From an uncultured bacterium (lineage in GTDB: Bacteria > Babelota > Babeliae > Babelales > Babelaceae): a stretch of DNA of 64,000 bases. The stretch covers positions 256,001 through 320,000 of the forward strand of contig CAWFXL010000001.1 of assembly GCA_963819815.1 (NCBI GenBank), read 5' to 3'. Shown here one piece after another: positions 1 through 64,000 of this stretch; the first letter of the stretch is position 1, and each line of letters opens with the position of its first letter. The translations under genes and the position numbers were made by a program. The notes beneath the pieces are model-generated. The model had not been told where the DNA came from. It searched no databases and was given only the letters and a program-made list of their open reading frames with translations.

Positions 1-450
1 GCTCAGAGGGAAGATATTGCTCAGCAGGGTGGCGAGATTGTTCTCTTTATTCATGGAAAAGGTCGTGATTCAAAAGATGAGCTTGTTTTACTCACCCCTT
101 TTACCTATGAACCGATTATGGAATATCTTACCGAGCGTGGCAGTATAAAACAGGAAGATCCTCTCTTTGCATCTCATAGCACCAAGAACTTTGGAAAAGC
201 GCTGACCACACGTTCTGTATCACGAATCTGTAAGCATCATTTAAAGTGTAATAACCTCGATGATGCTCGTCTCACCGCTCATAGCTTGCGCCATACTGCA
301 GTTACGTTGAGTCTCTTAGCAGGAGCAACACCCCAGGAAGCAAAGCTTATGGCGCGCCATGCTGATATAAACACGACACTTATTTATGCGCATAATATTA
401 ACCGGATTAAGCAAGCACCAGAAAAGAAGATCGACGAAATTCTTGAGTGA
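1..450 (+). CDS. Tyrosine recombinase/integrase, C-terminal part (runs off window start)
   Basis: Frame +1 is open from base 1 (...IHGKGRDSKDE...); HSLRH box and HADINTTLIY (catalytic His/Tyr). Confidence 0.9.
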   Translation, partial: AQREDIAQQGGEIVLFIHGKGRDSKDELVLLTPFTYEPIMEYLTERGSIKQEDPLFASHSTKNFGKALTTRSVSRICKHHLKCNNLDDARLTAHSLRHTAVTLSLLAGATPQEAKLMARHADINTTLIYAHNINRIKQAPEKKIDEILE

Positions 451-641
451 TCTTATGATGTGTGAGCATGCTCACACATGACTCAGTTTTCCCAATGTTA
501 GAGAGATGATTAATAGGGTCGATATCGATCTAGACGATGAACGAGGGACTCACTGGTAAAAGTTTGGCAGTATGATAATTTCTGTCAGTTTGGTACTCAC
601 GATGTCTCGTATGTACTCTTCTTCGGAGTGTCTAGATAGGG

Positions 642-1454
642 TCACCAATTTAAATCTTTCTCGTAGCCAAGCTTAATTAATAGTTGTCCCGCAGCTTTCT
701 TAAATACTTCTTTATCTTGTTTAGTAAAATAGTCTCTCCAAGATCCTATCTTGCCACTTCTAAAAGTGTTTGCATATGCACCTTTCTTGCCAAAAAGATT
801 CTGTGCAATCTTCTGAGCTCTGTCTAATGAAATTGGATGATCTAGATGGTGAGCAATATTCATAATTTCTTGAATTTGTGCCTCTTTACTACCTCCGCCA
901 TCAGGTCCAACCAACTTTTCAAATGTTGTGGTATAAAATAGGGGGTGATCAATCCAGCCCAGATATCTATCATAAAAATCAACGACCCCCATGAAAGGCT
1001 TTACTTTCTTGTCGAGCCACTTCATAGGAACTGAAGCGATTGAGGAAGTATCTAAAACCCAGGATTGAATAGCTTGACTAAACTCCATATGAGCTAGTTT
1101 GGGCCATTCGTGTGGATAGCGTCTTGCGTAATGTATCATTGAAATACATTGATCGCGAGGGTCTCTCAAAATAAAGACTCCTTTAAAGCCATTTTTTTCG
1201 ATGAGTCTTATGTTTGCTTCTGTACATACTGCATGCCCAACGAGAGATTCCGCCTGTACATCCTGATCACAGAGAATCGTATACGTCTTATGATGACCGA
1301 TCATTCCGATACCGGTAATTTCATAAATGCATTTCATAAGAAGGTGGGTTCCACATTTTGGTATGGAAGTTACAATGATCTTTGGAGAAGCAGTAGATGT
1401 CGAAAAAAGAACTATACCGAGCAAAAACACTCGTATTTGATTTTTAATGCCCAT
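642..1454 (-). CDS. Sulfotransferase domain protein, probable signal peptide
   Basis: PKCGTH (5'-PSB), RDPRDQCIS (3'-PB), FRSGKIGSWRDYF; start taken at MGIKNQ. Confidence 0.85.
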   Translation of the reverse strand: MGIKNQIRVFLLGIVLFSTSTASPKIIVTSIPKCGTHLLMKCIYEITGIGMIGHHKTYTILCDQDVQAESLVGHAVCTEANIRLIEKNGFKGVFILRDPRDQCISMIHYARRYPHEWPKLAHMEFSQAIQSWVLDTSSIASVPMKWLDKKVKPFMGVVDFYDRYLGWIDHPLFYTTTFEKLVGPDGGGSKEAQIQEIMNIAHHLDHPISLDRAQKIAQNLFGKKGAYANTFRSGKIGSWRDYFTKQDKEVFKKAAGQLLIKLGYEKDLNW

Positions 1455-1623
1455 AAAAACCCTCTCTGTATTGATAATTTCTTCTGCATAGGTTAGCAAA
1501 ACAAAAAGATTACAGCGAACAAAATTGCCTGCAAATTAAAGTTGATCCGACGGTTAAAAACAAGCACCAATTAAGTTAGTGAAAGTCTTGGGAAAGGATA
1601 TCTTGAATGTCCTTCTTCCAGCC

Positions 1624-2823
1624 CTAGAGCTGTCTAAAGAGGGCATTATTTCCACGGGCAAGAATCTGCATCGGATTTTGGGTTGCTAAGAGTAGTGGTA
1701 GTTCTTTCAAAGCATCAGCAAAAGAGAGCGTGGTATGAGTGCCCGTAGTTTCACGTTGTTTACCTGCGTAAAGTAGATAGGTATGAGCTTCGGGGTAATC
1801 TTTAGAAAAAGCACGTAAGGGCTTAGTCAGCTTTGTTGTTTCTATAGGTGATGTCGTGAGAGAAAATGCATGGATACCTCGTGGTCCATGCAGAATAAAA
1901 GGTACTTCAGTACCGGCAAACGTTTGCCAGAAATGGAAGGTATAGCCAAGTGAATAATAGTCATTTATGGCACGCGCGGACTGCAAAAACAAAGTCTGCA
2001 ATGCCGCGCCTGCCATCTCTCCCTCACGATTATCAGATCCCATATAACGCAGGGCGTTATAGACACCTGTATCAAAAAAATAGAACTTATTGTGCGCTAT
2101 GATTTTCCTTTTTACGTTATGCGTAAAGGGGGTAATGCGGACTGCTAACAGGAGATCTTCAAGAAGATCAAAGTACCGTGATACCATAAGTCTATTTAAC
2201 GAAAGCTCTCGTGCTAACTCAGAAACGTTTAATACTGATCCTTGTGAAAAGCTTGCTCTCTCAAGAAAGCGGGTAAAGCCGCTTATATTTCTGGTAAGTC
2301 CTTGCTGAAGAACTTCTTCATAACTTCCTTGTTGTAGATAACTTGCCAAGTATGACGCAGCGTCAGGGTTGCCTATCGCTTCAGGGAGCAGCCCAGACTT
2401 TAGGAGCTGCGGTATTGCAATGGAGGTAGTAATTTCTTGGATAGTTAAGGGGTGCATTTGATAGGTAAGCACTTTTGCAAGAAGAGTATTTATTCCTTGC
2501 TTGCGAAGGCTTTGTGCACTAGATGCAGTAAGCAAAAAACGAATTTGCCGTTCTTTAATTAGACGCTCCACTTCATCAAGAAGTTGCGGAACCCGCTGTA
2601 CTTCATCTATGACAACCCAACCTTTAAAGTCTGGAGGGATGAGCGTCTCAAGGCGACTTGGTTGCGCCAAAAGAGGTCCATAAATACCAAACCCTTCAAG
2701 ATCAATATATAAACAATCGGGGAGCTTCTCTTTTACCCAGGTTGTTTTTCCTGTTCCACGAGGACCAAGTAAGAAGATACTATGGGGTCCTGCGAGGGGC
2801 AACGATAGAATTCTGTTGTACAT
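1624..2823 (-). CDS. AAA_14 / DUF4143 ATP-binding protein (degenerate C-terminal nuclease motif)
   Basis: GPRGTGKT Walker A, IDEVQ Walker B, KFYFFDTG DUF4143 motif. Confidence 0.88.
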   Translation of the reverse strand: MYNRILSLPLAGPHSIFLLGPRGTGKTTWVKEKLPDCLYIDLEGFGIYGPLLAQPSRLETLIPPDFKGWVVIDEVQRVPQLLDEVERLIKERQIRFLLTASSAQSLRKQGINTLLAKVLTYQMHPLTIQEITTSIAIPQLLKSGLLPEAIGNPDAASYLASYLQQGSYEEVLQQGLTRNISGFTRFLERASFSQGSVLNVSELARELSLNRLMVSRYFDLLEDLLLAVRITPFTHNVKRKIIAHNKFYFFDTGVYNALRYMGSDNREGEMAGAALQTLFLQSARAINDYYSLGYTFHFWQTFAGTEVPFILHGPRGIHAFSLTTSPIETTKLTKPLRAFSKDYPEAHTYLLYAGKQRETTGTHTTLSFADALKELPLLLATQNPMQILARGNNALFRQL

Positions 2824-3215
2824 ATAATCGTTTTTCCATAAAATTTGATCATCTTATGATCATAATTACATATTTTTAACAAGATGGCAAATTATAGCGT
2901 AGAGAGGGAAGTTTTGTACGTTACCTTTGAGTGAAGATCGAAATGCTTCGATTGTCTATACGAAGAAAGGGTAGTGAAATGAAAAGGAGCCGGGTGTGTT
3001 TGAGACAAATATGTGGCCAAAAAAATAAGGCTTACGCTACGTCAGGGTTCTCTTTGAGTGACATAAAAAAGTTTGTCTACAGTGAGGTGAGGGTGATGCT
3101 CGAAGGTACATGGTCAAGGAGCCTATAGATGATCTGTAGCGAAGGTGATACATGACAAAGAGACCGAGATCTGGCACGCTCATAAATGGCAGTATTTATG
3201 TTGTTGAGGTAAAAT

Positions 3216-4280
3216 ATGCAAATTCAGCTTATTCTCTCTTTTTCAGTATTGTGTGCATTGCTGAGTACTATTTCTGAGCTTCGAGCTGAGTTGACGAAAA
3301 GTCCCATCTATACGACGCAACCACGGTGGACTCAGGAGCTTGATCTTCCCTCCATAGAACAAGAATTACAAGAGGGTGATGTGGCATCTATGAAGCCGAT
3401 GTCGATCGTCCTTAGTGAGATGGGCAAAAAAGTAGATTTTGATAATGAGGTATTCTTGGTGGAGCTCAGGTCTGGTCTCAAGGGTGTCTTCAAGTCAGGA
3501 GATGATCGCTTTGCTGAAGTAGCTGCATATAGAGCCGATCAGTATCTTGGACAGCGCTTGGTCCCGCCGACGGTTTTTAGAACATTAGCGGGAAAAGAGG
3601 GCAGTCTTCAACTGTTCATCGAAACCGATATAGATCTTCTTGAAGATCCTTCACCTTTGTCTTGCGTTTCTGAACGTGAGCTGCTCCAGATGAAACTCTT
3701 CTCGTTTGTCTTTGGCCAATGGGATATTAATCTAGGAAACCGTCTTATTCAGAAGACCGAGGGTCGTTATTACCTTGTACTTATAGATAATGCCGGTATG
3801 TATAATCGACTACAGGTACGTTATGGTGAATATCCCTTTGTCCTCCGAGCATGGCGCTTAAGTGACTATCAGGAGGAGAAGCGCGCATTTCCCTTTGATG
3901 AGCCTCAAGAACTTCGTAATGCTTCCTGTGAAGATGCCAAGAAGCTGTTTAGAGATTTTTTTGAGCCTGAGGAGCTTGAACGCTTTTGCAAGAGAAATTG
4001 TCGGAGACTGAGGTATTGTATTTGGAATAATGCACTCTGGATCCAATATTTTGCTGATAATCCTGAATATACACCATCATACGTATCTGAGTATCCTCAA
4101 TACGATTTACAGGTCTATAAAAATCTTACAAGCGAGCACCTCATAGGCTTTTGGAATGAGCCATATGAGAGTTCCCAGCGTATTCATATTGAAAAGCTCA
4201 TAGCGGATACTCTTGAGCGTCGGGACCAACTTCTTGCAGCGCAGGAAATTCACGAAAAAGCCCATCTGATCATTTCTTAG
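3216..4280 (+). CDS. Exported PI3/PI4-kinase-like (atypical kinase fold) protein
   Basis: Signal peptide; GVFK, EVAAY..D..LG..LVPPT, GSLQLF, WDINLGN.LI, LIDNAG. Confidence 0.7.
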   Translation: MQIQLILSFSVLCALLSTISELRAELTKSPIYTTQPRWTQELDLPSIEQELQEGDVASMKPMSIVLSEMGKKVDFDNEVFLVELRSGLKGVFKSGDDRFAEVAAYRADQYLGQRLVPPTVFRTLAGKEGSLQLFIETDIDLLEDPSPLSCVSERELLQMKLFSFVFGQWDINLGNRLIQKTEGRYYLVLIDNAGMYNRLQVRYGEYPFVLRAWRLSDYQEEKRAFPFDEPQELRNASCEDAKKLFRDFFEPEELERFCKRNCRRLRYCIWNNALWIQYFADNPEYTPSYVSEYPQYDLQVYKNLTSEHLIGFWNEPYESSQRIHIEKLIADTLERRDQLLAAQEIHEKAHLIIS

Positions 4281-4400
4281 ACCACTTCCTAGATCTCTTG
4301 CAAGAATTCAATTAGAAAAACTATTGAAAATAGTATTGCTTTTTTATTACAATGAAGGAGATAGAACTATAATATTCCTCTAAACTAAAAGGAGATTTCT

Positions 4401-4799
4401 ATGAACATCAAAAACACCCTAGTGGGTATGTTAATGATTATGTTGAGTACTGCAGCTGTTACACAATGCAGTGAAGGGAAAAAACAAGAGCAACGTGCTG
4501 AAGAAGCTAAAGCCCTGAAGCCAGGTAGAGGCTTAGGTATGGGACCTCTAGGTTTGAGAGCTCGAGCAATGGCTGCTGAAGCTGCCGCCAAAGGTAAAGA
4601 AGTAGAAGAAGAAGCAGTTGAAAAAGGAAAAGTAGCACTGTCAAAAGTAAAACAAGCTCCACCTCTTCCTCCAAAACGTGCAAAAAGAACAGCTGAAGCT
4701 CAAGCAGCTGCTGCAGCAGAAGAACCTGAACATGAAGAATCATGGGGCGAAATGTTAGCTCGTCATGGTGCAAGCGTTAATGAGCCATTTAGGTGCTGA
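4401..4799 (+). CDS. Exported low-complexity protein, array member 1 (PPLPPKR)
   Basis: AAGGAG RBS; MNIKNTL signal peptide; paralog of downstream genes. Confidence 0.85.
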   Translation: MNIKNTLVGMLMIMLSTAAVTQCSEGKKQEQRAEEAKALKPGRGLGMGPLGLRARAMAAEAAAKGKEVEEEAVEKGKVALSKVKQAPPLPPKRAKRTAEAQAAAAAEEPEHEESWGEMLARHGASVNEPFRC

Positions 4800-4905
4800 T
4801 TAATCTGACTAACTGGATAGCTAAGTGAAAGTAAAGACTCAATAAGAAGGTCTAGGAATGCTAAAAAATATCCCTATCTTATTGATAACATTAAAGGAGA
4901 ATTCT

Positions 4906-5307
4906 ATGAACATCAAAAATACCCTCGTTGGTATGTTACTCATTATGTTAAGTACTGCAGTTGTTACGCAATGCAGTGAAGGAAAAATGCAAGAGAAAAA
5001 AGCTGAAGAAGCTAAAGCTCTCAAGCCAGGTAGAGGTTTAGGTATGGGACCTCTAGGCTTAAAAGCTAGAGCAATGGCAGCTGAAGCTGCTGCGAAAGAG
5101 GAAGAAGAAGCAGCACCTGAAAAAGGAAAAGTAGCTCCTTCAAAAGTAAAACAAGCTCCACCTCTTCCACCTAAACGTGCAAAAAGAACGGCTGAAGCTC
5201 AAGCGGCTCCTACAGCAGAAGAAGCTGAAGCTGAAGAATCATGGGGCGAAATGATGTCGCGTCATGCTGCAACGTTAGCGAGCCAATTTGGTCATTGGGT
5301 AGATTAA
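4906..5307 (+). CDS. Exported low-complexity protein, array member 2 (PPLPPKR)
   Basis: Start moved to MNIKNTL after AAAGGAG; close paralog of member 1. Confidence 0.85.
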   Translation: MNIKNTLVGMLLIMLSTAVVTQCSEGKMQEKKAEEAKALKPGRGLGMGPLGLKARAMAAEAAAKEEEEAAPEKGKVAPSKVKQAPPLPPKRAKRTAEAQAAPTAEEAEAEESWGEMMSRHAATLASQFGHWVD

Positions 5308-5407
5308 TCTGACCAACTGGACAGATACGTCAAAGTAAAGACTCAATAAGAAGGTCTACGAATGCTAAAAAATATCCCTATCTTATTGATTAATTAAAGG
5401 AGAATGT

Positions 5408-5971
5408 ATGAATATCAAAAATACCCTCATGGGTATGTTACTGATTATGTTGAGCACTGTAGCTCTTACCGAGTGTGGTAAAGGCGGGTGCAAAGGTGGT
5501 GTTTGTGCTCTAAAGCCTAACAAGCAGAAACAAGCCCAAATGATGCAGCGTGAACAAGCAGCAAAAGCCCAAGCACAAGCTCAAGCGCTACAAATGCAGG
5601 CAGCGCGTGCCAAGCAAGCTCAAATAAGGCAGGCAGCGCAAGCTCGTGGTGCTGAAGTTCGCGCAGGTATAAGGGCTAAAGCATTGGCTGCCAAAGAAGC
5701 GATGAAAGGTGCCGCTAAACCTACAGTAATGACTGCTACGCCCAAAGCGTCTGAATTAGCAAAAGCCAAAGGTATGATGGAAGCAAAAGCGGTGACTACC
5801 GAAGAGGCGAAAGCTGCGCTCGCTAGTGAAACTCCACCTCCACTTCCTCCAAAACGTGCAAGAAGAATAGCTGAAGCACCAGCAGCGCAAGAACAACCAG
5901 CTCCGCGTGGAGAAACGTGGGGAGAAATGTTTGCTCGTCATGGTGAAACGTTAATGGGTCATTCTGGGTAA
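5408..5971 (+). CDS. Exported low-complexity protein, array member 3 (CGKGGCKGG, Q/A-rich, PPLPPKR)
   Basis: Shared signal peptide, RBS and C-terminal WGEMFARHG. Confidence 0.85.
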   Translation: MNIKNTLMGMLLIMLSTVALTECGKGGCKGGVCALKPNKQKQAQMMQREQAAKAQAQAQALQMQAARAKQAQIRQAAQARGAEVRAGIRAKALAAKEAMKGAAKPTVMTATPKASELAKAKGMMEAKAVTTEEAKAALASETPPPLPPKRARRIAEAPAAQEQPAPRGETWGEMFARHGETLMGHSG

Positions 5972-6073
5972 GAGTAATCTGACCAAACTGACAATTAAGT
6001 GAAATTAAAGACTCGAGGGTATATGAACTCAAAATACCCTCGTATCTTATTGATCCAGTAAAAGGAGAATGTT

Positions 6074-6574
6074 ATGAACATCAAAAATACCCTCATGGGC
6101 ATGTTGCTGATTATGCTGAGCAGTGCAGCTCTTACCGAATCTAGTCAAGGCAATGCCAGAGGTGCAAGCGCAGCTAGAATCACAGCCACTGCTTTGAGAG
6201 GCGCAACAATACGTGCTCGTACTGGGCAAGTTGCTGCTCCGCAAGAAGCCCAATCAGGGAGTGCCCAAGGTATGAAGGCTACAGCAGTCCCTGCTCAAGC
6301 AAGTGCTTCATCAACCATGGGATCTGAAAAGGCAGCATTAGGCAAGGCCGGAGAACCTATGATGCAAGCAAAAGTAGTAGTGCCAGAAGCTCAACAAGAA
6401 GCGATACCGGTGGCAAAAGAAAAACAGGCTCCACCTCTTCCTCCAAAACGTGCGAGAATGGTACCTGTAGCCCCTGCACCTGTGGTTGAACCACAAGCGG
6501 AACAACCAGCCCCGCGTGAAGACACCTCGGGAAGCTTGTTTGCGCGTCATATGAGTTATTTTTTTGGAGAATAA
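6074..6574 (+). CDS. Exported low-complexity protein, array member 4 (PPLPPKR)
   Basis: Shared signal peptide, RBS, PPLPPKRA and FARH tail. Confidence 0.85.
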   Translation: MNIKNTLMGMLLIMLSSAALTESSQGNARGASAARITATALRGATIRARTGQVAAPQEAQSGSAQGMKATAVPAQASASSTMGSEKAALGKAGEPMMQAKVVVPEAQQEAIPVAKEKQAPPLPPKRARMVPVAPAPVVEPQAEQPAPREDTSGSLFARHMSYFFGE

Positions 6575-6627
6575 TCTGAGCAAGCTGACAAATCAGTGAA
6601 AGTAAAACCTCAATAAAGGAGAAAATT

Positions 6628-7119
6628 ATGAACATTAAAAATACCCTAGGTATGTTATTAATTATGTTAAGTACTGTTGCTAGTACCCAGTGTGGTAAAG
6701 GCGGCTGTAAAGGCGGAAGTTGTCCGGCAAAGTCTGGTAAAAGCCAACATGCTCTCATGATGCAGCGTGTACAAGCGGCCAGAGCAATACAAGCTCAAGC
6801 GCAAGCTCGACAAATGCAAGTGGGTGGTAGTACCCAAGCTCAAACAAGGCAAGCAGAACCAACACGTGTAGGGGTACGTGCAGGTATGGGTGGTCGTGTA
6901 ATGCAAGTTCAAGCAAGGCCAGCATCAGCATCGACTTCAAGTTCTCGTTCAACCTATGGATCATTGCAATTAAGACCTGCAGGAACGGCGTCTGAACTAG
7001 GCAGAAGTACAAGTTCTAGTGCTACAACAGGAAGTACTCGAGGATCGTTAACTCAATCGAGAGAATCAACGGCATCTGAAGAGTCTGAATCAAGTGGTGC
7101 AGCTGAAAGCAAGGACTAA
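6628..7119 (+). CDS. Exported low-complexity protein, array member 5 (CGKGGCKGG, S/T-rich, ESKD end)
   Basis: Shared signal peptide and RBS. Confidence 0.85.
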   Translation: MNIKNTLGMLLIMLSTVASTQCGKGGCKGGSCPAKSGKSQHALMMQRVQAARAIQAQAQARQMQVGGSTQAQTRQAEPTRVGVRAGMGGRVMQVQARPASASTSSSRSTYGSLQLRPAGTASELGRSTSSSATTGSTRGSLTQSRESTASEESESSGAAESKD

Positions 7120-7133
7120 GTTAGGAGTTTTTT

Positions 7134-7487
7134 ATGAATGTAAAACATATCTTAGTAGGTTTGTTACTGATCTTGATGAGCACGGAAGCTATTACGGAAT
7201 GTAATGGTGGTCGTTCAAGAAAAGCTCAACAACAGCAACAATGTACCGGAGAAAGCTGCTCATTAAAAGGTGGCAAGAAAGGGAAAGGTTATCGTGGCCG
7301 TCATATGAGACGCCATGGTAAGCGCCATGGAGGCTGGGGTATGAGAGGTCGTGGTACGCAAGGTCAAGGCATGAAAGTCCAAGCCGTGAAAGCCCAAGGC
7401 ACGAAAGCCAAAGCTACTGAGTCTACTGAGTCAGAAGAAGAAGAGTCTTCTACCGGCAACGAAGAAGCAGTTGAAAGTAAAGATTAA
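7134..7487 (+). CDS. Exported basic/acidic low-complexity protein, array member 6 (ESKD end)
   Basis: MNVKHILVG...ITEC signal; AGGAG RBS. Confidence 0.8.
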   Translation: MNVKHILVGLLLILMSTEAITECNGGRSRKAQQQQQCTGESCSLKGGKKGKGYRGRHMRRHGKRHGGWGMRGRGTQGQGMKVQAVKAQGTKAKATESTESEEEESSTGNEEAVESKD

Positions 7488-7510
7488 TCATAATACTTAG
7501 GAGAATAACT

Positions 7511-8005
7511 ATGAATTCAAAATTAGCATTCGTAGGCCTCTTAGCACTTATGCTAGGGGCCACGGAACTTATCGATGCACGTGGTGGCGGTGGTGGACGT
7601 GGCGGTGGTGGACGTGGCGGTGGTGGCGGCGGCCGAGGCGGCGGCGGTATGCATGGTGGTGGAATGCGTGGCCATGGTGGTGTTAGCCATATGGGCGGAC
7701 GTCATGTAGGCGGAGGTCGCCATGTTAGCGGCGGACGTCATGTAGGTGGCGGTCGACATGTTGGCGGCGGACGTCATGTAGATGGTGGTCGTCATGTTGG
7801 CGGAGGTCGCCGTGATGGTGGACGTCACTTAGGCGGTCGTGGTATTCGCAGTGGCTCATACTGGGGCCCGTATCTGTTGGGTGGTCTTCTTGTAGGCATA
7901 CCCCTCCTAAACTATGAGCTAGGATCACCTTATGATGGTTGCTACTATGACTTCGATGGAGACTTAATCTGCCAAATGGGCGATGAATGGTACTATGCGT
8001 CATAG
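7511..8005 (+). CDS. Exported glycine-rich protein with RGG and GGRHV repeats, array member 7
   Basis: Signal peptide, AGGAG RBS, tandem GGRHV(G/S/D) hexapeptides, Tyr/Asp-rich tail. Confidence 0.8.
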   Translation: MNSKLAFVGLLALMLGATELIDARGGGGGRGGGGRGGGGGGRGGGGMHGGGMRGHGGVSHMGGRHVGGGRHVSGGRHVGGGRHVGGGRHVDGGRHVGGGRRDGGRHLGGRGIRSGSYWGPYLLGGLLVGIPLLNYELGSPYDGCYYDFDGDLICQMGDEWYYAS

Positions 8006-8020
8006 AAATGAATGAGACTT

Positions 8021-8051
8021 AAAGATGGAGGCTTCGGTCTCCATCTTTTTT
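8021..8051 (+). terminator. Rho-independent terminator ending the array operon
   Basis: aaagatggaggc-ttcg-gtctccatcttt followed by T run. Confidence 0.85.
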
Positions 8052-8200
8052 GATGTAGAGCATTTATTTCTTCGTCCTTTTCTACCCATCTTGACCAAAC
8101 AAAAAAAATCTTATTCTATAAAATACTTGATTAATCATATTTGTACTTAATAAACTAAGAGAGATAGAGTATAATTACCAAATAAGTAAGGAGCATTAAT

Positions 8201-8512
8201 ATGAATGCAAAGTATTTACGAGCAGCTCTTTTGCTTGTTGTTTTAGGGATGGCAAGCATTACTGAATGCGGCCGTAGTTGCAGTCGGAGTTCAAGCCGTG
8301 GACATAGACATTCAAGTCATAGCCATGGGCGTAGGTGTTGCCGAGGTGGCGGCTATGGCTGGGGTCCAAGAGTTTATGGAGGCTTTGGGTACTATGATCC
8401 TTATTTTAACGGATACGGCTATGGATACGCCCCTTGGGGATATGGTTATGGGTATGGTCCTTATGCCTATGAGCCCGTTGGCTGCTCATTTGGGTTGAAT
8501 GTCTGTATTTGA
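8201..8512 (+). CDS. Exported Gly/Tyr-rich small protein related to the array
   Basis: MNAK...ITEC signal; GYG repeats; upstream GAGATAGA..TATAAT motif resembles that at 4358-4373. Confidence 0.75.
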   Translation: MNAKYLRAALLLVVLGMASITECGRSCSRSSSRGHRHSSHSHGRRCCRGGGYGWGPRVYGGFGYYDPYFNGYGYGYAPWGYGYGYGPYAYEPVGCSFGLNVCI

Positions 8513-9868
8513 TGACAGCTCTTTTACGAGCTTTTTGAAGTGTCTTCCACGTTCTTGATAATCTTTATAAAGGTCATAGCTCGCACCTGAGGGTGAAAGG
8601 AGAATGACCTCATCCTTTTTGGCTTGCTGTAGGCAGGCTTTGACTGCCTCATGAAGAGTCTCATGAGCCGATGTGGGGATGCCGTATTTTTTGCAGCCAG
8701 CCTCGAGCTCTTTGGCCTCTTTTCCAAAACATACTGTTGCTGCAATATAGGGCTTAAGTAAACCGATGAGCGCTGCTCTATCAACCCCTTTACTGATACC
8801 ACCAAGGATAAGATGGATGGGGCGAGGTGCTAATGTTGCTACAGCAGCTCTTGTCGCTTCAACAATAGTGGACTTTGAATCATTATAAAAGAGTTTACCC
8901 TCATGAGATCCCACAAATTCAATGCGGTGTTCAAGTGGTGAAAACTCTGGTACTGCAAAAGCATGAGAGGACAGTATACCTAGCATATCTGATACCGTAA
9001 GAAGTATGAGCCAGGTTTCATGGAGCAGCGATTCTCCACGTTGGGCGAGGCTAGAACGAATGGGTAAGGTTGTTGTAGCAAGCTGACCATTCTTTAGACG
9101 TCTACGTGTGAGCGTGGTTCCTTCTAAGGTATACAAGTCATCACCTTCCTGCAGCAATTGAAGCGTCTCAGGTGATGGCTCATCTTGAGTAAAGTAGGTA
9201 CAAGGACGGTTAGTCAGAGCACGTACTTGTGGAGCAAGGTTAAGTGGTAGGAGCATCTTCTGTTCAGGGCGTTGATGCCTAAAGATGTGTGCTTTCGCTT
9301 CAAAATAAGCTTCCAGAGTACCATGCCGATCAAGATGATTGGCATAGAGATTCGTCATAATGGCAAGATCGGGCGCAAAGGTATGCGCAAACTCAAGTTG
9401 GAAGCTTGAGAGCTCCAAAAGGCCATAGTCAACGGTATCTTGGCTAGGAAGAAGATCAAGCATAGCGGTACCTATATTACCGCCTGTGGCGACCGAGAGA
9501 TCGTTTGCTTGAAGAAGTGAAGTAAGCAGGGTAACTAAGGTTGTTTTTCCTAAGGAGCCGGTAACGGCAATGAGCGGCTTGTGCCATCGTGGACCAAAGA
9601 GGGTAAGCTCGTGGACCATCTTGTGCTGGTACTCCTGTGCTTGGGTAAGAGCTATCCCAGGACTCGGGACAAGGAAGTCATTGTCTTTGAAGAATGCTTC
9701 TTGTTCATGAGGCGCATAAGAGCGGACCTGGTAGGTAGTAAGAAATGATTCTTCTTCAGCAGTTAAAGGACGCGCATCGTATACGGAAAGTGAATGCCCT
9801 TGCGCTTGCAGAAAGCGTATTGCCGATCTGCCAACAACTCCAAGACCCCAAATGCCATATCTTTTCAT
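8486..9868 (-). CDS. murD: UDP-N-acetylmuramoyl-L-alanine--D-glutamate ligase
   Basis: GLGVVG, SPGI, TGSLGKTT, GGNIG, ELSSFQLE, NHLDRH, HRIE, NDSKST, LLSPSGASYD..Y.ERG. Confidence 0.95.
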   Translation of the reverse strand: MKRYGIWGLGVVGRSAIRFLQAQGHSLSVYDARPLTAEEESFLTTYQVRSYAPHEQEAFFKDNDFLVPSPGIALTQAQEYQHKMVHELTLFGPRWHKPLIAVTGSLGKTTLVTLLTSLLQANDLSVATGGNIGTAMLDLLPSQDTVDYGLLELSSFQLEFAHTFAPDLAIMTNLYANHLDRHGTLEAYFEAKAHIFRHQRPEQKMLLPLNLAPQVRALTNRPCTYFTQDEPSPETLQLLQEGDDLYTLEGTTLTRRRLKNGQLATTTLPIRSSLAQRGESLLHETWLILLTVSDMLGILSSHAFAVPEFSPLEHRIEFVGSHEGKLFYNDSKSTIVEATRAAVATLAPRPIHLILGGISKGVDRAALIGLLKPYIAATVCFGKEAKELEAGCKKYGIPTSAHETLHEAVKACLQQAKKDEVILLSPSGASYDLYKDYQERGRHFKKLVKELSSNTDIQPK

Positions 9869-10212
9869 AGAAGTACCTTTTTGTGGAGGAATGCTTTTCT
9901 TAAGTATACTAGCCTGCACAGAAAAGTGAATCGATAGATCCATTCATACGGGTATTCTTACATGGGCGAACCCATAGAGGAGTTTATAGGGTATACCATT
10001 AATGGCAGTATTTATGCAAACTGGTGAAATATATATTTTTCAGTAGAGTCTTCAAGTTGTATACAATAATGAGGAAAGGGGAGTATTTCAAAAAACTCTG
10101 ATTGCAAGATCGAGTTCTTTGGAGCTATGGTGGCTTGATGAGTTGTTTGGAAGCACAATAATTCAATGATTAAAAATATGCAGGATGAGATATCCCACCC
10201 TGCATCAGATTC

Positions 10213-10628
10213 TTAGCGACGAAAGCGTATCAAAGCGAGATACCCTGGACCAGCAAGGATAATGGAGAAAAGAATAACAAGTAGGCAGAGCACATATTCA
10301 AAGCCATTGTTTTGAATAAAGAATCCTTGTGATTTGTGAATAAGGATAAGTGCGCCAGCCATTACCGGTATGACCATAAGAGCACCAAGTTCTGCATAAA
10401 TCCCAAGAAGGAGCAGTACTCCGCCAATAAGCTCAGCAAAAGCCGCGAGATAGGCAAGATAGAAGGGGATACCATAGCCTGCCCAATCCATGTTACAAAT
10501 CCGCTTAGTCCTGGACCTCCAAAAAGACCTAGAACTTTTTGGCTTCCATGAGCAATAAAAACAACACCCATCGTTATCCGTAAGAGTGTTAAAGCCCATT
10601 GGGTGCGAGTGGCAGTATTCATCATCAT
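10213..10628 (-). CDS. DoxX family membrane protein (one frameshift near 10485)
   Basis: LLRI.MG..FIAHGSQK.LGLFGGPG in one frame; AELIGG.LLLLG...NNGFEY in the next. Confidence 0.85.
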
Positions 10629-10915
10629 CGAAAGTCTCCTTAACGTAAATAGGGTGTATAACGTAGGGATACTACTTCGTTTAGAGAATTTTTTCAAATT
10701 GTGTTCATGTTTTTGGCATGGATTATTTCAGTCGAACGGTTGAAGATATATGGTGCTTTCATCGAGCTATTAGATGGGAAGTATTTTGCAAGGAGGGGAC
10801 TTTGCTGTAAAATGCGTGAAACTATTGTGTCCATAAAGAGAATTTTGATACTCTTCCGATGGATGCGAAAATGGCGTATCAGCTTATACATTTTATACAT
10901 TTAAAAGGAAGACGA

Positions 10916-11623
10916 ATGAAGAAACACTTCGTAATATTACTTATCATCTGGTCGGCTTCTATTATTGCACAGGTTGGTCCTCAACCATTGTATATCTCAA
11001 ATATTACGCTTATCCCTTCATGTGGGAATACTGCAACGATATCGGTGACTGCTGCTGGTGGTCAACCAACGCTGGATGGTTTCTATACTTACCAGATAGG
11101 TTCTCCGATAAATGAAATTCGGGTTGCAAAAACGGTCACCTTTACTGCTACCAGTGGCTCAATACCCATTTTGCTTATAAGCGATTCTTCATCGAACGCT
11201 CTTAATATAGATCAAGTAGCTTCTTTTACGCCATCTCAAACCACCTCAGTAAGCATGGATGTCAGTACATTACCGCTTGGTAATGGAAAAGGATGTATCC
11301 TTTTAAGTGTTACTAATCCTGGAGGATTAGCAACCAATCTGGTTACTTTTGGTTTGCGGGCTTTTACTCCTACTGATTTGGAGACTCCTTCCGATATCAA
11401 GCAGGTGAAAGAAGCCCCTTTCACGGCTACATTTCTTTCTTTGCCAAGCGCTTTACTTAATGCTTCTGTTGTTAATATCGATGATGGTTGTGCTGAAGGC
11501 TCCACTTTCAATTTCATATTTCCCTTTCCTCAGGGATTGGGAAATGCTCTGAAAGCGTATATATTTAACAAATATTGTAGCTGCCCTCTCAGTAGTTCTG
11601 CGATATCTGTTCCTATACCTTAG
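10916..11623 (+). CDS. Exported beta-rich protein, paralog A (C-terminal AYIFNKYCSC)
   Basis: Signal peptide MKKHF...; strongly similar to 12585-13325. Confidence 0.8.
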   Translation: MKKHFVILLIIWSASIIAQVGPQPLYISNITLIPSCGNTATISVTAAGGQPTLDGFYTYQIGSPINEIRVAKTVTFTATSGSIPILLISDSSSNALNIDQVASFTPSQTTSVSMDVSTLPLGNGKGCILLSVTNPGGLATNLVTFGLRAFTPTDLETPSDIKQVKEAPFTATFLSLPSALLNASVVNIDDGCAEGSTFNFIFPFPQGLGNALKAYIFNKYCSCPLSSSAISVPIP

Positions 11624-11680
11624 CCTTAAGAATAATAAGCTTCTTGTCATAGGGAATACTGAAGTATCCTTGTAGATTAG

Positions 11681-12043
11681 TATCTCAATAAAACAGGTGC
11701 CTGTTTTATTGAGATATTCTATGTGTTTTGCAGGCTCAGGGAAAAACGTTATTGTCGAGATCATCAAATCCATAGCTTAATTTCGGCAGCATTCTTGCAA
11801 ATTTGACGTCTTAATCAGGATAATAAAAACATTTCCCACAATCACTATTAAATGGACTGATTAGAGCTGTCATTTCCTGGATATGTCACGCAAGATTATT
11901 TAATAGTAAAATGCTATGCTCAATTGTTTCATCAATTAATTACAATGGTAACAATCATTGCAAGAACTATAACTCAAACATCTCAATAAAACAGGTACCT
12001 GTTTTTATAGACAGATCATGAAAACAGGTACCTGTTTTATTGA
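11681..12043. repeat. Three copies of palindrome AAAACAGGT(A/G)CCTGTTTT
   Basis: 11681-11716 (17-bp arms), 11988-12005, 12021-12038. Confidence 0.85.
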
Positions 12044-12584
12044 CTTTATCCAAAGTCGTGAAATGTTTCTAGCATCAACCTTACCCCAGGAGTGATCTAT
12101 GGAACATACCAGCAAGGCTTTTCTTATTTTATAGCCAGAAACCCCCATGGCCTGTTAAGCCTGGGGATGAATGGCAATCCTTACCATTTTACCTTATGAG
12201 TGAGCTACATCGATTATGCGATTAGATTAAGAAATATGAAGACAGATACCTGTTCTCAACCCAAAGGGGACGATAGTATACTAATAGCTTGAGGTTCATC
12301 AGATATCCCCAAAAAAATTCATCAATGCCAAAAAAATCGCTAAGGCATGCGCGCTTCCTGGCCTCCAATAGAACCCCTACATGGCTCTTCACATTAGATC
12401 CATTTTCGGGAATCAAACGATAGATAAAAGCTCTAAAGTAGCTAATTGGATGCAAGGAATGAAAAGGTATAAAAAAGTTAAAGAAACCATTGCATGTATG
12501 CAAACAACTTTGGTATCTTTTCATGGATGCGAAAAATGATCCATCAAGGAAATGTAAATCTTAACTTTACTCAAAGGAAGACGA

Positions 12585-13325
12585 ATGAAGAAGCTTATCA
12601 TACTACTCGCGATTTATTCAGCATCGATGATTGCTCAGGTTGGTCCTCAGCCATTATATTTCTCAAATATTACCATTACTCCTACACCAGGATCATGCGA
12701 TGTAGCTGTAGGTAAAGCAACTGCAACTATATCGGTGACTGCCGCGGGTGGGCAGCCAGCAGCAGATGGTTCATATATCTATATAGTGAATGGTAATACC
12801 AATCAGGCCATAGTTGCAAAGACTGCTACATTCACCGCTCTTGAAAACGAAGCTGTTAGCGTGATAGTAGTCGATGCAGGGCAGAATACTTTATTCGTAT
12901 TTGGAGGCACACCAGTAGTTATGTTTAAACGAAGTGCGACAACATCGGTGAGCATGGATGTGGTTTCGTTACCTCTTGGTAATAATCCTGGTTGTTTCAG
13001 GTTAACCGTTATTAATCCTGCTGGTAAGGCAACCGGTACGGTAAACTTTACAGCCCAATCCGTAACTCAGAATGAATCATTAACTGAAACTATCCTTGAG
13101 CAAACACTCCAGGCACCGCCCTTTACTGTCACATTTCCTTCTTTGCCGGCTGCATTTATTATTGCCGAGGTTGCGGTTGCAGATGATTGCGGATCGGGCG
13201 GTTCATCCACCTTCAGCTTTAACTTTCCTTTTCCACAAGGATTTGGAAATGCTTTGAATGCATATATATTTAACAAATATTGTAGCTGCCCTCTGAGCAG
13301 TACAGCAATAGTGATACACCCATAA
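12585..13325 (+). CDS. Exported beta-rich protein, paralog B (C-terminal AYIFNKYCSC)
   Basis: Signal peptide; AQVGPQPLY and FPFPQG.GNAL.AYIFNKYCSCPLSS shared with paralog A. Confidence 0.8.
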   Translation: MKKLIILLAIYSASMIAQVGPQPLYFSNITITPTPGSCDVAVGKATATISVTAAGGQPAADGSYIYIVNGNTNQAIVAKTATFTALENEAVSVIVVDAGQNTLFVFGGTPVVMFKRSATTSVSMDVVSLPLGNNPGCFRLTVINPAGKATGTVNFTAQSVTQNESLTETILEQTLQAPPFTVTFPSLPAAFIIAEVAVADDCGSGGSSTFSFNFPFPQGFGNALNAYIFNKYCSCPLSSTAIVIHP

Positions 13326-13458
13326 AGTTTCATAAGTTTGTTCGTATATCCAGGCATGCCTGATCACGCTTGGATATGGGCATGATTTCAAAATTGGTCC
13401 TATCATGATGTAGGTATTCCAACAAGTCTAGCACTAGGGTGTCTAGATTTTGAGCAGT

Positions 13459-14151
13459 TTATGACCTGAGCAAATTCTCAAAGGCACTCAGAAAATGGCT
13501 CATATACGCATTAACCTTGTCATCTTCTTGGTACTTCTTAAAAAGCGGTAATGCCTGAGCTAACTCATCATAGGGAATACTGAAATATCCTTTGTGCGAT
13601 GCTACTTTGTTCTCAAGTAGCATGAGGGGAGATTGTTTGAAGTAACTTCTCTGAACACGATGCCAGGCAATTCTTTTGATGAAGTTAACTCCGTAGTCTT
13701 GCTCTTCGGCATCATATCTAATGAGTGCATGGCGAATCTGAGCTCTATCAAGAAGATGGTAACACAACTCATCTTCAATCATCTTAAGAAAGAGGGCTTT
13801 TCTTTTTGGTATCTCAGATAAATGCTCATAGATCTTGTCGTGCCGCGCAATGATTTCACGCTGTTCATCAACATAGGCATGAAAAAGCATACCGGCATGA
13901 AAGGGGCTTGAAGCATTTTTTACTTGGTCAAGAGTTACGTCCTTTGCATGGGTCTTTTCACGAGAAATATGGCCTATGTACCGAATGTCAGGAAATAGAG
14001 TGCCGCGCATAAAAGCATCGCGCTCTGCAGGAGTATACGTAGGCTTTACGTGCTTGAAATACAGCTCTGCACAAAGCGCATGTACGACAGGACCGGCGGC
14101 ATGCAGGGTGACGCAGAGCATGAGAGAAAAAGTTAAGAAACGAATATTCAT
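13459..14151 (-). CDS. Exported protein, possibly zinc-dependent phospholipase C-like helical metallohydrolase
   Basis: Signal peptide then H..H, F.RG..FPDIRY, TH, G..FHAYVD pattern. Confidence 0.55.
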   Translation of the reverse strand: MNIRFLTFSLMLCVTLHAAGPVVHALCAELYFKHVKPTYTPAERDAFMRGTLFPDIRYIGHISREKTHAKDVTLDQVKNASSPFHAGMLFHAYVDEQREIIARHDKIYEHLSEIPKRKALFLKMIEDELCYHLLDRAQIRHALIRYDAEEQDYGVNFIKRIAWHRVQRSYFKQSPLMLLENKVASHKGYFSIPYDELAQALPLFKKYQEDDKVNAYMSHFLSAFENLLRS

Positions 14152-14280
14152 GAGTTTCTTTCGAGTTATAAGGCCATCTTAAGAATACGCTAAATGGCCA
14201 GCCTAATCTATCTGGATCTAAAACTTTTTGCAGAATATGGTATACTAGAGTATTGCAAATCGAATTTGAAAGGGGTTCTC

Positions 14281-17199
14281 ATGGCTCAAGATACGCAGGA
14301 TACCGTACGCAAAAGTTTTAAGGATACGCTCAATTTGCCGCAAACTGAGTTTCCTATTCGCGCGCAGCCAAAGGTTGAAGATGCTGAACTTCTGAGCCGC
14401 TGGCTCAAGGAAGATCTCTATCGTAAAACTTTTGAACTCAATGAAGGCAATACGTCCTATATTTTGCACGATGGGCCTCCCTATGCAAACGGCCATATCC
14501 ATCTTGGGCATGCCTATAATAAAGTTTTAAAAGATATTATGACCAAATCCCGCCGGATGATGGGTTATCATGTACCTATTACGCCAGGCTGGGACTGTCA
14601 TGGACTTCCTATCGAACTCAAAGTATTACAAGAGCATCCTGGCCTTAAAGCGCTTGAGCTTATGAAGGCCTGTAGGACCTATGCGCAGCATTGGATCGAT
14701 GTGCAAAAGTCTGAGTTTAGAAATCTCGGGGTCTGTATGGACTGGGAACGGCCGTACATCACTATGAGCCCCTCCTATGAAGCGGCTACAGTACGTGCGT
14801 TAGGAATCCTAGTAGAGCATGGCTTTGTTGAACGAAAAAACAAGACCGTTCCCTGGTGCTTTCATGATGAAACGGTGCTCGCTACTGCTGAAATAGAATA
14901 TAAAGATCGCAAAGATCCTTCAGTATATGTGGCTTTTGATCTTCATGAGAAAGATGCAAAGAAACTGTTTCCTTCAGTACAAGGCCAGGTGAGTGTGATT
15001 GTATGGACCACGACACCATGGACCTTGCCGCTCAACAGGGCAGTGCTTGCAAGGCCACAGGCTATCTATGTATTACTTGACCTTGGTGGCCGCTATGGCC
15101 TGGTGGGTAAACAGGCTGCTGAAGGGCTGTGTAAGCTTCTGGGTATCGAAGAAAAAATTGTCCAAGAAATTCCCGCTCAAACTTTAGAAGGGCTCTTAGT
15201 ACTCCATCCGATTACAAGGAGTGTTGTGCCTCTTATATTAGACGACTCAGTAGGCCTTACTGAAGGGACAGCCTTTGTGCATTGTGCGCCTGGCTGCGGT
15301 CCTTTGGACTATGAGATCGGCGTTAAAAATGCACTGGAGATTTATTCACCGATATCTTCAGATGGCTGCTATACCGACCTTATCCAACCTGAAGAGCTTG
15401 CCGGCATGAAAGTGACTGACGGTCAATGGTGGGTCATCAAAAAATTAACGGAGGATGGGAAGCTTATCTACAAAGGGTCGATCACGCACAGCTACCCGCA
15501 TTGTTGGCGCTGTCATAATGGACTCATATTCAGAGCAACTCCTCAATGGTTCTTTGACCTTGAACGAAAAAACATTAAACAGCAGGTGCTTGATGCAATC
15601 GATAATCTGATAGCATTTATACCACCTCAGGGGCGTCGATTTCTTCGTGCGACCGTTGAGAATCGTTGGGAATGGTGCCTTTCTCGGCAGCGCATGTGGG
15701 GAACGCCAATTCCCGCACTTATCTGCACTTCATGCGACAAAGCCTATCTTGACCAGGAACTTATTTTTAAGGTGGCGAAGGGCATAGAAAAAGAGGGGAT
15801 CGAATATTGGCACAAGGTGCCTTTGAAGGATCTTGTACCCCATATGACCTGTTCAATCTGCGGTAATACTGACTTCAAAAAAGAGTTTGATATCTTAGAT
15901 GTCTGGCTTGATGCGGGCGTGAGCAACTATGCTGTCCTCTGTAATAATCCCCGTCTTGGGTTTCCGGCAGATCTGTATCTTGAAGGAACTGATCAGTATC
16001 GTGGATGGTTCCAAAGTTCACTCATTATGAGTATGGTGATCAACCAAGAGCCCTGTACCAAAGCCTTTATGACGCATGGCTTTACGGTGGATGAAAAGGG
16101 CCATAAGATGTCGAAGTCTCTTGGTAATGTAGTTGCACCTCAAGAAATAATCGATTCCCTAGGTACCGATGGCTTGCGACTGTGGGTTGCCAGTATTGGC
16201 CATGAAAGTGATGCAGTCGTGTCTGATATGCTCATGAAGAACATCCAGGAAGTTAATAGAAAGATTCGCAATACGCTGCGCTTCTTGCTTTCAAATCTCT
16301 ATGACTTTGAACTTGAGCGGGATGCAGTGCCTGTTGACCTTCTTTTGCCGATAGATCATTATGCACTTGCGCGTCTGAATGACCTCAATGCTACGATTAT
16401 TCAGGCGTATAAGGATGGAGACTTTACAAGAGTATTTCATGAGCTGGCTCAGTATACTTCGGTAGAGCTGAGCTCCTACTATTTAGATATCGTAAAGGAC
16501 CGTCTTTACTGCGAAGGAGCAGATACACGCCCGCGCCGTTCGGTTCAGACAGCACTCGCTATCATCCTTGATACCTTGACGCGCCTTATTGCGCCGATTA
16601 TGTCATTTACGGCAGAGCATGTATCTGATTATTATCAGAAGAATAAGAAGGGGTCTATTCATCTGCAGCCTTTTGTTGATCCGCAGAAGTTGCATGACTT
16701 TGTATATGGCAAAAATGAGACGATGGGCTTTAGTGATGTGTGGGTAGGCTCCTTAGTAAACCTCATTCCAAAAGTTACTGAAGGCCAACGTGAACTTGGG
16801 TTCTTTACCCAATGGACAACGTTGAAAGATATCCGGAATGTTCTTTTGAAGGCTCTTGAAATTGAGCGGGAAAAGGGCATTATTAAGCATTCATTAGAAG
16901 CAGCGATGACGGTATATATTGATACCAAGAAACCGGAGTTTGAAAACCTTCCAGAGCTCTTTAAAGCTTTAGAGGCTCGTGGTACCACTCAAGAAGAGTT
17001 CTTCGCAGAGTTCCTCATCGTATCTCAGTTCCATTGCGCACAGACCAAAGAAGGTCTTGATGCTACGACTGATGATGGAATTTATGTTAAAGTAACTCCT
17101 GCAAAAGGCGATAAGTGCCCCCGCTGCTGGAAGTATGATGAGACGCGCAATATTGACAAGCTATGCCATCGCTGCGAAGAGGTTCTTGCCAACAATTAA
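14281..17199 (+). CDS. ileS: Isoleucine--tRNA ligase
   Basis: HDGPPYANG, HLGH, GWDCHGLPIE, WTTTPWTLP, KMSKS, C-terminal CPRCW...CHRC. Confidence 0.97.
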   Translation: MAQDTQDTVRKSFKDTLNLPQTEFPIRAQPKVEDAELLSRWLKEDLYRKTFELNEGNTSYILHDGPPYANGHIHLGHAYNKVLKDIMTKSRRMMGYHVPITPGWDCHGLPIELKVLQEHPGLKALELMKACRTYAQHWIDVQKSEFRNLGVCMDWERPYITMSPSYEAATVRALGILVEHGFVERKNKTVPWCFHDETVLATAEIEYKDRKDPSVYVAFDLHEKDAKKLFPSVQGQVSVIVWTTTPWTLPLNRAVLARPQAIYVLLDLGGRYGLVGKQAAEGLCKLLGIEEKIVQEIPAQTLEGLLVLHPITRSVVPLILDDSVGLTEGTAFVHCAPGCGPLDYEIGVKNALEIYSPISSDGCYTDLIQPEELAGMKVTDGQWWVIKKLTEDGKLIYKGSITHSYPHCWRCHNGLIFRATPQWFFDLERKNIKQQVLDAIDNLIAFIPPQGRRFLRATVENRWEWCLSRQRMWGTPIPALICTSCDKAYLDQELIFKVAKGIEKEGIEYWHKVPLKDLVPHMTCSICGNTDFKKEFDILDVWLDAGVSNYAVLCNNPRLGFPADLYLEGTDQYRGWFQSSLIMSMVINQEPCTKAFMTHGFTVDEKGHKMSKSLGNVVAPQEIIDSLGTDGLRLWVASIGHESDAVVSDMLMKNIQEVNRKIRNTLRFLLSNLYDFELERDAVPVDLLLPIDHYALARLNDLNATIIQAYKDGDFTRVFHELAQYTSVELSSYYLDIVKDRLYCEGADTRPRRSVQTALAIILDTLTRLIAPIMSFTAEHVSDYYQKNKKGSIHLQPFVDPQKLHDFVYGKNETMGFSDVWVGSLVNLIPKVTEGQRELGFFTQWTTLKDIRNVLLKALEIEREKGIIKHSLEAAMTVYIDTKKPEFENLPELFKALEARGTTQEEFFAEFLIVSQFHCAQTKEGLDATTDDGIYVKVTPAKGDKCPRCWKYDETRNIDKLCHRCEEVLANN

Positions 17200-17606
17200 C
17201 TCAATACTTCAATATAGGGGCGGATGAACGGTCGTTCTTCTGCGTGCTTTTCAAGGAGCTCTTTGCCAATGGGAGACTCAAGAAGGAGGGTGATGGCTCT
17301 TTTCTGTGCCTCTGCATAGATACGAGAACGATATGAACCGTCTCGATAGGCATACCGAGAAAACAGTTTTGATAGGATGCCTTCAAGTAAGTCGTTTTCG
17401 TCATCATCTGGCTGCTCTTTGGACAAAATATCTTGTAGTACCTGAAGATACAGTTCTAGTCCTTCAAGAGATTCATGAGGACCGTATCCTTCAAGGGCAT
17501 CTATCTGCTCAAGAGTATGATCAAGCTGTTTAAGGACCATCTTTGGCTCAGAGTGTGCGTGGAAAGAGATACTTGCACATACTAAGAGAAGTAATACAAT
17601 AGGCAT
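17196..17606 (-). CDS. Hypothetical exported protein
   Basis: AAGGAG RBS, signal peptide MPIVLLLL... Confidence 0.7.
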   Translation of the reverse strand: MPIVLLLLVCASISFHAHSEPKMVLKQLDHTLEQIDALEGYGPHESLEGLELYLQVLQDILSKEQPDDDENDLLEGILSKLFSRYAYRDGSYRSRIYAEAQKRAITLLLESPIGKELLEKHAEERPFIRPYIEVLS

Positions 17607-17667
17607 ATACCTACTCCTTTGTGTGAGACGTCTTATAGAAAGCGTACAGTACATGGTTAGAAGACGC

Positions 17668-17695
17668 AACTGGCCCGGAATTTTCCGGACCAGTT
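17668..17695. terminator. Hairpin between the two minus-strand genes
   Basis: aactggcccggaa / ttccggaccagtt imperfect inverted repeat. Confidence 0.5.
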
Positions 17696-17717
17696 AGTTG
17701 TTTATGATAAGAAACTC

Positions 17718-19847
17718 TTATTCTGTGCTTGTATCGTTGATATAGGTGCGAATAGCCTTAATGTTACCGCGTATTTTACCAAGGTCAATGTTATCCTCAG
17801 CTACGTCACGAGCAGGTGGCTTTTCCTTGCTCCAAACATCAATGTCTGGAATATCAAGTCCATGCTGTGTTCTTTTCGCTTGAGGGATTTTTCCCTTAAT
17901 AGATGCGTTATTTCGTTCTGTAGCGTCAAGAATCTTCACGACCTTGTTAAACCAATCTTCTACAAGGTCCTTATATTTCGCCACATTATCCTTCCAATAT
18001 TGAGCAGGTGCTCCTGAAAGCTTTTTACCTTTACCCGGCGCAGTTTTCTTCAATGCCGCTATGATGGCCGGGAGATTCATTTCAGCAAAGTAGAGATGTA
18101 GATGCATTGCAGCTTCTTGATTTTTAACATCTCCATTCAGGAGCTCGTTGTTTAAACGGGTCATAATGTCCTGTAAATCTACTTTAGCTGTCATAGGTTC
18201 TGCATCTGGAGTTCGAGGAGGATAGGTAACCTCGACGTCTTTCTGTTTTTTTGCAGTCTCAAAGAGTTTGCCGAGGCTTCCTATTTCGGCGAGTTTTGCA
18301 ACATCTTCTTTGCTTGGCTCTCCGCTTTTTTTGCCATCTTTTTTCTTATCGTCTTCCTTCTTCTTCTCTTCTTCTTTTTTCTTGTCCTCATCTTTTTTCT
18401 TATCGTCTTTTTTACCTTTGTCCGATTGCTCTGCTGCTGTGGCACCTTTTTCAGGTTTCTCTTTTCTCTCACCCTTAGGCTTAGGAGTACCTTCACCACG
18501 GGTTGGTTTCATTGGAGCAGGTGGTCTTTGCTGAGCCATTTTCTTGTAGAACGGATCAAACTGACCTCCGGTAGGTCTTTGAGAAGGGCGAGCCTGAGGA
18601 ACCGTTATACGCTTTTTAGAGCGTTCATAAACTTTTTTCTCAAGTTCTACTTGAGCTTTCATCTGGGCAAGCTCTTGGGGTTTATTCTTTTCGAGCAATT
18701 GATGAATCTGCGTAAGAAGCTGATCTTTCGTAAATGAAGCTGTCATTCCCGCAAAAAGGCTGTCAAAAGCACGACCAGAAGCGGCTTCTTTTCGAGCTTC
18801 TTTGGCCATCTTTGTACGAAGATAGTCATCAACAGAAGCTCTATTTTTTGTCAGCGAATCGTAAGCACCTTGAATAAGATCAAAGGTACGACGAGCCGCT
18901 TTTATCATTTTCTTACATATTTTTTCATCGCAACCTTCTTTCCTGAGCTGTTTTTCGACAACTTCAGGACTTCTTTGGGCTGCAAGTTCTGTATAGCGTG
19001 CTTTGATTTCTGCATCCGTTGCAGTATAAGGAAGCTCAAGTACTTCATATGGATCATCATAATTGATGACATCAGAACGTTTTCTTGCACTAATTGATGG
19101 CTCATAGGTCTTCAGTGTGTTATGCAGCTTTTCAAGCGTACTATGCAGATTCACCGATTCTTTGCTTCCTAAGAGTTTAACAAGATCGGGTGAACGCAGC
19201 ACATTAAGATAGAAGCTGAGCTGTGCAATCTCATTCTCAATTGAATCGAGCTTTTCAATCATAGATGGCATCGTAATTGCCTTTTGGCGCAAAGATGCAA
19301 GATGGTGACTTAATTCATTAATCATCGTTAAGGTGTCTGCCGGACTCGATACCGCAAAAACTTCAGGTTTTTCAGCCTTGGTTGGAGCTGGTCGCTCAGG
19401 TTGAGGACGAGCGGGTAGCGGTTTTTCCTTGACCTCTTTTTTCTCTGACGGCTTTTGACCATTAGGAGGTTGCTGCTCCATAAGGCCTTCAGTTTCCATG
19501 AACTTCATCACGTCATCGAGGTTATTAGGATCGAGATCCTGTTGACGCATACGCTCTTCAGTAGCTTTTCCTATTTCTTCAAGTTCCTGTTTTTGCGCAG
19601 GAGTAAGATTATTTAAAGCATCAAAGAACTGACGAAGCTCTTCAGCCTCTTTAGGATCGAGGTTGAGCGCTTTCAGTTCTTCATCACTTATCTGGAAATT
19701 TGGTGCATCTGGTGCTTTTATAGGTTCTGCAAGTTGTCCTTTTTGCATAGGTGCTTCAGGTTGTGGTCCTTTTTGCGCTGACCAGAGGTTTCCTGATCCT
19801 AGAAGGCCGATACATACGCTAAGTAAATAAATAAACTTTTTCATCAT
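17718..19847 (-). CDS. Large exported protein with degenerate J-domain and K/D/E-rich region
   Basis: Signal peptide MMKKFIYLL; DPYEVLELPYTATDAEIKARYTELAAQRSPE...F.LIQGAYDSL. Confidence 0.75.
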   Translation of the reverse strand: MMKKFIYLLSVCIGLLGSGNLWSAQKGPQPEAPMQKGQLAEPIKAPDAPNFQISDEELKALNLDPKEAEELRQFFDALNNLTPAQKQELEEIGKATEERMRQQDLDPNNLDDVMKFMETEGLMEQQPPNGQKPSEKKEVKEKPLPARPQPERPAPTKAEKPEVFAVSSPADTLTMINELSHHLASLRQKAITMPSMIEKLDSIENEIAQLSFYLNVLRSPDLVKLLGSKESVNLHSTLEKLHNTLKTYEPSISARKRSDVINYDDPYEVLELPYTATDAEIKARYTELAAQRSPEVVEKQLRKEGCDEKICKKMIKAARRTFDLIQGAYDSLTKNRASVDDYLRTKMAKEARKEAASGRAFDSLFAGMTASFTKDQLLTQIHQLLEKNKPQELAQMKAQVELEKKVYERSKKRITVPQARPSQRPTGGQFDPFYKKMAQQRPPAPMKPTRGEGTPKPKGERKEKPEKGATAAEQSDKGKKDDKKKDEDKKKEEEKKKEDDKKKDGKKSGEPSKEDVAKLAEIGSLGKLFETAKKQKDVEVTYPPRTPDAEPMTAKVDLQDIMTRLNNELLNGDVKNQEAAMHLHLYFAEMNLPAIIAALKKTAPGKGKKLSGAPAQYWKDNVAKYKDLVEDWFNKVVKILDATERNNASIKGKIPQAKRTQHGLDIPDIDVWSKEKPPARDVAEDNIDLGKIRGNIKAIRTYINDTSTE

Positions 19848-20069
19848 TAACTCCAAGGTAATTACTGAGATGCTCCTCATCTTCAAGTATATACTATCAA
19901 ATGTAGTTCTGTCTTGAGGTGGCATGTCGCTTCATATTGAATTATTTTTTAAAATTATATTTCTATTAAAATTCTACCAGATATGGACTTTAAAGTCAAT
20001 GGCTATCTTGGAGGGCTTAACGAACAGGTGTATACTAGAGGATGGCTCACCCCATAAAGGATTTTCTCC

Positions 20070-20471
20070 ATGACCAAAAGTAGGAGTATGACCGGTGGCG
20101 GTGGTTTTCTTCTCTTAGAAGCATTAGTGGGACTGGCTCTTCTTATGCTGGTAAGCTCTTTATTCTTTGCCTATCAGTCATACACAGTCCATCAGTACCA
20201 TACTATACGGGAACAAATTCAGGCGCTGTATATCGCATGCAGTATTTTAGAACAGTGCAAGCTCAGGCAAGCTCCCGTATATCCCCAGGCTGCATGGCAG
20301 GCTCATATTTTGGAGCAGAAGGATCCGGTGCTTCCATTGGTCTATCTATCAGTGTCCCTTTGTAAAAAATGTTCCCCTAAGAAAGACAAGAGACCATGTA
20401 AGGGGGGGGGGCGCCAGACCGTGCCCACTGAAAAACCACTAGTGACCCTCAAAACGGCTTATATCCTATGA
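20070..20471 (+). CDS. Prepilin-type (type IV pilin/pseudopilin-like) protein
   Basis: G|FLLLE N-methylation motif plus hydrophobic helix. Confidence 0.7.
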   Translation: MTKSRSMTGGGGFLLLEALVGLALLMLVSSLFFAYQSYTVHQYHTIREQIQALYIACSILEQCKLRQAPVYPQAAWQAHILEQKDPVLPLVYLSVSLCKKCSPKKDKRPCKGGGRQTVPTEKPLVTLKTAYIL

Positions 20472-20944
20472 CAGAAGCTCCTGGAACAACCCTCATAGAA
20501 GTGCTCCTTTACCTCATGCTCAGCAGTATGGTACTGGTAGGTACGATGAGCATAGTCATGCATCTGTATAGCTTTATAACAGAGCATATACGACGCGAAG
20601 ATGAGCTTATGCAGCTCGCCAGTGGACTTGCCTGTTTACGGCATGATATTCATGAGTTTTCATCCTTGAAAGAGTATCGGGCACATCGACTTATAGGTAC
20701 TCTTAAGGGCAGAGATTGCATGTGGTGGGTCAAAAAGAAAAGACTCATACGGTCCTATGGTACGTATGATCAGCAGAAAAGAATGTTTTATCCCCACTCA
20801 CATAGTTTGATTGCTGCGTCAGTGAGCTCCCTTTCCTGCACCTATTCTGTGCACAATGGTGTGGTAGTCGGGGTAACCTGCACTCTTTTGAGTCCACACC
20901 ATGAACTGTCCCTCTCTGTAGCCCTGGAAAAGAGCCATGAATAG
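20468..20944 (+). CDS. Prepilin-type (minor pilin/pseudopilin-like) protein
   Basis: G|TTLIE motif plus hydrophobic helix; ATGA overlap with the previous gene. Confidence 0.7.
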   Translation: MTEAPGTTLIEVLLYLMLSSMVLVGTMSIVMHLYSFITEHIRREDELMQLASGLACLRHDIHEFSSLKEYRAHRLIGTLKGRDCMWWVKKKRLIRSYGTYDQQKRMFYPHSHSLIAASVSSLSCTYSVHNGVVVGVTCTLLSPHHELSLSVALEKSHE

Positions 20945-21230
20945 CTACGTACTACTAACTGCTCTTATGATATGCCTTACCTGGATGACTTCTGTGATGG
21001 AGCATCAGCAGTATCATAGATTAACAGCCTTTGCCTTACGTAAAACTACTGAGGATGAGTATCTGCGTGAAGGTCTTAGGGCATATGGCCTTGCCTACTA
21101 CCAGCGCTACCAGAAGTCTTTATCATTACCTATAACCATTTCAGCACCAGCATGTTTAACGAGGGGCGAAGATATAGGTATTCTCTTGAAAAAGGAATGG
21201 GGGGTAGTACTCATTGAGCTCTCTCTGTGA
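20937..21230 (+). CDS. Hypothetical membrane-anchored protein (possibly PilX/ComGG-like)
   Basis: N-terminal hydrophobic helix; overlaps the pilin-like gene. Confidence 0.5.
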   Translation: MNSYVLLTALMICLTWMTSVMEHQQYHRLTAFALRKTTEDEYLREGLRAYGLAYYQRYQKSLSLPITISAPACLTRGEDIGILLKKEWGVVLIELSL

Positions 21231-21438
21231 TCTTTTAGAAAGATGTAACCAGTCCTTAGGTGACTTTCGAGGGTACGCCTATAATTTGACACCATGTGAT
21301 CATCAAGGGTTTGATTGATTGCGGCTGAATTAATAACTTTTCTCGTTTTATAATTTTCAAATTGAAATTGACTTTCGGTGAGTTTTGCACTACCTTAAAT
21401 GTGCTACAACGTCACAAGAAAGAATAATATAACTCGCT

Positions 21439-23694
21439 ATGAGGTTTGTCATGATAAGAGTATTTATTAGTGGTCTGTGTGCGCTCAGTTTAGTAAGCAC
21501 CACGCTCGCAATGAACCTGCAAAAAGATTTGGATCAAAAGGTTGATTTATCATCGAGCGTGATTGATCTTCTTGCACCTAAGAAGGGCGACTATGGTCTG
21601 CTTGAACCAAATGAAGTGCATCGGAGCATACAAGCGCATAGGTTGCTTTTGGAAGCTGGTTTATGCTCAAAAGACTCTGTTACCTGGTACGCCATTGCAG
21701 ATGAATACCGCCAGCTTTATGACAATCATGAAGCACTTTCTTTTGCGCAAAATATATGTACCTTATTGGCTGAACAGGAAGGCCTTCCCCATGATATACG
21801 GGCATTGAGTGCATTAAGGCTTTCAAAAATGATGCATAAAAATGGCCTATCAGAAGAAGCTTTCAGATGGGCCGCGCGTGCAGAGGAATTGGGCCGAACA
21901 GTTTCATCATATGGTCAAATACTCTGCTTTCTTGGAGATCTTTGTTGTTATAGTGGCGATCAAATTCAGCAAGGATGGGAGTGGTATCTCAAGGCACGAA
22001 AGTGGGCCACTGATAGTAATAATAAAAGGATCCTTGCGCAAGCCCTTATTGGTCTTGGTAATGCGCACTATCCAATCGATCATCCGATCGAGCCCTCGTG
22101 TCTTTCACATTTGAAAGATCTTACATTACTTGGTGACGGATGCAGAAATCATGATGACCTTCTGAGATGTTATCGGTATGCAGAAGATCTCAAAGCGCGT
22201 GGTCATGGAGATACTGGATGGGATGATTATCGGCGCTATCGAAACGATTTAGAAATGGACCTTAAGAAACATGATGAAGTGCTTGTTTGGTACTGGTATG
22301 CAGAAGCTCTTAAAACTCTTGGTCATGGTGATAGCGGCGGTGATATATATCGGAAGTATCAACATGAGAAAGATGAGGCTTTGCGTCAAATGGCCGATGA
22401 AATGTTACGTGGTTCCCAACTATGTATAAGACTTGGTGAGAAAGATGAGGCTTTGCGCCGAATAGCCGATGGAATCTTGCGTGGTTCCCGTAATGAAATA
22501 GATGGTCAACTACATATAAGACAGGAGCAGCTCCGTGCGAGATATTCTGAAGATGACAGGCATGTTTATTATATGCTAGATAAAAACGAGAATAGTGATC
22601 TCCAAGCAGAAGCTCTTATCGGATGGGGTATTGCAAGAAATCCACTCGGTTATAATTGTTGCTGGTACTTTGAAAAGGCTCTCAGCATTTTGGGTACCAC
22701 AGGCAATAGAGAGCTACGCGCCCGAGCTCTTATAGGTCTTGCGGTAATGCCATCAACGTCTGCATCAAAAAGGATGAGCTGGTATGTCGAAGCATTCAAT
22801 GTATTAGGTATACATGGAGACAGAAACTTACGAGCTCAACTCTGTATTGCTCTTGGCAAGACCGGATATACCGATAATCTACATTCCTCAAAGATTGCAT
22901 GGTATCTTGAAGCATATACTCTTCTTGCTGCGTATGGTAATAAAAACCTTCGAGCCGAGGCGCGTATTCTCCTTGGAAATGAAGGGCATGCAGATGCCAC
23001 TCATATAACTAAGGTCGACTGGTACCGAGAAGCCGCTGGCCTACTTGGCAAGGATGGTGATGCAGAATTACAAGCGGAAGCTTTTGTTGGTCTTGGCGAT
23101 TCTCGCTATACCGATGCTACTCATCAAGACGCTGCTCAGTGGTATCTAGATGCTCTCTCTGTTAAAACTGGTGATAGCGATAACGAAAAAATTCTGAAAG
23201 CGCGAGCATGTCTTGGGCTTGGCAGAGCACACTACACCGATAGTCATGTTAAGTTGGTTGGCAATGCTTGCTGGTATCTTCGTGCACTTCACTATCTTGA
23301 AAGTATACCTAACGTCGCGTTATTGCTCGCAGAGGCCTTTATTGGTGTTGGTGATACTGGGTATACTGATTATAAAGCTTCATATTATTTCGACCCCATA
23401 CATAGAACTGTGGACTATTGGTATCTCCGTGCGCTTGATTTCAATTCTAGAAATGGCGATAGCACTCTACAAGCTCGAGCTCTTTTCGGACTTGGTAACT
23501 ATTATTGCTCTCAAAAAAATAATTCGCGAGGATTGGACTGTCTTCAGAAAGCATTAGCGGGTGCTCCAGAGGATATGAAAATGAGTATCCATGAAAAAAT
23601 AAAAGCTGTTCAGGATCTCATGAGAGCATCACATGAAGAAACCAGTAAGGCTACACGCAGTTTTGACAGGGAAGTACTCACGTATGAGGAATAA
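21439..23694 (+). CDS. Exported TPR-like alpha-solenoid repeat protein
   Basis: Signal peptide; repeated L(R/Q)A.A.IGLG...Y.D......WY..AL units. Confidence 0.75.
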   Translation: MRFVMIRVFISGLCALSLVSTTLAMNLQKDLDQKVDLSSSVIDLLAPKKGDYGLLEPNEVHRSIQAHRLLLEAGLCSKDSVTWYAIADEYRQLYDNHEALSFAQNICTLLAEQEGLPHDIRALSALRLSKMMHKNGLSEEAFRWAARAEELGRTVSSYGQILCFLGDLCCYSGDQIQQGWEWYLKARKWATDSNNKRILAQALIGLGNAHYPIDHPIEPSCLSHLKDLTLLGDGCRNHDDLLRCYRYAEDLKARGHGDTGWDDYRRYRNDLEMDLKKHDEVLVWYWYAEALKTLGHGDSGGDIYRKYQHEKDEALRQMADEMLRGSQLCIRLGEKDEALRRIADGILRGSRNEIDGQLHIRQEQLRARYSEDDRHVYYMLDKNENSDLQAEALIGWGIARNPLGYNCCWYFEKALSILGTTGNRELRARALIGLAVMPSTSASKRMSWYVEAFNVLGIHGDRNLRAQLCIALGKTGYTDNLHSSKIAWYLEAYTLLAAYGNKNLRAEARILLGNEGHADATHITKVDWYREAAGLLGKDGDAELQAEAFVGLGDSRYTDATHQDAAQWYLDALSVKTGDSDNEKILKARACLGLGRAHYTDSHVKLVGNACWYLRALHYLESIPNVALLLAEAFIGVGDTGYTDYKASYYFDPIHRTVDYWYLRALDFNSRNGDSTLQARALFGLGNYYCSQKNNSRGLDCLQKALAGAPEDMKMSIHEKIKAVQDLMRASHEETSKATRSFDREVLTYEE

Positions 23695-23719
23695 TGATAG
23701 GTAATGCACTATACAGGTG

Positions 23720-23757
23720 GTAGGTTTGGAATGCCCAGCAGAGCGCTCCAAACCTAC
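23720..23757. terminator. Hairpin between convergent genes
   Basis: gtaggtttgga ... tccaaacctac. Confidence 0.55.
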
Positions 23758-23775
23758 TCAATTCAACTATGCAGC

Positions 23776-24316
23776 TTATAGACAGTTTTGAAGGTATAAC
23801 GTTTGCACCGTAAATGTACCACTACTCGTCATATTTCCTGGTATGAAATTTGGGCTATTATAATCAACAAATTTCCCAACTCCCATGAGTGTGGCACTGC
23901 ATTGCGGGCCAAAGCAAATTGTTCCGGTAAGTACTTCGAATTTAAGTGTTGAGGCTCCCAGACTGCCAATAACGCAGAAGCTGAGGCAATCCTGACTTGC
24001 GGATCTCCAAGTTCCGAAGTAGGCGTACTTGCCAACATTCACAAATACCGTTCCATCTTCTTCAAATTGAAGTATAAATTCATATTGAGTGGTGTCAGTG
24101 CTACGAACAAATGCCCCAGTGTAAACTTTCCCAAAACATTCATCATCGCATCTACTGCATCTATAGTGCGCCTGAATCATCGCATCTACTATTGCAGCCT
24201 GAATCATCGCATCTACTGCAGCTTGTATAATCGTATTTACGTGAGCAATCTGTACTGGTAGGTAATGCTCCTAAAAGAAGAGCCAGAGTTACTAATTTAG
24301 TAAATGTATTCATCAT
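23776..24316 (-). CDS. Exported Cys-rich protein with SRCDD repeats (frameshift near 24170)
   Basis: AAGGA RBS + MMNTFTKLVTLALLLG signal; frame continues as HYRCSRCDDECFGKVY after a shift. Confidence 0.65.
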
Positions 24317-24539
24317 GAATTCCTTTTTTTAGCGAAATGCCTTATGGTAATGGCATTCGCACATTTGTGTTTAATAAATAATAATCATTTTTATAGGAAA
24401 AAGTGAGCGTATGAGTGCGTAACCTCCCCGTTTGTAGGTGAATAGTCTATTCTGCAGTAGCAAGCATACTAACAAGCATTTTCTAATTTCAAGAGTTTTA
24501 GGTGAATATGTCATACACCTATCTCACGCAGACAGAAAA

Positions 24540-24580
24540 GAGACTCATCAAAGCACCATTCAGGAGCTTTAATGAGTCTC
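24540..24580 (-). terminator. Terminator after nrdB
   Basis: gagactcat..aaagc / gcttt..atgagtctc, then T run on the minus strand. Confidence 0.6.
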
Positions 24581-24597
24581 AATACTAGATTGACAGA

Positions 24598-25607
24598 TTA
24601 TTTGTCCCAATCAAGAGACCCTGCAGTTTGATATTCAGTAACACGCGTTTCAAAGAAGTTCTTTTCTTTGGTTAAATCGGTTGATTGTGACATCCAAGGG
24701 AATGGATTGTTTTTACCATATAGTTTTGGCAAATCGATTCGTTCAAGACGGCGATCAGCAATATATTCTACATAATCACAGAACTGTTGTGCATTAATAC
24801 CGAGCATCCCTTGAGGACAGGCATCAAATGCATAGGTCTTTTCAAGAATGACCGACTTTCTTATTAGCTCAACAATCTCATCTTTAAATTCTGGAGTCCA
24901 TACTTCTGGATTTTCTTCTTTGATCGTATTGATAAGATCGCAACCAAATGCTAAATGGAGGCTTTCGTCGCGCATGATATATTCAAATTGCTCACCAATG
25001 CCAATCATTTTATCTTGACGTTTAAGTGCAAGCATCATGGCAAAGCCAGCATAGAAGAATATTCCTTCCATGATCACATAAAACCCAATCAGATCATGCA
25101 AAAAGCGTTGAATGTTTTCTGGCCCAACGGTGCTAAAGTTCGGATCAAAAATAGATTTAGTAAGGTCAACTACAAAATCATCTTTTTCTTTGATGGATGG
25201 AATCGTATTATACATGTTAAAAATTTCATCAGGATTAAGTCCCAATGAATCACAACAATAGATAAACGTATCGGTATGTACTGCTTCTTCATATGCTTGA
25301 CGCAAGAGATACTGGCGACATTCAGGATTGGTCACATGTCGGTATACAGTAAGCACTAGATTATTTGCCGTTAGTGATTCTGCCGTTGCAAAAAATCCAA
25401 GATTCCAGAGAATCAGTCGTCGTTCAGTTTCTGATAAGACATGTGGTGATTTCCATTGCTCAACATCTTTCTGCATCGAGATTTCTTCAGGGGTCCAGTT
25501 ATTAGCAACTCCATCTTTATAATGCTGACGTGCCCACAGATAGCGCATGGGTAAAATTTTATTAGGATCTACCGTAGAATTATTAATAATTCCTTTATTT
25601 TTGCCAT
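24598..25607 (-). CDS. nrdB: Ribonucleotide reductase small subunit, class Ic (R2c)-type
   Basis: W.PEEI.M.KD, FFATAES, EEAVH, EGIFFY, RDESLH, EKNFFETRVTEY; own RBS+ATG at 25607 needs one extra A. Confidence 0.92.
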
Positions 25608-25621
25608 GAGGTTCCTTTATA

Positions 25622-28219
25622 TTATTGACAGTTTCACATTCTGGATCGATGAGTGAGCATGCTTTTGGTAATTCAAAAGAAGTGTCACTTTCCATCGACG
25701 TTAATGAAGCACCCATGTAGGTATTTTTAGCAATTTCTTCAGTTGCACGCGCTTGCGCAGTAGCTTCTACAGCTTCTTGAGTGGCTCCGTATTCACGTTT
25801 TTGAGTAAACCCAAATTTCTTCGCATCAAGCGTTGATTTTTCAATCTGGCTTGCACCCAAGGTACGCAAGTAGTACGTAGTTTTTAGGCCAAGCTTCCAT
25901 GCTGTCATATAAATATCATGCAGCTTCTTACCCGAAACACCTTTCATAAAGACATTATGCGATTGACTTTGATCAATCCATTTACCACGCGCAGCGGTAA
26001 TCTTTAACAGCCACATAGGATCGATTTCAAATGCCTCTTTATATTTCGCCTTAATCTCGTCAGGGATAGAGCTAATCATATGCACTTGCCATCATAATAT
26101 TTAAGCTGTTCAAGCATATCTGAGTTCCACAAACCAAGCTTTTTTAGATCTTGAACTAAATAGCTATTAACCACGGTAAATTCACCGCTCATATTTGCTT
26201 TTACATAGATATTTTTGTAAATCGGCTCGATGCACGGAACAGTTCCAGCAATCGTTGAAATCGTTGCAGTTGGGGCAATTGCCATGAAATTAGAATTGCG
26301 CATGCCATACTGCTTAACCATAGTACGTACGGGAGTCCAATCAAGCACCCCATCTTGAGGAGCTGATGGATCAAGTTTCATGCCACGTTCTTGTTCAAGT
26401 AAAGCAACGGTATCTTGCGGAAATAATCCACGATCCCATTTAGAACCTTTATAGGACTCATAGGCTCCACGCTCTTTTGCTAACTCTGATGAAGTGCGAA
26501 TCGCATAATAGGCGATCTTTTCCATCGTTTGATCAGCAAACTCAAGTGCTTTTTCAGAACCGAATGCAATATCAACTTATAAAAAGCATCTTGCAATCCC
26601 ATAATGCCAAGCCCAACAGGGCGATGGCGTTTGTTGGCATTTTCTGCTTCTTTAATGGGATAGAAGTTAATATCAATCACATTATCAAGCATGCGAACAG
26701 CAGATTTTACCGTCTTTGCAAGTAGTTGTTCATTCAACTTCTTGTTGTCGATCATGCGTGAGAGGTTGATTGAACCTAAATTACAGACAGCCGTTTCTTC
26801 AGCAGAGGTATTGAGGGTAATTTCGGTGCAGAGGTTTGAGCTGTGAATCACCCCTACATGATCTTGCGGAGAACGAATATTACACGGATCTTTAAACGTA
26901 ATCCATGGATGGCCCGTTTCAAATAAACGACTTAACATTTTACGCCAAAGCTGTGTCGCGGGAACAACTTTAAAAATGTGTATTTGACCTTGTTGTGCTT
27001 TTTTCTCATAAGCGATATACCGAGCTTCGAAATCTTTTCCATACATATGATGCAATTCAGGCACTTCATCTGGTGAAAAGAAGGTCCAATCTTCATCTGC
27101 AAGCACACGCTTCATAAACAGATCAGGAATCCAATTTGCGGTATTAATATCATGCGTTCGGCGCCGTTCATCACCCGTATTTTTACGTAGATCAAGAAAA
27201 TCTTCGATATCCAAGTGCCATGTTTCAAGATACACTACCGTGGCTGCACGCCGTTTACCGCTACGATTAATAGCTGCAGTGACCGCATTATTGATTTTTA
27301 AGAATGGAATTACCCCTTGGCTTTCTGTTTTGATACTCTTAATAACTGACCCGACTGCACGAATATTGGTCCAGTCATTAGCAACACCACCAGACCATTT
27401 AGAAAGTTGTGCATTATCTCCTAAGCATTTAAAAATATGCGTTAAATCATCTTCTACCGTTGTTAAAAAGCATGAGCTTAATTGAGGACACCCAAGACCT
27501 GCATGGAGCAAGGTTGGTGTACTTGGTACATAGTGCAGCTGAGACATGACCTCATAAAATTCTAAAGCGCGCTCATTTTTATGGGGCTCATTATAGGCTA
27601 AGCCCATAGCTACGCGCATCCAAAAAGTCTGAGGAAGTTCTATACGGGTCGATTCCTGTTTCACAAAATAGCGTTCATAAAGTGTTTTGAGTCCCATATA
27701 GTCAAGAAGAAGATCGCGCTCAGGATGGATTTGCTGAGCAAGATACTCAAGATCAAATTCACTCATCCTTGCATCATAGATCTCTGCGGCAATACCCTGT
27801 TGGATGGCATGTACAAATGACTTTTGATAGATCGCTTCAAAGCCCGTAGCAAGCACCGATTGTTTGGTGACTTCTTTAAAGAGCTTTTTAAAGAGAAGTC
27901 GAGAGGCCGCTAAACCATAGGCTGGATCCTGCTCGATAAATGAGCTCGTTGACAGGATTAATGCTTCAGCAATTTCTTGGTGGTTTACCCCATCAAAAAT
28001 ATTCCGTAACGTTTCATCGAGTATACTTTGAGCATCAATGCTCTGCTCATACTGCGTTGAGGCCCAGGCAATAGTACGCATAATGCGCTCTTGCTCGAGT
28101 GGTTTTCTTGAGCCATCTGCTGCGGTAATCGTTAAAACTGGATCAAGTGATTCTTGATATGGTTGCTCATTAAATTCGTGAGCACCTGGGATGCGCATCG
28201 CGCCGCGTACTTGTTCCAT
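25622..28219 (-). CDS. nrdA: Ribonucleotide reductase large subunit (apparent frameshifts near 26572, 26087, 25632)
   Basis: N-terminal ATP-cone-like region, [40 protein letters not shown]-terminal [10 protein letters not shown]. Confidence 0.93.
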
Positions 28220-28670
28220 AATATCCTTTCATTCTGCCATTCCACTAACTGTCCTCATACCGCACAAAAAAAGCAAATACTCCTCTCTCTACTCGTAGTT
28301 TTTTTATCCTCCAGATACTTTTCTTTTTTTTACTTGAATATAATGAATGGCACGGACTTTCATCACCACAGGAACAATTTATTAAGTCCCACAGTTTTGC
28401 CGACATCGTATTCCTAATGTACCCCTTTCATACCCCGTAAGCAACCAGTTTTTTAATCTTTTTTCCTTGAAAAAATAAGGAACTTGAACTTTCGTTTTCT
28501 TGCGTACACATGGAGGTTCTCGTGCTCTTTGGTGCGAGAGATTCTCCTTTTAGGCATGTATAAAAAGTCATCGGTCTCTTTAGGAAGATGAAGATAGCAT
28601 CACCTGAAGCTCAAGAGTACTCTGAGCATAGACATTGGACTTTGCTTGCTCTGATGCGATAGGAGGCGTG

Positions 28671-29792
28671 CTAGTATCCATTTTCAAGTAGGGCAATATA
28701 GGGATCGAAACGATAGAGCTTATCACGCTTTTGCTTCGTGACCTCTTGCAAGAAACCTAGGGCGACAAACTGGAGAATTATTTTGGAGGATGTATTGTAG
28801 GTCTTATTAAGATGCTTACTCAGTTCTCGAATGTTAACGATCGGCATCTGAAACATGAGATCTAAAGCCTGATAAGGAGCTTCACCCATTTTACCTAAGA
28901 TGCTATCATTTCGTATGAGCTGTTGGATTTCTTCTTCAAGTGCTTGAATCTGCTTTATGCGCTTAAAGGCATCAAGACTACTATCTCTTATTGCTTTGAG
29001 ATAATAGGCTAACCAGCCTTCAAAGTCTCCAACAGTACGCACTGCATTTAATCTCATATAATATTCAGAATGGTGCTTCTTAAAATAGTATGAGGGATAG
29101 AGGGCTGGAATAGATAAGAGTTCGTTCTTAATAAGCATAAGTACAATAAGCATTCTTCCAATCCTACCATTGCCATCAAGAAAGGGGTGTATCGTCTCAA
29201 ATTGTACGTGCGCAAGCCCCGATTTAATAAGTGGTGGATAGTCATCTGAGCGATTAATATAACTTTCAAACTCGCCCATGAGATCGGGTACCTGAGATGC
29301 GGGGGGAGGAACCAACTCTCCTACACGAACAGCCTGTTTTCTGAAATTCCCCGGGTTACTATGATCTTCTCCACAGAGCGTCATCAGTGCCTTATGGGCA
29401 CCCAAGATCACTCTATTTGCGATAGGCAATCCTTCCTTAGTGATCATAGCCAAAGAGATATCGAGTGCATTTGTATAATTTAAAACAAGCTCAGTTTCCT
29501 TATTAGGCTTAGAATCGACCAAGGTTTGTGAATAGACATCAAATAAGGTGGTATGTATCCCCTCAATCGCAGAAGATAAAAGGGCCTCTTTTATGACGTA
29601 TGCTTTGATAAAGCGCTGGGGATCGGGCAGCTGTGCAGCGAGTGCATTCAATTGCCCAAGCTGGAAGCTGGCTTCGCCATATAGCATCGTAAGTTCCTGA
29701 GTTAACTGTAAAGGAGGGTTCTGCGGTGGCAGTGGATGCGGAATAAAATGTTCAATGTCGCCAATCTTCAGATACGTGCCAGTAACGCGCAT
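28671..29792 (-). CDS. Fic family protein with N-terminal inhibitory helix
   Basis: HPFLDGNGRIGR catalytic motif; SSAIEG inhibitory motif; C-terminal HTH-like region. Confidence 0.92.
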   Translation of the reverse strand: MRVTGTYLKIGDIEHFIPHPLPPQNPPLQLTQELTMLYGEASFQLGQLNALAAQLPDPQRFIKAYVIKEALLSSAIEGIHTTLFDVYSQTLVDSKPNKETELVLNYTNALDISLAMITKEGLPIANRVILGAHKALMTLCGEDHSNPGNFRKQAVRVGELVPPPASQVPDLMGEFESYINRSDDYPPLIKSGLAHVQFETIHPFLDGNGRIGRMLIVLMLIKNELLSIPALYPSYYFKKHHSEYYMRLNAVRTVGDFEGWLAYYLKAIRDSSLDAFKRIKQIQALEEEIQQLIRNDSILGKMGEAPYQALDLMFQMPIVNIRELSKHLNKTYNTSSKIILQFVALGFLQEVTKQKRDKLYRFDPYIALLENGY

Positions 29793-29983
29793 GGGATTCC
29801 TTGTAAGCTTTGTAAGTATCGGGGAAAGCATAGTGCAGATTTGCTTTAATTTCAAGGAAGGGTTGTTTTTTAAAATAATAATAGAATAGAGGGAAAAGCT
29901 AGAGCGCAAAGGCCAGAAAAGACAAAGGGAAGCTGATCCTGAGGGGCTATGTAGAATTTTGGGAAGAAAAAGTTATCGGCACC

Positions 29984-30146
29984 GTATTTCAAAAATTTGA
30001 TGATTGTTGAAATACTCTTGAGGGAGCATAGGCCTTATTTCAATCTTATGAAATAGCACCTTGAAGCAGTGTTGGTTATTTCAAAAAGTTGCCGGTCTTT
30101 GAAGTAACCAACACTGCGGCTTTCAGTTATTTCAGGATATGAAATA
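29984..30146. repeat. Four TATTTCA-Nx-TGAA(A/G)TA inverted repeats arranged as two ~92-bp units
   Basis: Left half-sites at 29985, 30036, 30077, 30128; spacers 16, 6, 16, 5. Confidence 0.75.
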
Positions 30147-30444
30147 TACGAAATGCTCTCAAAAGTTTATTCTATCGCATAAATTAGACAAAAGATGGAA
30201 AAAACAAGAAGTACGATTACCTATGAAGTTGAAATTTTTGATCTTAGTGTCGCTATAATACTTTTTTAACAATTGGATGGGACACTAGGCGTTTTTAACA
30301 GCACAATGCTACTGTTTCTGAGCCCTATTAGATAATCGTTTAGGTAAATGGAGCAAAAGATGAAACGCTTTTTGTTTATTTTTTTGGCTATTTATTGTAT
30401 GCTAAATAAGGTATTGACAATCCCAAGCAAAAGAAAGGATAACA

Positions 30445-30690
30445 ATGGCAACTACAATCAGACTTGATGACGCTACAATCGAAATTTTGAGACAACTTGA
30501 GCAACAATTGGGAATGTCTAAGAAGAATATTCTAAGAGATGCACTTGATAAGTACCAAAGAGATAAGTATATAGATGACCTTAATGCTTATTATAAAGCG
30601 CTACAAGATGATCCTACTCTTTGGGCGAAAGAGCTTGCAGAACGTGAAATTTGGGAGAGCGCATCTAATGATGGTCTGGAGGATCTATGA
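30445..30690 (+). CDS. Antitoxin, ribbon-helix-helix type
   Basis: TTIRLD...L..L......SK..IL.DAL; acidic tail DGLEDL; overlaps the toxin start. Confidence 0.8.
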   Translation: MATTIRLDDATIEILRQLEQQLGMSKKNILRDALDKYQRDKYIDDLNAYYKALQDDPTLWAKELAEREIWESASNDGLEDL

Positions 30691-31031
30691 ATAGCAGGCC
30701 ACAACGTGGGGAAGTTTGGTTTGCAGATTTTGACCCATCTCATGGTCGCGAAGTGACAAAAACTCGACCATGTATTATTCTCTCCATCAATAAGTTTAAT
30801 AATGGGTACTCAAATCTTGTGATTGCTGTTCCTCTTACAAGTAAAGAGAAACATCAATCACCTATCGCCATAATGCCACCAGAAGGAGGCTTGTCCGTAC
30901 CATCTTATGTTTTATGCGAACAAATTAGAGCCTTATCACTGAGTCGTTTTTCAAGAAAGCCTCTGGGTAGTGTCAATGAAAACACGCTGTTTGCTATTGA
31001 AAAGGCCATAGCTAATCTTTTAGGGTTTTAA
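30687..31031 (+). CDS. mazF: PemK/MazF family toxin
   Basis: RGEVWFADFDPSHGRE..KTRP..ILS...FN; VPLTS; CEQIRALS..R. Confidence 0.9.
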   Translation: MNSRPQRGEVWFADFDPSHGREVTKTRPCIILSINKFNNGYSNLVIAVPLTSKEKHQSPIAIMPPEGGLSVPSYVLCEQIRALSLSRFSRKPLGSVNENTLFAIEKAIANLLGF

Positions 31032-31100
31032 GCGTATTCAAAACAACTTTCTATTCAATTAAATTAGAATCGGAAGTTTTTACTTTGCCCATAAATCCAA

Positions 31101-31162
31101 AATCTATCATTGTTTTAGTGATAAGAATATGATAATCTATCACTCATTGAGTGATAAGAATA
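31101..31162. promoter_or_regulatory. Tandem operator-like palindromes TATCA-N8-TGATA, 33-bp period
   Basis: aatctatcattgttttagtgataagaata and aatctatcactcattgagtgataagaata. Confidence 0.7.
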
Positions 31163-31183
31163 ACTGGTTAAAAGAAAAGGCTT

Positions 31184-32452
31184 GTGGTAATGACTTATTT
31201 ATCAATTCTACAACGCTTATTGAGTGAGTTTTATACGAAATTGGATCATCTTGACGATATGGTGATCCGAGATGCGGTATTTCCTGAAGCGCCCAACAAA
31301 ATTAAAGTTGCCATAGGCATGAGGCGCGTGGGGAAAACCTATTTTCTTTATCAACACATCAAGAAACTCTTAGATACAGGAGTTGACAGAAAGAGCATCC
31401 TCTTCATAAATTTCGAGGATGATCGACTCCTGCCCATGGATCATCAAAAATTGGCAGCGCTCATAGAGGCTTTCTATTCACTCTATCCTGAAAACCATGA
31501 ACGGAAATGTTATCTTTTCCTTGATGAAATCCAAAATGTGGATAATTGGCCACTAGTCATACGGCGTTTCCATGATACCCTCAAGGTGGAGATATTCTTA
31601 ACTGGTTCGTCAGCAAAACTTTTAAGTAAAGAAATAGCAACTAATTTGCGTGGGAGATCACTCGCTGTTGAAATTTGGCCGTATAGCTTTAACGAGTATA
31701 AGCGGTCAAAGAAATTCACAATAGATACAGACTTATATGATAAAAGAAGCGAAGACAAGCTCAAGCAGCTTTTTCATAGCTATTTATCTGAGGGTGGATT
31801 TCCTGAGGTTACCACCTATGCGCCTGATGTGCGCCAACAAACCCTTCAAGATTACCTGGATATAGTTATATACAGAGACATAATAGAGCGCCATAAGGTT
31901 GCAAATCCGAGTATTATTAAGCACATGATTCTGTCGATGATTCATAACGTAGGCAACCCGTTTACCATTAATAAGTTTTACCATGCGCTTCAAAGTCAAG
32001 GGTATCAAACTGGAAAAGACATTCTTTATGAGTATGCGGAGCATATAGAAGATGCCTATCTTTCTTTTTTGGTCGATATACATGATAGATCGATACGTAA
32101 GGTTCGTGCTAACCCGAAAAAAATATATGCAATAGATCCAGGATTAGTGAGATCCCTTGTGCTTAATTTCAATAGAGATATGGGAAGACTCTTTGAAAAT
32201 GTTATCTTTCTTGATTTGAAGCGGCTTGGATGTACTATAAGCTATTATTTTACGTCAAAACGCAACGAAATAGATTTTGTGGTGGAAACTCCACGAGGGG
32301 ATAAAAAATGCTTGCAGGTAGTGTGGGAGCAAGACCATACACTAACTTTTGAACGAGAACAGCGGGCACTTGAAGAAGGCATGAAAGAATTACACGTTGA
32401 GGGTGAAATAATAACACTCGATTCATACCTTGAAAAGGGATTACCTCTTTAG
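31184..32452 (+). CDS. AAA_14 / DUF4143 ATP-binding protein
   Basis: GMRRVGKT, INFEDDRL, FLDEIQ, TGSSAKLLS, GGFPE, KIYAIDPG, EIDFVV...QV. Confidence 0.9.
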   Translation: MVMTYLSILQRLLSEFYTKLDHLDDMVIRDAVFPEAPNKIKVAIGMRRVGKTYFLYQHIKKLLDTGVDRKSILFINFEDDRLLPMDHQKLAALIEAFYSLYPENHERKCYLFLDEIQNVDNWPLVIRRFHDTLKVEIFLTGSSAKLLSKEIATNLRGRSLAVEIWPYSFNEYKRSKKFTIDTDLYDKRSEDKLKQLFHSYLSEGGFPEVTTYAPDVRQQTLQDYLDIVIYRDIIERHKVANPSIIKHMILSMIHNVGNPFTINKFYHALQSQGYQTGKDILYEYAEHIEDAYLSFLVDIHDRSIRKVRANPKKIYAIDPGLVRSLVLNFNRDMGRLFENVIFLDLKRLGCTISYYFTSKRNEIDFVVETPRGDKKCLQVVWEQDHTLTFEREQRALEEGMKELHVEGEIITLDSYLEKGLPL

Positions 32453-32576
32453 CCCGGAAACTTCCCGATTATTCAGTGCCGTATTCATAACACAAGATCA
32501 TTTCCTTATTCTCAAAGAACGGGATTTAAGGTATACTTCACAAGTAAGTTTATATTGATTTACCAAAGGTGCACCG

Positions 32577-33044
32577 ATGAAAATGTTACGCGTATTCTTA
32601 TTACAAGATGTCGAGAATGTTGGTATGGCTGGCGAGATTATTAAAGCGGCTGAAGGGTTTGCTCGAAACTATCTGATACCCAGAAAACTAGGCCAAGAAG
32701 TAACGATGAAAAATGAAGCTTCGTTTGCTCACCGTGTAAAAACGATTGAAAAGCGTGAAGAAGTGGTTGCTACAAAGACCTCTATGCTTGCAGAAAAAAT
32801 TAAAGGCGTACAGTTGGTACTCAAGCGTAAAGTCCATGATGATGATCAACTCTATGGCTCGATAAGTCCTCGTGAAATTGTTGATGAGCTTTCTGCTCAG
32901 CAAAATATCACCATTTCAAATAGCCAGGTGATTATCGATAAAGCCATTAAGACTAAAGGCCTGCATACGGTTATCATTAAGTTATCCTCTAAATTGCAGC
33001 CAACGCTTAAAATAAAAATTGTTCCTGAAGCTACTACTGCGTAA
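32577..33044 (+). CDS. rplI: 50S ribosomal protein L9
   Basis: V.LLQDVENVG..G.I....GFARNYLIP; LYGSI. Confidence 0.95.
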   Translation: MKMLRVFLLQDVENVGMAGEIIKAAEGFARNYLIPRKLGQEVTMKNEASFAHRVKTIEKREEVVATKTSMLAEKIKGVQLVLKRKVHDDDQLYGSISPREIVDELSAQQNITISNSQVIIDKAIKTKGLHTVIIKLSSKLQPTLKIKIVPEATTA

Positions 33045-33046
33045 CT

Positions 33047-34411
33047 ATGCAAAAAACTGGTACTCAAAAAAAACAGAAGAGTGGACTTGCCGAGCGTGTG
33101 CTTGGCAGGACACTTCCTTTTAGTATAGAAGCAGAACGAGCAGTACTTGGCTCTTTGCTGCTTCATGATGGCTACTTTGCTGCCATCGCGGATGTACTGG
33201 TTCCCCAGGATTTTTATAGCTTAGCTCATCAGACTCTGTATAAGAGTATGCATGAAGTAGTCGCACGCAGAGAGCGACTTGATATGATTACGCTGCAAGA
33301 TGAGCTTGAAAAAAAAGATGTGCTTACTCAGATCGGTGGGATCTCCTATCTTCTATCGTTACAAGAAGATATTGCCTCAGTAGGGCTCATTGAACAGCAT
33401 GCAAAGATTATCAAGGAAAAAGCGGTACTACGTGAGCTCATTCAGTCAGCTACCGATATCATTACCAACTGCTATGCGCAGGATGATAAAGAAATAGAGA
33501 CCGTCCTTGATGAAGCTGAGCAGACGATCTTTAGAATATCTCAAAAGCGGGCACAGCAGAGCTTTGTTAAAATCGATGTCTGCCTTAAAAAAACCTTTGA
33601 GCATCTTTCTAATATACAGTCGCACGATAAAACGATTACCGGTGTAGCAACCGGTTATAAGAAGCTTGATGAGATGACTAACGGGTTCCAACCAAGCGAC
33701 TTTGTGGTACTTGCTGCTCGGCCATCGATGGGTAAGACTGCACTTGCCATGTGTATTGCTCGACATGCAGCTGCCCAGAATCTCTCAGTAGGATTCTTCT
33801 CACTTGAGATGTCTGCAGAGCAGCTCACCTTGCGTCTGCTTTCAGCAGAGGCGGGTATTCCCCATCAAAAGATTCGTAATGCGAATATCAGCTCTGAAGA
33901 GTGGGTAGAACTTACCTACGTAGCTGCGCGGTTCGGTGCTATGAAGATGTTTATTGATGATACCGCCATGCAAACTATTATGGATATCCGCACTAAGGCG
34001 CGCAAACTCAAGGCGGAGCAAAATCTTGATATGCTTGTTATTGACTATCTCCAGCTCCTGCATGGTCACCGCCAATATGAAAATAGGCACCAGGAAGTAT
34101 CAGATATTTCACGGTCGTTAAAAGCGTTAGCCAAAGAGCTTAATATTCCGATTGTAGCCTTATCGCAGCTTTCTCGAGCCGTTGATAGTCGTGTTGATAG
34201 AAGACCGATGCTTTCCGATCTTCGGGAATCGGGAGCTATTGAGCAGGATGCTGATCTTATTATGTTCTTATATCGTGATGTAGTGTACAACCCCGACACA
34301 GAAAATCCTGCGCTTGCTGAGCTTATTCTTGGTAAGCATCGTAATGGTCCGACGGGCACCATGTACCTGCATTTCCAGAACAATCTGACACTCTTTCAAG
34401 ATATGGACTGA
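33047..34411 (+). CDS. dnaB: Replicative DNA helicase
   Basis: EAERAVLG, AARPSMGKT, FSLEM, IDYLQL, LSQLSR, SDLRESGAIEQDAD, KHRNGPTG. Confidence 0.97.
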   Translation: MQKTGTQKKQKSGLAERVLGRTLPFSIEAERAVLGSLLLHDGYFAAIADVLVPQDFYSLAHQTLYKSMHEVVARRERLDMITLQDELEKKDVLTQIGGISYLLSLQEDIASVGLIEQHAKIIKEKAVLRELIQSATDIITNCYAQDDKEIETVLDEAEQTIFRISQKRAQQSFVKIDVCLKKTFEHLSNIQSHDKTITGVATGYKKLDEMTNGFQPSDFVVLAARPSMGKTALAMCIARHAAAQNLSVGFFSLEMSAEQLTLRLLSAEAGIPHQKIRNANISSEEWVELTYVAARFGAMKMFIDDTAMQTIMDIRTKARKLKAEQNLDMLVIDYLQLLHGHRQYENRHQEVSDISRSLKALAKELNIPIVALSQLSRAVDSRVDRRPMLSDLRESGAIEQDADLIMFLYRDVVYNPDTENPALAELILGKHRNGPTGTMYLHFQNNLTLFQDMD

Positions 34412-34413
34412 GT

Positions 34414-34893
34414 ATGATTATCCTTGGCATAGATCCGGGTTTATCTATAACTGGATATGCGATCATGAAGAAAGAGAAGCAGAAAACCGAAGTCTTAGAT
34501 TACGGAGCAGTCTGTTTTAAGAGTAAAAGTTCGTTAGAAAGTCGTATCGGCACCTTTTATGCTACTTTCCGTGAAAAAATTATCACAGCTCAGGTAACAA
34601 ACATTGCCTTGGAAACACCATTCCTTGGAAAGAATCCCCAAAACTTCCTAAAGTTAGGGTACATAAGGGGCATAGTCTATCTTCTTGCCGATCAGCATGG
34701 TATTGCGATTGAAGAGTTTGCTCCTCGAACCATTAAGCTGGCACTTACCGGATCAGGATCTGCTCAAAAAGAACAGGTCGCTCGGGTTATTACACGACTC
34801 TTTAAAGGAATTGAAACCCCTAAAACCTATGATGTTACCGATGCTTTGGCAGTGACGCTCTGCGGCATCTGGAAAAGCCCTCTTAGTAAGTGA
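34414..34893 (+). CDS. ruvC: Holliday junction resolvase
   Basis: ILGIDPG, ALE, IK.ALTGSG.A.KEQV, D.TDALAV. Confidence 0.93.
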   Translation: MIILGIDPGLSITGYAIMKKEKQKTEVLDYGAVCFKSKSSLESRIGTFYATFREKIITAQVTNIALETPFLGKNPQNFLKLGYIRGIVYLLADQHGIAIEEFAPRTIKLALTGSGSAQKEQVARVITRLFKGIETPKTYDVTDALAVTLCGIWKSPLSK

Positions 34894-35005
34894 TACCCTC
34901 ATCTTGTGAAAAAACCGAGTAGATTCCTTGCCCAACTCTTGCAATTTAGCGGGGTACTTTTTATAGTACAAGATATGTGAGTAGAAAAAGAATGGAAGGA
35001 GAGCC

Positions 35006-35491
35006 ATGAAGCAGAGACTCGATATTAGTAACCTCAGAAATCTTACGCGTACCCGCAGAAAAACCGGTACAACCTTAGTAGAACAGACTATTATAAACGT
35101 TCAGCAGTACTTTCTTACGCCTGGTGTTCATTGCATTACCATTGCGACCCATGAGCAAGGAAGAAGCCTCTTGCGCGTATGTCTCGATTCCCTGGAAATC
35201 TATACCAATGTCGGTATTGTAACGGTTACCACAAAAAAAGCTCCTGCGCACTATCGTGACATGTACGAAGAGCTCGAGCATGCTCAAGCTCTCTGTTTAG
35301 GAGACGGTCGCCTAGAAGAGTTTATGTTGAGCTCTTTTCAATGTGACTTCTTAGTTCTTGAATATACTCAAGAGCTCCTTGAACAGCCCTGGTTTGGTCG
35401 TTTTGAGCAGCTCTTATCGGAATATTCTGTCGCTAAATCAATTCCGGTCATTATGTTTCTCTATGATGACCAGCAGGTCACGAGAAATTAA
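35006..35491 (+). CDS. Hypothetical protein
   Basis: AAGGAG RBS, 161-aa ORF. Confidence 0.7.
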   Translation: MKQRLDISNLRNLTRTRRKTGTTLVEQTIINVQQYFLTPGVHCITIATHEQGRSLLRVCLDSLEIYTNVGIVTVTTKKAPAHYRDMYEELEHAQALCLGDGRLEEFMLSSFQCDFLVLEYTQELLEQPWFGRFEQLLSEYSVAKSIPVIMFLYDDQQVTRN

Positions 35492-35625
35492 TCCACGTTT
35501 TAGGTGGAGCAGTAGTTCTCTCAGACAGCTCAGGCTGCTGAGCAGGTATACTCGATGTGTCTGTTTGGCATCATGGTGTAACCTGTGCTATCCTGAGATA
35601 CTGGCTTTTAAGAAAGGACGATCTT

Positions 35626-36895
35626 ATGCTGAATAGAGGCTATCTCATCGGGGTGCTTACTCTGTATGCAGGTTTCAATCATCTATCATGCCTAGAAGGC
35701 TCGGGTTCATATTTTGGGCAGGAAGGTGCGGTCATTATTACGGTTCCGATTGCCGATTGTCTGCTTACGGCAGCCCAGGATATTGACACATCTCTACCAG
35801 GTGAGAGCTCCGGTGAAGGAATAGAAGATTTTTATGCGCACCTTGCTTTTTCAGCTGACTCGGGACCCAATTCATGTCCGCGTGTGCATCAGTGCCTCTA
35901 CCACGAGGCAGGGATAGTCAGGGAAGAAAAGGGTGAAGAGCTTCTCATTGAATTTCCTCACTTTTATTATTATGAGGCAGGAGTAGCACGATCAAATTTC
36001 TGGGTGCACAAAGACTCTGTTCGACCTATCAAGGATGTACCGTCTTCTTTGCTAAGGTACATTCCAGAGCCTTATATCGCCAAAAAAAGTATCCAAGCAG
36101 TGCATGACGTTCTTACGTGCTTTTACCCTGGCAAGATCCCGTAACGTCCATCTGGTATTCTCCAGGTACTCGTTTTGTGCGCAATAGAGCAGCTGACACT
36201 GATTTGCACTACGGAATCTTTGTTGTTGACCATGACAATGACTACAGTACACTCTGCCCTTGTTCATCATAATGATGCTATGATAGATACCCCAAGGACG
36301 CTTGAGCAAACAAAAAAGCTTTTTGTGAGCATACTTCGGATGTGGGTATCGGATGCACAAGGAGTTATTCCCTATGTCTTTGGAGGCTGTAGCTATATAC
36401 AGCGGTCTTCAGCCAAATGACTTTTATAGATGGGAAGGAAAGCGTGGAGATGATCTGATAAGTAATTGGCAAAGACGATGCCCACGTGGAGTACAGAGCG
36501 GTTTTGATTGCTCAGGTCTTATCTTACGAGCGGCCCAGCTTGCTGGGATAACCTACTGGTGCAAAAATACGACAACTATAGGACTGACCTTTAAAGATAT
36601 ACCTCAACAAGAGTCTTTAGAAGAGGGTGATCTTATACTTATTAAAGGGCATGTCATGATTATAAGTGACATTAAAAGAAATCTCTTTATCGATGCGGCA
36701 AGTTATGCAAGTGGCTTTGGGTGCCTTCACGAAGCATCTCTTTCAGATATGTTTGTTGAAGTGGCTACCTATGACGAGTTGCGCAAATATGCCTATGCAA
36801 ACCAGCCTCTCTCGAGGAAACATGCTAATGGCGAACCCTATACAGTTACTCCAACAGTGAGAGTGGTCCGGTTAACCGATCAAGATCAGGCTTAA
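35626..36895 (+). CDS. Exported NlpC/P60 family peptidase (several frameshifts between 36120 and 36420)
   Basis: IPYVFGG, GFDCSGLI, EGDLI...GHV split across three listed ORFs. Confidence 0.75.
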
Positions 36896-37046
36896 GCCTA
36901 GAGAATGCTCTGGGCGATTCAATGGTAGTTCCTGAGATCATAGTCTCCCACCACGAAGATTTTATCGTAAAAGTTGGGTGGCCTTCATTCTCTAAGTATC
37001 TATGACAGGCTTATCTCATAACATCCGATATTTTAAGAACAAGCTA

Positions 37047-37075
37047 TTGACCGACGGTCGGTCATTGGGTATACT
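37047..37075 (+). promoter_or_regulatory. Sigma70-type promoter with overlapping TetR operator
   Basis: TTGACC-N17-TATACT; perfect palindrome TGACCGAC-G-GTCGGTCA at 37048-37064. Confidence 0.8.
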
Positions 37076-37112
37076 GTACTTCATATAGTAGAGAATGTAC
37101 TTATGAGGAACT

Positions 37113-37736
37113 ATGATCAGAATAGTAAAAAAACCGGAAATACGTAGGGGCGAGATAGTTGCTGCTGCACGTCATCTTTTCCTTACAAAGGAGTATGACG
37201 TAGTAACTATGCAAAATATTATGGAATCTGTAGGCATAGCAAAAGGGACGATCTATCATTATTTCAAGTCTAAGGAAGAGCTCCTTGAGGCTGTGGTGGA
37301 AGATATCATCAATGAAGATTACGTGCGCAAGGAGCTTTTACTGAAAGATCTTAAAGGTACTGCTCTTGAAAAAATTCGTGCACTAACACAGATGGATAGC
37401 TTAGCTGTGCGCTATGATGCCCTGCTTGACCAACTCCATCAACCAGGAAATGCTGGCTTGCATGCACGATTGTTGGCAGTAGCCCTCATAAGAGAATCAA
37501 AGCTCTATGGTGAGTTGATTCACCAAGGATGCAAAGAGAAGCTTTTTTATACAGATTTCCCTCACGAATCTGCGGAATTTTTACTCACGGCAGTTCAATT
37601 TTTGACCGATAGGGGAATTTATCCGTGGACAAACGAGGATCTGGAACGCCGAGCACAAGCATTTCCTGCAATGATTGAGGCTCTTTTGAAAGCACCGCAG
37701 GGCTCCTTTACCTTCTTGCTCAAACGATTAGGATAA
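37113..37736 (+). CDS. TetR/AcrR family regulator
   Basis: I..AA..LF...Y...T...I....GIAKGTIYHYFKSKEELL. Confidence 0.93.
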   Translation: MIRIVKKPEIRRGEIVAAARHLFLTKEYDVVTMQNIMESVGIAKGTIYHYFKSKEELLEAVVEDIINEDYVRKELLLKDLKGTALEKIRALTQMDSLAVRYDALLDQLHQPGNAGLHARLLAVALIRESKLYGELIHQGCKEKLFYTDFPHESAEFLLTAVQFLTDRGIYPWTNEDLERRAQAFPAMIEALLKAPQGSFTFLLKRLG

Positions 37737-37738
37737 TC

Positions 37739-38560
37739 ATGTATCACTATACCTATAAGCCCGTACAATTTTTTTTGATCGTTTTCTTGATCACGTGGAT
37801 CTTTGGATTTGCTGCTGCATATTTCAGTTACCAGGTAGGGAAAGAGAAGATTATTACTTTATGCCTCATGCTAGGTCTCCTTGCGCCCATCAGTGCGCTG
37901 AGTATCATGCTCATGAGTTCTCGTAATCAAGCACTCATGAACGACTTCTGGAATCGTCTCTCACTGCCGAGCCTAAACACAAGCTTCACATTATCACTTT
38001 GTATCATGCCGATTGTCCTTATACTTGCTACAAGCATCTCACTACTATGTGGGTATTCAGCAGATCAGTTTTCTTTCTCCAAAGAGCTTAACGTTTTACA
38101 AGGACAAGGCTTGTTGAGTTTCTGTATTCTTCTCTTAGCTCCAACGTTAGAGGAAATAGGCTGGAGAGGCTATGGCGTAGATAGTCTTCATAGCTATTAC
38201 ACAATATTTATAGCAACGATCATACTTGCGGGTCTACTGGCCCTCTGGCATCTGCCACTTTTTTTTATTAAGGGGTACTACCAATACCAACTGTGGCATA
38301 CGAACACACTCTATGCTCTTAATTTTTTCGTGAGCATAGTACCCGCTACGATCTTACTTAACTGGGTATATTATACGAATAATCGTAACATCATTGCGGT
38401 GATTATATTTCATTTTAACCTCAATCTTTTTTCAGTGCTCTGTAAAACAGAACAGTTTACAAAATGTATCCTAACCATGCTTCTATGCATCATTTCACTC
38501 ATCGTTATTCTGTACAACAAAGAGCTCTTTTTTAATAAACAGTTTGGAGCAAACCTATAA
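37739..38560 (+). CDS. CPBP/Abi family intramembrane metalloprotease
   Basis: EEIGWRGY, LWHLP, FH...N; multiple TM helices. Confidence 0.9.
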   Translation: MYHYTYKPVQFFLIVFLITWIFGFAAAYFSYQVGKEKIITLCLMLGLLAPISALSIMLMSSRNQALMNDFWNRLSLPSLNTSFTLSLCIMPIVLILATSISLLCGYSADQFSFSKELNVLQGQGLLSFCILLLAPTLEEIGWRGYGVDSLHSYYTIFIATIILAGLLALWHLPLFFIKGYYQYQLWHTNTLYALNFFVSIVPATILLNWVYYTNNRNIIAVIIFHFNLNLFSVLCKTEQFTKCILTMLLCIISLIVILYNKELFFNKQFGANL

Positions 38561-38626
38561 AGGAACCTGACTATAAGCCTCGTATGGGAGCATCAACATC
38601 AGTAAACTTTTAGAAAGGAACACACA

Positions 38627-39259
38627 ATGTCTTTCAACTATCTCTTTTTTGGATTAGCCCTATGTGTCTTAATTTGGGTATCGTGGCGATTCGCATCGTA
38701 TCGTTGGGTAATTCCCTGTCCAGTTTGGCTACACTGGCTCTTAGAGTATGATAACCCGCTGACACGGGCTAATCAGACGAGCGTTATACTAAGTAATCTA
38801 GCTCTAGCTCCAGGCATGAATGTGCTGGATGCTGGCTGTGGTCCTGGACGACTTACGATCCCTCTAGCAAAAAAGATTGGCGTACAAGGGAAAGTAACTG
38901 CCCTGGACATTCAAGCAGGCATGCTACAGAAAGTCCAAGAAAAGGCTAGTAGGGAAGGTATACATACTATTCAGGTGCTTCAAGCAGGGCTTGGAGATGG
39001 TAAACTAGGCCACAATCAGTATGATCGAGCCTTACTGGTTACCGTATTAGGTGAGATTCCGCATCAAAAGGCTGCAATGCAGGAAATATTTGATGCTCTT
39101 AAACCTGGTGGTATAGTAGTAGTTACTGAAAGTATGTTCGATCCTCATTTCCAATCGCAGAGCACAGTACTTCGATTGGCTCAGGAGGTCGGTTTTCGCA
39201 AGAAAGGTGTTATGGGGAACCGTCTCGCCTACTCCATGCAACTTGAGAAACCGCACTGA
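38627..39259 (+). CDS. Class I SAM-dependent methyltransferase
   Basis: VLDAGCGPG, ALDIQ, LKPGG. Confidence 0.9.
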   Translation: MSFNYLFFGLALCVLIWVSWRFASYRWVIPCPVWLHWLLEYDNPLTRANQTSVILSNLALAPGMNVLDAGCGPGRLTIPLAKKIGVQGKVTALDIQAGMLQKVQEKASREGIHTIQVLQAGLGDGKLGHNQYDRALLVTVLGEIPHQKAAMQEIFDALKPGGIVVVTESMFDPHFQSQSTVLRLAQEVGFRKKGVMGNRLAYSMQLEKPH

Positions 39260-39397
39260 GTATAGGTTATTCTCTTATACAGGCAAGACCCAAGGCTGGA
39301 AAGTATTTATTGAAAATTATTGACAAATTGTTTCTATTTGTGTAGTATTGATATAAAGCATACAATTGATAAAAACCACGGTATGAAAGGAACTACC

Positions 39398-39823
39398 ATG
39401 AAACAGTTTATTCTAAAAGCTTTTATTATTCTTGCCCCTCTTTGCCTATCCGCTACACATCTTTCTGCGATGAATACGGCTGCAACGACGACGCCTCAAA
39501 GACCTTCTGAGGATCAGATAAATATAGCTATGGCTGCGGCGAAAAAGGGTGATATCAAAGGTCTTCAATATTTTGTTAATCGATTTCCTGATTTTTGGAG
39601 ATACCGAGATACCTTTGATAATGCAACCTTAACCCATAAGGCTGCAGGACATGGCCAGTTAGATGCACTTCGTTACTTACTTGGAGTTGATCATGAGGGT
39701 AGATCTCTCGAAGCCCAAAATGATGATTTCCTTCGCCCAATGGATATGGCAGTTCTCTACAATCGCCCAGCAGTTGTAGCTTATTTAACAAAATTCCAAA
39801 CACAGCATGGTATTCCTTTATAA
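39398..39823 (+). CDS. Small exported ankyrin-repeat protein
   Basis: Signal peptide; TLTHKAAGHGQLDALRYLL, RPMDMA. Confidence 0.8.
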   Translation: MKQFILKAFIILAPLCLSATHLSAMNTAATTTPQRPSEDQINIAMAAAKKGDIKGLQYFVNRFPDFWRYRDTFDNATLTHKAAGHGQLDALRYLLGVDHEGRSLEAQNDDFLRPMDMAVLYNRPAVVAYLTKFQTQHGIPL

Positions 39824-39864
39824 GAAGTGCCTGATACACACAAGAAAAAGCCATTATAATCCTG

Positions 39865-39893
39865 ATCGCGTCTTCCTCCGAAGGCGCGATTTC
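39865..39893 (+). terminator. Terminator-like hairpin
   Basis: atcgcgtcttc-ctcc-gaaggcgcgat plus short T run. Confidence 0.55.
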
Positions 39894-40014
39894 TCGTTAT
39901 AAAGGGTAAAGTAGCTGTCTTCAGGTACTATCCTTTTACTCTCATTGTTTTTTAATATGCATAAAACTTACTTTTAAATCGATGGTTTGGAACATTTTAA
40001 ATATTTTTTGAGCT

Positions 40015-40103
40015 AAGAACAGGGGTTTTCAGTCTTCTGAGGTAAGAAACAGGGGGGGTGTTTTTGTCCTCAGGGGCAAGAAACAGGTGGGGTGTTTTTG
40101 TCC
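40015..40103 (+). repeat. Three direct repeats AAGAAACAGG..GGGTGTTTTTGTCC (first degenerate)
   Basis: Units start at 40015, 40044, 40078. Confidence 0.75.
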
Positions 40104-40107
40104 TTTG

Positions 40108-40428
40108 AAAAAAGATTTGCTATACTGGCTCAGACTTGATAAGGGTTCGAACGCTGAGCTAGATTATGTTATCAAACATCATACAAAAGTTATCCCGATT
40201 GAGATTAAAGCAGGAAGTTCGGGTAGTTTAAAGTCGCTGCACCTTTTTATGGATCTCAAGGGATTAACTATGGCAGTGCGGTTTCTTTCATCAGCACCCA
40301 CTAAAATACCAATCAAAATATAACGTAGTGCTAACGAAGACTACATTAGCTATGATCTTCTCTCGATTCCTTTTTATCTCATAAGTGAGCTTCATCGCTT
40401 GATAGACGATGCTTCCAAAATTAAATGA
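40108..40428 (+). pseudogene. C-terminal remnant of an AAA_14/DUF4143 ATPase
   Basis: LYW.R....NAELDYV....IPIEIKAG..GSLKSL; internal TAA at 40321, then in-frame SIPFYLI; ATPase domain absent. Confidence 0.8.
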
Positions 40429-40703
40429 GCTCCACTTGTTTAATCAGAGTTTTATAGGAAGGTAAGGGTCATAAATAACCCAAGTACTTTAAATATAAAC
40501 TTCATGAAATCTCCTTAGTTGTAAAGATTTGCTTATCCGGGCTGTATGCCCTAATTACTCTTAGGGCACTCGAAAGAAAATTTCGAAACCAAGAGTTTAT
40601 GGTAGCAATGCAGGAGCGCAATCAGAATGTTCTTTTTTTTCAGCAATTAAAATGCCCCGTTTTTTACCGTTGCAATAACGGCGGCACTTTAATGAGATTG
40701 AAC

Positions 40704-41390
40704 TCAACGAATTTTTACGGCAAAGCTTTTCGATAGTGCATCATAGTCGTTTGGCGTAAGTTTACCGTTTTGTTTTCTCAAAGCAGCAAGATTATTGGCC
40801 TTTACAATGATGGCATCTACAAATTCTTGCGTATCTTGTGCGAAATTGAATTTCACTACATGCCAATGCTCCTGCAGAATGGGAGATTGCATCCACATAA
40901 GAAAAACATTTACCCAAGCGGATATCCCAGAAAGATCAAATCGTGCTGTTGATAGAAAATCTTCAATCGATTGGAAAATGCGCAATGCAGAATAAAGTTC
41001 GATCTGTCTCCTCTTTACTTCATCGTAGCTCTGCGGTAGATGTTTTTGAAGATCGCTATCCTGATTCATACTTGCGTATAAGAAATAACCTTCGGGGAAA
41101 GTGGCAATAAGTTCCTTTTGTGGCCCTAAATAGTTATTTTGTATGTTTTGTATAGTGTCGTATGCGATCCGATTCTTTTCAATCTGCTGATTGTGCTGGG
41201 AGGTTACGTATAAGTTATAAATAACGAGCAAAACTGATATACCAGCCAGATAGTCAACATACAAACTAAACCTTTTGAAACTTGGTAACTCAAATCTCTC
41301 TACAATAAATAAGCCGCCACCGAATGCTATCAGGCTGAGCAGTAATAGAATAATTTCATTTTCAAACATTATGATCCTCTGCAAAGTCAT
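40704..41390 (-). CDS. Hypothetical membrane protein (two N-terminal TM helices)
   Basis: 228-aa ORF with hydrophobic N-terminus. Confidence 0.7.
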   Translation of the reverse strand: MTLQRIIMFENEIILLLLSLIAFGGGLFIVERFELPSFKRFSLYVDYLAGISVLLVIYNLYVTSQHNQQIEKNRIAYDTIQNIQNNYLGPQKELIATFPEGYFLYASMNQDSDLQKHLPQSYDEVKRRQIELYSALRIFQSIEDFLSTARFDLSGISAWVNVFLMWMQSPILQEHWHVVKFNFAQDTQEFVDAIIVKANNLAALRKQNGKLTPNDYDALSKSFAVKIR

Positions 41391-41702
41391 TGTATCAGCG
41401 ACAACGTCCTAGAGTGCACAGCTACTGCAAGTAAGCAACTTACTGGACGATGCTAACAAAATCCCAAGCATTCATTGTGCTATGGATATAGGTGCATGCA
41501 TAGTACACCATACAACAGAGCTTACTGAGAAATCAACAATAGAGGACGAGTGTCGCTTTAAATCACTATGACGAGCGGCTGCAGAATTTGATCTTATACC
41601 TGTTTGGTGTTCAGCGGATCTAGCGTTACGCTGTCAACACTCTCTTTGATATTCCTTGACTACAACGTAGGAAACTCAGGGCATTATGTATGTGTAGCGC
41701 AT

Positions 41703-41798
41703 AAAAAAACCCCCACATCGATTTGCATCAATGTGGGGGAAAAAAGGAGAGTAGTAATGAAGCCTAAGTTAAAGTAAATAGTCTTATGACGATTTACA
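41703..41798 (-). ncRNA. Candidate small RNA with anti-SD/anti-start-codon tract
   Basis: TTGACA-N16-CATACT (41832-41805); 5' hairpin GTAAAT..ATTTAC; CTTCATTACTACTCTCCTTTTTT; CCCCCACAT..ATGTGGGGG+T7 terminator. Confidence 0.6.
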
Positions 41799-41901
41799 TA
41801 TCTAAGTATGTCCTATCTATTTTAAATGTCAACACCAAAAATAAGTTTTTTCCTCTGAAATGAGGGGTTTTCTGCCAAGATATTTTCTATCTGTACTGGG
41901 C

Positions 41902-43044
41902 TTATTCGTCCGGGCTGAAACTCTTTTTCTTCGATGTATTGCCCAATTTGGCAAGATCAATGCTTTGGGTGATTTCAAGAGGGAGTTTATTTTTGATGAT
42001 CCCTTCTAGAGGAGAGGTAAGTATAACCTGGGTAGATAGTTTTGTCATTAGGGGGAGTAATGCTGCAGCACGATCCTCATCAAAATCGGTCATAAAGTCA
42101 TCTACAAGCAGTATTGTGCCGGTCGATCCACGGACTTTAAGCACTTGAAGTTGAGCCATTTTCAAGAGAAAGACTACCAACTTCTGTTGGCCTCTCGATG
42201 CATAGGTCCTACAGGCTTTTCCCAAATAGGTCACCACAAAATCATCTAAATGAGCCCCAAGCAGCGAGCGTTTTTGACGAAGTTCGTTCTCTTTCAGCCC
42301 AGGATAGCGCTCTATAAGATCTTGAGCTGTCATAGTATCTTGTAAATCGCTATAGGGACGAGCATAGGCGTAGTCTATAGTCACAGGTTCCTCCTGAGAA
42401 TCAGCCATCAGAGGAAAAAGCTCTCGTATGAGAAGCTTTGCTTCGGACTCAATCTGTTTTACAGCATCCAGGCGGGCTTTTTGTATCTTAAAAGAGGTTT
42501 GCAGAAGCTGCTCCGTCCAGAGCATATAGGATTCATCATCAAAGCGACCTTTAGCAAGTAGGGCGTTTCTGTTATTAAGGATAGCGCGATATTTTTGTGA
42601 AGTAGCTGCATGAGATGGATCTAAGAGGAGGACTACAGTATCTAAGAATGACCTTCGTGCAGAGGGCGCGCCCTGAATGATCTGCAGGTCATCCTCCGTT
42701 ATCGTAATAACTCGGTAAGCTTCATATAGCTCCTTATAGGAGCCGATTCCTTGCTCGTTGAGCTTAACGGTCTTCTTACTTTTCGCAAACTGAACAGATA
42801 GGGCATCAAACCCCTGTGAAACAAGGCCAAGACCGACGCCGAAGCCTTCTGCTTGAGCTAAGACAAGCTCTTTAGGAAGGTGGGTCTTAAAGGAGCGTAA
42901 ATAGCAGGCATAATGGAAAGCTTCTAAAATTGAGGTCTTACCTGACCCATTTGGGCCATGTATCAGCACAATTGGTTTCTCAAAGTCAAGGTCTAACGAG
43001 GAGAAACAGCGAAAGTTTCGCAAACTTGCCGATACAATGCGCAC
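41902..43044 (-). CDS. recF: DNA replication/repair protein RecF
   Basis: NFRCF, GPNGSGKTSILEA, G.PSARRSFLD, GAHLDD, ASRGQQK, LLVDD...D.DEDR; follows dnaN. Confidence 0.92.
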   Translation of the reverse strand: MRIVSASLRNFRCFSSLDLDFEKPIVLIHGPNGSGKTSILEAFHYACYLRSFKTHLPKELVLAQAEGFGVGLGLVSQGFDALSVQFAKSKKTVKLNEQGIGSYKELYEAYRVITITEDDLQIIQGAPSARRSFLDTVVLLLDPSHAATSQKYRAILNNRNALLAKGRFDDESYMLWTEQLLQTSFKIQKARLDAVKQIESEAKLLIRELFPLMADSQEEPVTIDYAYARPYSDLQDTMTAQDLIERYPGLKENELRQKRSLLGAHLDDFVVTYLGKACRTYASRGQQKLVVFLLKMAQLQVLKVRGSTGTILLVDDFMTDFDEDRAAALLPLMTKLSTQVILTSPLEGIIKNKLPLEITQSIDLAKLGNTSKKKSFSPDE

Positions 43045-43059
43045 AAACGTTCAACCTCC

Positions 43060-44196
43060 CTATGATGCGATAGCTGCGGGAGCCGTAGGAGAGACCGGCA
43101 TAACCAAGTACGTCATCACAAATTCATCATTTTTTGACTCAAATATTAAAGGGCTAGCACTCCCCTTTAAATAGAACGTTAAGCTCTCATCCTGAAACGC
43201 CTGAATACCATTGAGCAAATAAGGAGTATAGAGCCTTATGTCGATTTTAGTGTCTTCCGACCCAGCAAAGGCAAGTTGTTCATCCAATGCACCAACTTCT
43301 TTGTTCTGGAGAGAGACCTGAACATCACGATGATTAAATGCAAAACGGGTCGCAATAAATTGATTTGATAGTAAGCATACTGAACGACGCAATGCCTTTA
43401 ACAGGCTTGAACGATCAATGGTGGCTGGACTAAAGGCATCGCGCATAAGGATAGCACGATAGTTAGGAAACTGTTCCGCAAGAACTTTCGTAAAAAAGTT
43501 AAAGAGCTCACCGGAGAATACTAACTGATTGCCACACGTTCCTAAAAATAGGGTGGTATCAGGGATTGTTTCTAAGATCTTTTTCAACTCAAAAATCGCG
43601 CGGCGAGGAAGGAGCCAATTCCTGGTCTCTTCAAAGGTTGTTTTTGAAGTTTTAACTTGAGCTAAACAATGCCCATCCGTAGTTGTCATAATAAGCTCAT
43701 GCGGAGATAGCTCAAGTAATAGGCCATTAAGGGCAACGTTCGCATTATTTTGGGGAATAAGAAAGCTGACGCTTTCAAGCATTTTCTGTAATAAAGGAGC
43801 ATCTAAAGGAAGCAGGTTCTCAATGCGTTCAGGAAAGGGGGGGAATTCTTGCGCATCTTTAATATTAAGAGAAAGATGGACACCTTGAGCTTGCAATGTG
43901 AGTTGATGTGAGCTGAGCTGACAGGTGATTGGTCCTTCGAGCTCTTTTACTACATCAAATATCCGCTTACCCGATACTAAAAATGATTCTTGTTCATCAA
44001 AGTCACTTTCAAGGAGTAAGCAACTTGACTGTAAGCTAATCTCAAGATCAGTACTCTTAAGTACAAGCTCTTTTTGACCAACTTGAAAGAGAATAGAGGT
44101 GGTTATATCAAGAGCCGTTCGCTTTGAGCAAATAGGCTGCATCGATGAGAGAATGTCAAATAAAGACTTTTGATCAACAATGAATTTTTTTTCCAT
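43060..44196 (-). CDS. dnaN: DNA polymerase III beta clamp
   Basis: STDLEISL, EFP.FP, LNGLL, TTDGH.L, FPNY, YLVMPV. Confidence 0.93.
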   Translation of the reverse strand: MEKKFIVDQKSLFDILSSMQPICSKRTALDITTSILFQVGQKELVLKSTDLEISLQSSCLLLESDFDEQESFLVSGKRIFDVVKELEGPITCQLSSHQLTLQAQGVHLSLNIKDAQEFPPFPERIENLLPLDAPLLQKMLESVSFLIPQNNANVALNGLLLELSPHELIMTTTDGHCLAQVKTSKTTFEETRNWLLPRRAIFELKKILETIPDTTLFLGTCGNQLVFSGELFNFFTKVLAEQFPNYRAILMRDAFSPATIDRSSLLKALRRSVCLLSNQFIATRFAFNHRDVQVSLQNKEVGALDEQLAFAGSEDTKIDIRLYTPYLLNGIQAFQDESLTFYLKGSASPLIFESKNDEFVMTYLVMPVSPTAPAAIAS

Positions 44197-44781
44197 CGAA
44201 TATTTCTCGCAAATGTTACTAGATCATACTTCACTTAACCAAGTATAGCATCTTCAAGGAAAGAGGAAAGTTTCTCAAAAGTATCTTGTAGAGGTGCCAG
44301 AATCTTCAAAAGTTTTCCTAATAACTCCGAGTAATTTGAGCTCATAAAAAATGCTCTGGTAAGAGAGCAATTGGGCATACAAAATGGTGAGTGACACATC
44401 AAAAATACTAAAAGAAACCAATAGGTCCACTCAGAAGAGCTTCATGTAAACGGAAAATAGTTATGTCGAGTGAGTATGGCTTTGAAAGTGAGAACTTTCT
44501 TTAAAAAAGAGAGGGCGATAATCAAATTTTAGCAAAAGCTTTACATGTCGTGAGCACATTTAAGAGAAATCTTTTCGCTAGTGGGTATAACAATTTCACA
44601 TCCCACCTCTCCCCTACAGGATACCCTCATTTGCTCTTTTTGCCAAAAAAATCTTCTTGCCCCCAAATGTTCCGCCTCGCGAAAGTACTTTGTGGCACGT
44701 GCGATACGGGCGATTAATGTTTTTCTGGACATTTCCGAGATTGTGTGTAGAATTTGTCCATGATGTGAAACGGAAAAATCA

Positions 44782-45960
44782 ATGGCACTTAAAAGATCTA
44801 TTACCTTTGACATTTTGGAAGGTGCGCAGGAGTTTCTGACTGTTGGGTTGTTGGGATCCCGACAGTCAGGCAAAACCACGCTGAGCCAACTCATTTTTAA
44901 GGACCATGCTTATGTGTCTTTGGAGGATATTGAGATGCGCACTGCGGCTACAATTGAACCGCGTACCTTTCTTAATGCCAATCGTAACGCCTCCGGTTTA
45001 ATAATTGATAATTTTCATTATGTACCGGAGTTACTTTCTTACATGCAGCCCAAGGGGGGCAGCCACACACCGGGGACATATATAGTGTGTGGTCCATATA
45101 ATAGTTCTACGCTCGAATTTCTTACGGGGTACCTTGGGGAAACGTTTTCACTCAACATTTTAGAATCGCTATCCTTACATGAGCTTACCGATAATTATCT
45201 ACTGCCTCATGCTCTTGATGTAGTTCTGTATCAAGGACTTCAACCTGCAGTTTATATGAACGGTGGTGATACCAAATCTCACTATAAAAATTTCCTTTCT
45301 ACCTATATCGATAAAGATGTGCGCTTCTATGGGCAGGTTGATAATGTAACTACATTCCATACCTTTTTAACACACTGTGCTCAGTATAATGGGCATGTGC
45401 TTAATATAACTACGCTTGCAAATGAATCTGGTATAAGTGACCATACAGCTCGGCGTTGGATATCCTTACTTGAAGATCATCGTATACTTTTCTTACTCAA
45501 GCCCTATCATACTGATTTTGGGAAGAGGCTCATTAAAAGCCCCAAGCTGTATTTTTATGATCCCGGGGTTGTGTGCAGTCTTCTTAAAATAGAAGAGCAC
45601 GAGTTACCGAAGCATCGCAACAAACAGGGCCTCTTTGAATCTCTGATCATAGGCGAGCTTATGAAATGGACGCAGCAGAGAAAGCAGAAACGGCCACAGC
45701 TCTATTTCTGGCGCGACAAAACTGAGCATGAAATCGATTGTCTCATAGAGCACGAAGGGAAAGTCATTCCCGTCTCATTGCGCGGTGACCAAAAGACTGA
45801 CGCTTTTTCACATGATCTTAAGTATTGGCAAAAAGTTAGTGGTATGAAAGACCGGGGTATATGTATTTCATCAAATTCGGGCCCCCCAGAGGAAAAAGAA
45901 GACCATCTCGATATTGGATGGCGCTTTATGCAACCCTTGTTTAAAGCGATTCAGAGCTAA
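44782..45960 (+). CDS. AAA_14 / DUF4143 ATP-binding protein (degenerate Walker B and nuclease motif)
   Basis: GSRQSGKTTL, IIDNFH, KRLIKSPKLYFYDPG, YFWRD...EID. Confidence 0.88.
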   Translation: MALKRSITFDILEGAQEFLTVGLLGSRQSGKTTLSQLIFKDHAYVSLEDIEMRTAATIEPRTFLNANRNASGLIIDNFHYVPELLSYMQPKGGSHTPGTYIVCGPYNSSTLEFLTGYLGETFSLNILESLSLHELTDNYLLPHALDVVLYQGLQPAVYMNGGDTKSHYKNFLSTYIDKDVRFYGQVDNVTTFHTFLTHCAQYNGHVLNITTLANESGISDHTARRWISLLEDHRILFLLKPYHTDFGKRLIKSPKLYFYDPGVVCSLLKIEEHELPKHRNKQGLFESLIIGELMKWTQQRKQKRPQLYFWRDKTEHEIDCLIEHEGKVIPVSLRGDQKTDAFSHDLKYWQKVSGMKDRGICISSNSGPPEEKEDHLDIGWRFMQPLFKAIQS

Positions 45961-46073
45961 TATTCACATCTAATCAAAACAAATAAACTTTATATAGGGA
46001 AGCTCTATACGTTCCCATTTTTATATGGTAGAGTATGGGCTATATTTAAACTTTGAAGGCGAGAAGGAGCGCG

Positions 46074-46799
46074 GTGAAGAAAAGAATTATCCCAACTATT
46101 CTAGTAGCAACGTGCACCTTAGTATCTCTACAAACTATATTGCTCTTTGCTGAAGTCCAACCAAGTTGGCAAGAATGTGGCGAAAATTGGGCTATGTCCC
46201 TCGAAAATGGCACAACCTGGCCTGACGATGATGCCCCTAAATTATACGAAGTAACGAAGGAAGGCATAAAAAGAATTTCTCATCAGAAACTACCTGAGAA
46301 CGTTACCCTCTATGGTCGAGTTCAGCTTTCTGACGTGAGTATTGCAAAAAACTTTACCTGTTATGGATTTGCTGAGGTTGCTCATGCGACAGTCGTTGGA
46401 GTTACCACGATGTATGGTCCCATGAATGCAAATCGCTGCACGTTTACTGATATGGACATCAGGTGTGCAAATGAGATGCTCGATGAACCAGGAACCGTAA
46501 ATCTTTCTCATAGTTCAGCGAGGAAGCTCTTTATTAATGGAAAATTAATGACCGAGTCTTCAACTATTAAATCGGTTACGACGTTCTCTCATGAGCTTGA
46601 GTTCTCTAATTCTCATGTCGGTGATATTACGATGATGAATGGCTTACATGGTAAAAAAAAGAAGGCGGTAATCATCCTTAATAACACGGTTGTTGAAGGA
46701 TCTATCCAGTTCTCTCAGAAGGGCGGTACTGTTATCTGCAAAGGCACATCAGTAGTCAAAGGTGAGATTATTGGAGGCACCCTCGAAAAAATTTCCTAA
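46074..46799 (+). CDS. Exported hypothetical protein, beta-helix-like C-terminal half
   Basis: GAAGGAG + GTG start; signal peptide; short beta-strand repeats ending VKGEIIGG. Confidence 0.65.
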   Translation: MKKRIIPTILVATCTLVSLQTILLFAEVQPSWQECGENWAMSLENGTTWPDDDAPKLYEVTKEGIKRISHQKLPENVTLYGRVQLSDVSIAKNFTCYGFAEVAHATVVGVTTMYGPMNANRCTFTDMDIRCANEMLDEPGTVNLSHSSARKLFINGKLMTESSTIKSVTTFSHELEFSNSHVGDITMMNGLHGKKKKAVIILNNTVVEGSIQFSQKGGTVICKGTSVVKGEIIGGTLEKIS

Positions 46800-46821
46800 A
46801 CCACTACATTTCTTCTCAAGC

Positions 46822-46852
46822 AAGGGCATATTTCTCAAGGTATGCCCTTTTT
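46822..46852 (+). terminator. Rho-independent terminator
   Basis: aagggcata...tatgccctt plus T run. Confidence 0.7.
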
Positions 46853-46939
46853 CATGCGTTCAAATATTTTCTAAATCACGTGTTAAGTTGTGTCGGCTTT
46901 GTGTGTTTAGTATACCTAAGCACTATTGACTACAATGGA

Positions 46940-47169
46940 GAAATGGCCACAAAAGTGAAAATGGCAGTATTTACGGCGAAGGATTAATATGTGCAAAAAG
47001 GCATTCCTCCTGCGAAATGCCAGGTTGTTGAATAGCTGCAAAGGAAGGACACAATAGGTAGGCTCTTTTTTAGGACCTTGGTGGAAAATACATCTATATA
47101 TTCTATAAACTCTATTGGAAACGCTGCTGAAATGGCAACAATGGTGAAAATGGCAGTATTTATGGCAAA
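46940..47169 (+). repeat. 41-bp imperfect direct repeat containing AATGGCAGTATTTA(T/C)G
   Basis: 46940-46980 and 47129-47169; core also at 3185-3200 and 10001-10016. Confidence 0.75.
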
Positions 47170-47417
47170 AGAGTAATTTGGGTAAATAGAGATTGACCTA
47201 GCAACTTGAAAAGGAAGGGTATACGAAAACTGGGTTGGACTGTCGTGACGAAAATTACCACTAGGTTGAGTTTCTCAAGAGAGCCTAGATGAGATTGGAA
47301 CTTATTATCTAGATCATTTTTGCGATCATGGCAATAAATTTTTACAAGTAGTGATTTTTATGGTATTCTTGAGCTATCGTTAGATGAAAAATTAGTATGT
47401 CATTGAAAGGACTTATT

Positions 47418-48836
47418 ATGAATAAGATATGGATTTTACTGTTACTTTGCGCATCAGTTGTGCCAGCTTATGGGATTGTTCCTACCCCTGCAGCGGTTAT
47501 AGCAAGCTCATCCTTCTCATCCTTAAAAAGCGAGCTACTCTCTATTTTAGAGACAAATAATACGGCGCGATTACAAGCATATATTAACAGAGGGCTTGCT
47601 GTAACCGTTCCCATAACTGATGAAGGGTATACCATCCTCCATCTTGCTGTGCTCATGGCCGGAGATAAAAGGCCAATGGTGCGATTTCTGCTAGGCCACC
47701 GTGCTCCTGTTAACGCTCATACTACGGAAGGCAATACTGCTCTTCACTATGCATGTGAAACAGGAAATATAGGCTGTGTTACAGAGCTCTTAGCAGCGGG
47801 TGCGAATCCTCATCAGGCTAACAATGACGGCATGACAGCTTTGCATTTGGCAAGTACGTATGGACGTACGTCTGTAGTGGCTTTGCTTCTCGCGCAGCCA
47901 AATATACAGGTTGATCCCCTTGAAAATAGCTGTAATGCTACACCCTTACATATGGCTAGCATCATGGGACAAGTCGAAGCTGTTAGGCTTCTGGTTGCGA
48001 AAAGCGCACAAATCGACGCACGCAATAACGATAACGCTACTCCTTTGTTTTTAGCTTGCCAAGAAGGGCACCCTGTGATTGTTCAGTTTCTTTTTGAAAA
48101 AGGTGCTTCCTTAGAGGCTCCTCTTCGTGATGGCGGTACACCACTTCACGTAGCTGCAGATAAAGGGCATCTTGAGGTGGTCAAGTTGTTGGTGAGTCTA
48201 GGTGCTACATTGCGTACCATAAAGAATAATGGAGCAACTCCGTGGTATGCAGCTGCACAAAATGGTCATGAAGAGGTCATCAAATTCTTTATTAAAAATT
48301 CTTATGATATCAATGAAAAGCACCCTGTTTCAGGGTTTACCGCTCTTCATATTGCATCACTCAGGAATAAACTTGGAGTTATTAACGCACTTCTTAATGA
48401 GCCTTCTGTTCAAATAAATGATCCTGCTACCATTGTCACCACAATGATTGATGCAGGTGAAGAGGTTGAAGTTAACTCGATTGCCATAGAGGGCATAACT
48501 CTTGATTCTCCCACGAAGGAGAACGGGTATACACCATTACATTTAGCATGCATATGGGGCTGCGAAGCTGCAGTTAAACAGCTCCTAGGACATGGAGCAG
48601 ATGGCACTATAAAGACAAAGGGAGGAAAGACAGCTCTCGATTTTGCTCAAGAAAAGGGGCACAAAAAAATTGTTACTCTTCTTGAAAAAGCAAAATATCT
48701 CTGTGCTTTCTGTTGCGAGATGCCGTCTGAAACTCTCTGCTGTGGACGCTGTAAAAAAGCATATTACTGCAATGCTGCATGTCAAAGAAAACACTGGGCT
48801 ACTCATAAACTCTCCTGTTCATCCACCGCACAGTAG
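47418..48836 (+). CDS. Exported ankyrin-repeat protein with C-terminal MYND zinc finger
   Basis: Many G.T.LH.A repeats; CAFC...CGRCKKAYYCNAACQRKHWATHKLSC. Confidence 0.92.
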   Translation: MNKIWILLLLCASVVPAYGIVPTPAAVIASSSFSSLKSELLSILETNNTARLQAYINRGLAVTVPITDEGYTILHLAVLMAGDKRPMVRFLLGHRAPVNAHTTEGNTALHYACETGNIGCVTELLAAGANPHQANNDGMTALHLASTYGRTSVVALLLAQPNIQVDPLENSCNATPLHMASIMGQVEAVRLLVAKSAQIDARNNDNATPLFLACQEGHPVIVQFLFEKGASLEAPLRDGGTPLHVAADKGHLEVVKLLVSLGATLRTIKNNGATPWYAAAQNGHEEVIKFFIKNSYDINEKHPVSGFTALHIASLRNKLGVINALLNEPSVQINDPATIVTTMIDAGEEVEVNSIAIEGITLDSPTKENGYTPLHLACIWGCEAAVKQLLGHGADGTIKTKGGKTALDFAQEKGHKKIVTLLEKAKYLCAFCCEMPSETLCCGRCKKAYYCNAACQRKHWATHKLSCSSTAQ

Positions 48837-49004
48837 ACCTCTTTAGGTGGCAACTAGCAAGATAGTTGTGTAAGAGTTTTGTGTTTGGAAGCCTGGTAGA
48901 ATGATGCTAACTTACCATGTATAATTTTTCTCAAAGTCTTTAAGATACTAGCTCTCCTAGATAAAGCAGGGGAGCTAGGTCTATTCTCATAAGCACCTAC
49001 GAAA

Positions 49005-49029
49005 AAGCGCTCTCAGTATGAGAGCGCTT
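49005..49029 (-). terminator. Rho-independent terminator
   Basis: aagcgctctca-gta-tgagagcgctt with A run on the left. Confidence 0.7.
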
Positions 49030-49120
49030 ATACAAAATCTTAGATACGGATTTCTTCACGGAAGCATGAGAAACGGCTCAATTCTTTATTGTTCTTTCTC
49101 TAAGTTGCTTCCTCAAAACA

Positions 49121-49519
49121 TTAAGGCCAGAGTGTAATAATGGCTGCCATTGCTAACATATACAAAAGTGTATATAGCGTATCTATTGCATAGACAGTAA
49201 GCGATCCGCCAGTATAGAGAGTATTCATAAACGTAATCCTTGCAGGAAATCCAAGCCATATCAGAAATGTTATTTTCAATGCCCCATAGAGGTCCGTTAT
49301 ATGCATATAAGAAAGTATCAGGCTGAGGACATACGCAGTCACCACAAAACCTATAAAGCCGATTCCTGTCGTAGTTGGCATCGTTTTTTGTAATTCGGCA
49401 GATTTAGCATCCGAAAAATTATGACCTTCTCTCCAGGGCTGCCTAAAAAGAAAGCCGTACCAGATAAACCCGATTGCTGTGGCGACTACGCCGCATACTA
49501 TAAGAGCTACTATATTCAT
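49121..49519 (-). CDS. DUF1761-like four-TM membrane protein
   Basis: IGFIWYG.LF.QPW; WLGF; IDT.Y; AAGGAG RBS. Confidence 0.75.
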   Translation of the reverse strand: MNIVALIVCGVVATAIGFIWYGFLFRQPWREGHNFSDAKSAELQKTMPTTTGIGFIGFVVTAYVLSLILSYMHITDLYGALKITFLIWLGFPARITFMNTLYTGGSLTVYAIDTLYTLLYMLAMAAIITLWP

Positions 49520-49907
49520 GAACATCTCCTTATCTTGTTAGACAAAATGAGCCAGCACCATTGCTGGCTTTCGACGAGAGTATAGTGCCAGGCTCATGAT
49601 AAATCAACTTTTGCCACTTCAAACAACGATCTGCCACACTAGTCCCTGCCTGTATCGCCTCCTTGGAACCACTTTGACGGTATTGCTAGTCGAGGTGCCT
49701 TTACCTGCAAATACTGATCGCATCGAGCAGCTTGGGGTAGGGTGTTCAATCTTCCACCTAGTCCTTGTGGATCAATATTTACAGTGCATGAGGCTACCAA
49801 TACGTGACAGCTTGGGAGGCTGTTGAATTTCACATACAGCATGCTATGCTCAAAAAAGATTGCAATATTTGTCATAACGCTATTAAAAATAATACTAGAG
49901 GGTTCAT

Positions 49908-50534
49908 ATGACTCAGGTGCACGCATACAGAGCAGCATTCGTTGTTTTTGTAACATTCACCCCTTTTCTTATGTGCAAAAAACCATTTCTTCCCTTGAGC
50001 TATACGATAGCGCTTGTAGAAAATGAGAAGAAAGGTAAGAGCATTTCAAGGATGCTTCAATTAGCCATTAATGACGTATATGTTGGTGGGATAGTTTATA
50101 CTATTCAGCTTGATATGCGCCAGCCAAGTTTCATTAACCAGCTACATATAGAACAGTCATACCGTAATCATAAAGGATATGGCAAGGTTCTCTTATACCA
50201 AGCTTTAAAAGATATATTGCAATCAGGTAGTGCTAGTGTTGAATTGGAGCGGTGTCCCTTTGATCTGCCTTCTACGGATAATGCAGAAGAACGTAATGAA
50301 CAGCTTAAAAAATGGTATAGAAGTTTTGGATTTCAGGATGATAACAACAGTAGAATTATGAGGCTTAACCCTCGTAAGCTCTTATCTACTGAAGTTGTAC
50401 CTAACTTCACCGATAATGATATTACCTTTAGCTTCCGTAAACCGGTAACTCCTGAGCGTAGAGGTGCCCAAAGAACTGCTCAGGTTGCCTCAAAGGTTCT
50501 ACCGGCATACTTCATCATGAAAAAGCAGCGGTAG
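49908..50534 (+). CDS. GNAT family acetyltransferase
   Basis: I.QLHI...YR..KGYGK.LL; L.KWYRSFGF. Confidence 0.75.
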   Translation: MTQVHAYRAAFVVFVTFTPFLMCKKPFLPLSYTIALVENEKKGKSISRMLQLAINDVYVGGIVYTIQLDMRQPSFINQLHIEQSYRNHKGYGKVLLYQALKDILQSGSASVELERCPFDLPSTDNAEERNEQLKKWYRSFGFQDDNNSRIMRLNPRKLLSTEVVPNFTDNDITFSFRKPVTPERRGAQRTAQVASKVLPAYFIMKKQR

Positions 50535-50627
50535 TATTCAAGTCTATGATGATCTATCTCTCATACGAGCTGAATACTGAGGTCTAAATTTCTACACATT
50601 GAATGATCAGATTACAGAGAGGTTATT

Positions 50628-51995
50628 ATGGCGAAAAGATATATTCTTATAGGTCTAACATTCTGCATGGCTGGGGGTCTCGCAGCAAGCGATAGTACTC
50701 AGAAAACTCCGTCATCCTTTACTGCGGGCAAAGCTCTTGGAGCTCTAGGTTTTGCAGGAGCAGCTGCCTACTACGTCTATAGTCATCCTGTAGTGCAATG
50801 GGACACCGTCGGTTTAGGAATGCTAGGAACAGCTGCAGTAAGTTATCTTGGCTATAAGCTTCTTAATCGACAAAAAGAAGTTGAGAAACCGTTGATTGCC
50901 GAAAAACCCTGTCGGGAACCAGTCTTACCGGCGTTCCAACAAAAAATTACGAGTGCTCTCTTTTCAAGTGCTATTGGAGATGCTTTGGGAAGGGTAACCG
51001 AGTTTATTAAGTCACCAGAAGCGCAGTTTGAACGTTATCCTGGTGGCCTTACTTCATTTGATAAGTTTCATCCTGATGATTGGCAGGGGATCCCAAGAGA
51101 ATTTAGGCAAAAAAGAATAGCTCCTTATACGGATGATACTGCCATGGCACTACTTGTTGCTCAGGTCCTTATCGAGTCACAGCACAATAACTGGGATAGA
51201 GATAGTACTATGGGCCACATGGCTGAATCCTTTGTTAAAGATTTAGATAATGCCGACTACGGCTGGGCTGCGGGATACCGTGCTCCCGGTAATGCTTGCC
51301 TTGCGGCTGCACATGTCCTTCAAGGAAAAGCGGCTGCTGAAAAGGCCCGAGCGCGTTGGTGGGACGTTAAGGCAAGCTCTGCTGGAGGATGCGGTTCTGT
51401 TATGCGTGCATTTCCCTTTGGTCTGGTATTTTCCAAGGATCCTCAAAAAGCAAAACTGTGGGCTGTAGAACATTCAAAAATTACTCATGGAGCCCCGAGT
51501 GCTCTTGCTGCATGTGCAGCCATGGCTCTTGGCACCGCAGAGGCTCTCAGGGGAGAGAAAGATCCTCGCTCTATTGTTAACCTTATGATTGAGGCTGCCA
51601 AGGAATATGACGCCGTTACCGCTCAAAAAATGAGCAAGGCTCTTTCCTATGCATCCCAGGCACAAGATATTCTCGGGCGGACATCAGTTAGAGAAGCCTT
51701 TTTAACAAAGGAATTTTTTGATTTTCATAAAAAGGTCTTCAATGAATTTCAAGGATGGTCTGGGCAAGATGCCATAGCAGCTACTGTCTATGTATTTGCT
51801 CTCTTTCCTAAAGATATAGAGTCTGCATTGTATGTAAGCGTCCATACTCCCGGAGATAGTGACAGCATAGCAGCAATGTCTGGGGCTCTCATTGGCGCCT
51901 ATTCTGGAATCATGCCTGACAATAAGATGGTGCAGTCAATTGAAGGTGCTTCTTATATGAGAGAAATAGCTCAACGGATAAGCGATAATCGTTAG
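50628..51995 (+). CDS. ADP-ribosylglycohydrolase (ARH/DraG family) with signal peptide and hydrophobic N-terminal extension
   Basis: IGDALG..TE, YTDDTAM, GCGSVMR..P, ITHG, GDSDSIAAMSGAL.GA. Confidence 0.92.
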   Translation: MAKRYILIGLTFCMAGGLAASDSTQKTPSSFTAGKALGALGFAGAAAYYVYSHPVVQWDTVGLGMLGTAAVSYLGYKLLNRQKEVEKPLIAEKPCREPVLPAFQQKITSALFSSAIGDALGRVTEFIKSPEAQFERYPGGLTSFDKFHPDDWQGIPREFRQKRIAPYTDDTAMALLVAQVLIESQHNNWDRDSTMGHMAESFVKDLDNADYGWAAGYRAPGNACLAAAHVLQGKAAAEKARARWWDVKASSAGGCGSVMRAFPFGLVFSKDPQKAKLWAVEHSKITHGAPSALAACAAMALGTAEALRGEKDPRSIVNLMIEAAKEYDAVTAQKMSKALSYASQAQDILGRTSVREAFLTKEFFDFHKKVFNEFQGWSGQDAIAATVYVFALFPKDIESALYVSVHTPGDSDSIAAMSGALIGAYSGIMPDNKMVQSIEGASYMREIAQRISDNR

Positions 51996-52036
51996 AATGT
52001 TATCCCGAACTGGTTAATGAGTATAGAAAAAAAATA

Positions 52037-52075
52037 AGCAGGAAGGCCTTTATCAAAAGGGCTTTCCTGCTCTTT
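52037..52075. terminator. Probable bidirectional terminator
   Basis: agcaggaaggccttt ... aagggctttcctgct between convergent genes. Confidence 0.7.
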
Positions 52076-52118
52076 CATAAAATACGAAAATGCTCGCAAG
52101 ACAAATTAGTTCAGGAGA

Positions 52119-52559
52119 CTATTCATCTCCATAGCCTCTAAACTTAGACTTTTTGCCCTTCATATCATCGCGAAATCCACAACCCACTGTGTGCAGACGC
52201 GCTACACTCGCTTTCTTTTTGCGGTGTTTGCTTTTCTTAGGTGCCTCTTGGGTTGTATGCTGTTCGATTGCATGAGCAAGCTGCCTTCCTGAAATACGAG
52301 AAAACTGCTCCATTGAAATACCTTGCGTTATTCTTTCCAAAAATCTCAAGATGTCATGACGGTTCTGTGGATTAAGGTTCATTTGACGCATTTGGGCAAG
52401 GGCCTCATTTTCAACAGTCCGCCTTTGAGCTGGAGTAAGGCTTTCTCCTATACGCTGTGCATGCTGAAGTAATTCTTCTTCAAGGGGATCAAATGCGACA
52501 AGAAAGCTGCTTAAAGAGACCATACTCATAAGAAGTAAGGTACAGAAAAACTTTTTCAT
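52119..52559 (-). CDS. Hypothetical exported protein with basic C-terminus
   Basis: AAGGAG RBS, MKKFF signal peptide, PKKSKHRKKK. Confidence 0.75.
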   Translation of the reverse strand: MKKFFCTLLLMSMVSLSSFLVAFDPLEEELLQHAQRIGESLTPAQRRTVENEALAQMRQMNLNPQNRHDILRFLERITQGISMEQFSRISGRQLAHAIEQHTTQEAPKKSKHRKKKASVARLHTVGCGFRDDMKGKKSKFRGYGDE

Positions 52560-52837
52560 GGAACTCCTTGAAGTATGTCGAGGTATATACTACAAGTATT
52601 TAGGCCCCGACAGCTGCAATGTTTTTATTATTAATATTATATATTTAATTATATAAGAAAATATTGTTTGGTCAAGAGGTGTTAGGTAGAGTTCTTGGAG
52701 GTCCTAGCTCTACTGGGAGCTGTACAAGAAGATCATTAAGGTCAATATGTACTTGTAATTGATGTATAACCATGACTTATGGTAACCCCTTTGTAACATA
52801 CTATGCTGGTCAGCCGGCCTTTGAGTTAGAGTAAGGG

Positions 52838-54178
52838 TTATGTAGTAATTTCCATGCGTTGTGCCACCTGCCTGAAGTTCTTTAAGGCACCAGCGATCGC
52901 ATATAGGGGGTACGTATGTACTCTGGCATCTTTTTCATAGTTCAGTGTTGAAAAGCGAATGCCGAAAGGCGAGTGTGGGTGGCTATCTAAAAACATCATT
53001 AAGCTCTGGAGTCTTTTTTCAGTGCCACTTTTAACCTCTATAGGTATTATCGATTCATTATCTTGCATGAGATAATCAACTTCAGCCTGACTGTTTCGCG
53101 CCTGTCTCACCCAATAGTATAACTCAGAGTCCATATGGGGGTTTGAATACCCAAGGAGTTCTTGGCCTACAAATGATTCAACTATTTCACCTTTATTAAT
53201 AAGCGCTTCAAGTGGATTCAAAAACCAAGCACTCATATCTTTTTTTAATACTGCTTGGGCAAGTGCAACATCTAAAAAGATTACCTTAAAGGAAGCGCTT
53301 TGAGTGTGAGCTCCAAGAGGAATGCCTTGGCCCGCAGAATGCGTTACCTTATGAATTACGCCTGCTGTAGCCAGTAAGTCAAGTGCAGGAGCTAATTCTC
53401 TCTTGCGATAATCTCCTTCGATTGAGCTATATCTAAATTGTTGCGTTAAAAAACGAGGTACATTTTCAAAAATGATATCGACGTATTTTTCTTGAAATTT
53501 AGTCGCATACTTTTTAAAGTCCTGCTTGTATGCATTGATGAGATCATGTTGGATAGCAAAGCATTCAAGGGGATCTCGCGTTTCTTTCCAGTGGTGGACT
53601 ATCTCCGGCATTCCACCTAGAGCGATATACTGACCAACTGATTCAAGCAATTTCTTATGCAGAGGTTCGCTGAATGGCGCTTGGGATCTTAAAATCTCTT
53701 TTATAATGCCTTCGTGACCAATTGCATAGAGAAACTCTATAAATGTCATAGGATACATATGTAGGAAAGTTACTCTACCTACGGGAGCGCCGATTTTTTC
53801 AAGGGTAAAATCTAACAATGAGCCAGCAGCAATGATATGAATTTGGGGAATCATTTCGTAAAAATAGCGAAGAGCTAGGACAATCTGTGGAGCTGTTTGA
53901 ATCTCATCGAAAAAAAGAAGCACTTTCCCAGGGATAATTGGCCGGTTAAGCTCAAGGGAAAGGTCTCGCAGAATTCTTTGAGGGTCAAGGTCCTTTTCGA
54001 AGTAACCTTTCATCTCTGGCTTTAATTCAAAATTGATCTCTATAAAATCGTCAAAAGATTTTCCCAGTTGCCTGACTGCATAGGTCTTGCCCACCTGCCT
54101 TGCTCCTCGCAACAAGATAGGTTTGGGCCGGGGACTAAGTTTCCACTGCTTTAGGTCGTAGTCTATAAGCCTCTTCAA
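52838..54178 (-). CDS. AAA_14 / DUF4143 ATP-binding protein (intact motifs)
   Basis: GARQVGKT, FFDEIQ, AAGSLL, GGMPE, EVDYL...IPIEVKSG. Confidence 0.92.
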   Translation of the reverse strand: MKRLIDYDLKQWKLSPRPKPILLRGARQVGKTYAVRQLGKSFDDFIEINFELKPEMKGYFEKDLDPQRILRDLSLELNRPIIPGKVLLFFDEIQTAPQIVLALRYFYEMIPQIHIIAAGSLLDFTLEKIGAPVGRVTFLHMYPMTFIEFLYAIGHEGIIKEILRSQAPFSEPLHKKLLESVGQYIALGGMPEIVHHWKETRDPLECFAIQHDLINAYKQDFKKYATKFQEKYVDIIFENVPRFLTQQFRYSSIEGDYRKRELAPALDLLATAGVIHKVTHSAGQGIPLGAHTQSASFKVIFLDVALAQAVLKKDMSAWFLNPLEALINKGEIVESFVGQELLGYSNPHMDSELYYWVRQARNSQAEVDYLMQDNESIIPIEVKSGTEKRLQSLMMFLDSHPHSPFGIRFSTLNYEKDARVHTYPLYAIAGALKNFRQVAQRMEITT

Positions 54179-54198
54179 AAGATCCCTTTCATCATACG

Positions 54199-54318
54199 AT
54201 GGTCAAAAAACAAACCTAACTTTGACCTGAATTGGTCGAAATTCAAACCAATAATAACACAATTATGGTCAAAAAACAAACCTAATTTTGGCCTGACTTG
54301 GTCGAAAATCAAACCAAT
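54199..54318. repeat. Four ~21-bp direct repeats at exact 33-bp period
   Basis: (A/T)TGGTC(A/G)AAA..CAAACC.A. at 54199, 54232, 54265, 54298. Confidence 0.88.
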
Positions 54319-54613
54319 GTAAAAAAGTCTGGAATTTGTGGAAAAAGGAGAATGTTGCAGATATGCTTTCATTAAGGACCATCCGCGGGAATGACCTAAG
54401 GAATGGTTTCGTCAAGTTTGCCTGAATGCATACAGAAAGCCCATAAGTACCTCTTGAGATAGACCACATGCTACCTAAGAGTAGGGCGGTCGGAGAATAT
54501 GATAAATTATTACAAATTGACAAAAACAACTCTTTCGATATACTAAATTAACGAAGTAGATGTACAATCCCAAGGAATAATCTTAGGAGATTATCTTTTA
54601 ACCAAGGAATCAT

Positions 54614-55342
54614 ATGACATACACAAAAAATGCACTCTTGTACGCAATACTAGTACTCGCTAGCACATCAACTCACCTCTATGCATCGGAACCTCAGGTC
54701 AAAACTGATGCTTTAGATGAAAACGAAGAAAGAAGAGAAATTCTTATAGCCTATGCTGCTAGATTTGCCATAAACGAGGAACGCGAAGGACTTATTTCAG
54801 CAGAATCTCAGGTCGAAACGTCTTTAGATGGGAAGACACAGACCAAAGCGTTAGAAAATCCAAATAAGATCTTGATTATTTTTGATAAAAAAGAACAATT
54901 TGGACAACTTTTTGCAAAGGCCAAACCGCTCTCTTTAGAAGAGAAAAAAGCTGCACAGATTAAAAATGATATGCAGTACCATGTCGAGCTGCTCAAATCC
55001 AAAGCTTTAGGAGTTCCAAATATGGACGATACTATCCGGGCACATCGAGAACAACTTCTTGCAGAAGCCAAAACGGTAGATGATAAAACCGCTGCACTGA
55101 TTGCAGGCGGCATTAAGCGCGAAGTAGAGCTGCGTGAAGAAGAAACAAGAGAATTTCGTCAACGGGTTGCTATATTTTGTGGTAGCAATACTGATGATTC
55201 TTCTACTAATACTTCTGATACTAGCAGAAATACGCATGACGCTTCTACCAGTTCAGCTACTGATGATGTAGAACGAGAATTAGCAAGAATAGAAGCCGAA
55301 GAAGCATATAATCTATTTAGGGAGATGAGAAGCGCAAGATAA
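54614..55342 (+). CDS. Hypothetical exported helical protein
   Basis: AAGGA RBS, signal peptide, E/K-rich helices. Confidence 0.75.
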   Translation: MTYTKNALLYAILVLASTSTHLYASEPQVKTDALDENEERREILIAYAARFAINEEREGLISAESQVETSLDGKTQTKALENPNKILIIFDKKEQFGQLFAKAKPLSLEEKKAAQIKNDMQYHVELLKSKALGVPNMDDTIRAHREQLLAEAKTVDDKTAALIAGGIKREVELREEETREFRQRVAIFCGSNTDDSSTNTSDTSRNTHDASTSSATDDVERELARIEAEEAYNLFREMRSAR

Positions 55343-55463
55343 TTATCTCGATTTCATCGAGGTACTATCTTCTAACAACTCTTGCATATCTCATTTGCCG
55401 GTAATATTACACCTGAAATAAGAAAGAGCCTGTACCTATAATGGAGTACAGGCTCTCGTGATG

Positions 55464-57761
55464 TTAGTTACGCGCAGCATGCTGCTTATCAGATCCAATA
55501 TTTTTAGGATCTTTATTGAGCATGTAATAACACAAGAGTCCGGCGCCAGCAGCGAGTGCTCCAACGGCAACCTTCTCGCCCATTGACCATTTACTAGATT
55601 TGGCATTCTTATTTGGTTTAGTAGGAGAAAGGGTTGTCCTAGAAAGCTTAAAGAGATTTGATAAGTCATCCCTATCTAGAGACTCGATTCTTTGAGCAAG
55701 CGTTATCGTGCTCACTGAATCATAGTAGATTTTACTTACATCTGCTTTGACGAAGTCTTGCCATTCCATTAAATCTGCAAATACCGATGGATCTTTTTCA
55801 TAAGCTTTAAATAAGGTCACCAGTACTGCGTCCTTGTTTGAGCGGGCTCTTTGTGCAAGCTTAGCAAAAGCTAATGCCTCTTTTCTATGCTCAGTCGGGC
55901 TTACATCCTCTCTAAAACCATCAACGGCCTTGTCTTCAGTTGCTCGGTCAACTAAGTCTCTTTCGGAAATGAAGGCACGAAGTACATAGTGTAACGCTGA
56001 GGCAAATATCCCCTTTTTAGGCGCCTTCTTTCTCTGCGGATTGATATTTAAGCGCTGGGTAATACGTTCACCAATAGTCCGGCGCCAGCTGCGAGTGCTC
56101 AACTCTGGATCTTCTGGATCATAGTCCACTTTATCTATATCTTCTCCAGCATCGAATAAAGTTTCGAACCAATATTCCCCATCCTTAAGTACTGTTGGAT
56201 CTTTTTCATAAAGTTTATACAGGGTTTGCAGTTTTGATTGACCATTTGCATCTTCAGAGTATACAATCCTGGCAACCTCTAAAAAGCCGTCGACTTCAGT
56301 GTCGGGGTCCCCAGCTAATTCTCTTTCGGTAATAAAGCAACGAAGCACATTACGTAGCGAAGTAGCTTGTCTAAGAGCTCTCCTTCTATTTGCGTTCATG
56401 CTTAAGCGCTCCACTAAGCGGTCACCAATAGCCCTGAGTCGCATCGTAGGATTATAACTTCCAAGATTAAAATACCGTGTTTCCGAGGTATTTGTTGTAT
56501 TCAGAGTGTAGTTATGATCTGTATTCCACAGAACGGATTCGGTTGCTAATGCAGCCCTATTGTGATTAAATGAAGCTCTTTCAATCTTCTCATGGAGTTC
56601 AACTATTTCTTGACGGAGCCTTCTTACCTGCCTAATTTCATAATCAGATGAAGCTCGTGCAATCCTCTCATAAAGCTCTGCAATTTCTTGATGGTGCCTT
56701 CTTATTTGCCAATTTTCAGATGAAGCTCGTGCAATCTTCTGGTGGAGCTCAGCAATTTCTTGGTGGAGCATTCTTACTTGTCTATTTCCACGATCAGATG
56801 AACTTCGAGCCAGCTTCTCATTAAGTTCAGCAATTTCTTGATGGAGCTTTTTTACTTGCATTTGCACCTGATCAGAAGAAGCTCGGGCCATTCTCTCATT
56901 GAGCTCAGCTATTTCTTGATGGAGTCTTTTTATCTGTTCATCTGACGAGTTGGGTTTCTCTGTCGAATGAGTTGTGTCTGGAATGTGTGTAGGAGTTGTA
57001 CTTGGCCGACTTGGAGAAGGTGGCTGTGGTTTATTCTCTTGCGGCTTATTTTCTTGACCTAAAGAAGGAGTAGGAAGTGGGTTAGTTGCTCCGAAAAGTG
57101 GTTCAGTTGGCTTACTCACTTGAATGAACGGAGATTCTTCTGGGGTACTTTTTTGCACAAGAGGGGCTTTAGGAGCTATGCTTGGCCAACTAAAAGTAGG
57201 TAGATGAGTGGTAATCGTTGCTCTACCGAAAGAAGAATCGTTTGTTGTATTTTGTTTTTGACCTAAAGAGGCTGCTTGAGGTGCATTATAACCACCAAGG
57301 GGTAGTTCAGTTGGCTTAGTTACCTGAACAGGCGGGGCGGCTTTCTCCGGTGTACTTGGTTTATACGTAAAAATAGGTTGATGAGATGTAGTCGTTGCTC
57401 TACCAAAAGAAGCATCATTCTTTGTAGTTTGTGTTATTGTTTGTTTTTGACCTAAGCTGGTGGTTTGAGTCATGGTCGCGCGCCCAAAAGAACTATCAGG
57501 AGTTGCACCGTGCTGACCCAAGGAGGATATCTGAGTCGTAGTGGTTCTACCTAAAGTTGAGCTGCTGATTGCCTGTTTCTGAGCAGTAATGGTTGATGCA
57601 TGTGTAGTGGTAGCTCTACCAAAAGCTAGTGGTTGTTCCACCAAAGGTTTTTGAGTCGCTTGCTCGCTACTGACCATTTGTTTTTGTACTACCATTGCAT
57701 TGAGAGGGTAGTTTCTAAAGAGTCCGCTTGATAGGAGAAGAAATATTCTAAGCTTATTCAC
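55464..57761 (-). CDS. Exported multi-repeat protein with C-terminal hydrophobic anchor
   Basis: Signal peptide; FGRAT and SLGQ repeats; five LHQEIAEL..ARASSD units; duplicated IG.R...RL..N / LYEKDP domain. Confidence 0.8.
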   Translation of the reverse strand: MNKLRIFLLLSSGLFRNYPLNAMVVQKQMVSSEQATQKPLVEQPLAFGRATTTHASTITAQKQAISSSTLGRTTTTQISSLGQHGATPDSSFGRATMTQTTSLGQKQTITQTTKNDASFGRATTTSHQPIFTYKPSTPEKAAPPVQVTKPTELPLGGYNAPQAASLGQKQNTTNDSSFGRATITTHLPTFSWPSIAPKAPLVQKSTPEESPFIQVSKPTEPLFGATNPLPTPSLGQENKPQENKPQPPSPSRPSTTPTHIPDTTHSTEKPNSSDEQIKRLHQEIAELNERMARASSDQVQMQVKKLHQEIAELNEKLARSSSDRGNRQVRMLHQEIAELHQKIARASSENWQIRRHHQEIAELYERIARASSDYEIRQVRRLRQEIVELHEKIERASFNHNRAALATESVLWNTDHNYTLNTTNTSETRYFNLGSYNPTMRLRAIGDRLVERLSMNANRRRALRQATSLRNVLRCFITERELAGDPDTEVDGFLEVARIVYSEDANGQSKLQTLYKLYEKDPTVLKDGEYWFETLFDAGEDIDKVDYDPEDPELSTRSWRRTIGERITQRLNINPQRKKAPKKGIFASALHYVLRAFISERDLVDRATEDKAVDGFREDVSPTEHRKEALAFAKLAQRARSNKDAVLVTLFKAYEKDPSVFADLMEWQDFVKADVSKIYYDSVSTITLAQRIESLDRDDLSNLFKLSRTTLSPTKPNKNAKSSKWSMGEKVAVGALAAGAGLLCYYMLNKDPKNIGSDKQHAARN

Positions 57762-57841
57762 GAAATCACCTCATGCTATAGTTATTTATTTTTTTGTAGT
57801 ATTTCTAGTATGACAAAATTGTAAAGAAACTCTAGAGGTCC

Positions 57842-58471
57842 CTAAGAATTTAGAGGAATGGTACATCTAAATGGGCATAGTCCAGTCTTCTCCAAAGTTG
57901 CGTTGCCTTGTGGCGGGATATGTATTTTAAAATTCCCGAGCGAAATTATTGTATCATCATCACTGAACATTTGAAGGGCCTTCAAAATACCAATAAAGGT
58001 AACGTAGGTTACCACAATCCCATAAAAAGCCATCTGAGCCTTGTTCTTTTTAGAGATAGCGGTCTTGAGCTCTTCTTGCCATTGAGCACGGTGTTCCTTA
58101 GTATATGCTGCATTCTTTTTGGGGTGTGTACTCTGATGCGTTGGGCGGGTACCTGTAGCAGGCATTCTTGGTTGAGAAGAAGGTTCCTCGGGTACACGTA
58201 CATCATAGGCTCTGCGCTTTTGGGGATCATGAAGAACGTCATAAGCGTTGCTAATCAGACTAAACTTATCTGTAGCCTCAGGGCTTTGGTTCTTATCCGG
58301 GTGCCATTGTAAGGCAAGCTTTCTGTACGCTTTCTTAATATCTTCAACTGAAGCATCGGTTGAAACCTCAAGTGTCTGATAATAGCCTAATACGTCATAT
58401 ACTCTTGCATTGAGAGCGTGTCCCCAGAAAAGCCCGCTCACGAAGAGCAGACGTAGTACTTTAAATTTCAC
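57842..58471 (-). CDS. Exported/membrane J-domain protein
   Basis: Signal peptide; YYQTLEV...[21 protein letters not shown]...F..IS.AYDVL.DP.KRRAYD; one TM. Confidence 0.88.
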
Positions 58472-58847
58472 GAAACCCCCTTATATCAGGTATCGGTCTT
58501 ATTTTTTCATAGGTATTTCCAGTATGACAACATAGCCTAATCTTGCAAAAGGGTCGGTTTAGACGGAGTTTCCATGAAGAAAGCATCCTTGCACCTGCTC
58601 AAACGCAAAATTCAGCTATCTTAATGCACTAATTAAGCTCTTTAACAATCTGAGTCCCTTGGCAAACTAGCCGACTTAAGGGGCTCCAGTAGGGCATTAT
58701 AAGCACGCGAGCCCCTTGCAATGTCCTGCTATACGCCCGTGCGGCCGCCTAAGCGCCTTCAGCCCTTGAGAAAAATTCCCCTAATGGTATACTTGTAGTG
58801 AGTATAGAAGCTCAAAGGCTTATTTTATTACCTGAAAGGTCACACCT

Positions 58848-59579
58848 ATGTCATTTAACCCAGTAAAAGACGCATTCTCCAATAGAGAGCTATATGGATC
58901 ATCCCAAGCTATGACGCAATCGGGAACACTTGCAAAAATATCCTATCTCTTTGCTGCTCTAGCAGTTGGGGCAGGGCTTGGATGGTACCTGTTTGCAGGT
59001 CAATCATCTCTGATGGGCATAGCTCTAGGGGGCGGATTTATTCTGAGTTTGGTTTGTGGCATCATAGCAGTATTTGCGCCGCACCTGACTCCGTATGTTG
59101 CTCTACCCTATGCTTTTGGACAAGGTATAACTCTGAGCATTATGGCTCTGACATTAGAAATAGTCTATCCAGGAATACCATTAGCTGCGGTTACGCTCTC
59201 AGGAGCAACTGCTGTAGCGATGTTATTACTGTATCGTCTTGAAATTATCAAAGTTACCGAAACTCTTCGAAGCGTATTGCTTACCGCCACAGCTGCTATT
59301 GCTGTTACGTATTTGATTGTGTTTGTATCATCATTCTTTGGTATGAACACCACATCATTCTATCAAAATTCAAGTCTCTTAAGTATTGGATTTAGTCTCT
59401 TTGTCGTGGGAATTGCGGCATTCAATCTTCTCTTAGATTTTGATCTGATTGAGAAGGGTGAAGAACGAGGACTTCCTAAATTCATGGAATGGTATGCAGC
59501 ATTTAGCTTACTCGTAACGCTTATCTGGCTCTACCTTGAAATCGTTCGCTTACTTGTAAAACTTTCTCGACGCCGATAA
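58848..59579 (+). CDS. Bax inhibitor-1/YccA family membrane protein
   Basis: Multi-TM; NLLLDFD.IE; EWYAAF.LLVTLIWLYLEI.RLL. Confidence 0.88.
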   Translation: MSFNPVKDAFSNRELYGSSQAMTQSGTLAKISYLFAALAVGAGLGWYLFAGQSSLMGIALGGGFILSLVCGIIAVFAPHLTPYVALPYAFGQGITLSIMALTLEIVYPGIPLAAVTLSGATAVAMLLLYRLEIIKVTETLRSVLLTATAAIAVTYLIVFVSSFFGMNTTSFYQNSSLLSIGFSLFVVGIAAFNLLLDFDLIEKGEERGLPKFMEWYAAFSLLVTLIWLYLEIVRLLVKLSRRR

Positions 59580-59600
59580 GATACACAGTTTTGATTCCAT

Positions 59601-59627
59601 AAGAGGAGCTTAACGCTCCTCTTTTTT
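59601..59627 (+). terminator. Rho-independent terminator
   Basis: aagaggagc-ttaac-gctcctctt plus T run. Confidence 0.8.
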
Positions 59628-59752
59628 GGTGGTTTTTTATTTTAGGAACCTTGGGATACAAGTCAGCTGAGGTACCTACTTAACAGATCATTGGCAAGGC
59701 ACCCGGCACTCAAGATTGATGACAGTAATTGAGCATGGTGAATCAGCATCCT

Positions 59753-60247
59753 TTATTTTTTGCGGGCATAGGTACCCATAATCTGGGCCGTTGCAAGTAT
59801 ATGGCCTTTCATTGCTGACTCAAGCTGTTCTTTAGTGCTGCCTGCAGGTAGAGATAGCAGAGTATCAAGAGCATACAGCTTAAAATAATAGCGATGAGTT
59901 TGCCCTTCAGGAGGGTACGGACCTCCATAGCCCTGTTTACCATAAGAATTTATGCCCTGCACACTACCCTTGGCATCAGAAGGAAGACTGGTCTCAGTTG
60001 TTGGAATATTGAAGATTACCCAATGTACCCAAGGCTGCGCCGTTGGTGCATCGGGATCATCGCAAATCAGAGCGAAGGACTTTGTTTTTTCAGGAGTACC
60101 ATTCCACGAAAGCCGGGGTACTATGTTGCCAGACTTCCAGCCACTTTCAAGCGGTAAAGGTTGTCCATCGCTAAATGAGGCGGTGAGTTTTAACGAGTGT
60201 GCCTGAGTTGATACTGTCATAAGCAAAAGTCCATAAAGTAGTTTCAT
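59753..60247 (-). CDS. YbhB/YbcL (PEBP/Raf kinase inhibitor-like) protein
   Basis: DDPDAP, WVHWVIFNIP, YGGP.PP...HRYYFKLYALD. Confidence 0.93.
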   Translation of the reverse strand: MKLLYGLLLMTVSTQAHSLKLTASFSDGQPLPLESGWKSGNIVPRLSWNGTPEKTKSFALICDDPDAPTAQPWVHWVIFNIPTTETSLPSDAKGSVQGINSYGKQGYGGPYPPEGQTHRYYFKLYALDTLLSLPAGSTKEQLESAMKGHILATAQIMGTYARKK

Positions 60248-60424
60248 AGTTCGATCCTTTTTTTTAAGTATCTCTAAATCAGTACCAATAATCAATAGTT
60301 CCAGAGAATCCTCCTCATTGAGAATAAGCGGGTACGTGAAGAAATGTTGATTTCTTTAGGGAGAATTCCGTATACTACACATCATTATGAACGTCAAAGA
60401 AGAAACATGTAAGAGGGCGAGTTT

Positions 60425-63283
60425 ATGAAAAGGATACTCTATCTGTGCGTAGTAAGTATTACTGCACACTGTTATGCAGAAAGAGCTGTACCAAAAGAGC
60501 GAGAAACATTGCTGAGCTTACTTGAAGAAATTCCACCAGCGCCTATTCCAAAGACACTGCAACCAGAAATAAGTGCGCCCGCCATTACCCAAGAAAAAAT
60601 TGAAAAACAGCCCAAGCAACCCGAGTTATCAGAACTACCAAAGCAAGTCATTTCTCCTGTTTCTCCTGAAACAAGTACTCGACGAGAAGTACCTCAAGAA
60701 CTCACACCTCTCGTATCCCCACCGGTGACTGACATAGCGCCTAACGTGATGCCTTACGAAGGATCTTCCGCTGCGAGTACAGCACTAGTTAGCGTGGCAG
60801 AGGATGCAATAAAAGTAGCCATACAGCCAGAAGTTGTTAAGATTCAAACTTTCGCTGCATTTGACAAGCCTCTTGAAGTTACGGAATCGCGTGTTAAGAA
60901 TGCATTAGAGCAAACTCCTCTGACATCTGGAGAACCTTTAGCGCTACTACAGGAACCTGCTTCCACACATCAACTTCAGTCCATTGCCCCAATTGAGGCA
61001 GGAGTTGCTCCACACGAAATTCCTCAGATAGCAATGCAGGTAGCACCTCAAGAAGTATCTAAGGTAGAAAAGGCAGAAAGTGCAGTACCAGTACGTGCCG
61101 AAAAGCTCGTACCTGAGGTACCTACAGCAACTGAAACTGCTACCATTCAAGCAGCGGTTGGTGAACCTCTTGGAGCTAACATGTTGGTGCCTCAATATCA
61201 ACACGTTTCCCCACCATCTCAAGAACCATTAGCAACACCTACTTTGGAAAAAGAAGAGTTAGCAAAAGTCCCTCTTATGAACGCTGTAGAAAGGGGCTCT
61301 CTAGAACGAGTAAAAGAACTTCTTGAAACAGGAGCTGAAGTGAATCTTACCGATGCTGAGGGTAGGACGGCACTTATGAGCGCTACAGAAAGGGGCAATC
61401 TTGAGATTGCTCGTCTCTTACTGAAGGCCGGTGCACAGGTGGGGTTGCAAGATACAGAAGGAACTTCTGCCTTGGTCATTGCGACAGTGATAGGCAATAA
61501 AACGCTCTTTGATCTGTTGTTGGCATTCGGTGCTGATGTACATCAAAAAGATACTGGGGGTGTCTCAGTTCTTATGAAGGCAGTTGAGCAAGGGTCATTA
61601 GATGGTATAGAGTGGCTTGTGAAAGCTGGTGCTCAAGTTAATGCAGCTGACGAACAAGGAAAAACTGCACTTATCATAGCATTAGAAGTAGGTGACCATG
61701 AAGCTTCTGAAGCTTTGCTCAAAGCGGGTGCTTTGCTGAACCAAGCAGATATGTATGGTACAACACCTCTTATGATAGCCGTTGAAAACAATGATGCCGA
61801 CATGGTAAAGCTCTTACTTAAATCTGGTGCACAGATTGGGTTACAAGATGCGCTTGAGAGATCAGCGCTTACCCAAGCGGTACTGCGCCATAATAAAGCT
61901 ATGATTGACCTACTTATGCAAGCAGGAGCTGATATAAATCAACAGGATACTCAGGGAAATACACCCCTCATGCATGCCATTATAAGTGGCGCTAAAGAGG
62001 GCGCTGAGCTTCTCATTGCTGCAAAAGCTCACTTGAACAAAGCAAACCATCAAGGAGAAACGCCTCTCATCCGTGCAGTGAAACAGGGGCAGCCTGAACT
62101 TGTACAGGTACTCTTACGCGCTGGTGCTGACATGGCAGTACTTGATACTACCAACAGGACAGCCCTTGACTATGCAGTATTACAGGCACATCGCCCTATA
62201 TTTGATCTGCTTATTCAAGCGGGAGCACCGCTTCATCAAAAAGATGCTCATGGAGAAACCATTCTTATGCGCACTGCTGAAGCTGGTTTAAAGGAGGGGG
62301 TTGAACTTCTTTTACAAGCAGGTGCTCGAATACATGAAGTGGATACCGAAGGCAGAACGGTGCTTATGAAGGCTCTCAGTAATGGCTCCCAAGAGCTTAT
62401 TAAAATGCTTATTGCCGGAGGCTGCTTAGTAAATCAGACGGACAATGAAGGCAAAACGGCGCTTATAATTGCTACCCAAGAGGGTAATGTTGAGACAGTT
62501 CGCCTTCTCATTAAAGAGGGTGCTTTGATTGGCCACCAAGATCATCGGGGACGATCAGCTTTAACCTATGCAGCTTTACAAAATCATCCTGCTATCTTTG
62601 ATGTTCTTATACAAGCACGAGCTGATGTGAATCAAAAAGATGCCACTGGAAAATCAGTACTCATGCATGTCATACAAGAAGGATCTAAAGAGGGGCTAGA
62701 GCTTCTCATTAAAGCTAAGGCAGACGTCAATCAAAAAGATGCACATGGCACAACGGCACTCATGCTCGCTGCTGAAAAATTCCCCGAAGCTGTTTCCTTG
62801 CTTATTAAAGCTGGTGCAGACGTACGCGCACAAGATAACTTAGGATATTCAGCGCTTACTCATGCTGTACTCAAGCGTAACAAAGAGGCCTTTGATCTTC
62901 TTATACAGGGAGGAGCTGACGTACATCAAACAGATACCCATGGTAAAACTGCCCTTATGAGAGCAGTTGAAAAAGGTACGAAAGAGGGTATTGAAATGCT
63001 TCTTGCTGCCGGAGCACAGGTTGACCAAGCGGATACGTATGGAAGAACAGCTCTTACTCTAGCCAAAGAACGGGGCGCTCTAGAGCTTGCAAGCATTCTC
63101 CAAAAAGCTGCTCCAAAAAACGACTTGCAAGAAAGTACACCAAAGGTTGAAGACCTTCCTGTTCGTGATGAGACATCACGCTTTAATGATAAGTTTTCTT
63201 TAGAGCTTGAGAGCAATGAGGGCCCCATTCAGTTGGCGGCCTTAAGCGATGTTCTAGAAACTTTTCCAACTCGTTATATTTGA
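60425..63283 (+). CDS. Large exported ankyrin-repeat protein (~19 repeats) with P/E-rich N-terminus
   Basis: Signal peptide; repeated D..G.TALM.A...G....V.LLL.AGA.V. Confidence 0.93.
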   Translation: MKRILYLCVVSITAHCYAERAVPKERETLLSLLEEIPPAPIPKTLQPEISAPAITQEKIEKQPKQPELSELPKQVISPVSPETSTRREVPQELTPLVSPPVTDIAPNVMPYEGSSAASTALVSVAEDAIKVAIQPEVVKIQTFAAFDKPLEVTESRVKNALEQTPLTSGEPLALLQEPASTHQLQSIAPIEAGVAPHEIPQIAMQVAPQEVSKVEKAESAVPVRAEKLVPEVPTATETATIQAAVGEPLGANMLVPQYQHVSPPSQEPLATPTLEKEELAKVPLMNAVERGSLERVKELLETGAEVNLTDAEGRTALMSATERGNLEIARLLLKAGAQVGLQDTEGTSALVIATVIGNKTLFDLLLAFGADVHQKDTGGVSVLMKAVEQGSLDGIEWLVKAGAQVNAADEQGKTALIIALEVGDHEASEALLKAGALLNQADMYGTTPLMIAVENNDADMVKLLLKSGAQIGLQDALERSALTQAVLRHNKAMIDLLMQAGADINQQDTQGNTPLMHAIISGAKEGAELLIAAKAHLNKANHQGETPLIRAVKQGQPELVQVLLRAGADMAVLDTTNRTALDYAVLQAHRPIFDLLIQAGAPLHQKDAHGETILMRTAEAGLKEGVELLLQAGARIHEVDTEGRTVLMKALSNGSQELIKMLIAGGCLVNQTDNEGKTALIIATQEGNVETVRLLIKEGALIGHQDHRGRSALTYAALQNHPAIFDVLIQARADVNQKDATGKSVLMHVIQEGSKEGLELLIKAKADVNQKDAHGTTALMLAAEKFPEAVSLLIKAGADVRAQDNLGYSALTHAVLKRNKEAFDLLIQGGADVHQTDTHGKTALMRAVEKGTKEGIEMLLAAGAQVDQADTYGRTALTLAKERGALELASILQKAAPKNDLQESTPKVEDLPVRDETSRFNDKFSLELESNEGPIQLAALSDVLETFPTRYI

Positions 63284-63416
63284 GAGTGGTCGTGACTAGG
63301 GGAAAACAAGAGCCTCGTTATGCCTAGTTAAAAAAATTGAAAAAAATACCATTATTGCTATGCTGTGATCAACATCAATGGCTGTTCACTTACTACTATT
63401 CATTAGGAAAGAATCT

Positions 63417-64000
63417 ATGAAAATGTTCTATCATAAGGTCCTCGCGTTTACGCTGAGTTGCTCAGTTTTTTCCCTATGCGCTTCTGAAAGTCTTTATAAA
63501 GAAGTTCTGAGTGCTACACCCATACGAGAAAGCATTCCCGCTCATGATATAGTTCTCTCAAAAAAGCTTACGAATTTAATAGTGCGTCAGCAGTTCTTCA
63601 AAGAATACAGGGTAATGAGTATGTTAATTCTGTCTCATTTAATAAAGACGGTTCGCTGATTTTCATTGGATCAGGTAACACAATCAGAACATTGTTTGCG
63701 GATGATGGGGCCCTCATAACTGAAATTCAAAACGGTAGCGGTGTTGAAACAGTTTCATTGAGCCAGGATGAATTCCACATTCTTGTAGGTTCGTGCGATT
63801 CAAAAGCAAGGCTTTGGAATGCTTTCGACGGTACCTTAAAGTTGGAGTTTCCTCATGAAAAAGGTCATGTGTTTGCTACCTTTAGCCCCGATGGTGAACG
63901 GGTTCTTACAGGATCACATGATGGTACCGTTAAGATGTGGAATGCAAACACCGGTAAACTCATTTGGTTGTATCGTGATACTAAAACTGTTCCACAAATT
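63417..64000 (+). CDS. Exported WD40-repeat protein (frameshift near 63610; runs off window end)
   Basis: Signal peptide, then in shifted frame SFNKDGS, VGSCDSKARLWN, FSPDGERVLTGSHDGTVKMWNANTG. Confidence 0.8.

Follow-up and report, generated by a model that had tools for sequence, protein, structure and literature searches.

Four tandemly duplicated genes of a Dependentiae (Babelota) bacterium keep the hexapeptide PPLPPK invariant in all 12 aligned copies from three lineages, and this hexapeptide is under purifying selection. Reading their sequences, we put the probability at roughly 0.45 that the encoded proteins act as exported motif-mimic effectors for class II SH3 domains of the host. 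Namely, these small proteins, for which a Sec signal peptide and an amphipathic helix at the C-terminus are predicted, would likely arrive at the cytosol or vacuole surface of the protist host. There, PPLPPK would serve as a ligand for class II SH3 domains in actin or endocytic adaptors, with the tail helix engaging a membrane or another partner. The genes lie in a window of 64,000 nucleotides, by which we mean the whole stretch of DNA analyzed, and the MurD encoded there is a 93% match to a Ca. Dependentiae counterpart. The eight co-oriented genes of the preliminary description are real, all being open reading frames of the plus strand between 4401 and 8512. Its single eight-gene mimic cassette is not supported, as genes 5-8 do not carry PPLPPK, gene 7 belongs to an older bacterial family and gene 8 stands behind a terminator.

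Genes 1-4 share a plan of signal peptide, variable Ala/Gln/Lys-rich middle, PPLPPK and amphipathic W-x-E-M-x-x-R-H tail. Gene 1 (4401-4799, plus strand, 132 aa) has its signal peptide at residues 1-23, PPLPPK at 4659-4676 and a W..RH tail; relative to the sister genome, its last 10 codons are shifted by one extra base, which may be real or an assembly error. Gene 2 (4906-5307, plus strand, 133 aa) matches gene 1 at 82% identity and has PPLPPK at 5158-5175 and a W..RH tail, its start being placed at the ATG behind a Shine-Dalgarno sequence at 4906 and not at 4858. In gene 3 (5408-5971, plus strand, 187 aa), the leader is followed by a CKGGxC loop, a predicted Ala/Gln helix, PPLPPK at 5837-5854 and a predicted tail helix. 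Gene 4 (6074-6574, plus strand, 166 aa), with a leader ending in T-E-S and PPLPPK at 6431-6448, has a decayed tail, DTSGSLFARH, without the Trp and followed by a 13-nt deletion relative to the sister, whose orthologue still has the W tail.

The genome holds PPLPPK four times in 6006 open reading frames, always in this array, and the class II SH3 ligand consensus PxxPx[KR], or PxLPxK, is found in 12 of 12 copies. While the preliminary description had called PPLPPKRA invariant, only the PPLPPK core is so: the full octapeptide occurs in 9 of the 12 copies and an R after the core in 10, P0002 reading PPLPPKRP. The expectation that orthologues would conserve the motif held in every copy aligned. 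By chance, shuffling each mature sequence yields PxLPxK in 0.2-0.4% of cases, and an invariant run of six within the 9 invariant of 85 ungapped mature columns appears in 7 of 200,000 permutations (a post hoc test). Between paralogue groups (45 pairs), identity rises from 0.27 in the middle through 0.42 in the linker to 0.66 in the tail. In the eight copies with DNA, the flanks of the motif have a pN of 0.44 before and 0.22 after it, and pN is 0 in its six codons. Because these codons change only silently, selection acts on the peptide and not on the DNA, and a DNA- or RNA-level reason for PPLPPK is rejected. All 12 copies go back to one ancestor and therefore count as a single origin of the motif, and among the other exported-like proteins of the genome PxLPxK shows no enrichment (1 case versus 2.75 expected).

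Could the constancy of the motif simply reflect short divergence or gene conversion in a recent, largely dispensable expansion whose copies are drifting? We consider this very improbable. Indeed, genes 1-4 turned up in just 2 of the phylum's 261 genomes, this one and a sister, and otherwise in one further protein set, several paralogues have identical motif codons, and gene 4 combines a dN/dS of 0.67 with its broken tail. However, at silent sites the motif (pS 0.35) has diverged about as far as the leader (0.41) and the tail (0.35), yet pN is 0 in the motif alone; dN/dS against the sister is below 1 in all eight genes, at 0.13-0.44 in the seven other than gene 4; and the third lineage keeps PPLPPK at 41-48% protein identity. 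For the motif, drift is thus largely refuted. It is improbable, too, that the proteins reach the host to meet a different reader, be it nuclear import, a dibasic processing site (KRxK/R) freeing a C-terminal helix peptide, or a WW/GYF-type domain. In its favor, WW group II domains take PPLP as a ligand, 8 of 12 copies have K-[KR]-x-[KR] after the prolines, and R-x-[KR]-R is present in window genes 1-3. Against it, the R after the Lys becomes P in P0019 and P0020 (PPLPPKPA) and the next basic residue becomes T in the sister's gene 1, while all prolines, the Leu and the Lys are kept, so that PxLPxK fits better than a basic cluster. The consensus of a monopartite nuclear localization signal is K[KR]x[KR]; such a signal was rejected, its pattern being absent from these same three copies and its column unconserved.

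The earlier characterization of the proteins as disordered stands insofar as no globular fold is predicted in genes 1-4, but AlphaFold confidently predicts the Ala/Gln helix of gene 3 over residues 39-100, and the gene 7 model has a three-stranded C-terminal sheet. In the model of gene 3 (pTM 0.26), the one motif-bearing gene modelled, PPLPPK is coil between segments of pLDDT<50, and the tail helix covers residues 171-184. The hydrophobic moment of the tails, 0.48-0.57, is reached by 1.5-10% of shuffles. The WGEM.ARH-type tail ascribed to members 1-4 is present in window genes 1-3 and lacks its Trp in window gene 4. As for the suggestion that acidic residues and this Trp form a second, terminal motif of the Arp2/3 type, the Trp stands 16-19 residues short of the C-terminus and opens the predicted helix, which speaks against it. 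A WASP-type Arp2/3 activator (WH2-C-A) was likewise discarded, with no WH2 at Pfam E<=0.1 and 16-19 helical-predicted residues after the Trp. The decay of the tail in window gene 4 counts against an effector reading.

A related leader had been described across most of the array, and genes 1-6 are clear paralogues in this part, with genes 7-8 weakly related. In particular, when 4031 N-termini of the genome are ranked by a profile built only from genes 1-4 and their orthologues, genes 5, 6, 8 and 7 come 5th to 8th, with scores of 82, 75, 44 and 38 (the next N-terminus scores 31). The aligned copies have a basic n-region, a hydrophobic core and a small residue (C, S or A) at -1. Cleavage by signal peptidase I, inferred from these sequences, was already preferred over a lipobox in the preliminary description and remains so, the residue before the cut being C, with A or S instead in orthologues. 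The lipobox consensus is [LVI][ASTVI][GAS]C with an invariant Cys; here, Q or E precedes the Cys, and its position varies, with S in gene 4 and in gene 6 of the sister and A in P0002 and P0003, so a lipoprotein (a substrate of signal peptidase II) was rejected. Since the Cys is kept in 6 of 6 gene-1/2 copies, an odd lipobox is less firmly excluded there. A Sec leader alone reaches the periplasm, and outer-membrane passage would go through a type II-like secretin system or vesicles. The genome, 88% complete, encodes three clustered secretins and two T2SS/T4P ATPases; in the same incomplete assembly, type III (FHIPEP), VirB4 and SH3_1 were not found. Type II systems usually carry folded substrates.

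The remaining genes, all on the plus strand, differ in make-up: genes 5-6 have the leader of genes 1-4 without motif and tail. Gene 5 (6628-7119, 163 aa) has a gene-3-like N-terminal half, a Ser/Thr-rich middle and an acidic end, AESKD, and gene 6 (7134-7487, 117 aa) a CxGxxC loop, a basic Gly/Arg/His stretch and an acidic end, VESKD. Gene 7 (7511-8005, 164 aa) has a signal peptide, GGGR/HVGGGR repeats and a C-terminal CYYDxxGxLxC sheet in its model, and gene 8 (8201-8512, 103 aa) a leader ending in T-E-C, a Ser/Arg/His stretch, a Gly/Tyr-rich half and a Cys pair. Gene 8 overlaps the 3' end of the convergent murD (8486-9943, minus strand), a conserved landmark of the locus. In our scheme, an exported-protein gene next to murD would have been duplicated and shuffled repeatedly to give the array, and genes 5-8 would either have come along with this expansion or be ancestral to it, and would not be SH3 baits.

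It is, on the whole, unlikely that all eight genes code for envelope or coat components of the infectious particle. In that case, Cys pairs and Gly/Tyr/Arg-rich stretches would cross-link a periplasmic or surface layer, and PPLPPK plus tail helix would be either a rigid linker or the place where a bacterial partner docks. The gene 7 family is genus-wide, its members neighboring murD in 6 of the 9 other genomes examined from the genus, and Bradyrhizobium has a protein resembling it (P0026, E 1.7e-4); genes 3, 5 and 6 keep CKGGxC unchanged in all 7 of their copies; genes 1-7 appear to share one terminator; and Sec leaders are the sole export signals. On the other hand, Cys pairs occur in genes 3, 5, 6, 7 and 8 but not in mature genes 1, 2 and 4, a linker would not need six exact residues at a pN of 0, integrases and unrelated exported genes also collect near murD, and codon usage (ranks 83-695 of 1301, a weak test that is uninformative on abundance) does not flag the genes as abundant. 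Gene 7, and loosely gene 8, resemble a group of Gly/Arg-rich exported proteins that occur in Proteobacteria and Dependentiae, are BA14K-like in their features and combine a signal peptide with ARGGG and a Cys pair at the C-terminus. The likeness lies in leader, RGGG repeats, Gly/Tyr stretch and CYxDxxGxxxC; genes 1-6 share only the leader with this group, which has no Pfam or NCBIfam match. BA14K itself (PF07886) was rejected for genes 7, 8 and relatives, without a Pfam match, and is a sub-threshold atlas lead only (0.89, 26% of members). The products of genes 7 and 8 resemble ordinary envelope proteins, which is a point against an effector reading.

Returning to SH3 mimicry, PPLPPK is described as the class II SH3 motif by which influenza NS1 binds Crk (PMC10612106, PMC2645404). 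The ligand of the Crk/CrkL nSH3 domain at residues 212-217 of influenza A NS1 is the same hexapeptide, in a flexible region and followed by basic residues (PMC10612106). NS1 differs in being a convergent viral protein of an animal host, a protist host may lack Crk, and binding by the array is only predicted. Since Crk is reported for animals and a choanoflagellate (PMC5043372), the Crk match may not hold literally where the host is an amoeba. The SH3 consensus given for Dictyostelium Abp1, PxxPx(0-2)RP (PMC3708727), is found in P0002 only. A likeness of design is offered by SemD (CPn0677) of Chlamydia pneumoniae, likewise an intracellular bacterium, in which a flexible link joins an amphipathic helix to a proline-rich, SH3-binding part of a disordered region (PMC11344771). 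However, SemD has 382 aa, a folded core, WH2 domains and an N-terminal helix, while the array proteins have 130-217 aa, a Sec leader and a C-terminal helix, and the related CPn0678 is listed as type III-secreted, unlike the Sec-leader proteins. The array consists of four tandem paralogues, and sequence homology to SemD was not found. EspF and EspFU are related motif-mimic effectors.

The preliminary description recognized no known family, and indeed nothing comes near cut-off in Pfam, NCBIfam or PHROGs (the last for 7 of 8 array genes). Homologues of genes 1-4 beyond the three lineages were not found; a PDB profile search gave two chance matches (E 0.067 and 0.92), the ESM Atlas no usable match for gene 1, and 224 pattern stretches in viral contigs no confirmed case. 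Among 522 stretches in JGI metagenomes, two were confirmed, namely a sister-type locus and an unrelated protein sharing the motif only. The DNA pattern of the motif is matched in 56 of 261 genomes of the phylum, but of 30 loci inspected, 28 lie outside the array and most of these are short or off-frame, so phylum-wide enrichment was rejected; the inspected loci include only two clear signal-peptide proteins (L079, L086), one integrase and one PPFPPK enzyme-like ORF. In L068, an integrase of a relative, PPLPPK stands at the N-terminus and, being in an integrase, cannot be host bait. No description of this array, relevant Dependentiae-SH3 paper or account of amoeba SH3 mimicry came up in a search of openly accessible papers.

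Dependentiae are described as intracellular protist parasites (PMC12172432) with many signal-peptide ORFans (PMC6561590). In these obligate parasites, host-manipulating proteins have been inferred mostly from ankyrin repeats, and the Dependentiae literature found names no tested effector. It is possible, and we advance it tentatively, that a Dependentiae lineage, by duplication of an envelope-gene leader, evolved de novo a set of mini Sec/secretin effectors consisting mainly of an SH3 ligand and a membrane helix and targeting actin or endocytic adaptors of the host. If true, this would be a first sequence-level handle on how the phylum rewires such adaptors, seemingly without type III or IV machines. 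A selected six-residue motif permits a cheap, direct test that could point to the host and the hijacked adaptor, and the array would show whether unfolded effectors can be delivered by way of Sec plus a secretin. The locus also records the birth of new exported proteins by leader duplication and module shuffling. Its significance is bounded by its narrow distribution and by an effector role deduced from sequence and models.

As to transcription, two overlapping, weak sigma-70-like promoter matches lie ahead of gene 1 (4324-4373, plus strand), where promoter matches in the region (6 versus 5.4 in shuffles) are not above chance. A strong intrinsic terminator (8021-8048, plus strand; folding z -4.82) closes genes 1-7 and separates them from gene 8, which has a weak promoter-like site of its own (8147-8175, plus strand; 10 of 12 matches). 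Four duplicated, partly hairpin-forming intergenic spacers (TAATCTGAC...GTGAAAGTAAAGACTC...AAGGAGAA) lie between 4800 and 6627 on the plus strand; structured RNA in them is not supported, with no Rfam family and folding z of +0.9 to -2.6. A dataset search with the array sequence listed no RNA dataset, and among DNA datasets it gave one match, a contig 90-95% alike and similar to the sister.

As first described, the array consists of eight ORFs on the + strand (window 4401-8512; 103-187 aa), all with an AAGGAG-type ribosome site ahead of them, and is bounded at its end by a convergent murD. Judging from the sequence, genes 1-7 likely form one transcription unit and gene 8 another, since a strong terminator lies directly 3' of gene 7; promoter matches in the array region (6 versus 5.4 expected) show no excess over chance. 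The preliminary description treated all eight genes as a single mimic cassette, which is too wide, as the selected motif is confined to genes 1-4. Namely, these four combine a leader, a variable Ala/Gln/Lys/Glu middle, PPLPPK, a linker and a tail, E-[ST]-W-x-E-M-x-x-R-H-x-x-T-L-x-x-H-L-G, whose Trp lies 26-36 residues after the motif start. Genes 5-6 have a leader of the same type, a CxGxxC loop and an acidic end, without PPLPPK, and genes 7-8 are Gly/Arg/Tyr-rich with a Cys pair at the terminus. The CxGxxC loop is common to genes 3, 5 and 6 (unchanged in 7/7 copies), and at the DNA level the first half of gene 5 resembles gene 3 at 72-74%, so modules have been shuffled; DNA repeats show leaders, motif, tail and spacers duplicated jointly. 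When 4031 N-termini are scored against the leaders of genes 1-4 and their orthologues, combined in one profile, the eight array genes take the top ranks, genes 7 and 8 scoring barely over background. The gene 3/gene 4 spacer contains a hairpin (window:6015-6050) with arms GAGGGTAT and ATACCCTC; its right arm looks like a decayed copy of a leader start, and its left arm could alternatively pair with the leader codons of gene 4.

Genes 1-4 are a lineage-restricted family of four with a real, selected motif. Among the 85 ungapped mature columns of its 12 copies, nine are invariant, comprising one Gly, PPLPPK and RH; the originally proposed invariant PPLPPKRA thus holds for its first six residues (12/12), the next being R in 10 copies and P in 2. 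Over the 8 copies with DNA, where pairs are not independent, pN is 0 and pS 0.35 in the PPLPPK codons, and pN is 0.44 in the eight codons 5' of the motif, 0.22 in the eight 3' and 0.18 in the tail. Drift is the least likely of the explanations that we consider; dN/dS versus the sister genome is 0.44, 0.23, 0.19 and 0.67 for genes 1-4, 0.23, 0.25, 0.26 and 0.13 for genes 5-8, and 0.15 for murD. The tail Trp is present in 11/12 copies and absent from window gene 4, which carries a 13-nt deletion; at the end of window gene 1 the reading frame is shifted. Because several housekeeping genes are fragmented in this assembly, single-base shifts in the array may be assembly errors.

The eight-gene alignment search of 41 genomes finds the full array in this genome and its sister only, with one weak match (45 residues, at a contig end) in a further genome, G009. 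Of the 261 genomes searched in the phylum, 2 match a motif-plus-tail profile strongly and seven more at E 0.027-0.049; among 1.84 billion representatives the profile has 6 matches, of which five belong to the family and the remaining one is a repeat protein lacking PPLPPK. Four more proteins (P0002, P0003, P0019, P0020), each from a contig of 3826 nt and presumably all encoded at a single locus, form a third lineage; those that match gene 3 over the full length are 41-48% identical to it. Searches of Pfam, NCBIfam, PHROGs (7 of the 8 genes), PDB profiles and the ESM Atlas (gene 1) assign no described family, in agreement with the initial claim, and our searches of the openly accessible literature turned up neither a description of the array nor one of SH3 mimicry in this phylum. 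The closest named MurD (Candidatus Dependentiae) is 93% identical to that of the window.

The most likely reading, to which we give a probability of roughly 0.45, is that mature proteins 1-4 would leave the bacterial cell and present PPLPPK as a putative ligand of class II SH3 domains; the tail would anchor them to a membrane or a second partner, and the variable middle would act as a spacer. If they do work in this way, they would fall under a known kind, the motif-mimic effectors. Residue 23 is C, S or A with Q or E ahead, which, by the usual sequence rules, fits the earlier preference for signal peptidase I over a lipobox. In the AlphaFold model of gene 3 (pTM 0.26) a globular fold is absent, and a leader helix is followed by a long Ala/Gln helix, the motif as coil and a C-terminal helix. 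The tail is moderately amphipathic in sequence, because 1.5-10% of shuffles reach its hydrophobic moment of 0.48-0.57. The assembly (two contigs, 1.64 Mb, 88% complete) encodes a cluster of three secretins as well as two T2SS/T4P ATPases, and has no match to FHIPEP, VirB4 or SH3_1. All TM6 genomes are reported to have a type II system (PMC4776705), and Chromulinavorax to have 44% signal-peptide proteins and vesicle release (PMC6561590). The main rival, that the array is an envelope or coat layer, we consider somewhat unlikely.

In favor of the SH3-ligand reading, the Crk-binding motif of influenza NS1 is identical to PPLPPK (PMC10612106, PMC2645404) and the Chlamydia pneumoniae effector SemD has a parallel two-part design (PMC11344771). 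That said, several points count against it. Namely, a Sec leader by itself takes a protein no further than the periplasm. Reports of Crk come from animals and one choanoflagellate (PMC5043372), and the Dictyostelium Abp1 consensus (PMC3708727) matches 1/12 copies. What is more, PxLPxK is not enriched elsewhere in the proteome (1 seen, 2.75 expected), and PPLPPK is found on an integrase too. The looser PxxPx[KR], under a crude signal rule, is seen 59 times in exported-like ORFs against 40 expected; for the other ORFs the figures are 54 and 46. That the motif serves another reader is quite improbable. Genome-wide motif counts and the codon-usage ranking exclude G000:C1:1-50000 of this genome; its GC is 0.61-0.66 versus 0.42 over the remaining contig, and it is probably contaminating sequence that was joined to this assembly.

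A profile of the C-terminus of gene 7, whose product is predicted to be disordered except for a three-stranded end, matches in 6/9 other genomes of the genus, always adjoining murD. Gly-rich exported ORFs without a profile match stand at murD in G002 and G012, and G006 has no such exported ORF; in G007 murD itself was not found. A second, longer paralogue lies at G000:C1:408127-408846 (L114:931-1650), and a protein of Bradyrhizobium is built in the same way. We infer that gene 7 is an old resident, upstream of which genes 1-6 grew in one lineage. The murD locus is an insertion hotspot. Both here (window:118-450) and in several related genomes (L049-L056), a tyrosine-recombinase gene lies a few kb from murD, surrounded by lineage-specific exported genes. 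Immediately upstream of gene 1, window:3216-4280 (+) encodes a signal-peptide protein with motifs that we take to be atypical kinase-like; it matches TIGR03843 at E 2.9e-4, well short of the cut-off, and its family occurs in 10/10 genomes of the genus, split in the sister. Other members of the genus have small Cys-rich exported proteins (CPxG..Y..L..AKKxCG) in the murD vicinity (L051:7538-8100 (-), L053:3710-3940 (+)). Window:10859-11623 and 12585-13325 (+) encode a paralogous pair of exported, beta-rich proteins ending YIFNKYCSCPLSS, with nothing over the cut-off in a Pfam search.

The motif also occurs elsewhere. A 557-aa protein with PPPLPPKR and many Tyr motifs (NPLY, EPVYASI, GIYESL, SIYAVP) is encoded at L062:409-2082 (+), on a contig of 25% GC with Ser/Thr kinase genes, from a giant virus or protist; by its sequence, it looks like an independent motif-mimic scaffold. 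Finally, L079:1453-2445 (-) and L086:793-1845 (+), from other Dependentiae families, encode unrelated signal-peptide proteins with PPLPPK within low-complexity regions.

Follow-up and report, generated by a model that had tools for sequence, protein, structure and literature searches.

Genes of the AAA_14/DUF4143 ATPase family, a very common candidate phage-defence family, carry, in their own promoters, short arrays of lineage-specific palindromes with a spacing of some 33 bases, which are most likely docking sites for self-control. Comparison of sequences suggests that these phased arrays are probably cis-acting operators of the gene that they precede, bound by its own product and autoregulating it. 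The arrays exist, are selected in relatives, overlap promoter elements and change with lineage; no partner gene is conserved, and the protein fold contains a winged helix. That the gene's own protein is the binder, that it binds as cooperative dimers, and that repression is the sign of the control is what we infer from these properties.

The window, the whole stretch of 64,000 nucleotides that was analysed, holds five AAA_14/DUF4143 genes (up to five copies per 64 kb of chromosome), where a preliminary description had counted three. The two additional genes, paralog 4 (44782..45960, + strand) and paralog 5 (1624..2823, - strand), have no phased array. The three repeat sets of that description, at paralog 1, paralog 3 and a gene remnant, have periods of 33, 33 and 34 bp and lie exactly where they had been placed. 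In a scan of the whole window at lags of 10-120, requiring at least 25 of 30 matches, non-coding repeats passed in four places only, the three sets and 11976; all remaining matches lie inside repetitive coding sequence. No comparable repeat arose in 30 simulations of the window under a first-order Markov model, and the three sets are far beyond chance. Within the window each motif is restricted to its own locus, the motifs of paralogs 1 and 3 being absent from one another's locus. Two arrays, a fourth 33-bp palindrome pair in the window (11989 and 12022), which adjoins no family gene, and another at locus L017, are orphans; either they serve another binder or their family genes have been lost.

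Paralog 1 (31190..32452, + strand; alternative GTG start at 31184) encodes 420 amino acids, as does the database copy, and matches Pfam AAA_14 (2.5e-36) and DUF4143 (1.9e-16) as well as the PADLOC profile PDC-S01 (5.5e-104). Its repeat units, 31101-31129 and 31134-31162, are 86% alike, offset by 33 bp, and contain one 21-bp palindrome each. Putative operator site 1 (31104-31124, + strand; CTATCATTGTTTTAGTGATAA), an 8-5-8 palindrome, diverges from the consensus of its clade, CTtTCCTTG..T.AATGAtA, in which TTG is fixed, and has a putative -35 element, TTGTTT (31110-31115, + strand), inside it. A putative extended -10 element, TGATAATCT (31130-31138, + strand), can be read 17 nt past TTGTTT; its final two bases are the opening two bases of putative operator site 2 (31137-31157, + strand; CTATCACTCATTGAGTGATAA), which lies 33 bp past site 1 and spans the expected transcription start. 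The palindromes stop 32 nt short of the ATG at 31190. A consensus promoter scanner makes no call at this array because TTGTTT matches the consensus at only 3 of 6 positions.

Relatives of paralog 1 (n=75, 50-70% identical, hosted by Chlamydiota, Pseudomonadota, Myxococcota and Dependentiae) provided 76 upstream regions of 130 nt for scoring. Two to three palindromes TC[CA]TT-N5-AA[GT]GA are found in these regions: 134 copies of the motif were counted in 10,006 nt upstream versus 187 in 831,402 nt elsewhere, a 60-fold enrichment. The density per kb is 13.4 upstream, 0.25 within the gene, 0.34 over the 300 nt that follow it and 0.22 across the remainder. Of the 76 pairs of adjacent motifs, 67 have a spacing of exactly 33 bp; the 831,402 nt of background contain no pair with this spacing. 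Three sites are present in 23 of the 76 regions, two in 24, one in 8 and four in 2; most of the 19 regions that lack the main motif have another palindrome. The autocorrelation peak near 33 bp that had been predicted is there and is sharp, reaching 0.401 at lag 33 before the paralog-1 relatives versus 0.287 for 279 control promoters, and a lag-33 repeat of at least 15/21 precedes 52% of the relatives versus 1.1% of the controls. The aligned consensus shows conservation of the arms but not of the spacers and linkers, in a set whose proteins are only ~65% identical. Of the 76 regions, 36 have the sequence TGnTAnnnT at a fixed offset before a site, 35 of them at offset 7. The clade's promoter has its -35 element, with TTG fixed, within site 1 and its extended -10 element in the linker, site 2 beginning inside the -10; AAGGA, which forms the right arm of the third site, occupies the expected position of the ribosome-binding site.

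Sites 2 and 3 of this clade lie downstream of the -10 element and would be transcribed, and site 3 has its right arm just 5' of the ATG, where it would pair with the left arm. The palindromes might accordingly be mainly hairpins of the 5' untranslated RNA, with that of site 3 sequestering the ribosome-binding site. As the principal function this is very improbable, although hairpins could provide a secondary layer of control: site 1 bears the same motif upstream of the -10, the arm sequence itself is kept over 55 loci beyond what pairing requires, paralog-3-type arrays lie mostly upstream of the likely promoter, and an Rfam search returned no family match.

Paralog 3 (52838..54178, - strand) is a Pfam-assigned AAA_14/DUF4143 protein of 446 amino acids with a TTG start; it matches PDC-S01 at 1.1e-134, with the alignment starting at residue 1, and has no sequence-level match in the PDB. 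Upstream of this minus-strand gene lies an array (54199..54317) of four 20-bp sites with a period of 33 (54199-54218, 54232-54251, 54265-54284 and 54298-54317, read on the + strand). It is built from a 66-bp unit present twice, the copies 93% alike, each comprising two 33-bp sub-units so that two variants alternate; TTGGT-N10-ACCAA is present in two copies, as exact palindrome-type matches. The nearest site ends 20 nt from the start codon (21 bp when counted from its edge, 54199, to the gene's first base, 54178). In our reading of the minus strand, a candidate promoter may lie within the array, formed by TTGTTT, 17 nt, and TGTTATTAT in the linker 54252-54264; the consensus scanner makes no call here.

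Among paralog-3-type loci, 12 of 16 have at least 16/20 matches at lags 31-34, versus 10 of 295 control promoters (Fisher p = 7.5e-13), 3 of these 10 being paralog-1 arrays seen from the divergent neighbour. Arrays of paralog-3 relatives from six phyla and two phage-labelled contigs are unrelated in sequence and share a 32-33-bp period. Proteins that are 71% identical (L100, L101) have one motif in common; at 55% identity or less there is mostly none. Some paralog-3-type units (L081, L082) are not clearly palindromic. In the whole set of loci compared, arrays are doubtful or missing at L037, L038, L064, L101, L103 and L002. Motifs differ between protein lineages. The pairing first proposed, between each paralog and a repeat sequence of its own, is real and selected, and no peculiarity of this genome. 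Repression as the sign of the proposed control is least certain for the paralog-3-type arrays, many of which are located just upstream of the likely core promoter.

The third repeat set accompanies the remnant of a paralog-3-type gene (40087..40323, + strand), the C-terminal ~20%, which retains a D..E-I-K motif and has lost the N-terminal ATPase and the winged helix. Its match to residues 338-398 of paralog 3 is 38% identical (tblastn, 1.7e-10), and Pfam finds the C-terminal end of DUF4143 at 2.2e-4, under the cut-off. The array (40010..40103, + strand) has two good units, AAGAAACAGG and GTGTTTTTGTCC (40044-40069 and 40078-40103), 34 bp apart and identical at 28 of 30 positions, and a degenerate third unit upstream, near 40010. 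Homology to paralog 3 starts at ~40108 (about residue 355 of 446) and the array stops 5 bp earlier; it adjoins the point where homology starts and precedes no start codon. A promoter-like match at 40098-40126 is probably no promoter, its TATACT corresponding to codons L-Y-W of the residual frame. The location of this array at a deletion junction, like the recent-looking duplication of paralog 3's 66-bp unit at 93% identity, might suggest that the repeats arose by chance or are neutral relics of local duplication. For the arrays as a whole such an origin is scarcely credible: it is contradicted by the 30 simulated windows, by the strong enrichment versus control promoters, and by the conservation of position, spacing and arms in at least 55 loci whose proteins are ~65% identical.

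Paralog 4 (Pfam DUF4143, 2.7e-40) has D-N as its Walker B motif and a degenerate nuclease motif (S-L-R); paralog 5 was recovered by tblastn with paralog 4 (4e-15). The top repeats at lags 31-34 before these genes match at only 11/20 and 12/20, respectively. Upstream of paralog 5 a 12-bp palindrome, TTATGATCATAA, is the sole feature, and no convincing site was seen upstream of either gene in the window. Many of the inspected relatives have a single palindrome, an inverted repeat or shorter-period repeats instead, and ahead of some paralog-4-type genes a direct repeat is present four times, with an iteron-like 22-bp period (L095). The 33-bp phasing does not extend to the whole family: none of 17 paralog-4/5-type relatives has a phased array of the 32-34-bp type, and five distant paralog-1-like plasmid genes either show a period of 39-40 bp or lack an array. 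Nor need the period reflect three helical turns, as had been suggested. A clade of 59 rows in a quick tree of paralog 1 (SH-aLRT 98) has 21-bp sites with period 33, and the basal rows have different, 22-bp palindromes with period 34; because the period tracks site length, a constant linker of ~12 bp explains it equally well.

The AF2 model of paralog 1 (pLDDT 95, pTM 0.93) comprises AAA+, a winged helix (helices 240-252, 260-269 and 276-288, plus wing) and a PD-(D/E)xK-like core; Pfam and the model together bear out the architecture of P-loop ATPase, HTH-like middle and restriction-endonuclease-like C-terminus given in the preliminary description. Its further designation as an ATPase-nuclease module fits, at the sequence level, only paralog 3 (D..E-V-K, canonical) and the remnant, which keep D..E-x-K; it does not fit paralog 1 (D..Q-V-V, non-canonical), paralog 4 (D..S-L-R) or paralog 5 (degenerate). 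All four full-length proteins of the window fit PDC-S01 profiles or Pfam AAA_14/DUF4143. The PDC-S01 family (AAA_14/DUF4143, COG1373) is described as a very abundant candidate system whose proteins join an ATPase to a PD-(D/E)xK domain (PMC12988326); a defence role is a database candidate label (PADLOC PDC-S01; PMC12988326). As far as their accessible text goes, published mentions of the family concern abundance or domain only and say nothing of repeats before the gene, of sequence-specific DNA recognition or of self-regulation. The searchable literature yielded no description of arrays upstream of DUF4143 genes, in keeping with the original impression that the pairing is undescribed.

The proposed check of operator motif against HTH sequence gave a divided answer. 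Covariation with the operator arms, which is weak, is strongest at residue 280, in the third helix, with residues 279 and 264 in third and fourth place among the protein columns; overall, however, the winged helix contributes 7 of the top 30 columns versus 62 of 310 variable columns, which is no enrichment, in an analysis uncorrected for phylogeny. The third helix is nearly invariant across operator classes, so specificity may sit elsewhere. Its near-invariance, the orphan arrays away from family genes, and the location of paralog 1 behind an RHH-MazF pair with a DNA-binding antitoxin are all consistent with the arrays being operators for a separate trans-acting host regulator, the DUF4143 protein being no binder at all. 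This is nevertheless quite improbable. No neighbouring gene is conserved over 79 loci, the commonest family (7 of 79) being other DUF4143 paralogs, and the RHH-MazF pair is not conserved. The array accompanies the gene across phyla, and paralogs of one genome have unrelated motifs (in the window and at L019, L023 and L071). Such a regulator would need to be co-transferred every time and yet stay unlinked.

The closest structural matches to the paralog 1 model (Foldseek) are the archaeal AAA+ proteins PAB2304 (2qen, E = 3e-8) and SSO1545 (2fna, E = 4e-8), with TM 0.44-0.51 at 14% sequence identity. Orc1/Cdc6 with origin DNA (2qby, 2v1u) and 1fnn are also found, with TM-scores of only 0.25-0.44; as judged from the model, this likeness is one of shared plan, not family membership. 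Archaeal orc1/cdc6 and bacterial dnaA genes adjoin repeats bound by their own products. A protein that binds its own array chiefly as a platform on which an ORC-like oligomer is loaded or assembled, and not for transcription control, would be compatible with this nearness to Orc1/Cdc6 on origin DNA; three dimers might form a hexamer, and the array might be origin-like (ORB boxes or iterons), centromere-like, or a dock that keeps the nuclease inactive. Three sites are a common full architecture (23/76), a 32-34-bp period in two subfamilies (those of paralogs 1 and 3) only ~22-24% identical could be a structural constant of assembly, and the 22-bp direct repeats of L095 are iteron-like. We regard a platform as unlikely to be the chief function, though it is compatible with autoregulation and both could hold together. 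The sites overlap the -35, the -10 and the ribosome-binding site, a placement required of an operator but not of a loading site; no AT-rich unwinding element between inverted boxes was seen, the 3' side has no motif copies, and as many as five family genes within 64 kb of a single chromosome are hard to reconcile with replication origins.

In the autoregulation that we favour, each 20-22-bp palindrome would bind one dimer through the winged helix-turn-helix that lies between the ORC-like AAA+ and PD-(D/E)xK-like domains. Two to four dimers would occupy sites spaced by one site plus a 12-bp linker, which would generate the 32-34-bp period, and that period would bring adjacent dimers to approximately the same face of the DNA and permit cooperative binding. 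Since palindromes span the -35 element, the -10 element plus start point and the ribosome-binding site in the paralog-1 clade, their occupancy should turn the promoter off (negative autoregulation). The outcome would be a dosage-limited, self-contained cassette, functional in any recipient host.

Three known systems invite comparison. The C proteins of restriction-modification systems are separate small HTH regulators that bind two C-box sites as cooperative dimers. The likeness lies in tandem palindromic operators in the promoter of a nuclease-bearing mobile defence unit and in self-contained control of nuclease dosage; the DUF4143 DNA-binding domain is instead built into an ATPase of ~420-450 amino acids with a nuclease-like tail, and its arrays have 2-4 sites, a 32-34-bp period and no methylase partner. 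Orc1/Cdc6 with ORB, and DnaA with its boxes, share the succession of AAA+ and winged helix (or HTH) and the repeats by their own gene, whereas the DUF4143 proteins have an extra PD-(D/E)xK-like domain, tightly phased sites over the core promoter, no evident unwinding element at their arrays, and many paralogs per genome. Iteron plasmids have direct repeats, usually ~22 bp apart, inside an origin that also contains DnaA boxes and an AT-rich stretch, and their winged-helix Rep proteins autorepress through inverted repeats at the rep promoter. Gene-adjacent, lineage-specific repeats for the gene's own winged-helix protein are common to both (as a prediction for DUF4143), but the DUF4143 units are mostly palindromes, at 32-34 bp, chromosomal and in several copies, with no replication context. 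The sites, initially likened to iterons, are mostly tandem palindromes: operator-like, and not iterons in the plasmid sense.

The window, of 42% G+C, holds five AAA_14/DUF4143 genes, four intact and one remnant, rather than the three of the preliminary description. Paralogs 1 (31190-32452, + strand), 3 (52838-54178, - strand) and 4 (44782-45960, + strand) score above both gathering cut-offs of Pfam PF13173 and PF13635 and match the profile of PDC-S01, the PADLOC candidate defence system for this family, with E-values of 5.5e-104, 1.1e-134 and 4.2e-54, respectively. Paralog 5 (1624-2823, - strand) was assigned to the family by tblastn with paralog 4 (4e-15). The remnant (40087-40323, + strand) is the C-terminal part of a paralog-3-type gene, and its Pfam score of 21.5 bits lies below the cut-off of 28.1. 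NCBIfam offers no family for any of the four full-length proteins, and a PDB sequence search with paralog 3 returned no relative. Pairwise identity among the full-length proteins is low, at about 20-27%. Judged by the nearest relatives of its proteins, which are found in Parachlamydiales-type genomes, the window resembles DNA of an environmental member of the Chlamydiota. Four intact family genes and a remnant within 53 kb (1624-54178) constitute a striking local density for a reduced genome, the longest contig of which is about 1.6 Mb.

A Fic/DOC protein gene (28671-29909, - strand) on the upstream side of paralog 1 and an RHH antitoxin-MazF/PemK toxin pair directly upstream of it (30445-31031) make up, together with paralog 1, a small island of conflict-type genes extending from 28671; housekeeping genes follow downstream, DnaB-like at 33047 and RuvC-like at 34414. 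Paralog 4 is preceded by a RecF-like gene (41902-43044) and a beta sliding clamp-like gene (43060-44196, - strand), with a 585-bp gap (44190-44781) in between. A C-terminal fragment of a tyrosine recombinase at the window edge (1-450) lies ~1.2 kb from paralog 5, whose sole plasmid relative in the plasmid and phage records, on Simkania pSn, has integrase genes on both flanks; an integrase also follows a paralog-1-like gene of Sulfuricurvum (L098 and L104 are the plasmid relatives concerned). These are hints of an association of the family genes with integrative elements.

The three sets of repeats that had been described from the sequence were recovered exactly in place. The paralog 1 array comprises two 21-bp palindromes (31104-31124 and 31137-31157), 33 bp apart. 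The paralog 3 array, read on the gene's (-) strand, comprises four 20-bp sites (54199, 54232, 54265 and 54298) in two alternating variants; it amounts to a 66-bp two-site unit present twice (54199-54317), the copies being 93% identical, which suggests tandem duplication of site pairs as the way in which arrays grow. Within the window, neither the paralog 1 motif nor the paralog 3 motif is found away from its own locus. The third set, at the remnant, has two units 34 bp apart (40044 and 40078) and a degenerate third. It does not precede a start codon: it stops 5 bp short of the residual sequence that is homologous to the last, C-terminal fifth of paralog 3. A deletion from just behind the operator array into the gene would be the simplest history. 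A promoter-like match that a promoter scanner places at the remnant is discounted because it falls on residual codons. Upstream of paralogs 4 and 5 a phased array was looked for and none was found.

When close repeats (lags 10-120, 25/30 matches or more) were sought throughout the window, non-coding DNA had them only at the three arrays and at 11976, the remaining matches all lying within repetitive coding sequence; 30 first-order Markov simulations of the window yielded no comparable repeats. An orphan array, beside which there is no family gene, lies in a gap of 960 bp that is free of genes. It contains perfect palindromes, AAACAGGTACCTGTTT, at 11989 and 12022, 33 bp apart, and a third copy at 11691; that is, three copies of AAACAGG-N2-CCTGTTT (11691-11706, 11989-12004 and 12022-12037), two of them in perfect 18-bp palindromes, where 0.24 copies are expected from shuffled sequence. 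The orphan unit loosely resembles the remnant repeat (AAGAAACAGG..TGTTTTT), with 72% column identity in a pairwise alignment that is suggestive only. The array at 11989/12022 may be the trace of a family gene that has been lost, or else another target of the lost protein of the remnant.

The case for operators comes from the relatives of paralog 1, which were collected in one scan of species-representative genomes with an alignment of paralog 1 relatives as query; the best 80 of 119 confirmed loci were retained, and the figures that follow refer to these. Their proteins are 50-70% identical and their hosts are mostly Chlamydiota, with others among Pseudomonadota, Myxococcota, Dependentiae and elsewhere; 75 loci have enough upstream sequence. 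The 130-nt upstream regions, 10.0 kb in all, contain 134 matches to the palindrome TC[CA]TT-N5-AA[GT]GA (9 or more of its 10 specified positions), as against 187 in the other 831 kb (13.4 and 0.22 per kb, respectively), and the background contains no pairs at 33-bp spacing. Neighboring upstream sites are exactly 33 bp apart in 67/76 pairs. Among 76 regions, 23 have three sites, 24 two, eight one, two four, and 19 none. The autocorrelation peak near 33 bp that had been anticipated is there: the mean peak at lag 33 is 0.401, compared with 0.287 for controls, which were 279 intergenic promoters taken from these loci, and a repeat of at least 15/21 at lag 33 is present in 52% of the test regions and 1.1% of these controls. 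Repeated symmetric sites are, in short, conserved upstream of orthologues, as operator arrays should be. The motif shows no enrichment within the gene, at 0.25 per kb, and none over the 300 nt on the downstream side, where its density of 0.34 per kb is close to the background; transposon-like ends were rejected on the latter count. It is close to negligible, in our estimate, that the arrays are neutral relics, a reading that would have to accommodate this conservation.

The window sites, TATCA[TC]T-N5-AGTGATA, are a diverged form of the clade motif, and L004 and L034 carry the same variant of site 1. In a quick tree, a clade of 59 rows (SH-aLRT 98) has 21-bp sites (8-5-8) with period 33, while the basal rows, 50-55% identical to the window protein, have other palindromes, of 22 bp (8-6-8) and mostly with period 34, such as CTGTCTnT..AnAGACAG, CTATCCCT..AGGGATAG and CTGGGT..ACCCAG. 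By locus, the combinations of site length and period are 21 bp/33 (55), 22 bp/34 (13), 22 bp/33 (6) and 21 bp/32 (2). The preliminary description had related the 33-bp period to three helical turns. The period tracks site length with a linker of ~12 bp, which is one evolutionary switch, not many, and a fixed linker explains it as well as helical phasing does. Near-identical paralog-1-clade cassettes also turn up in bins titled as a Methanobacteriota archaeon, Bacteroidetes and Verrucomicrobiae (L003, L020, L001 and L008). They nest among Chlamydiota sequences in the tree and are the product either of recent transfer or of mis-binned chlamydial contigs.

How the sites are placed relative to the promoter is seen in a consensus of loci with the three-site architecture and an exact TGnTAnnnT. 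It reads CTtTCCTTG..T.AATGAtA, a linker with TG.TAttCT, then.TCATTAaA.GAAGGAAAGAT, a second linker, and CTaTCCTT.aA..AAGGAAag immediately before the ATG; the arms of the palindromes are conserved and the spacers are not. A fixed TTG at the inner edge of site 1 and an extended -10 element 17 bp on constitute a sigma-70-type promoter whose -10 hexamer contains the start of site 2, and site 2 covers the start point. An exact TGnTAnnnT precedes a site in 36/76 regions of the best 80 of 119 loci, at offset 7 in 35/36, so that overlap with the -35 and extended -10 elements at fixed offset is a property of the clade. The arrangement is read as repression because RNA polymerase would be kept out once sites 1 and 2 are occupied. 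The AAGGA of the site 3 right arm is spaced like a ribosome-binding site, and in L060, L040 and L019, for example, this arm (AAGGAAAG) serves as the Shine-Dalgarno sequence at the same time; translation initiation, too, would be blocked if protein bound site 3 or the mRNA folded into a hairpin there. The region upstream of paralog 1 in the window appears to fit the clade plan with the third site lost: TTGTTT (31110-31115), 17 nt, and TGATAATCT (31130-31138), with site 2 starting at 31137. The promoter scanner did not call the proposed promoters in the window's paralog 1 and paralog 3 arrays.

That the arrays act mainly as RNA hairpins is very improbable. Rfam has no match in the window at gathering score, and in eleven loci nothing relevant was found at E-values up to 0.1. 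The preliminary description had proposed that the sites are iteron-like. That part does not hold, since the units are mostly palindromes, not plasmid-type iterons; plasmid iterons or a replication origin were rejected on this ground, together with the presence of five gene copies in a 64-kb chromosomal window and the coincidence of arrays with promoter elements. A reading in which the same protein-DNA contacts serve an assembly, origin-like or partition-like role is compatible with autoregulation and is unlikely.

What binds the arrays is indicated indirectly, by the absence of a conserved partner gene, by a motif that is linked to protein lineage, and by the winged helix that the fold contains. 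No neighbor is conserved among the 333 ORFs that flank the genes within 2 kb at 79 loci; the largest flanking-gene family reaches 7/79 loci and its members are other DUF4143 paralogs, and the RHH-MazF pair found upstream of paralog 1 in the window is not conserved among the 79. The mobile unit is therefore the gene plus its array. The motif changes along with the protein lineage. The proposed cognate pairing of each paralog with its own repeats is well supported. Some other trans-acting regulator would have to accompany a unit that has no constant companion, and we regard binding by such a regulator as quite unlikely.

The protein offers a plausible DNA-binding element. A first model of paralog 1, made with 27 close sequences, left the middle third unresolved (pLDDT 62.8). 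Its replacement, made with 143 sequences from a search of 1.84 billion representatives (10,025 matches, E ≤1e-3), has a pLDDT of 95 and a pTM of 0.93, and displays the full AAA+/lid/winged helix/PD-(D/E)xK plan: an AAA+ core at about residues 1-200, followed by lid helices; a winged helix-turn-helix with helices at 240-252, 260-269 and 276-288, and strands and wing at 292-314, the wing carrying a conserved S-x-R-K..NPKK; and, at 331-409, the alpha-beta-beta-beta-alpha-beta core typical of PD-(D/E)xK nucleases. The best Foldseek matches are the archaeal AAA+ structures 2qen and 2fna, followed by Orc1/Cdc6 proteins and ORC subunits, including the DNA-bound 2qby and 2v1u. The TM-scores are 0.25-0.51, and what is in common is therefore a plan, not family membership. 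The description of these proteins as ATPase-nucleases holds, on sequence, only in part. Of the five, only paralog 3 (D..E-V-K) and, with D..E-I-K, the remnant keep the canonical nuclease catalytic motif, D..(D/E)-x-K. The others have something else in its place: paralog 1 has D..Q-V-V and its wider subfamily D..Q-V, with the Q at least 90% conserved over the 143 sequences, paralog 4 has S-L-R, along with D-N at Walker B, and paralog 5 is degenerate. A homodimer prediction for two copies of paralog 1 (alignment A2), run without controls, gave a score of 0.00, 'no answer', and is evidence neither way.

In a naive covariation analysis of operator arms against protein columns, which ignores phylogeny, residue 280 in helix 3 ranks first and residues 279 and 264 third and fourth, but the winged helix as a whole is not enriched, contributing 7 of the top 30 columns and 62 of 310 variable columns. 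One contrast between sister sequences fits: with TTCCTT arms, L035 begins helix 3 with IGKD, and with GTCTT arms, L039 and L071 begin it with TGRE. Together these weakly suggest binding through the winged helix. We consider it fairly probable that the arrays are the gene's own predicted operators. The winged helix of each dimer would bind one palindrome, neighboring dimers, one site plus linker apart, would bind cooperatively, and in the paralog-1 clade the bound dimers would repress the promoter that they cover. Dosage control would thereby travel with a solo, horizontally mobile gene bearing a nuclease-like domain.

The observation itself is confirmed and extends to two large subfamilies. 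Relatives of paralogs 3, 4 and 5 were sampled from plasmid and phage records only (30 regions). Paralog-3-type genes have arrays of 2-4 units with a period of 32-33 bp, each lineage with its own sequence; such arrays are found in Criblamydia (L081), Segatella (L082, L086), Fusobacterium (L083), Glaesserella (L084), Collinsella (L099), Acinetobacter (L100), Vescimonas (L102), two phage-labelled contigs (L109, L110) and L071. At L085 the repeat is one of 66 bp, at L101 there is one palindrome alone, and no convincing array precedes the gene at L103 or L002. By a statistic of at least 16/20 matches at lags 31-34 in the 200 nt upstream, 12/16 paralog-3-type loci pass, as against 10/295 control promoters (Fisher p = 7.5e-13); periodicity is enriched over control promoters in both the paralog-1 and the paralog-3 type. 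Three of the ten control matches are paralog-1 arrays read from a divergent neighbor. Lowering the mark to 15/20 adds two controls related to the family, namely L078, which is the fourth case of a paralog-1 array and is read from the other strand, and L077, another DUF4143 gene. The control match in L017 is an orphan array, and the remaining ones precede unrelated genes. This second orphan array (L017, ~11530-11615) has three CACGTTTTTCCAACGAAAAACGTG-type palindromes 33 bp apart, very like the array of the Collinsella paralog-3-type gene, and is flanked by an aminotransferase gene and a small RHH-like ORF, with no DUF4143 gene.

Motif sharing among paralog-3-type genes is mostly restricted to close relatives. 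L100 and L101, with 71% identical proteins, have the TTTTATGCGCATAAAAG motif in common, while pairs at ≤55% identity are mostly without a common motif; the half-site AAAAnGTG, in at least two copies, occurs at 4/16 loci and 2/295 controls, and no claim is made past L100 and L101. The sign of regulation by these arrays is less clear. In the window, a putative paralog 3 promoter (TTGTTT, 17 nt, TGTTATTAT) may lie in the linker between the second and third sites, and two sites would therefore be in the leader. Many paralog-3-type arrays end, in our reading, at or just upstream of a likely -35 element or of the -33 element of the Bacteroidota promoter consensus.

Phasing at 33 bp is not a universal rule for the family. 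None of 17 paralog-4/5-type loci passes the statistic, and five distant paralog-1-like plasmid genes have palindromes at 39-40-bp periods, or no array. Many of the paralog-4/5-type loci inspected by eye have one inverted repeat or palindrome near the start codon, the clearest, of 35-45 bp, being those of L094, L097, L088, L068, L019 and L023; L095 and L096 have direct repeats at 22 bp. L019, L023, L002 and L071 contain two adjoining family genes, each with its own motif. L019 and L023 are divergent pairs, with the palindrome CCGGCTAATCTGAAGTT.AACTTCAGATTAGCCGG before the paralog-4-type gene, and a paralog-1-type gene lies next to a paralog-4- or paralog-3-type gene in several genomes. Lineage-specific symmetric promoter repeats look general for the family; the 32-34-bp array characterizes two subfamilies, not all.

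A regulatory role for the arrays is well supported. A more speculative reading, which we hold to be improbable, makes them the address of an ORC-like AAA+ oligomer, with a winged-helix dimer on each palindrome and three phased palindromes assembling a hexamer; the structural likeness to Orc1/Cdc6 would accord with it, as would the three-site regions. If it were true, each lineage's promoter would hold a private, rapidly diversifying DNA 'password', and this promoter copy would park the ATPase and its nuclease-like domain in a self-repressed complex. This would be freed, or directed elsewhere, when foreign DNA enters, when ATP is lost or when the sites are competed for. Genomes would then show directly which sequences a very abundant candidate defence family recognizes.

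According to passages of two papers (PMC12988326, PMC13356809), PDC-S01 ranks fourth in abundance among the defence systems or candidates of prokaryotes, at 29,494 copies in bacteria and 9,986 in archaea, its anti-phage role being that of a candidate with validation pending. The passages on DUF4143 considered here name it only in a figure legend, as an REase fused in other systems, or as 'Unknown' in a table; PDC-S01 goes unmentioned in the main text of the preprint in which the 'embedded' candidates were first presented, and literature searches on Cdc6/REase/conflict systems and on guilt-by-embedding gave nothing about upstream repeats. The suggestion that the pairing of gene and repeats is undescribed agrees with these passages, which contain no account of upstream arrays for the family and related conflict systems; within the scope of the literature searched, the arrays appear to be undescribed.

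The finding deserves notice: the family is abundant, little else about it is accessible, and through the arrays its DNA specificity can be put to a direct test. They are a first concrete handle on the PDC-S01 family: they imply predicted sequence-specific DNA binders of the Orc1/Cdc6 plan, supply a likely recognition sequence for each lineage straight from the genome, and predict a stoichiometry of dimers on 20-22-bp palindromes, 2-4 per promoter. They would also explain how, in whatever host it enters, a solo mobile gene that carries a nuclease-like domain might hold its dosage at a safe level, and they amount to a naturally occurring collection of orthogonal protein-operator pairs. The places where family genes were lost can be marked by orphan arrays and by those next to remnants. 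Should the arrays prove to be autorepressor sites of the usual sort, the result is of modest use; should they nucleate ATP-dependent assembly, it bears on the recruitment of ORC-like ATPases into conflict systems.

Two kinds of known system invite comparison. Restriction-modification systems are regulated by a circuit of controller protein and C-box, and this is the functionally nearest analogue. Architecturally nearest are the initiators Orc1/Cdc6, DnaA and plasmid Rep, which keep repeats of their binding site beside their own gene. The loci described here would belong to a known kind, the self-regulated mobile gene, in this case with a nuclease-like domain.

Follow-up and report, generated by a model that had tools for sequence, protein, structure and literature searches.

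What is the short element found immediately after recF on the minus strand of this genome, and if it is a gene, what do its products act upon? The Dependentiae (TM6), to which the source organism belongs, are widespread parasites of protists and almost all of them are uncultured; our literature search found no paper on RNA regulators or sRNAs of this group. A first-pass annotation of the window (the whole 64,000-nucleotide stretch of DNA analysed here) suggested that the element is a small RNA gene whose product presents the complement of a full translation-initiation region, and that this RNA might repress many mRNAs for secreted proteins in a role analogous to that of the chlamydial sRNA IhtA. 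Judged from sequence comparison, the predicted sRNA gene after recF is real, nearly universal in the Dependentiae and previously undescribed, and the mechanism that we propose for it is of a known kind. A near-universal, near-invariant predicted sRNA gene for a whole phylum would be a handle on post-transcriptional control in intracellular bacteria that lack Hfq, and recF together with the sRNA would make a compact marker locus.

Organization of the predicted sRNA gene

The features of the locus, in the order of transcription, are the following (coordinates are those of the window):

43060-44196, minus strand: dnaN, upstream of recF and on the same strand as the sRNA
41902..43044, minus strand: recF (Pfam SMC_N and AAA_23), upstream of the sRNA
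41827..41832, minus strand: -35 box of the sRNA promoter, TTGACA, read from the sequence
between TTGACA and CATACT, minus strand: promoter spacer of 16 nt, read from the sequence
41805..41810, minus strand: -10 box, CATACT, read from the sequence (CATACT, CATAAT or TATAAT in relatives, at the same spacing)
41703..41797, minus strand: predicted 95-nt sRNA, ending with the U tail
41774..41797, minus strand: 5' hairpin, from the predicted fold (structure conserved, sequence not)
41740..41773, minus strand: unpaired tract of 34 nt, open in the MFE and centroid structures
41740..41762, minus strand: anti-start part of the tract, CUUCAUUACUACUCUCCUUUUUU, complement of a Shine-Dalgarno sequence, a 6-nt spacer, AUG and AAG
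41710..41739, minus strand: G+C-rich stem-loop of the intrinsic terminator, 13 bp of which 7 are G-C, from fold and covariation
41703..41709, minus strand: U7 tail of the terminator, read from the sequence

The minus-strand layout described in the first-pass annotation (TTGACA-N16-CATACT, 5' hairpin, open tract, terminator) was recovered in full, with each element where it had been placed. The predicted start of the sRNA near 41797 is derived from its position 7 nt past the -10 box. The 95-nt RNA has a minimum free energy of -30.4 kcal/mol (z = -6.55); an equally good fold did not arise in any of 200 dinucleotide shuffles. Its tract is the exact reverse complement of AAAAAAGGAGA-GTAGTA-ATGAAG, as had been claimed for a start region of the form SD-N6-ATGAAG, and CUUCAUUACUACUCUCCUUUUUU has a single match in the window at up to 3 mismatches, where 0 are expected from 100 shuffles.

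Conservation in the Dependentiae

With a 161-nt query, blastn (E <= 1e-5) recovered tract and terminator from 33 of 40 relatives, some of which belong to other families of the order. A covariance model built of the tract and terminator (R1) has order-wide matches in 132 of 151 genomes, in 117 of the 124 high-quality genomes and in 19 of 21 families; in a phylum-level sample of Dependentiae/TM6 it matches 80 of 81 genomes, all of them labelled as the same order. Conservation of the tract in relatives was one of the checks that the first-pass annotation had named for its own proposal, and with matches in 132/151 genomes of the order both methods find the tract conserved.

The alignment of the first 8 genomes shows a tract that is invariant over 29 consecutive columns, a 5' part that differs, and compensatory changes in the terminator stem. 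The core tract CUUCAUUACUACUCUCCUUU is nearly without variation, and the core CUUCAUUACUACUCUCCUU is kept in most full-length aligned rows. The exceptions to the latter are three weak paralog rows with variant tracts (L005:1286, L005:1394 and L047:418) and a small number of rows (L057, L043:201 and L044:196) in which one or two bases at the 5' end of this core have changed. Among 70 distinct sequences of the terminator stem 98.6% of cells are paired, and both sides have changed at 10 of the 13 pairs; the observed level of covariation is reached by 0 of 500 shuffles, and in slid controls 25 to 52% is paired. The promoter motif TTGAC[AT]-N16/17-NANNNT is present upstream on the sRNA strand at 43 of 47 distinct loci, compared with 1/47 on the opposite strand and 3/47 and 0/47 in downstream regions. 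For the 5' regions of 43 loci the median MFE is -7.7 kcal/mol and the median z relative to shuffles is -3.7 (z < -2 in 34 of them), and the sequences of their 5' hairpins vary from locus to locus.

The element therefore has what is looked for in a trans-encoded sRNA: a conserved promoter of its own and an intrinsic terminator (43/47 loci and 10/13 covarying pairs, respectively), and a conserved single-stranded seed, the three weak paralog rows and few variants excepted. Conservation, covariation and fold all support the sRNA gene that had been claimed here, with its own promoter, its terminator and its single-stranded anti-start tract, and the combination of promoter, hairpin, covariation and a non-conserved open reading frame marks it as a predicted minus-strand RNA gene rather than a peptide gene.

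Comparison with known small RNAs

Rfam 15 has no matches in the whole window at gathering thresholds. At E <= 10 the region 41350-41950 has 11 weak matches, the best of which is VrrA (RF01456) with 24.4 bits against a gathering score of 50; what VrrA and the other sub-threshold matches have in common with the predicted sRNA is only the layout of a 5' hairpin, a CU-rich stretch and a terminator. Rfam includes an IhtA model, and none of these 11 matches is to it.

The sRNAs RsaE/RoxS of the Bacillales (RF01820) and LhrC of Listeria act in trans, and it is through conserved pyrimidine-rich motifs that they pair with Shine-Dalgarno sequences. They work where Hfq is dispensable and have extra copies in some genomes, and for RoxS a sponge RNA, RosA, is known. 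The predicted sRNA is like them in its pyrimidine-rich anti-Shine-Dalgarno sequence and in the extra copies that some genomes have. Their motifs are short, C-rich (UCCC) and mostly in loops, whereas here there is one linear tract of 23-34 nt over the Shine-Dalgarno sequence, spacer, AUG and second codon; the lineage, Dependentiae, and the strict synteny with recF also set it apart. It has no match to the RF01820 model, and CUCUCC occurs in it once (twice in families f6 and f11). The enterobacterial DapZ and MicL are 3' UTR sRNAs that depend on Hfq and have their own promoter inside the upstream coding region. The predicted sRNA resembles these in its place at the 3' end of a protein-coding unit, in having its own promoter and in having a terminator in common with the upstream mRNA, but here the promoter is intergenic and Hfq was not found.

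IhtA of Chlamydia, an obligate intracellular bacterium, represses translation independently of Hfq by pairing at the start codon, and a 7-nt G/C clamp around the hctA AUG, carried in an open loop, is reported to be all that it needs (PMC4355289). Hfq-independent pairing at the start codon, documented for IhtA, would be the common feature, but the AU-rich tract of 23-34 nt here is linear and not a loop-borne 7-nt G/C clamp of the kind described there; the phylum is another one, and a histone-like target was not seen among the candidates here. The IhtA-like role suggested earlier holds as an analogy of mechanism and fails as membership, there being no Rfam match and no 7-nt loop clamp. In principle the sRNA would work like RsaE/RoxS, LhrC or IhtA, and it appears to be a member of none of these families.

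Proposed function

We propose that the locus codes for a trans-acting sRNA of ~95 nt, which would have a sigma-70-type promoter of its own, placed in the recF 3' region, and end at a terminator common to it and the recF mRNA. A protective 5' hairpin and the terminator hairpin would flank a permanently single-stranded, pyrimidine-rich tract that is antisense to a whole translation-initiation region: A-rich leader, GGAGAG Shine-Dalgarno sequence, spacer GUAGUA, AUG and AAG. In the cell this tract would pair over 20 to 30 nt with RNAs that bear such start regions, without Hfq, ProQ or CsrA, and the pairing would keep 30S subunits off the partner RNAs. Two kinds of partner are envisaged. The first would be lineage-specific mRNAs, many of them for exported proteins; the second, in at least six families, would be a second short RNA (B), either a target of the sRNA or a decoy that titrates it. 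Occlusion of ribosome-binding sites is a classical mechanism, and with moderate confidence we regard occlusion of the ribosome-binding regions of complementary RNAs as the most likely action of the predicted sRNA. It would show that antisense RNAs which span a complete initiation region, from the Shine-Dalgarno sequence through the second codon, occur in nature. No Hfq, CsrA or ProQ was found in the source genome (1.64 Mb in 2 contigs, 88% complete), which fits long, chaperone-free duplexes; such duplexes are the usual solution in bacteria that lack these chaperones.

Predicted mRNA partners

Our scan of the source genome covered 4797 candidate starts (ORFs of at least 50 codons with an SD-like motif), whose predicted duplexes with the tract have a mean of -12.8 kcal/mol (sd 3.6). 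The array genes at 4401 and 6074, which the first-pass annotation had singled out, do have starts of the A(A)AGGAGA type ascribed to them (AAAAGGAGA-N5-AUGAA). Their duplexes are ordinary, with rank 1727/4797 for the gene at 4401 and rank 1105/4797 for that at 6074, and array genes, at ranks 1105 to 2854 of 4797, are rejected as special targets. The start region of ruvC is no better a partner (-11.5 kcal/mol, rank 2854/4797). The strongest mRNA site in this genome (-33.0 kcal/mol) lies in the signal-peptide codons of a 728-aa outer-membrane-like protein. Among 30 orthologous loci this site is present only in G000 and the near-identical G001, the other 28 being at -6.9 to -21.6 kcal/mol, and this protein too is rejected as a conserved target.

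Forty-five control tracts, in which CAU and the anti-Shine-Dalgarno stretch were kept and the rest was shuffled, were compared with the real one on 1500 gene starts. The real tract has 10 strong partners (E <= -22 kcal/mol) and the controls have 8.4 +/- 4.7; 13 of the 45 control tracts reach its count. With no excess over these controls the genome lends no statistical support to the idea that the specific part of the tract is tuned to a broad set of mRNAs, and we reject a tuned multi-target regulon for it. Nor does the spacer complement of the tract match the consensus of this genome's start regions.

In relatives, the start regions found at 0 to 3 mismatches of the 20-nt complement of the tract belong to unrelated genes and give duplexes of -25.6 to -40.2 kcal/mol. 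The near-perfect partners there include exported proteins, many with N-termini that by eye are signal-peptide-like, as well as an epimerase, a recombinase-like protein and some very short ORFs. An EVE-domain protein is a conserved partner in 4 genomes of one genus (-30.0 to -34.5 kcal/mol), and one pair of exported homologues from two different families keeps the 13-mer GUAGUAAUGAAGC without change at 35% protein identity. The proteins behind the near-perfect start regions have no homologues in the source genome (tblastn, E <= 1e-3). Of the idea that many secreted-protein mRNAs are repressed, then, there remain the near-perfect complements at exported-gene starts in relatives; the source genome itself has no excess of strong partners over controls.

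Near-matches of the 20-nt complement are ~12 times commoner than those of the reversed control (310 versus 25), an excess that has no weight for targeting because the start-region consensus is enriched anyway. When 465 reciprocal best pairs of genes from G000 and G013 were compared, no pair had both duplexes at or below -22; four pairs were at or below -20, with 0.31 expected, which conserved Shine-Dalgarno strength alone could yield. If real, the mRNA partners would be lineage-specific. A 20-nt core that is invariant throughout the phylum is not easily accounted for by shifting mRNA targets.

A second short RNA, B, and its siblings

Outside the window, at C1:1001111 (+) in the coordinates of the source genome (around C1 1001108), lies a predicted second short RNA that we call B. 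When both genome strands were scanned for ungapped complementarity to the tract, it came first after the sRNA locus itself: its match to the tract has 16 contiguous pairs (GUAGUAAUGAAGCUUG) and 8 more, and the duplex is predicted at -30.3 kcal/mol. When windows were ranked genome-wide by a seed-filtered duplex scan, B had rank 2 of 6042, rank 1 being the antisense of the sRNA locus itself, and rank 3 went to a 9-codon start-site-like unit. The counterpart of B in the relative G013 (whole contig) has rank 3 of 4346 windows, at -29.8 kcal/mol, and is the second-best non-self partner there.

There are 29 B-type loci in 29 genomes, which represent 6 families including that of the source genome. 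They have a conserved promoter (CTTGATTTTTT ... TAGCNT) and a conserved 5' end, AGCUARGAAGGAAUUGUAGUAAUGAAGC, downstream of which nothing is conserved; their ORFs have 4 to 90 codons, with MK as the only shared peptide. The 13-mer GUAGUAAUGAAGC is exact in 28 of the 29 loci, and in the 29th one change still permits a G-U pair. Since conservation in B is confined to its promoter and its start-site-like 5' end, B would be a target of the sRNA or a decoy that titrates it, and control might run in either direction. The same 13-mer has 166 matches in the 151 genomes (6 for the reversed control), and at least 46 of the 166 fall elsewhere than in the sRNA locus. Among 37 outside-locus sites that were fetched, 14 are B-type, 9 are starts of long ORFs with N-termini that look signal-peptide-like by eye, 2 are other long ORFs, and 12 are either short ORFs or intragenic. 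Several families with the full tract showed no B-type RNA, which means that B does not account for the invariance of the tract in every lineage.

The 5' end of B is also a perfect complement, with 24 contiguous pairs (-43.7 kcal/mol), of the loop of three sibling RNAs at C1:1157748-1159256, read on the minus strand. This pairing was computed for the minus strand of the sibling locus, and the sibling RNAs may lie on either strand.

Cross-talk between RNAs could itself be the main task of the sRNA, its tract pairing with start-site mimics such as B, so that sRNA, B and siblings form a titration network. The rank of B as best non-self partner in the source genome and second-best in G013, the 13-nt match to the tract that is exact in 28/29 loci where the ORF is not conserved, the 24-pair match between the B start and the minus strand of the sibling locus, and the further 9-codon start-site-like unit at rank 3 all point this way. 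On the other hand, B-type loci are known from 6 families only and the sRNA from 19/21; AUGAAGC, the part of B that is covered by the recF-linked sRNA alone, could persist because B is translated; and the siblings' own strand may differ from the minus strand that pairs. We think it possible, if rather unlikely, that this is what the sRNA mainly does. B and the sibling RNAs suggest a testable decoy network. A more elaborate, speculative form would make the network phylum-wide: the recF-linked sRNA and its siblings would compete for B as a non-coding decoy that mimics a ribosome-binding site, and free sRNA, supplied in part by read-through from dnaN-recF, would throttle messages with strong Shine-Dalgarno sequences, many of them for exported proteins, in the course of the parasite's life cycle. 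This we consider unlikely as a whole.

The sRNA and the 3' end of the recF mRNA

At all 18 of the recF loci that were found by protein search the sRNA lies directly downstream of recF on the same strand, and in 17 of the 18 there is no terminator-like site between the recF stop codon and the sRNA promoter. The recF mRNA therefore probably ends, by read-through, at the sRNA terminator with the tract inside its 3' UTR, and much of the sRNA sequence may be present in the cell as recF 3' UTR. A position downstream of a same-strand ORF, no terminator between the two and an internal promoter are what is seen in sRNAs embedded in 3' UTRs.

The same facts, with the sRNA transcript itself being a prediction, would also fit an element that is merely the 3' UTR and terminator of the dnaN-recF mRNA, from which no separate sRNA is made and whose CU-rich tract acts in cis, where it either folds back on a start region in the same operon or determines how stable the mRNA is. 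A search of public sequencing runs for this DNA listed one run of DNA type and no RNA run. The icaR 3' UTR of Staphylococcus aureus is an example of such folding back, onto the start region of its own transcript. Several observations make such a purely cis-acting element unlikely here. A near-consensus promoter stands at a fixed distance in 43/47 loci compared with 0 to 3/47 in controls, and the predicted start coincides with the onset of the 5' hairpin. Some genomes have 2 to 4 copies in tandem, each with its own terminator. The start regions of recF (-11.5 kcal/mol, rank 2854/4797) and dnaN (-9.1 kcal/mol, rank 4075/4797) in the source genome are nothing special as partners of the tract, and with these values folding in cis onto either of them is rejected.

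The anti-Shine-Dalgarno stretch

The R1 model has no matches in two families, f7 (0/3) and f16 (0/7). In 4 of 5 loci examined in these families the promoter, CUCCUUUCUCCUUUU and the terminator are nevertheless present after recF, without the CUUCAUUACUAC part. As these families keep CUCCUUUCUCCUUUU but not CUUCAUUACUAC, the anti-Shine-Dalgarno stretch appears to be the oldest layer of the tract, and the anti-spacer and anti-AUG part a layer common to most of the phylum.

The depth of this stretch, as the most conserved part of the tract and the only part kept in the f7 and f16 forms, is what would be expected of a general competitor, an abundant sRNA that damps all mRNAs with A-rich GGAGA-type sites. 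Such an RNA would have much to bind: 79 of 1500 crude gene starts in the source genome have at least 8 contiguous bases in the Shine-Dalgarno window that are complementary to the tract. Moreover, the 16S tail of this genome is the standard GGAUCACCUCCUUUC, and the tract pairs with AAAGGAGAG one base further than that tail does. The strict synteny with recF would suit this reading as well, and might reflect coupling to the dnaN-recF replication operon and to a developmental switch. However, most families keep CUUCAUUACUAC, the invariant part opposite spacer and AUG, for which a general competitor has no need, and the spacer complement departs from the start-region consensus of the source genome. 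We therefore find a general competitor doubtful, and quite improbable as a full account of the locus.

Other readings of the locus

The element might instead be a cis-acting leader or attenuator of the next gene on the same strand, since a homologous exported protein starts 42 to 116 nt past the terminator in 8 of the 18 recF loci. The other 10 have a different downstream gene, which in the source genome is an unrelated 228-aa ORF 310 nt away. The start regions of the downstream genes pair ordinarily with the tract (-9.3 to -22.0 kcal/mol), and the 5' part, being variable in sequence, offers no visible conserved alternative that would act as an anti-terminator. A leader is very improbable on these grounds, and with such ordinary start regions we reject it.

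Still less credible is the alternative offered in the first-pass annotation, that the plus strand, which has a perfect Shine-Dalgarno sequence and ATG, codes for a very short peptide (MKPKLK here) preceded by a strong ribosome site: across 47 loci the frame has 3 to 42 codons with only MKP in common, it is the minus strand that has the conserved promoter and the terminator's T-run, and a promoter scan found no plus-strand promoter.

Variants and extra copies

In families f6 and f11 the anti-Shine-Dalgarno stretch is doubled, CUCUCCUUUCUCCUUUUUU. The tandem arrays of 2 to 4 sRNA copies mentioned above are found in several genomes; the extra copies retain an anti-Shine-Dalgarno-like CU-rich stretch, and most of them CAU as well. 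G003, of the same genus as the source genome, has two extra copies with altered tracts that retain both the CU-rich stretch and CAU, and for these variant copies no matching start region was found at up to 3 mismatches of 20 nt. In family f18 CCUCAU replaces CUUCAU in the tract; in a search for partners that had changed along with it, GTAGTAATGAGG gave four matches in 5 genomes, of which three are the sRNA loci themselves and one lies within a gene.

A candidate second short RNA and other possible start-site-like partners

The genome from which the window comes (G000, contig C1) contains, outside the window, three loci with predicted pairing either to RNA B or to the unpaired tract of the putative sRNA downstream of recF, the stretch complementary to a Shine-Dalgarno (SD) sequence, spacer and AUG:

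~1001060-1001260, plus strand: candidate short RNA B (locus L079/L082)
1157748-1159256, between nfo and infB: three sibling RNA units (locus L080)
~425730, minus strand: 9-codon unit AAAGGAGAGCUAGCAAUGAAGCAC

RNA B is complementary to the sRNA tract and, if these are read from the minus strand, to the sibling RNAs; its 5' end and the minus strand of the sibling units are predicted to form a duplex of 24 contiguous paired bases (-43.7 kcal/mol). Comparison of the B-type loci (29, from six families) shows a conserved promoter and a 5' end conserved as AGCUARGAAGGAAUUGUAGUAAUGAAGC, downstream of which the sequence is unconserved, with ORFs of 4-90 codons. In relatives the sibling units lie 1-2 kb away from a conserved 728-aa outer-membrane-like gene. 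The 9-codon unit ranks third genome-wide among partners of the tract (predicted duplex, -29.7 kcal/mol) and may be another start-site mimic. At locus L145 of a relative (G160:C19:~63164) a terminator-like hairpin lies 5 nt downstream of the 13-mer GUAGUAAUGAAGC, the B segment complementary to the tract, and the two together may constitute a minimal decoy RNA.

Variant forms of the sRNA and neighboring exported-protein genes

The sRNA gene is present in tandem arrays of two to four copies at L005:1286-1577 (G003) and at L039-L044 (G034, G094, G070, G143, G051 and G142); some of these copies have altered tracts, in which the anti-SD-like CU-rich stretch is retained, as is CAU in most. A shorter and divergent version stands downstream of recF in families f7 and f16 (loci L220-L223; genomes G039, G087, G052 and G030); it consists of a promoter, CUCCUUUCUCCUUUU and a terminator and lacks the anti-AUG part.

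At 8 of the 18 recF loci (L157, L159, L160, L163, L164, L168, L169 and L170) the gene after the sRNA on the same strand encodes an exported protein, homologous between these loci, that is about 330-450 amino acids long and has a YPVA motif close to its N-terminus; no homologue of this protein was found in G000. Two other exported proteins, from different families (L133 in G044 and L141 in G136), are homologous to each other at 35% identity, and both their genes have the exact 13-mer at their start. Their leaders are purine-rich with repeated SD-like motifs, a potential pairing site for the sRNA form in which the anti-SD is doubled.

Window features around the sRNA

ORFs near the sRNA in the window include:

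40087-40323, plus strand: 78-aa ORF, DUF4143 match at the C-terminal end only (E = 2.2e-4)
40704-41390, minus strand: 228-aa ORF, no Pfam family
44782-45960, plus strand: intact AAA_14/DUF4143 ATPase gene

A 300-nt gap (41400-41700), with no ORF or Rfam match, separates the sRNA terminator from the 228-aa ORF; it contains a minus-strand TTGACA near 41636. The 78-aa ORF looks like a remnant of the ATPase gene.
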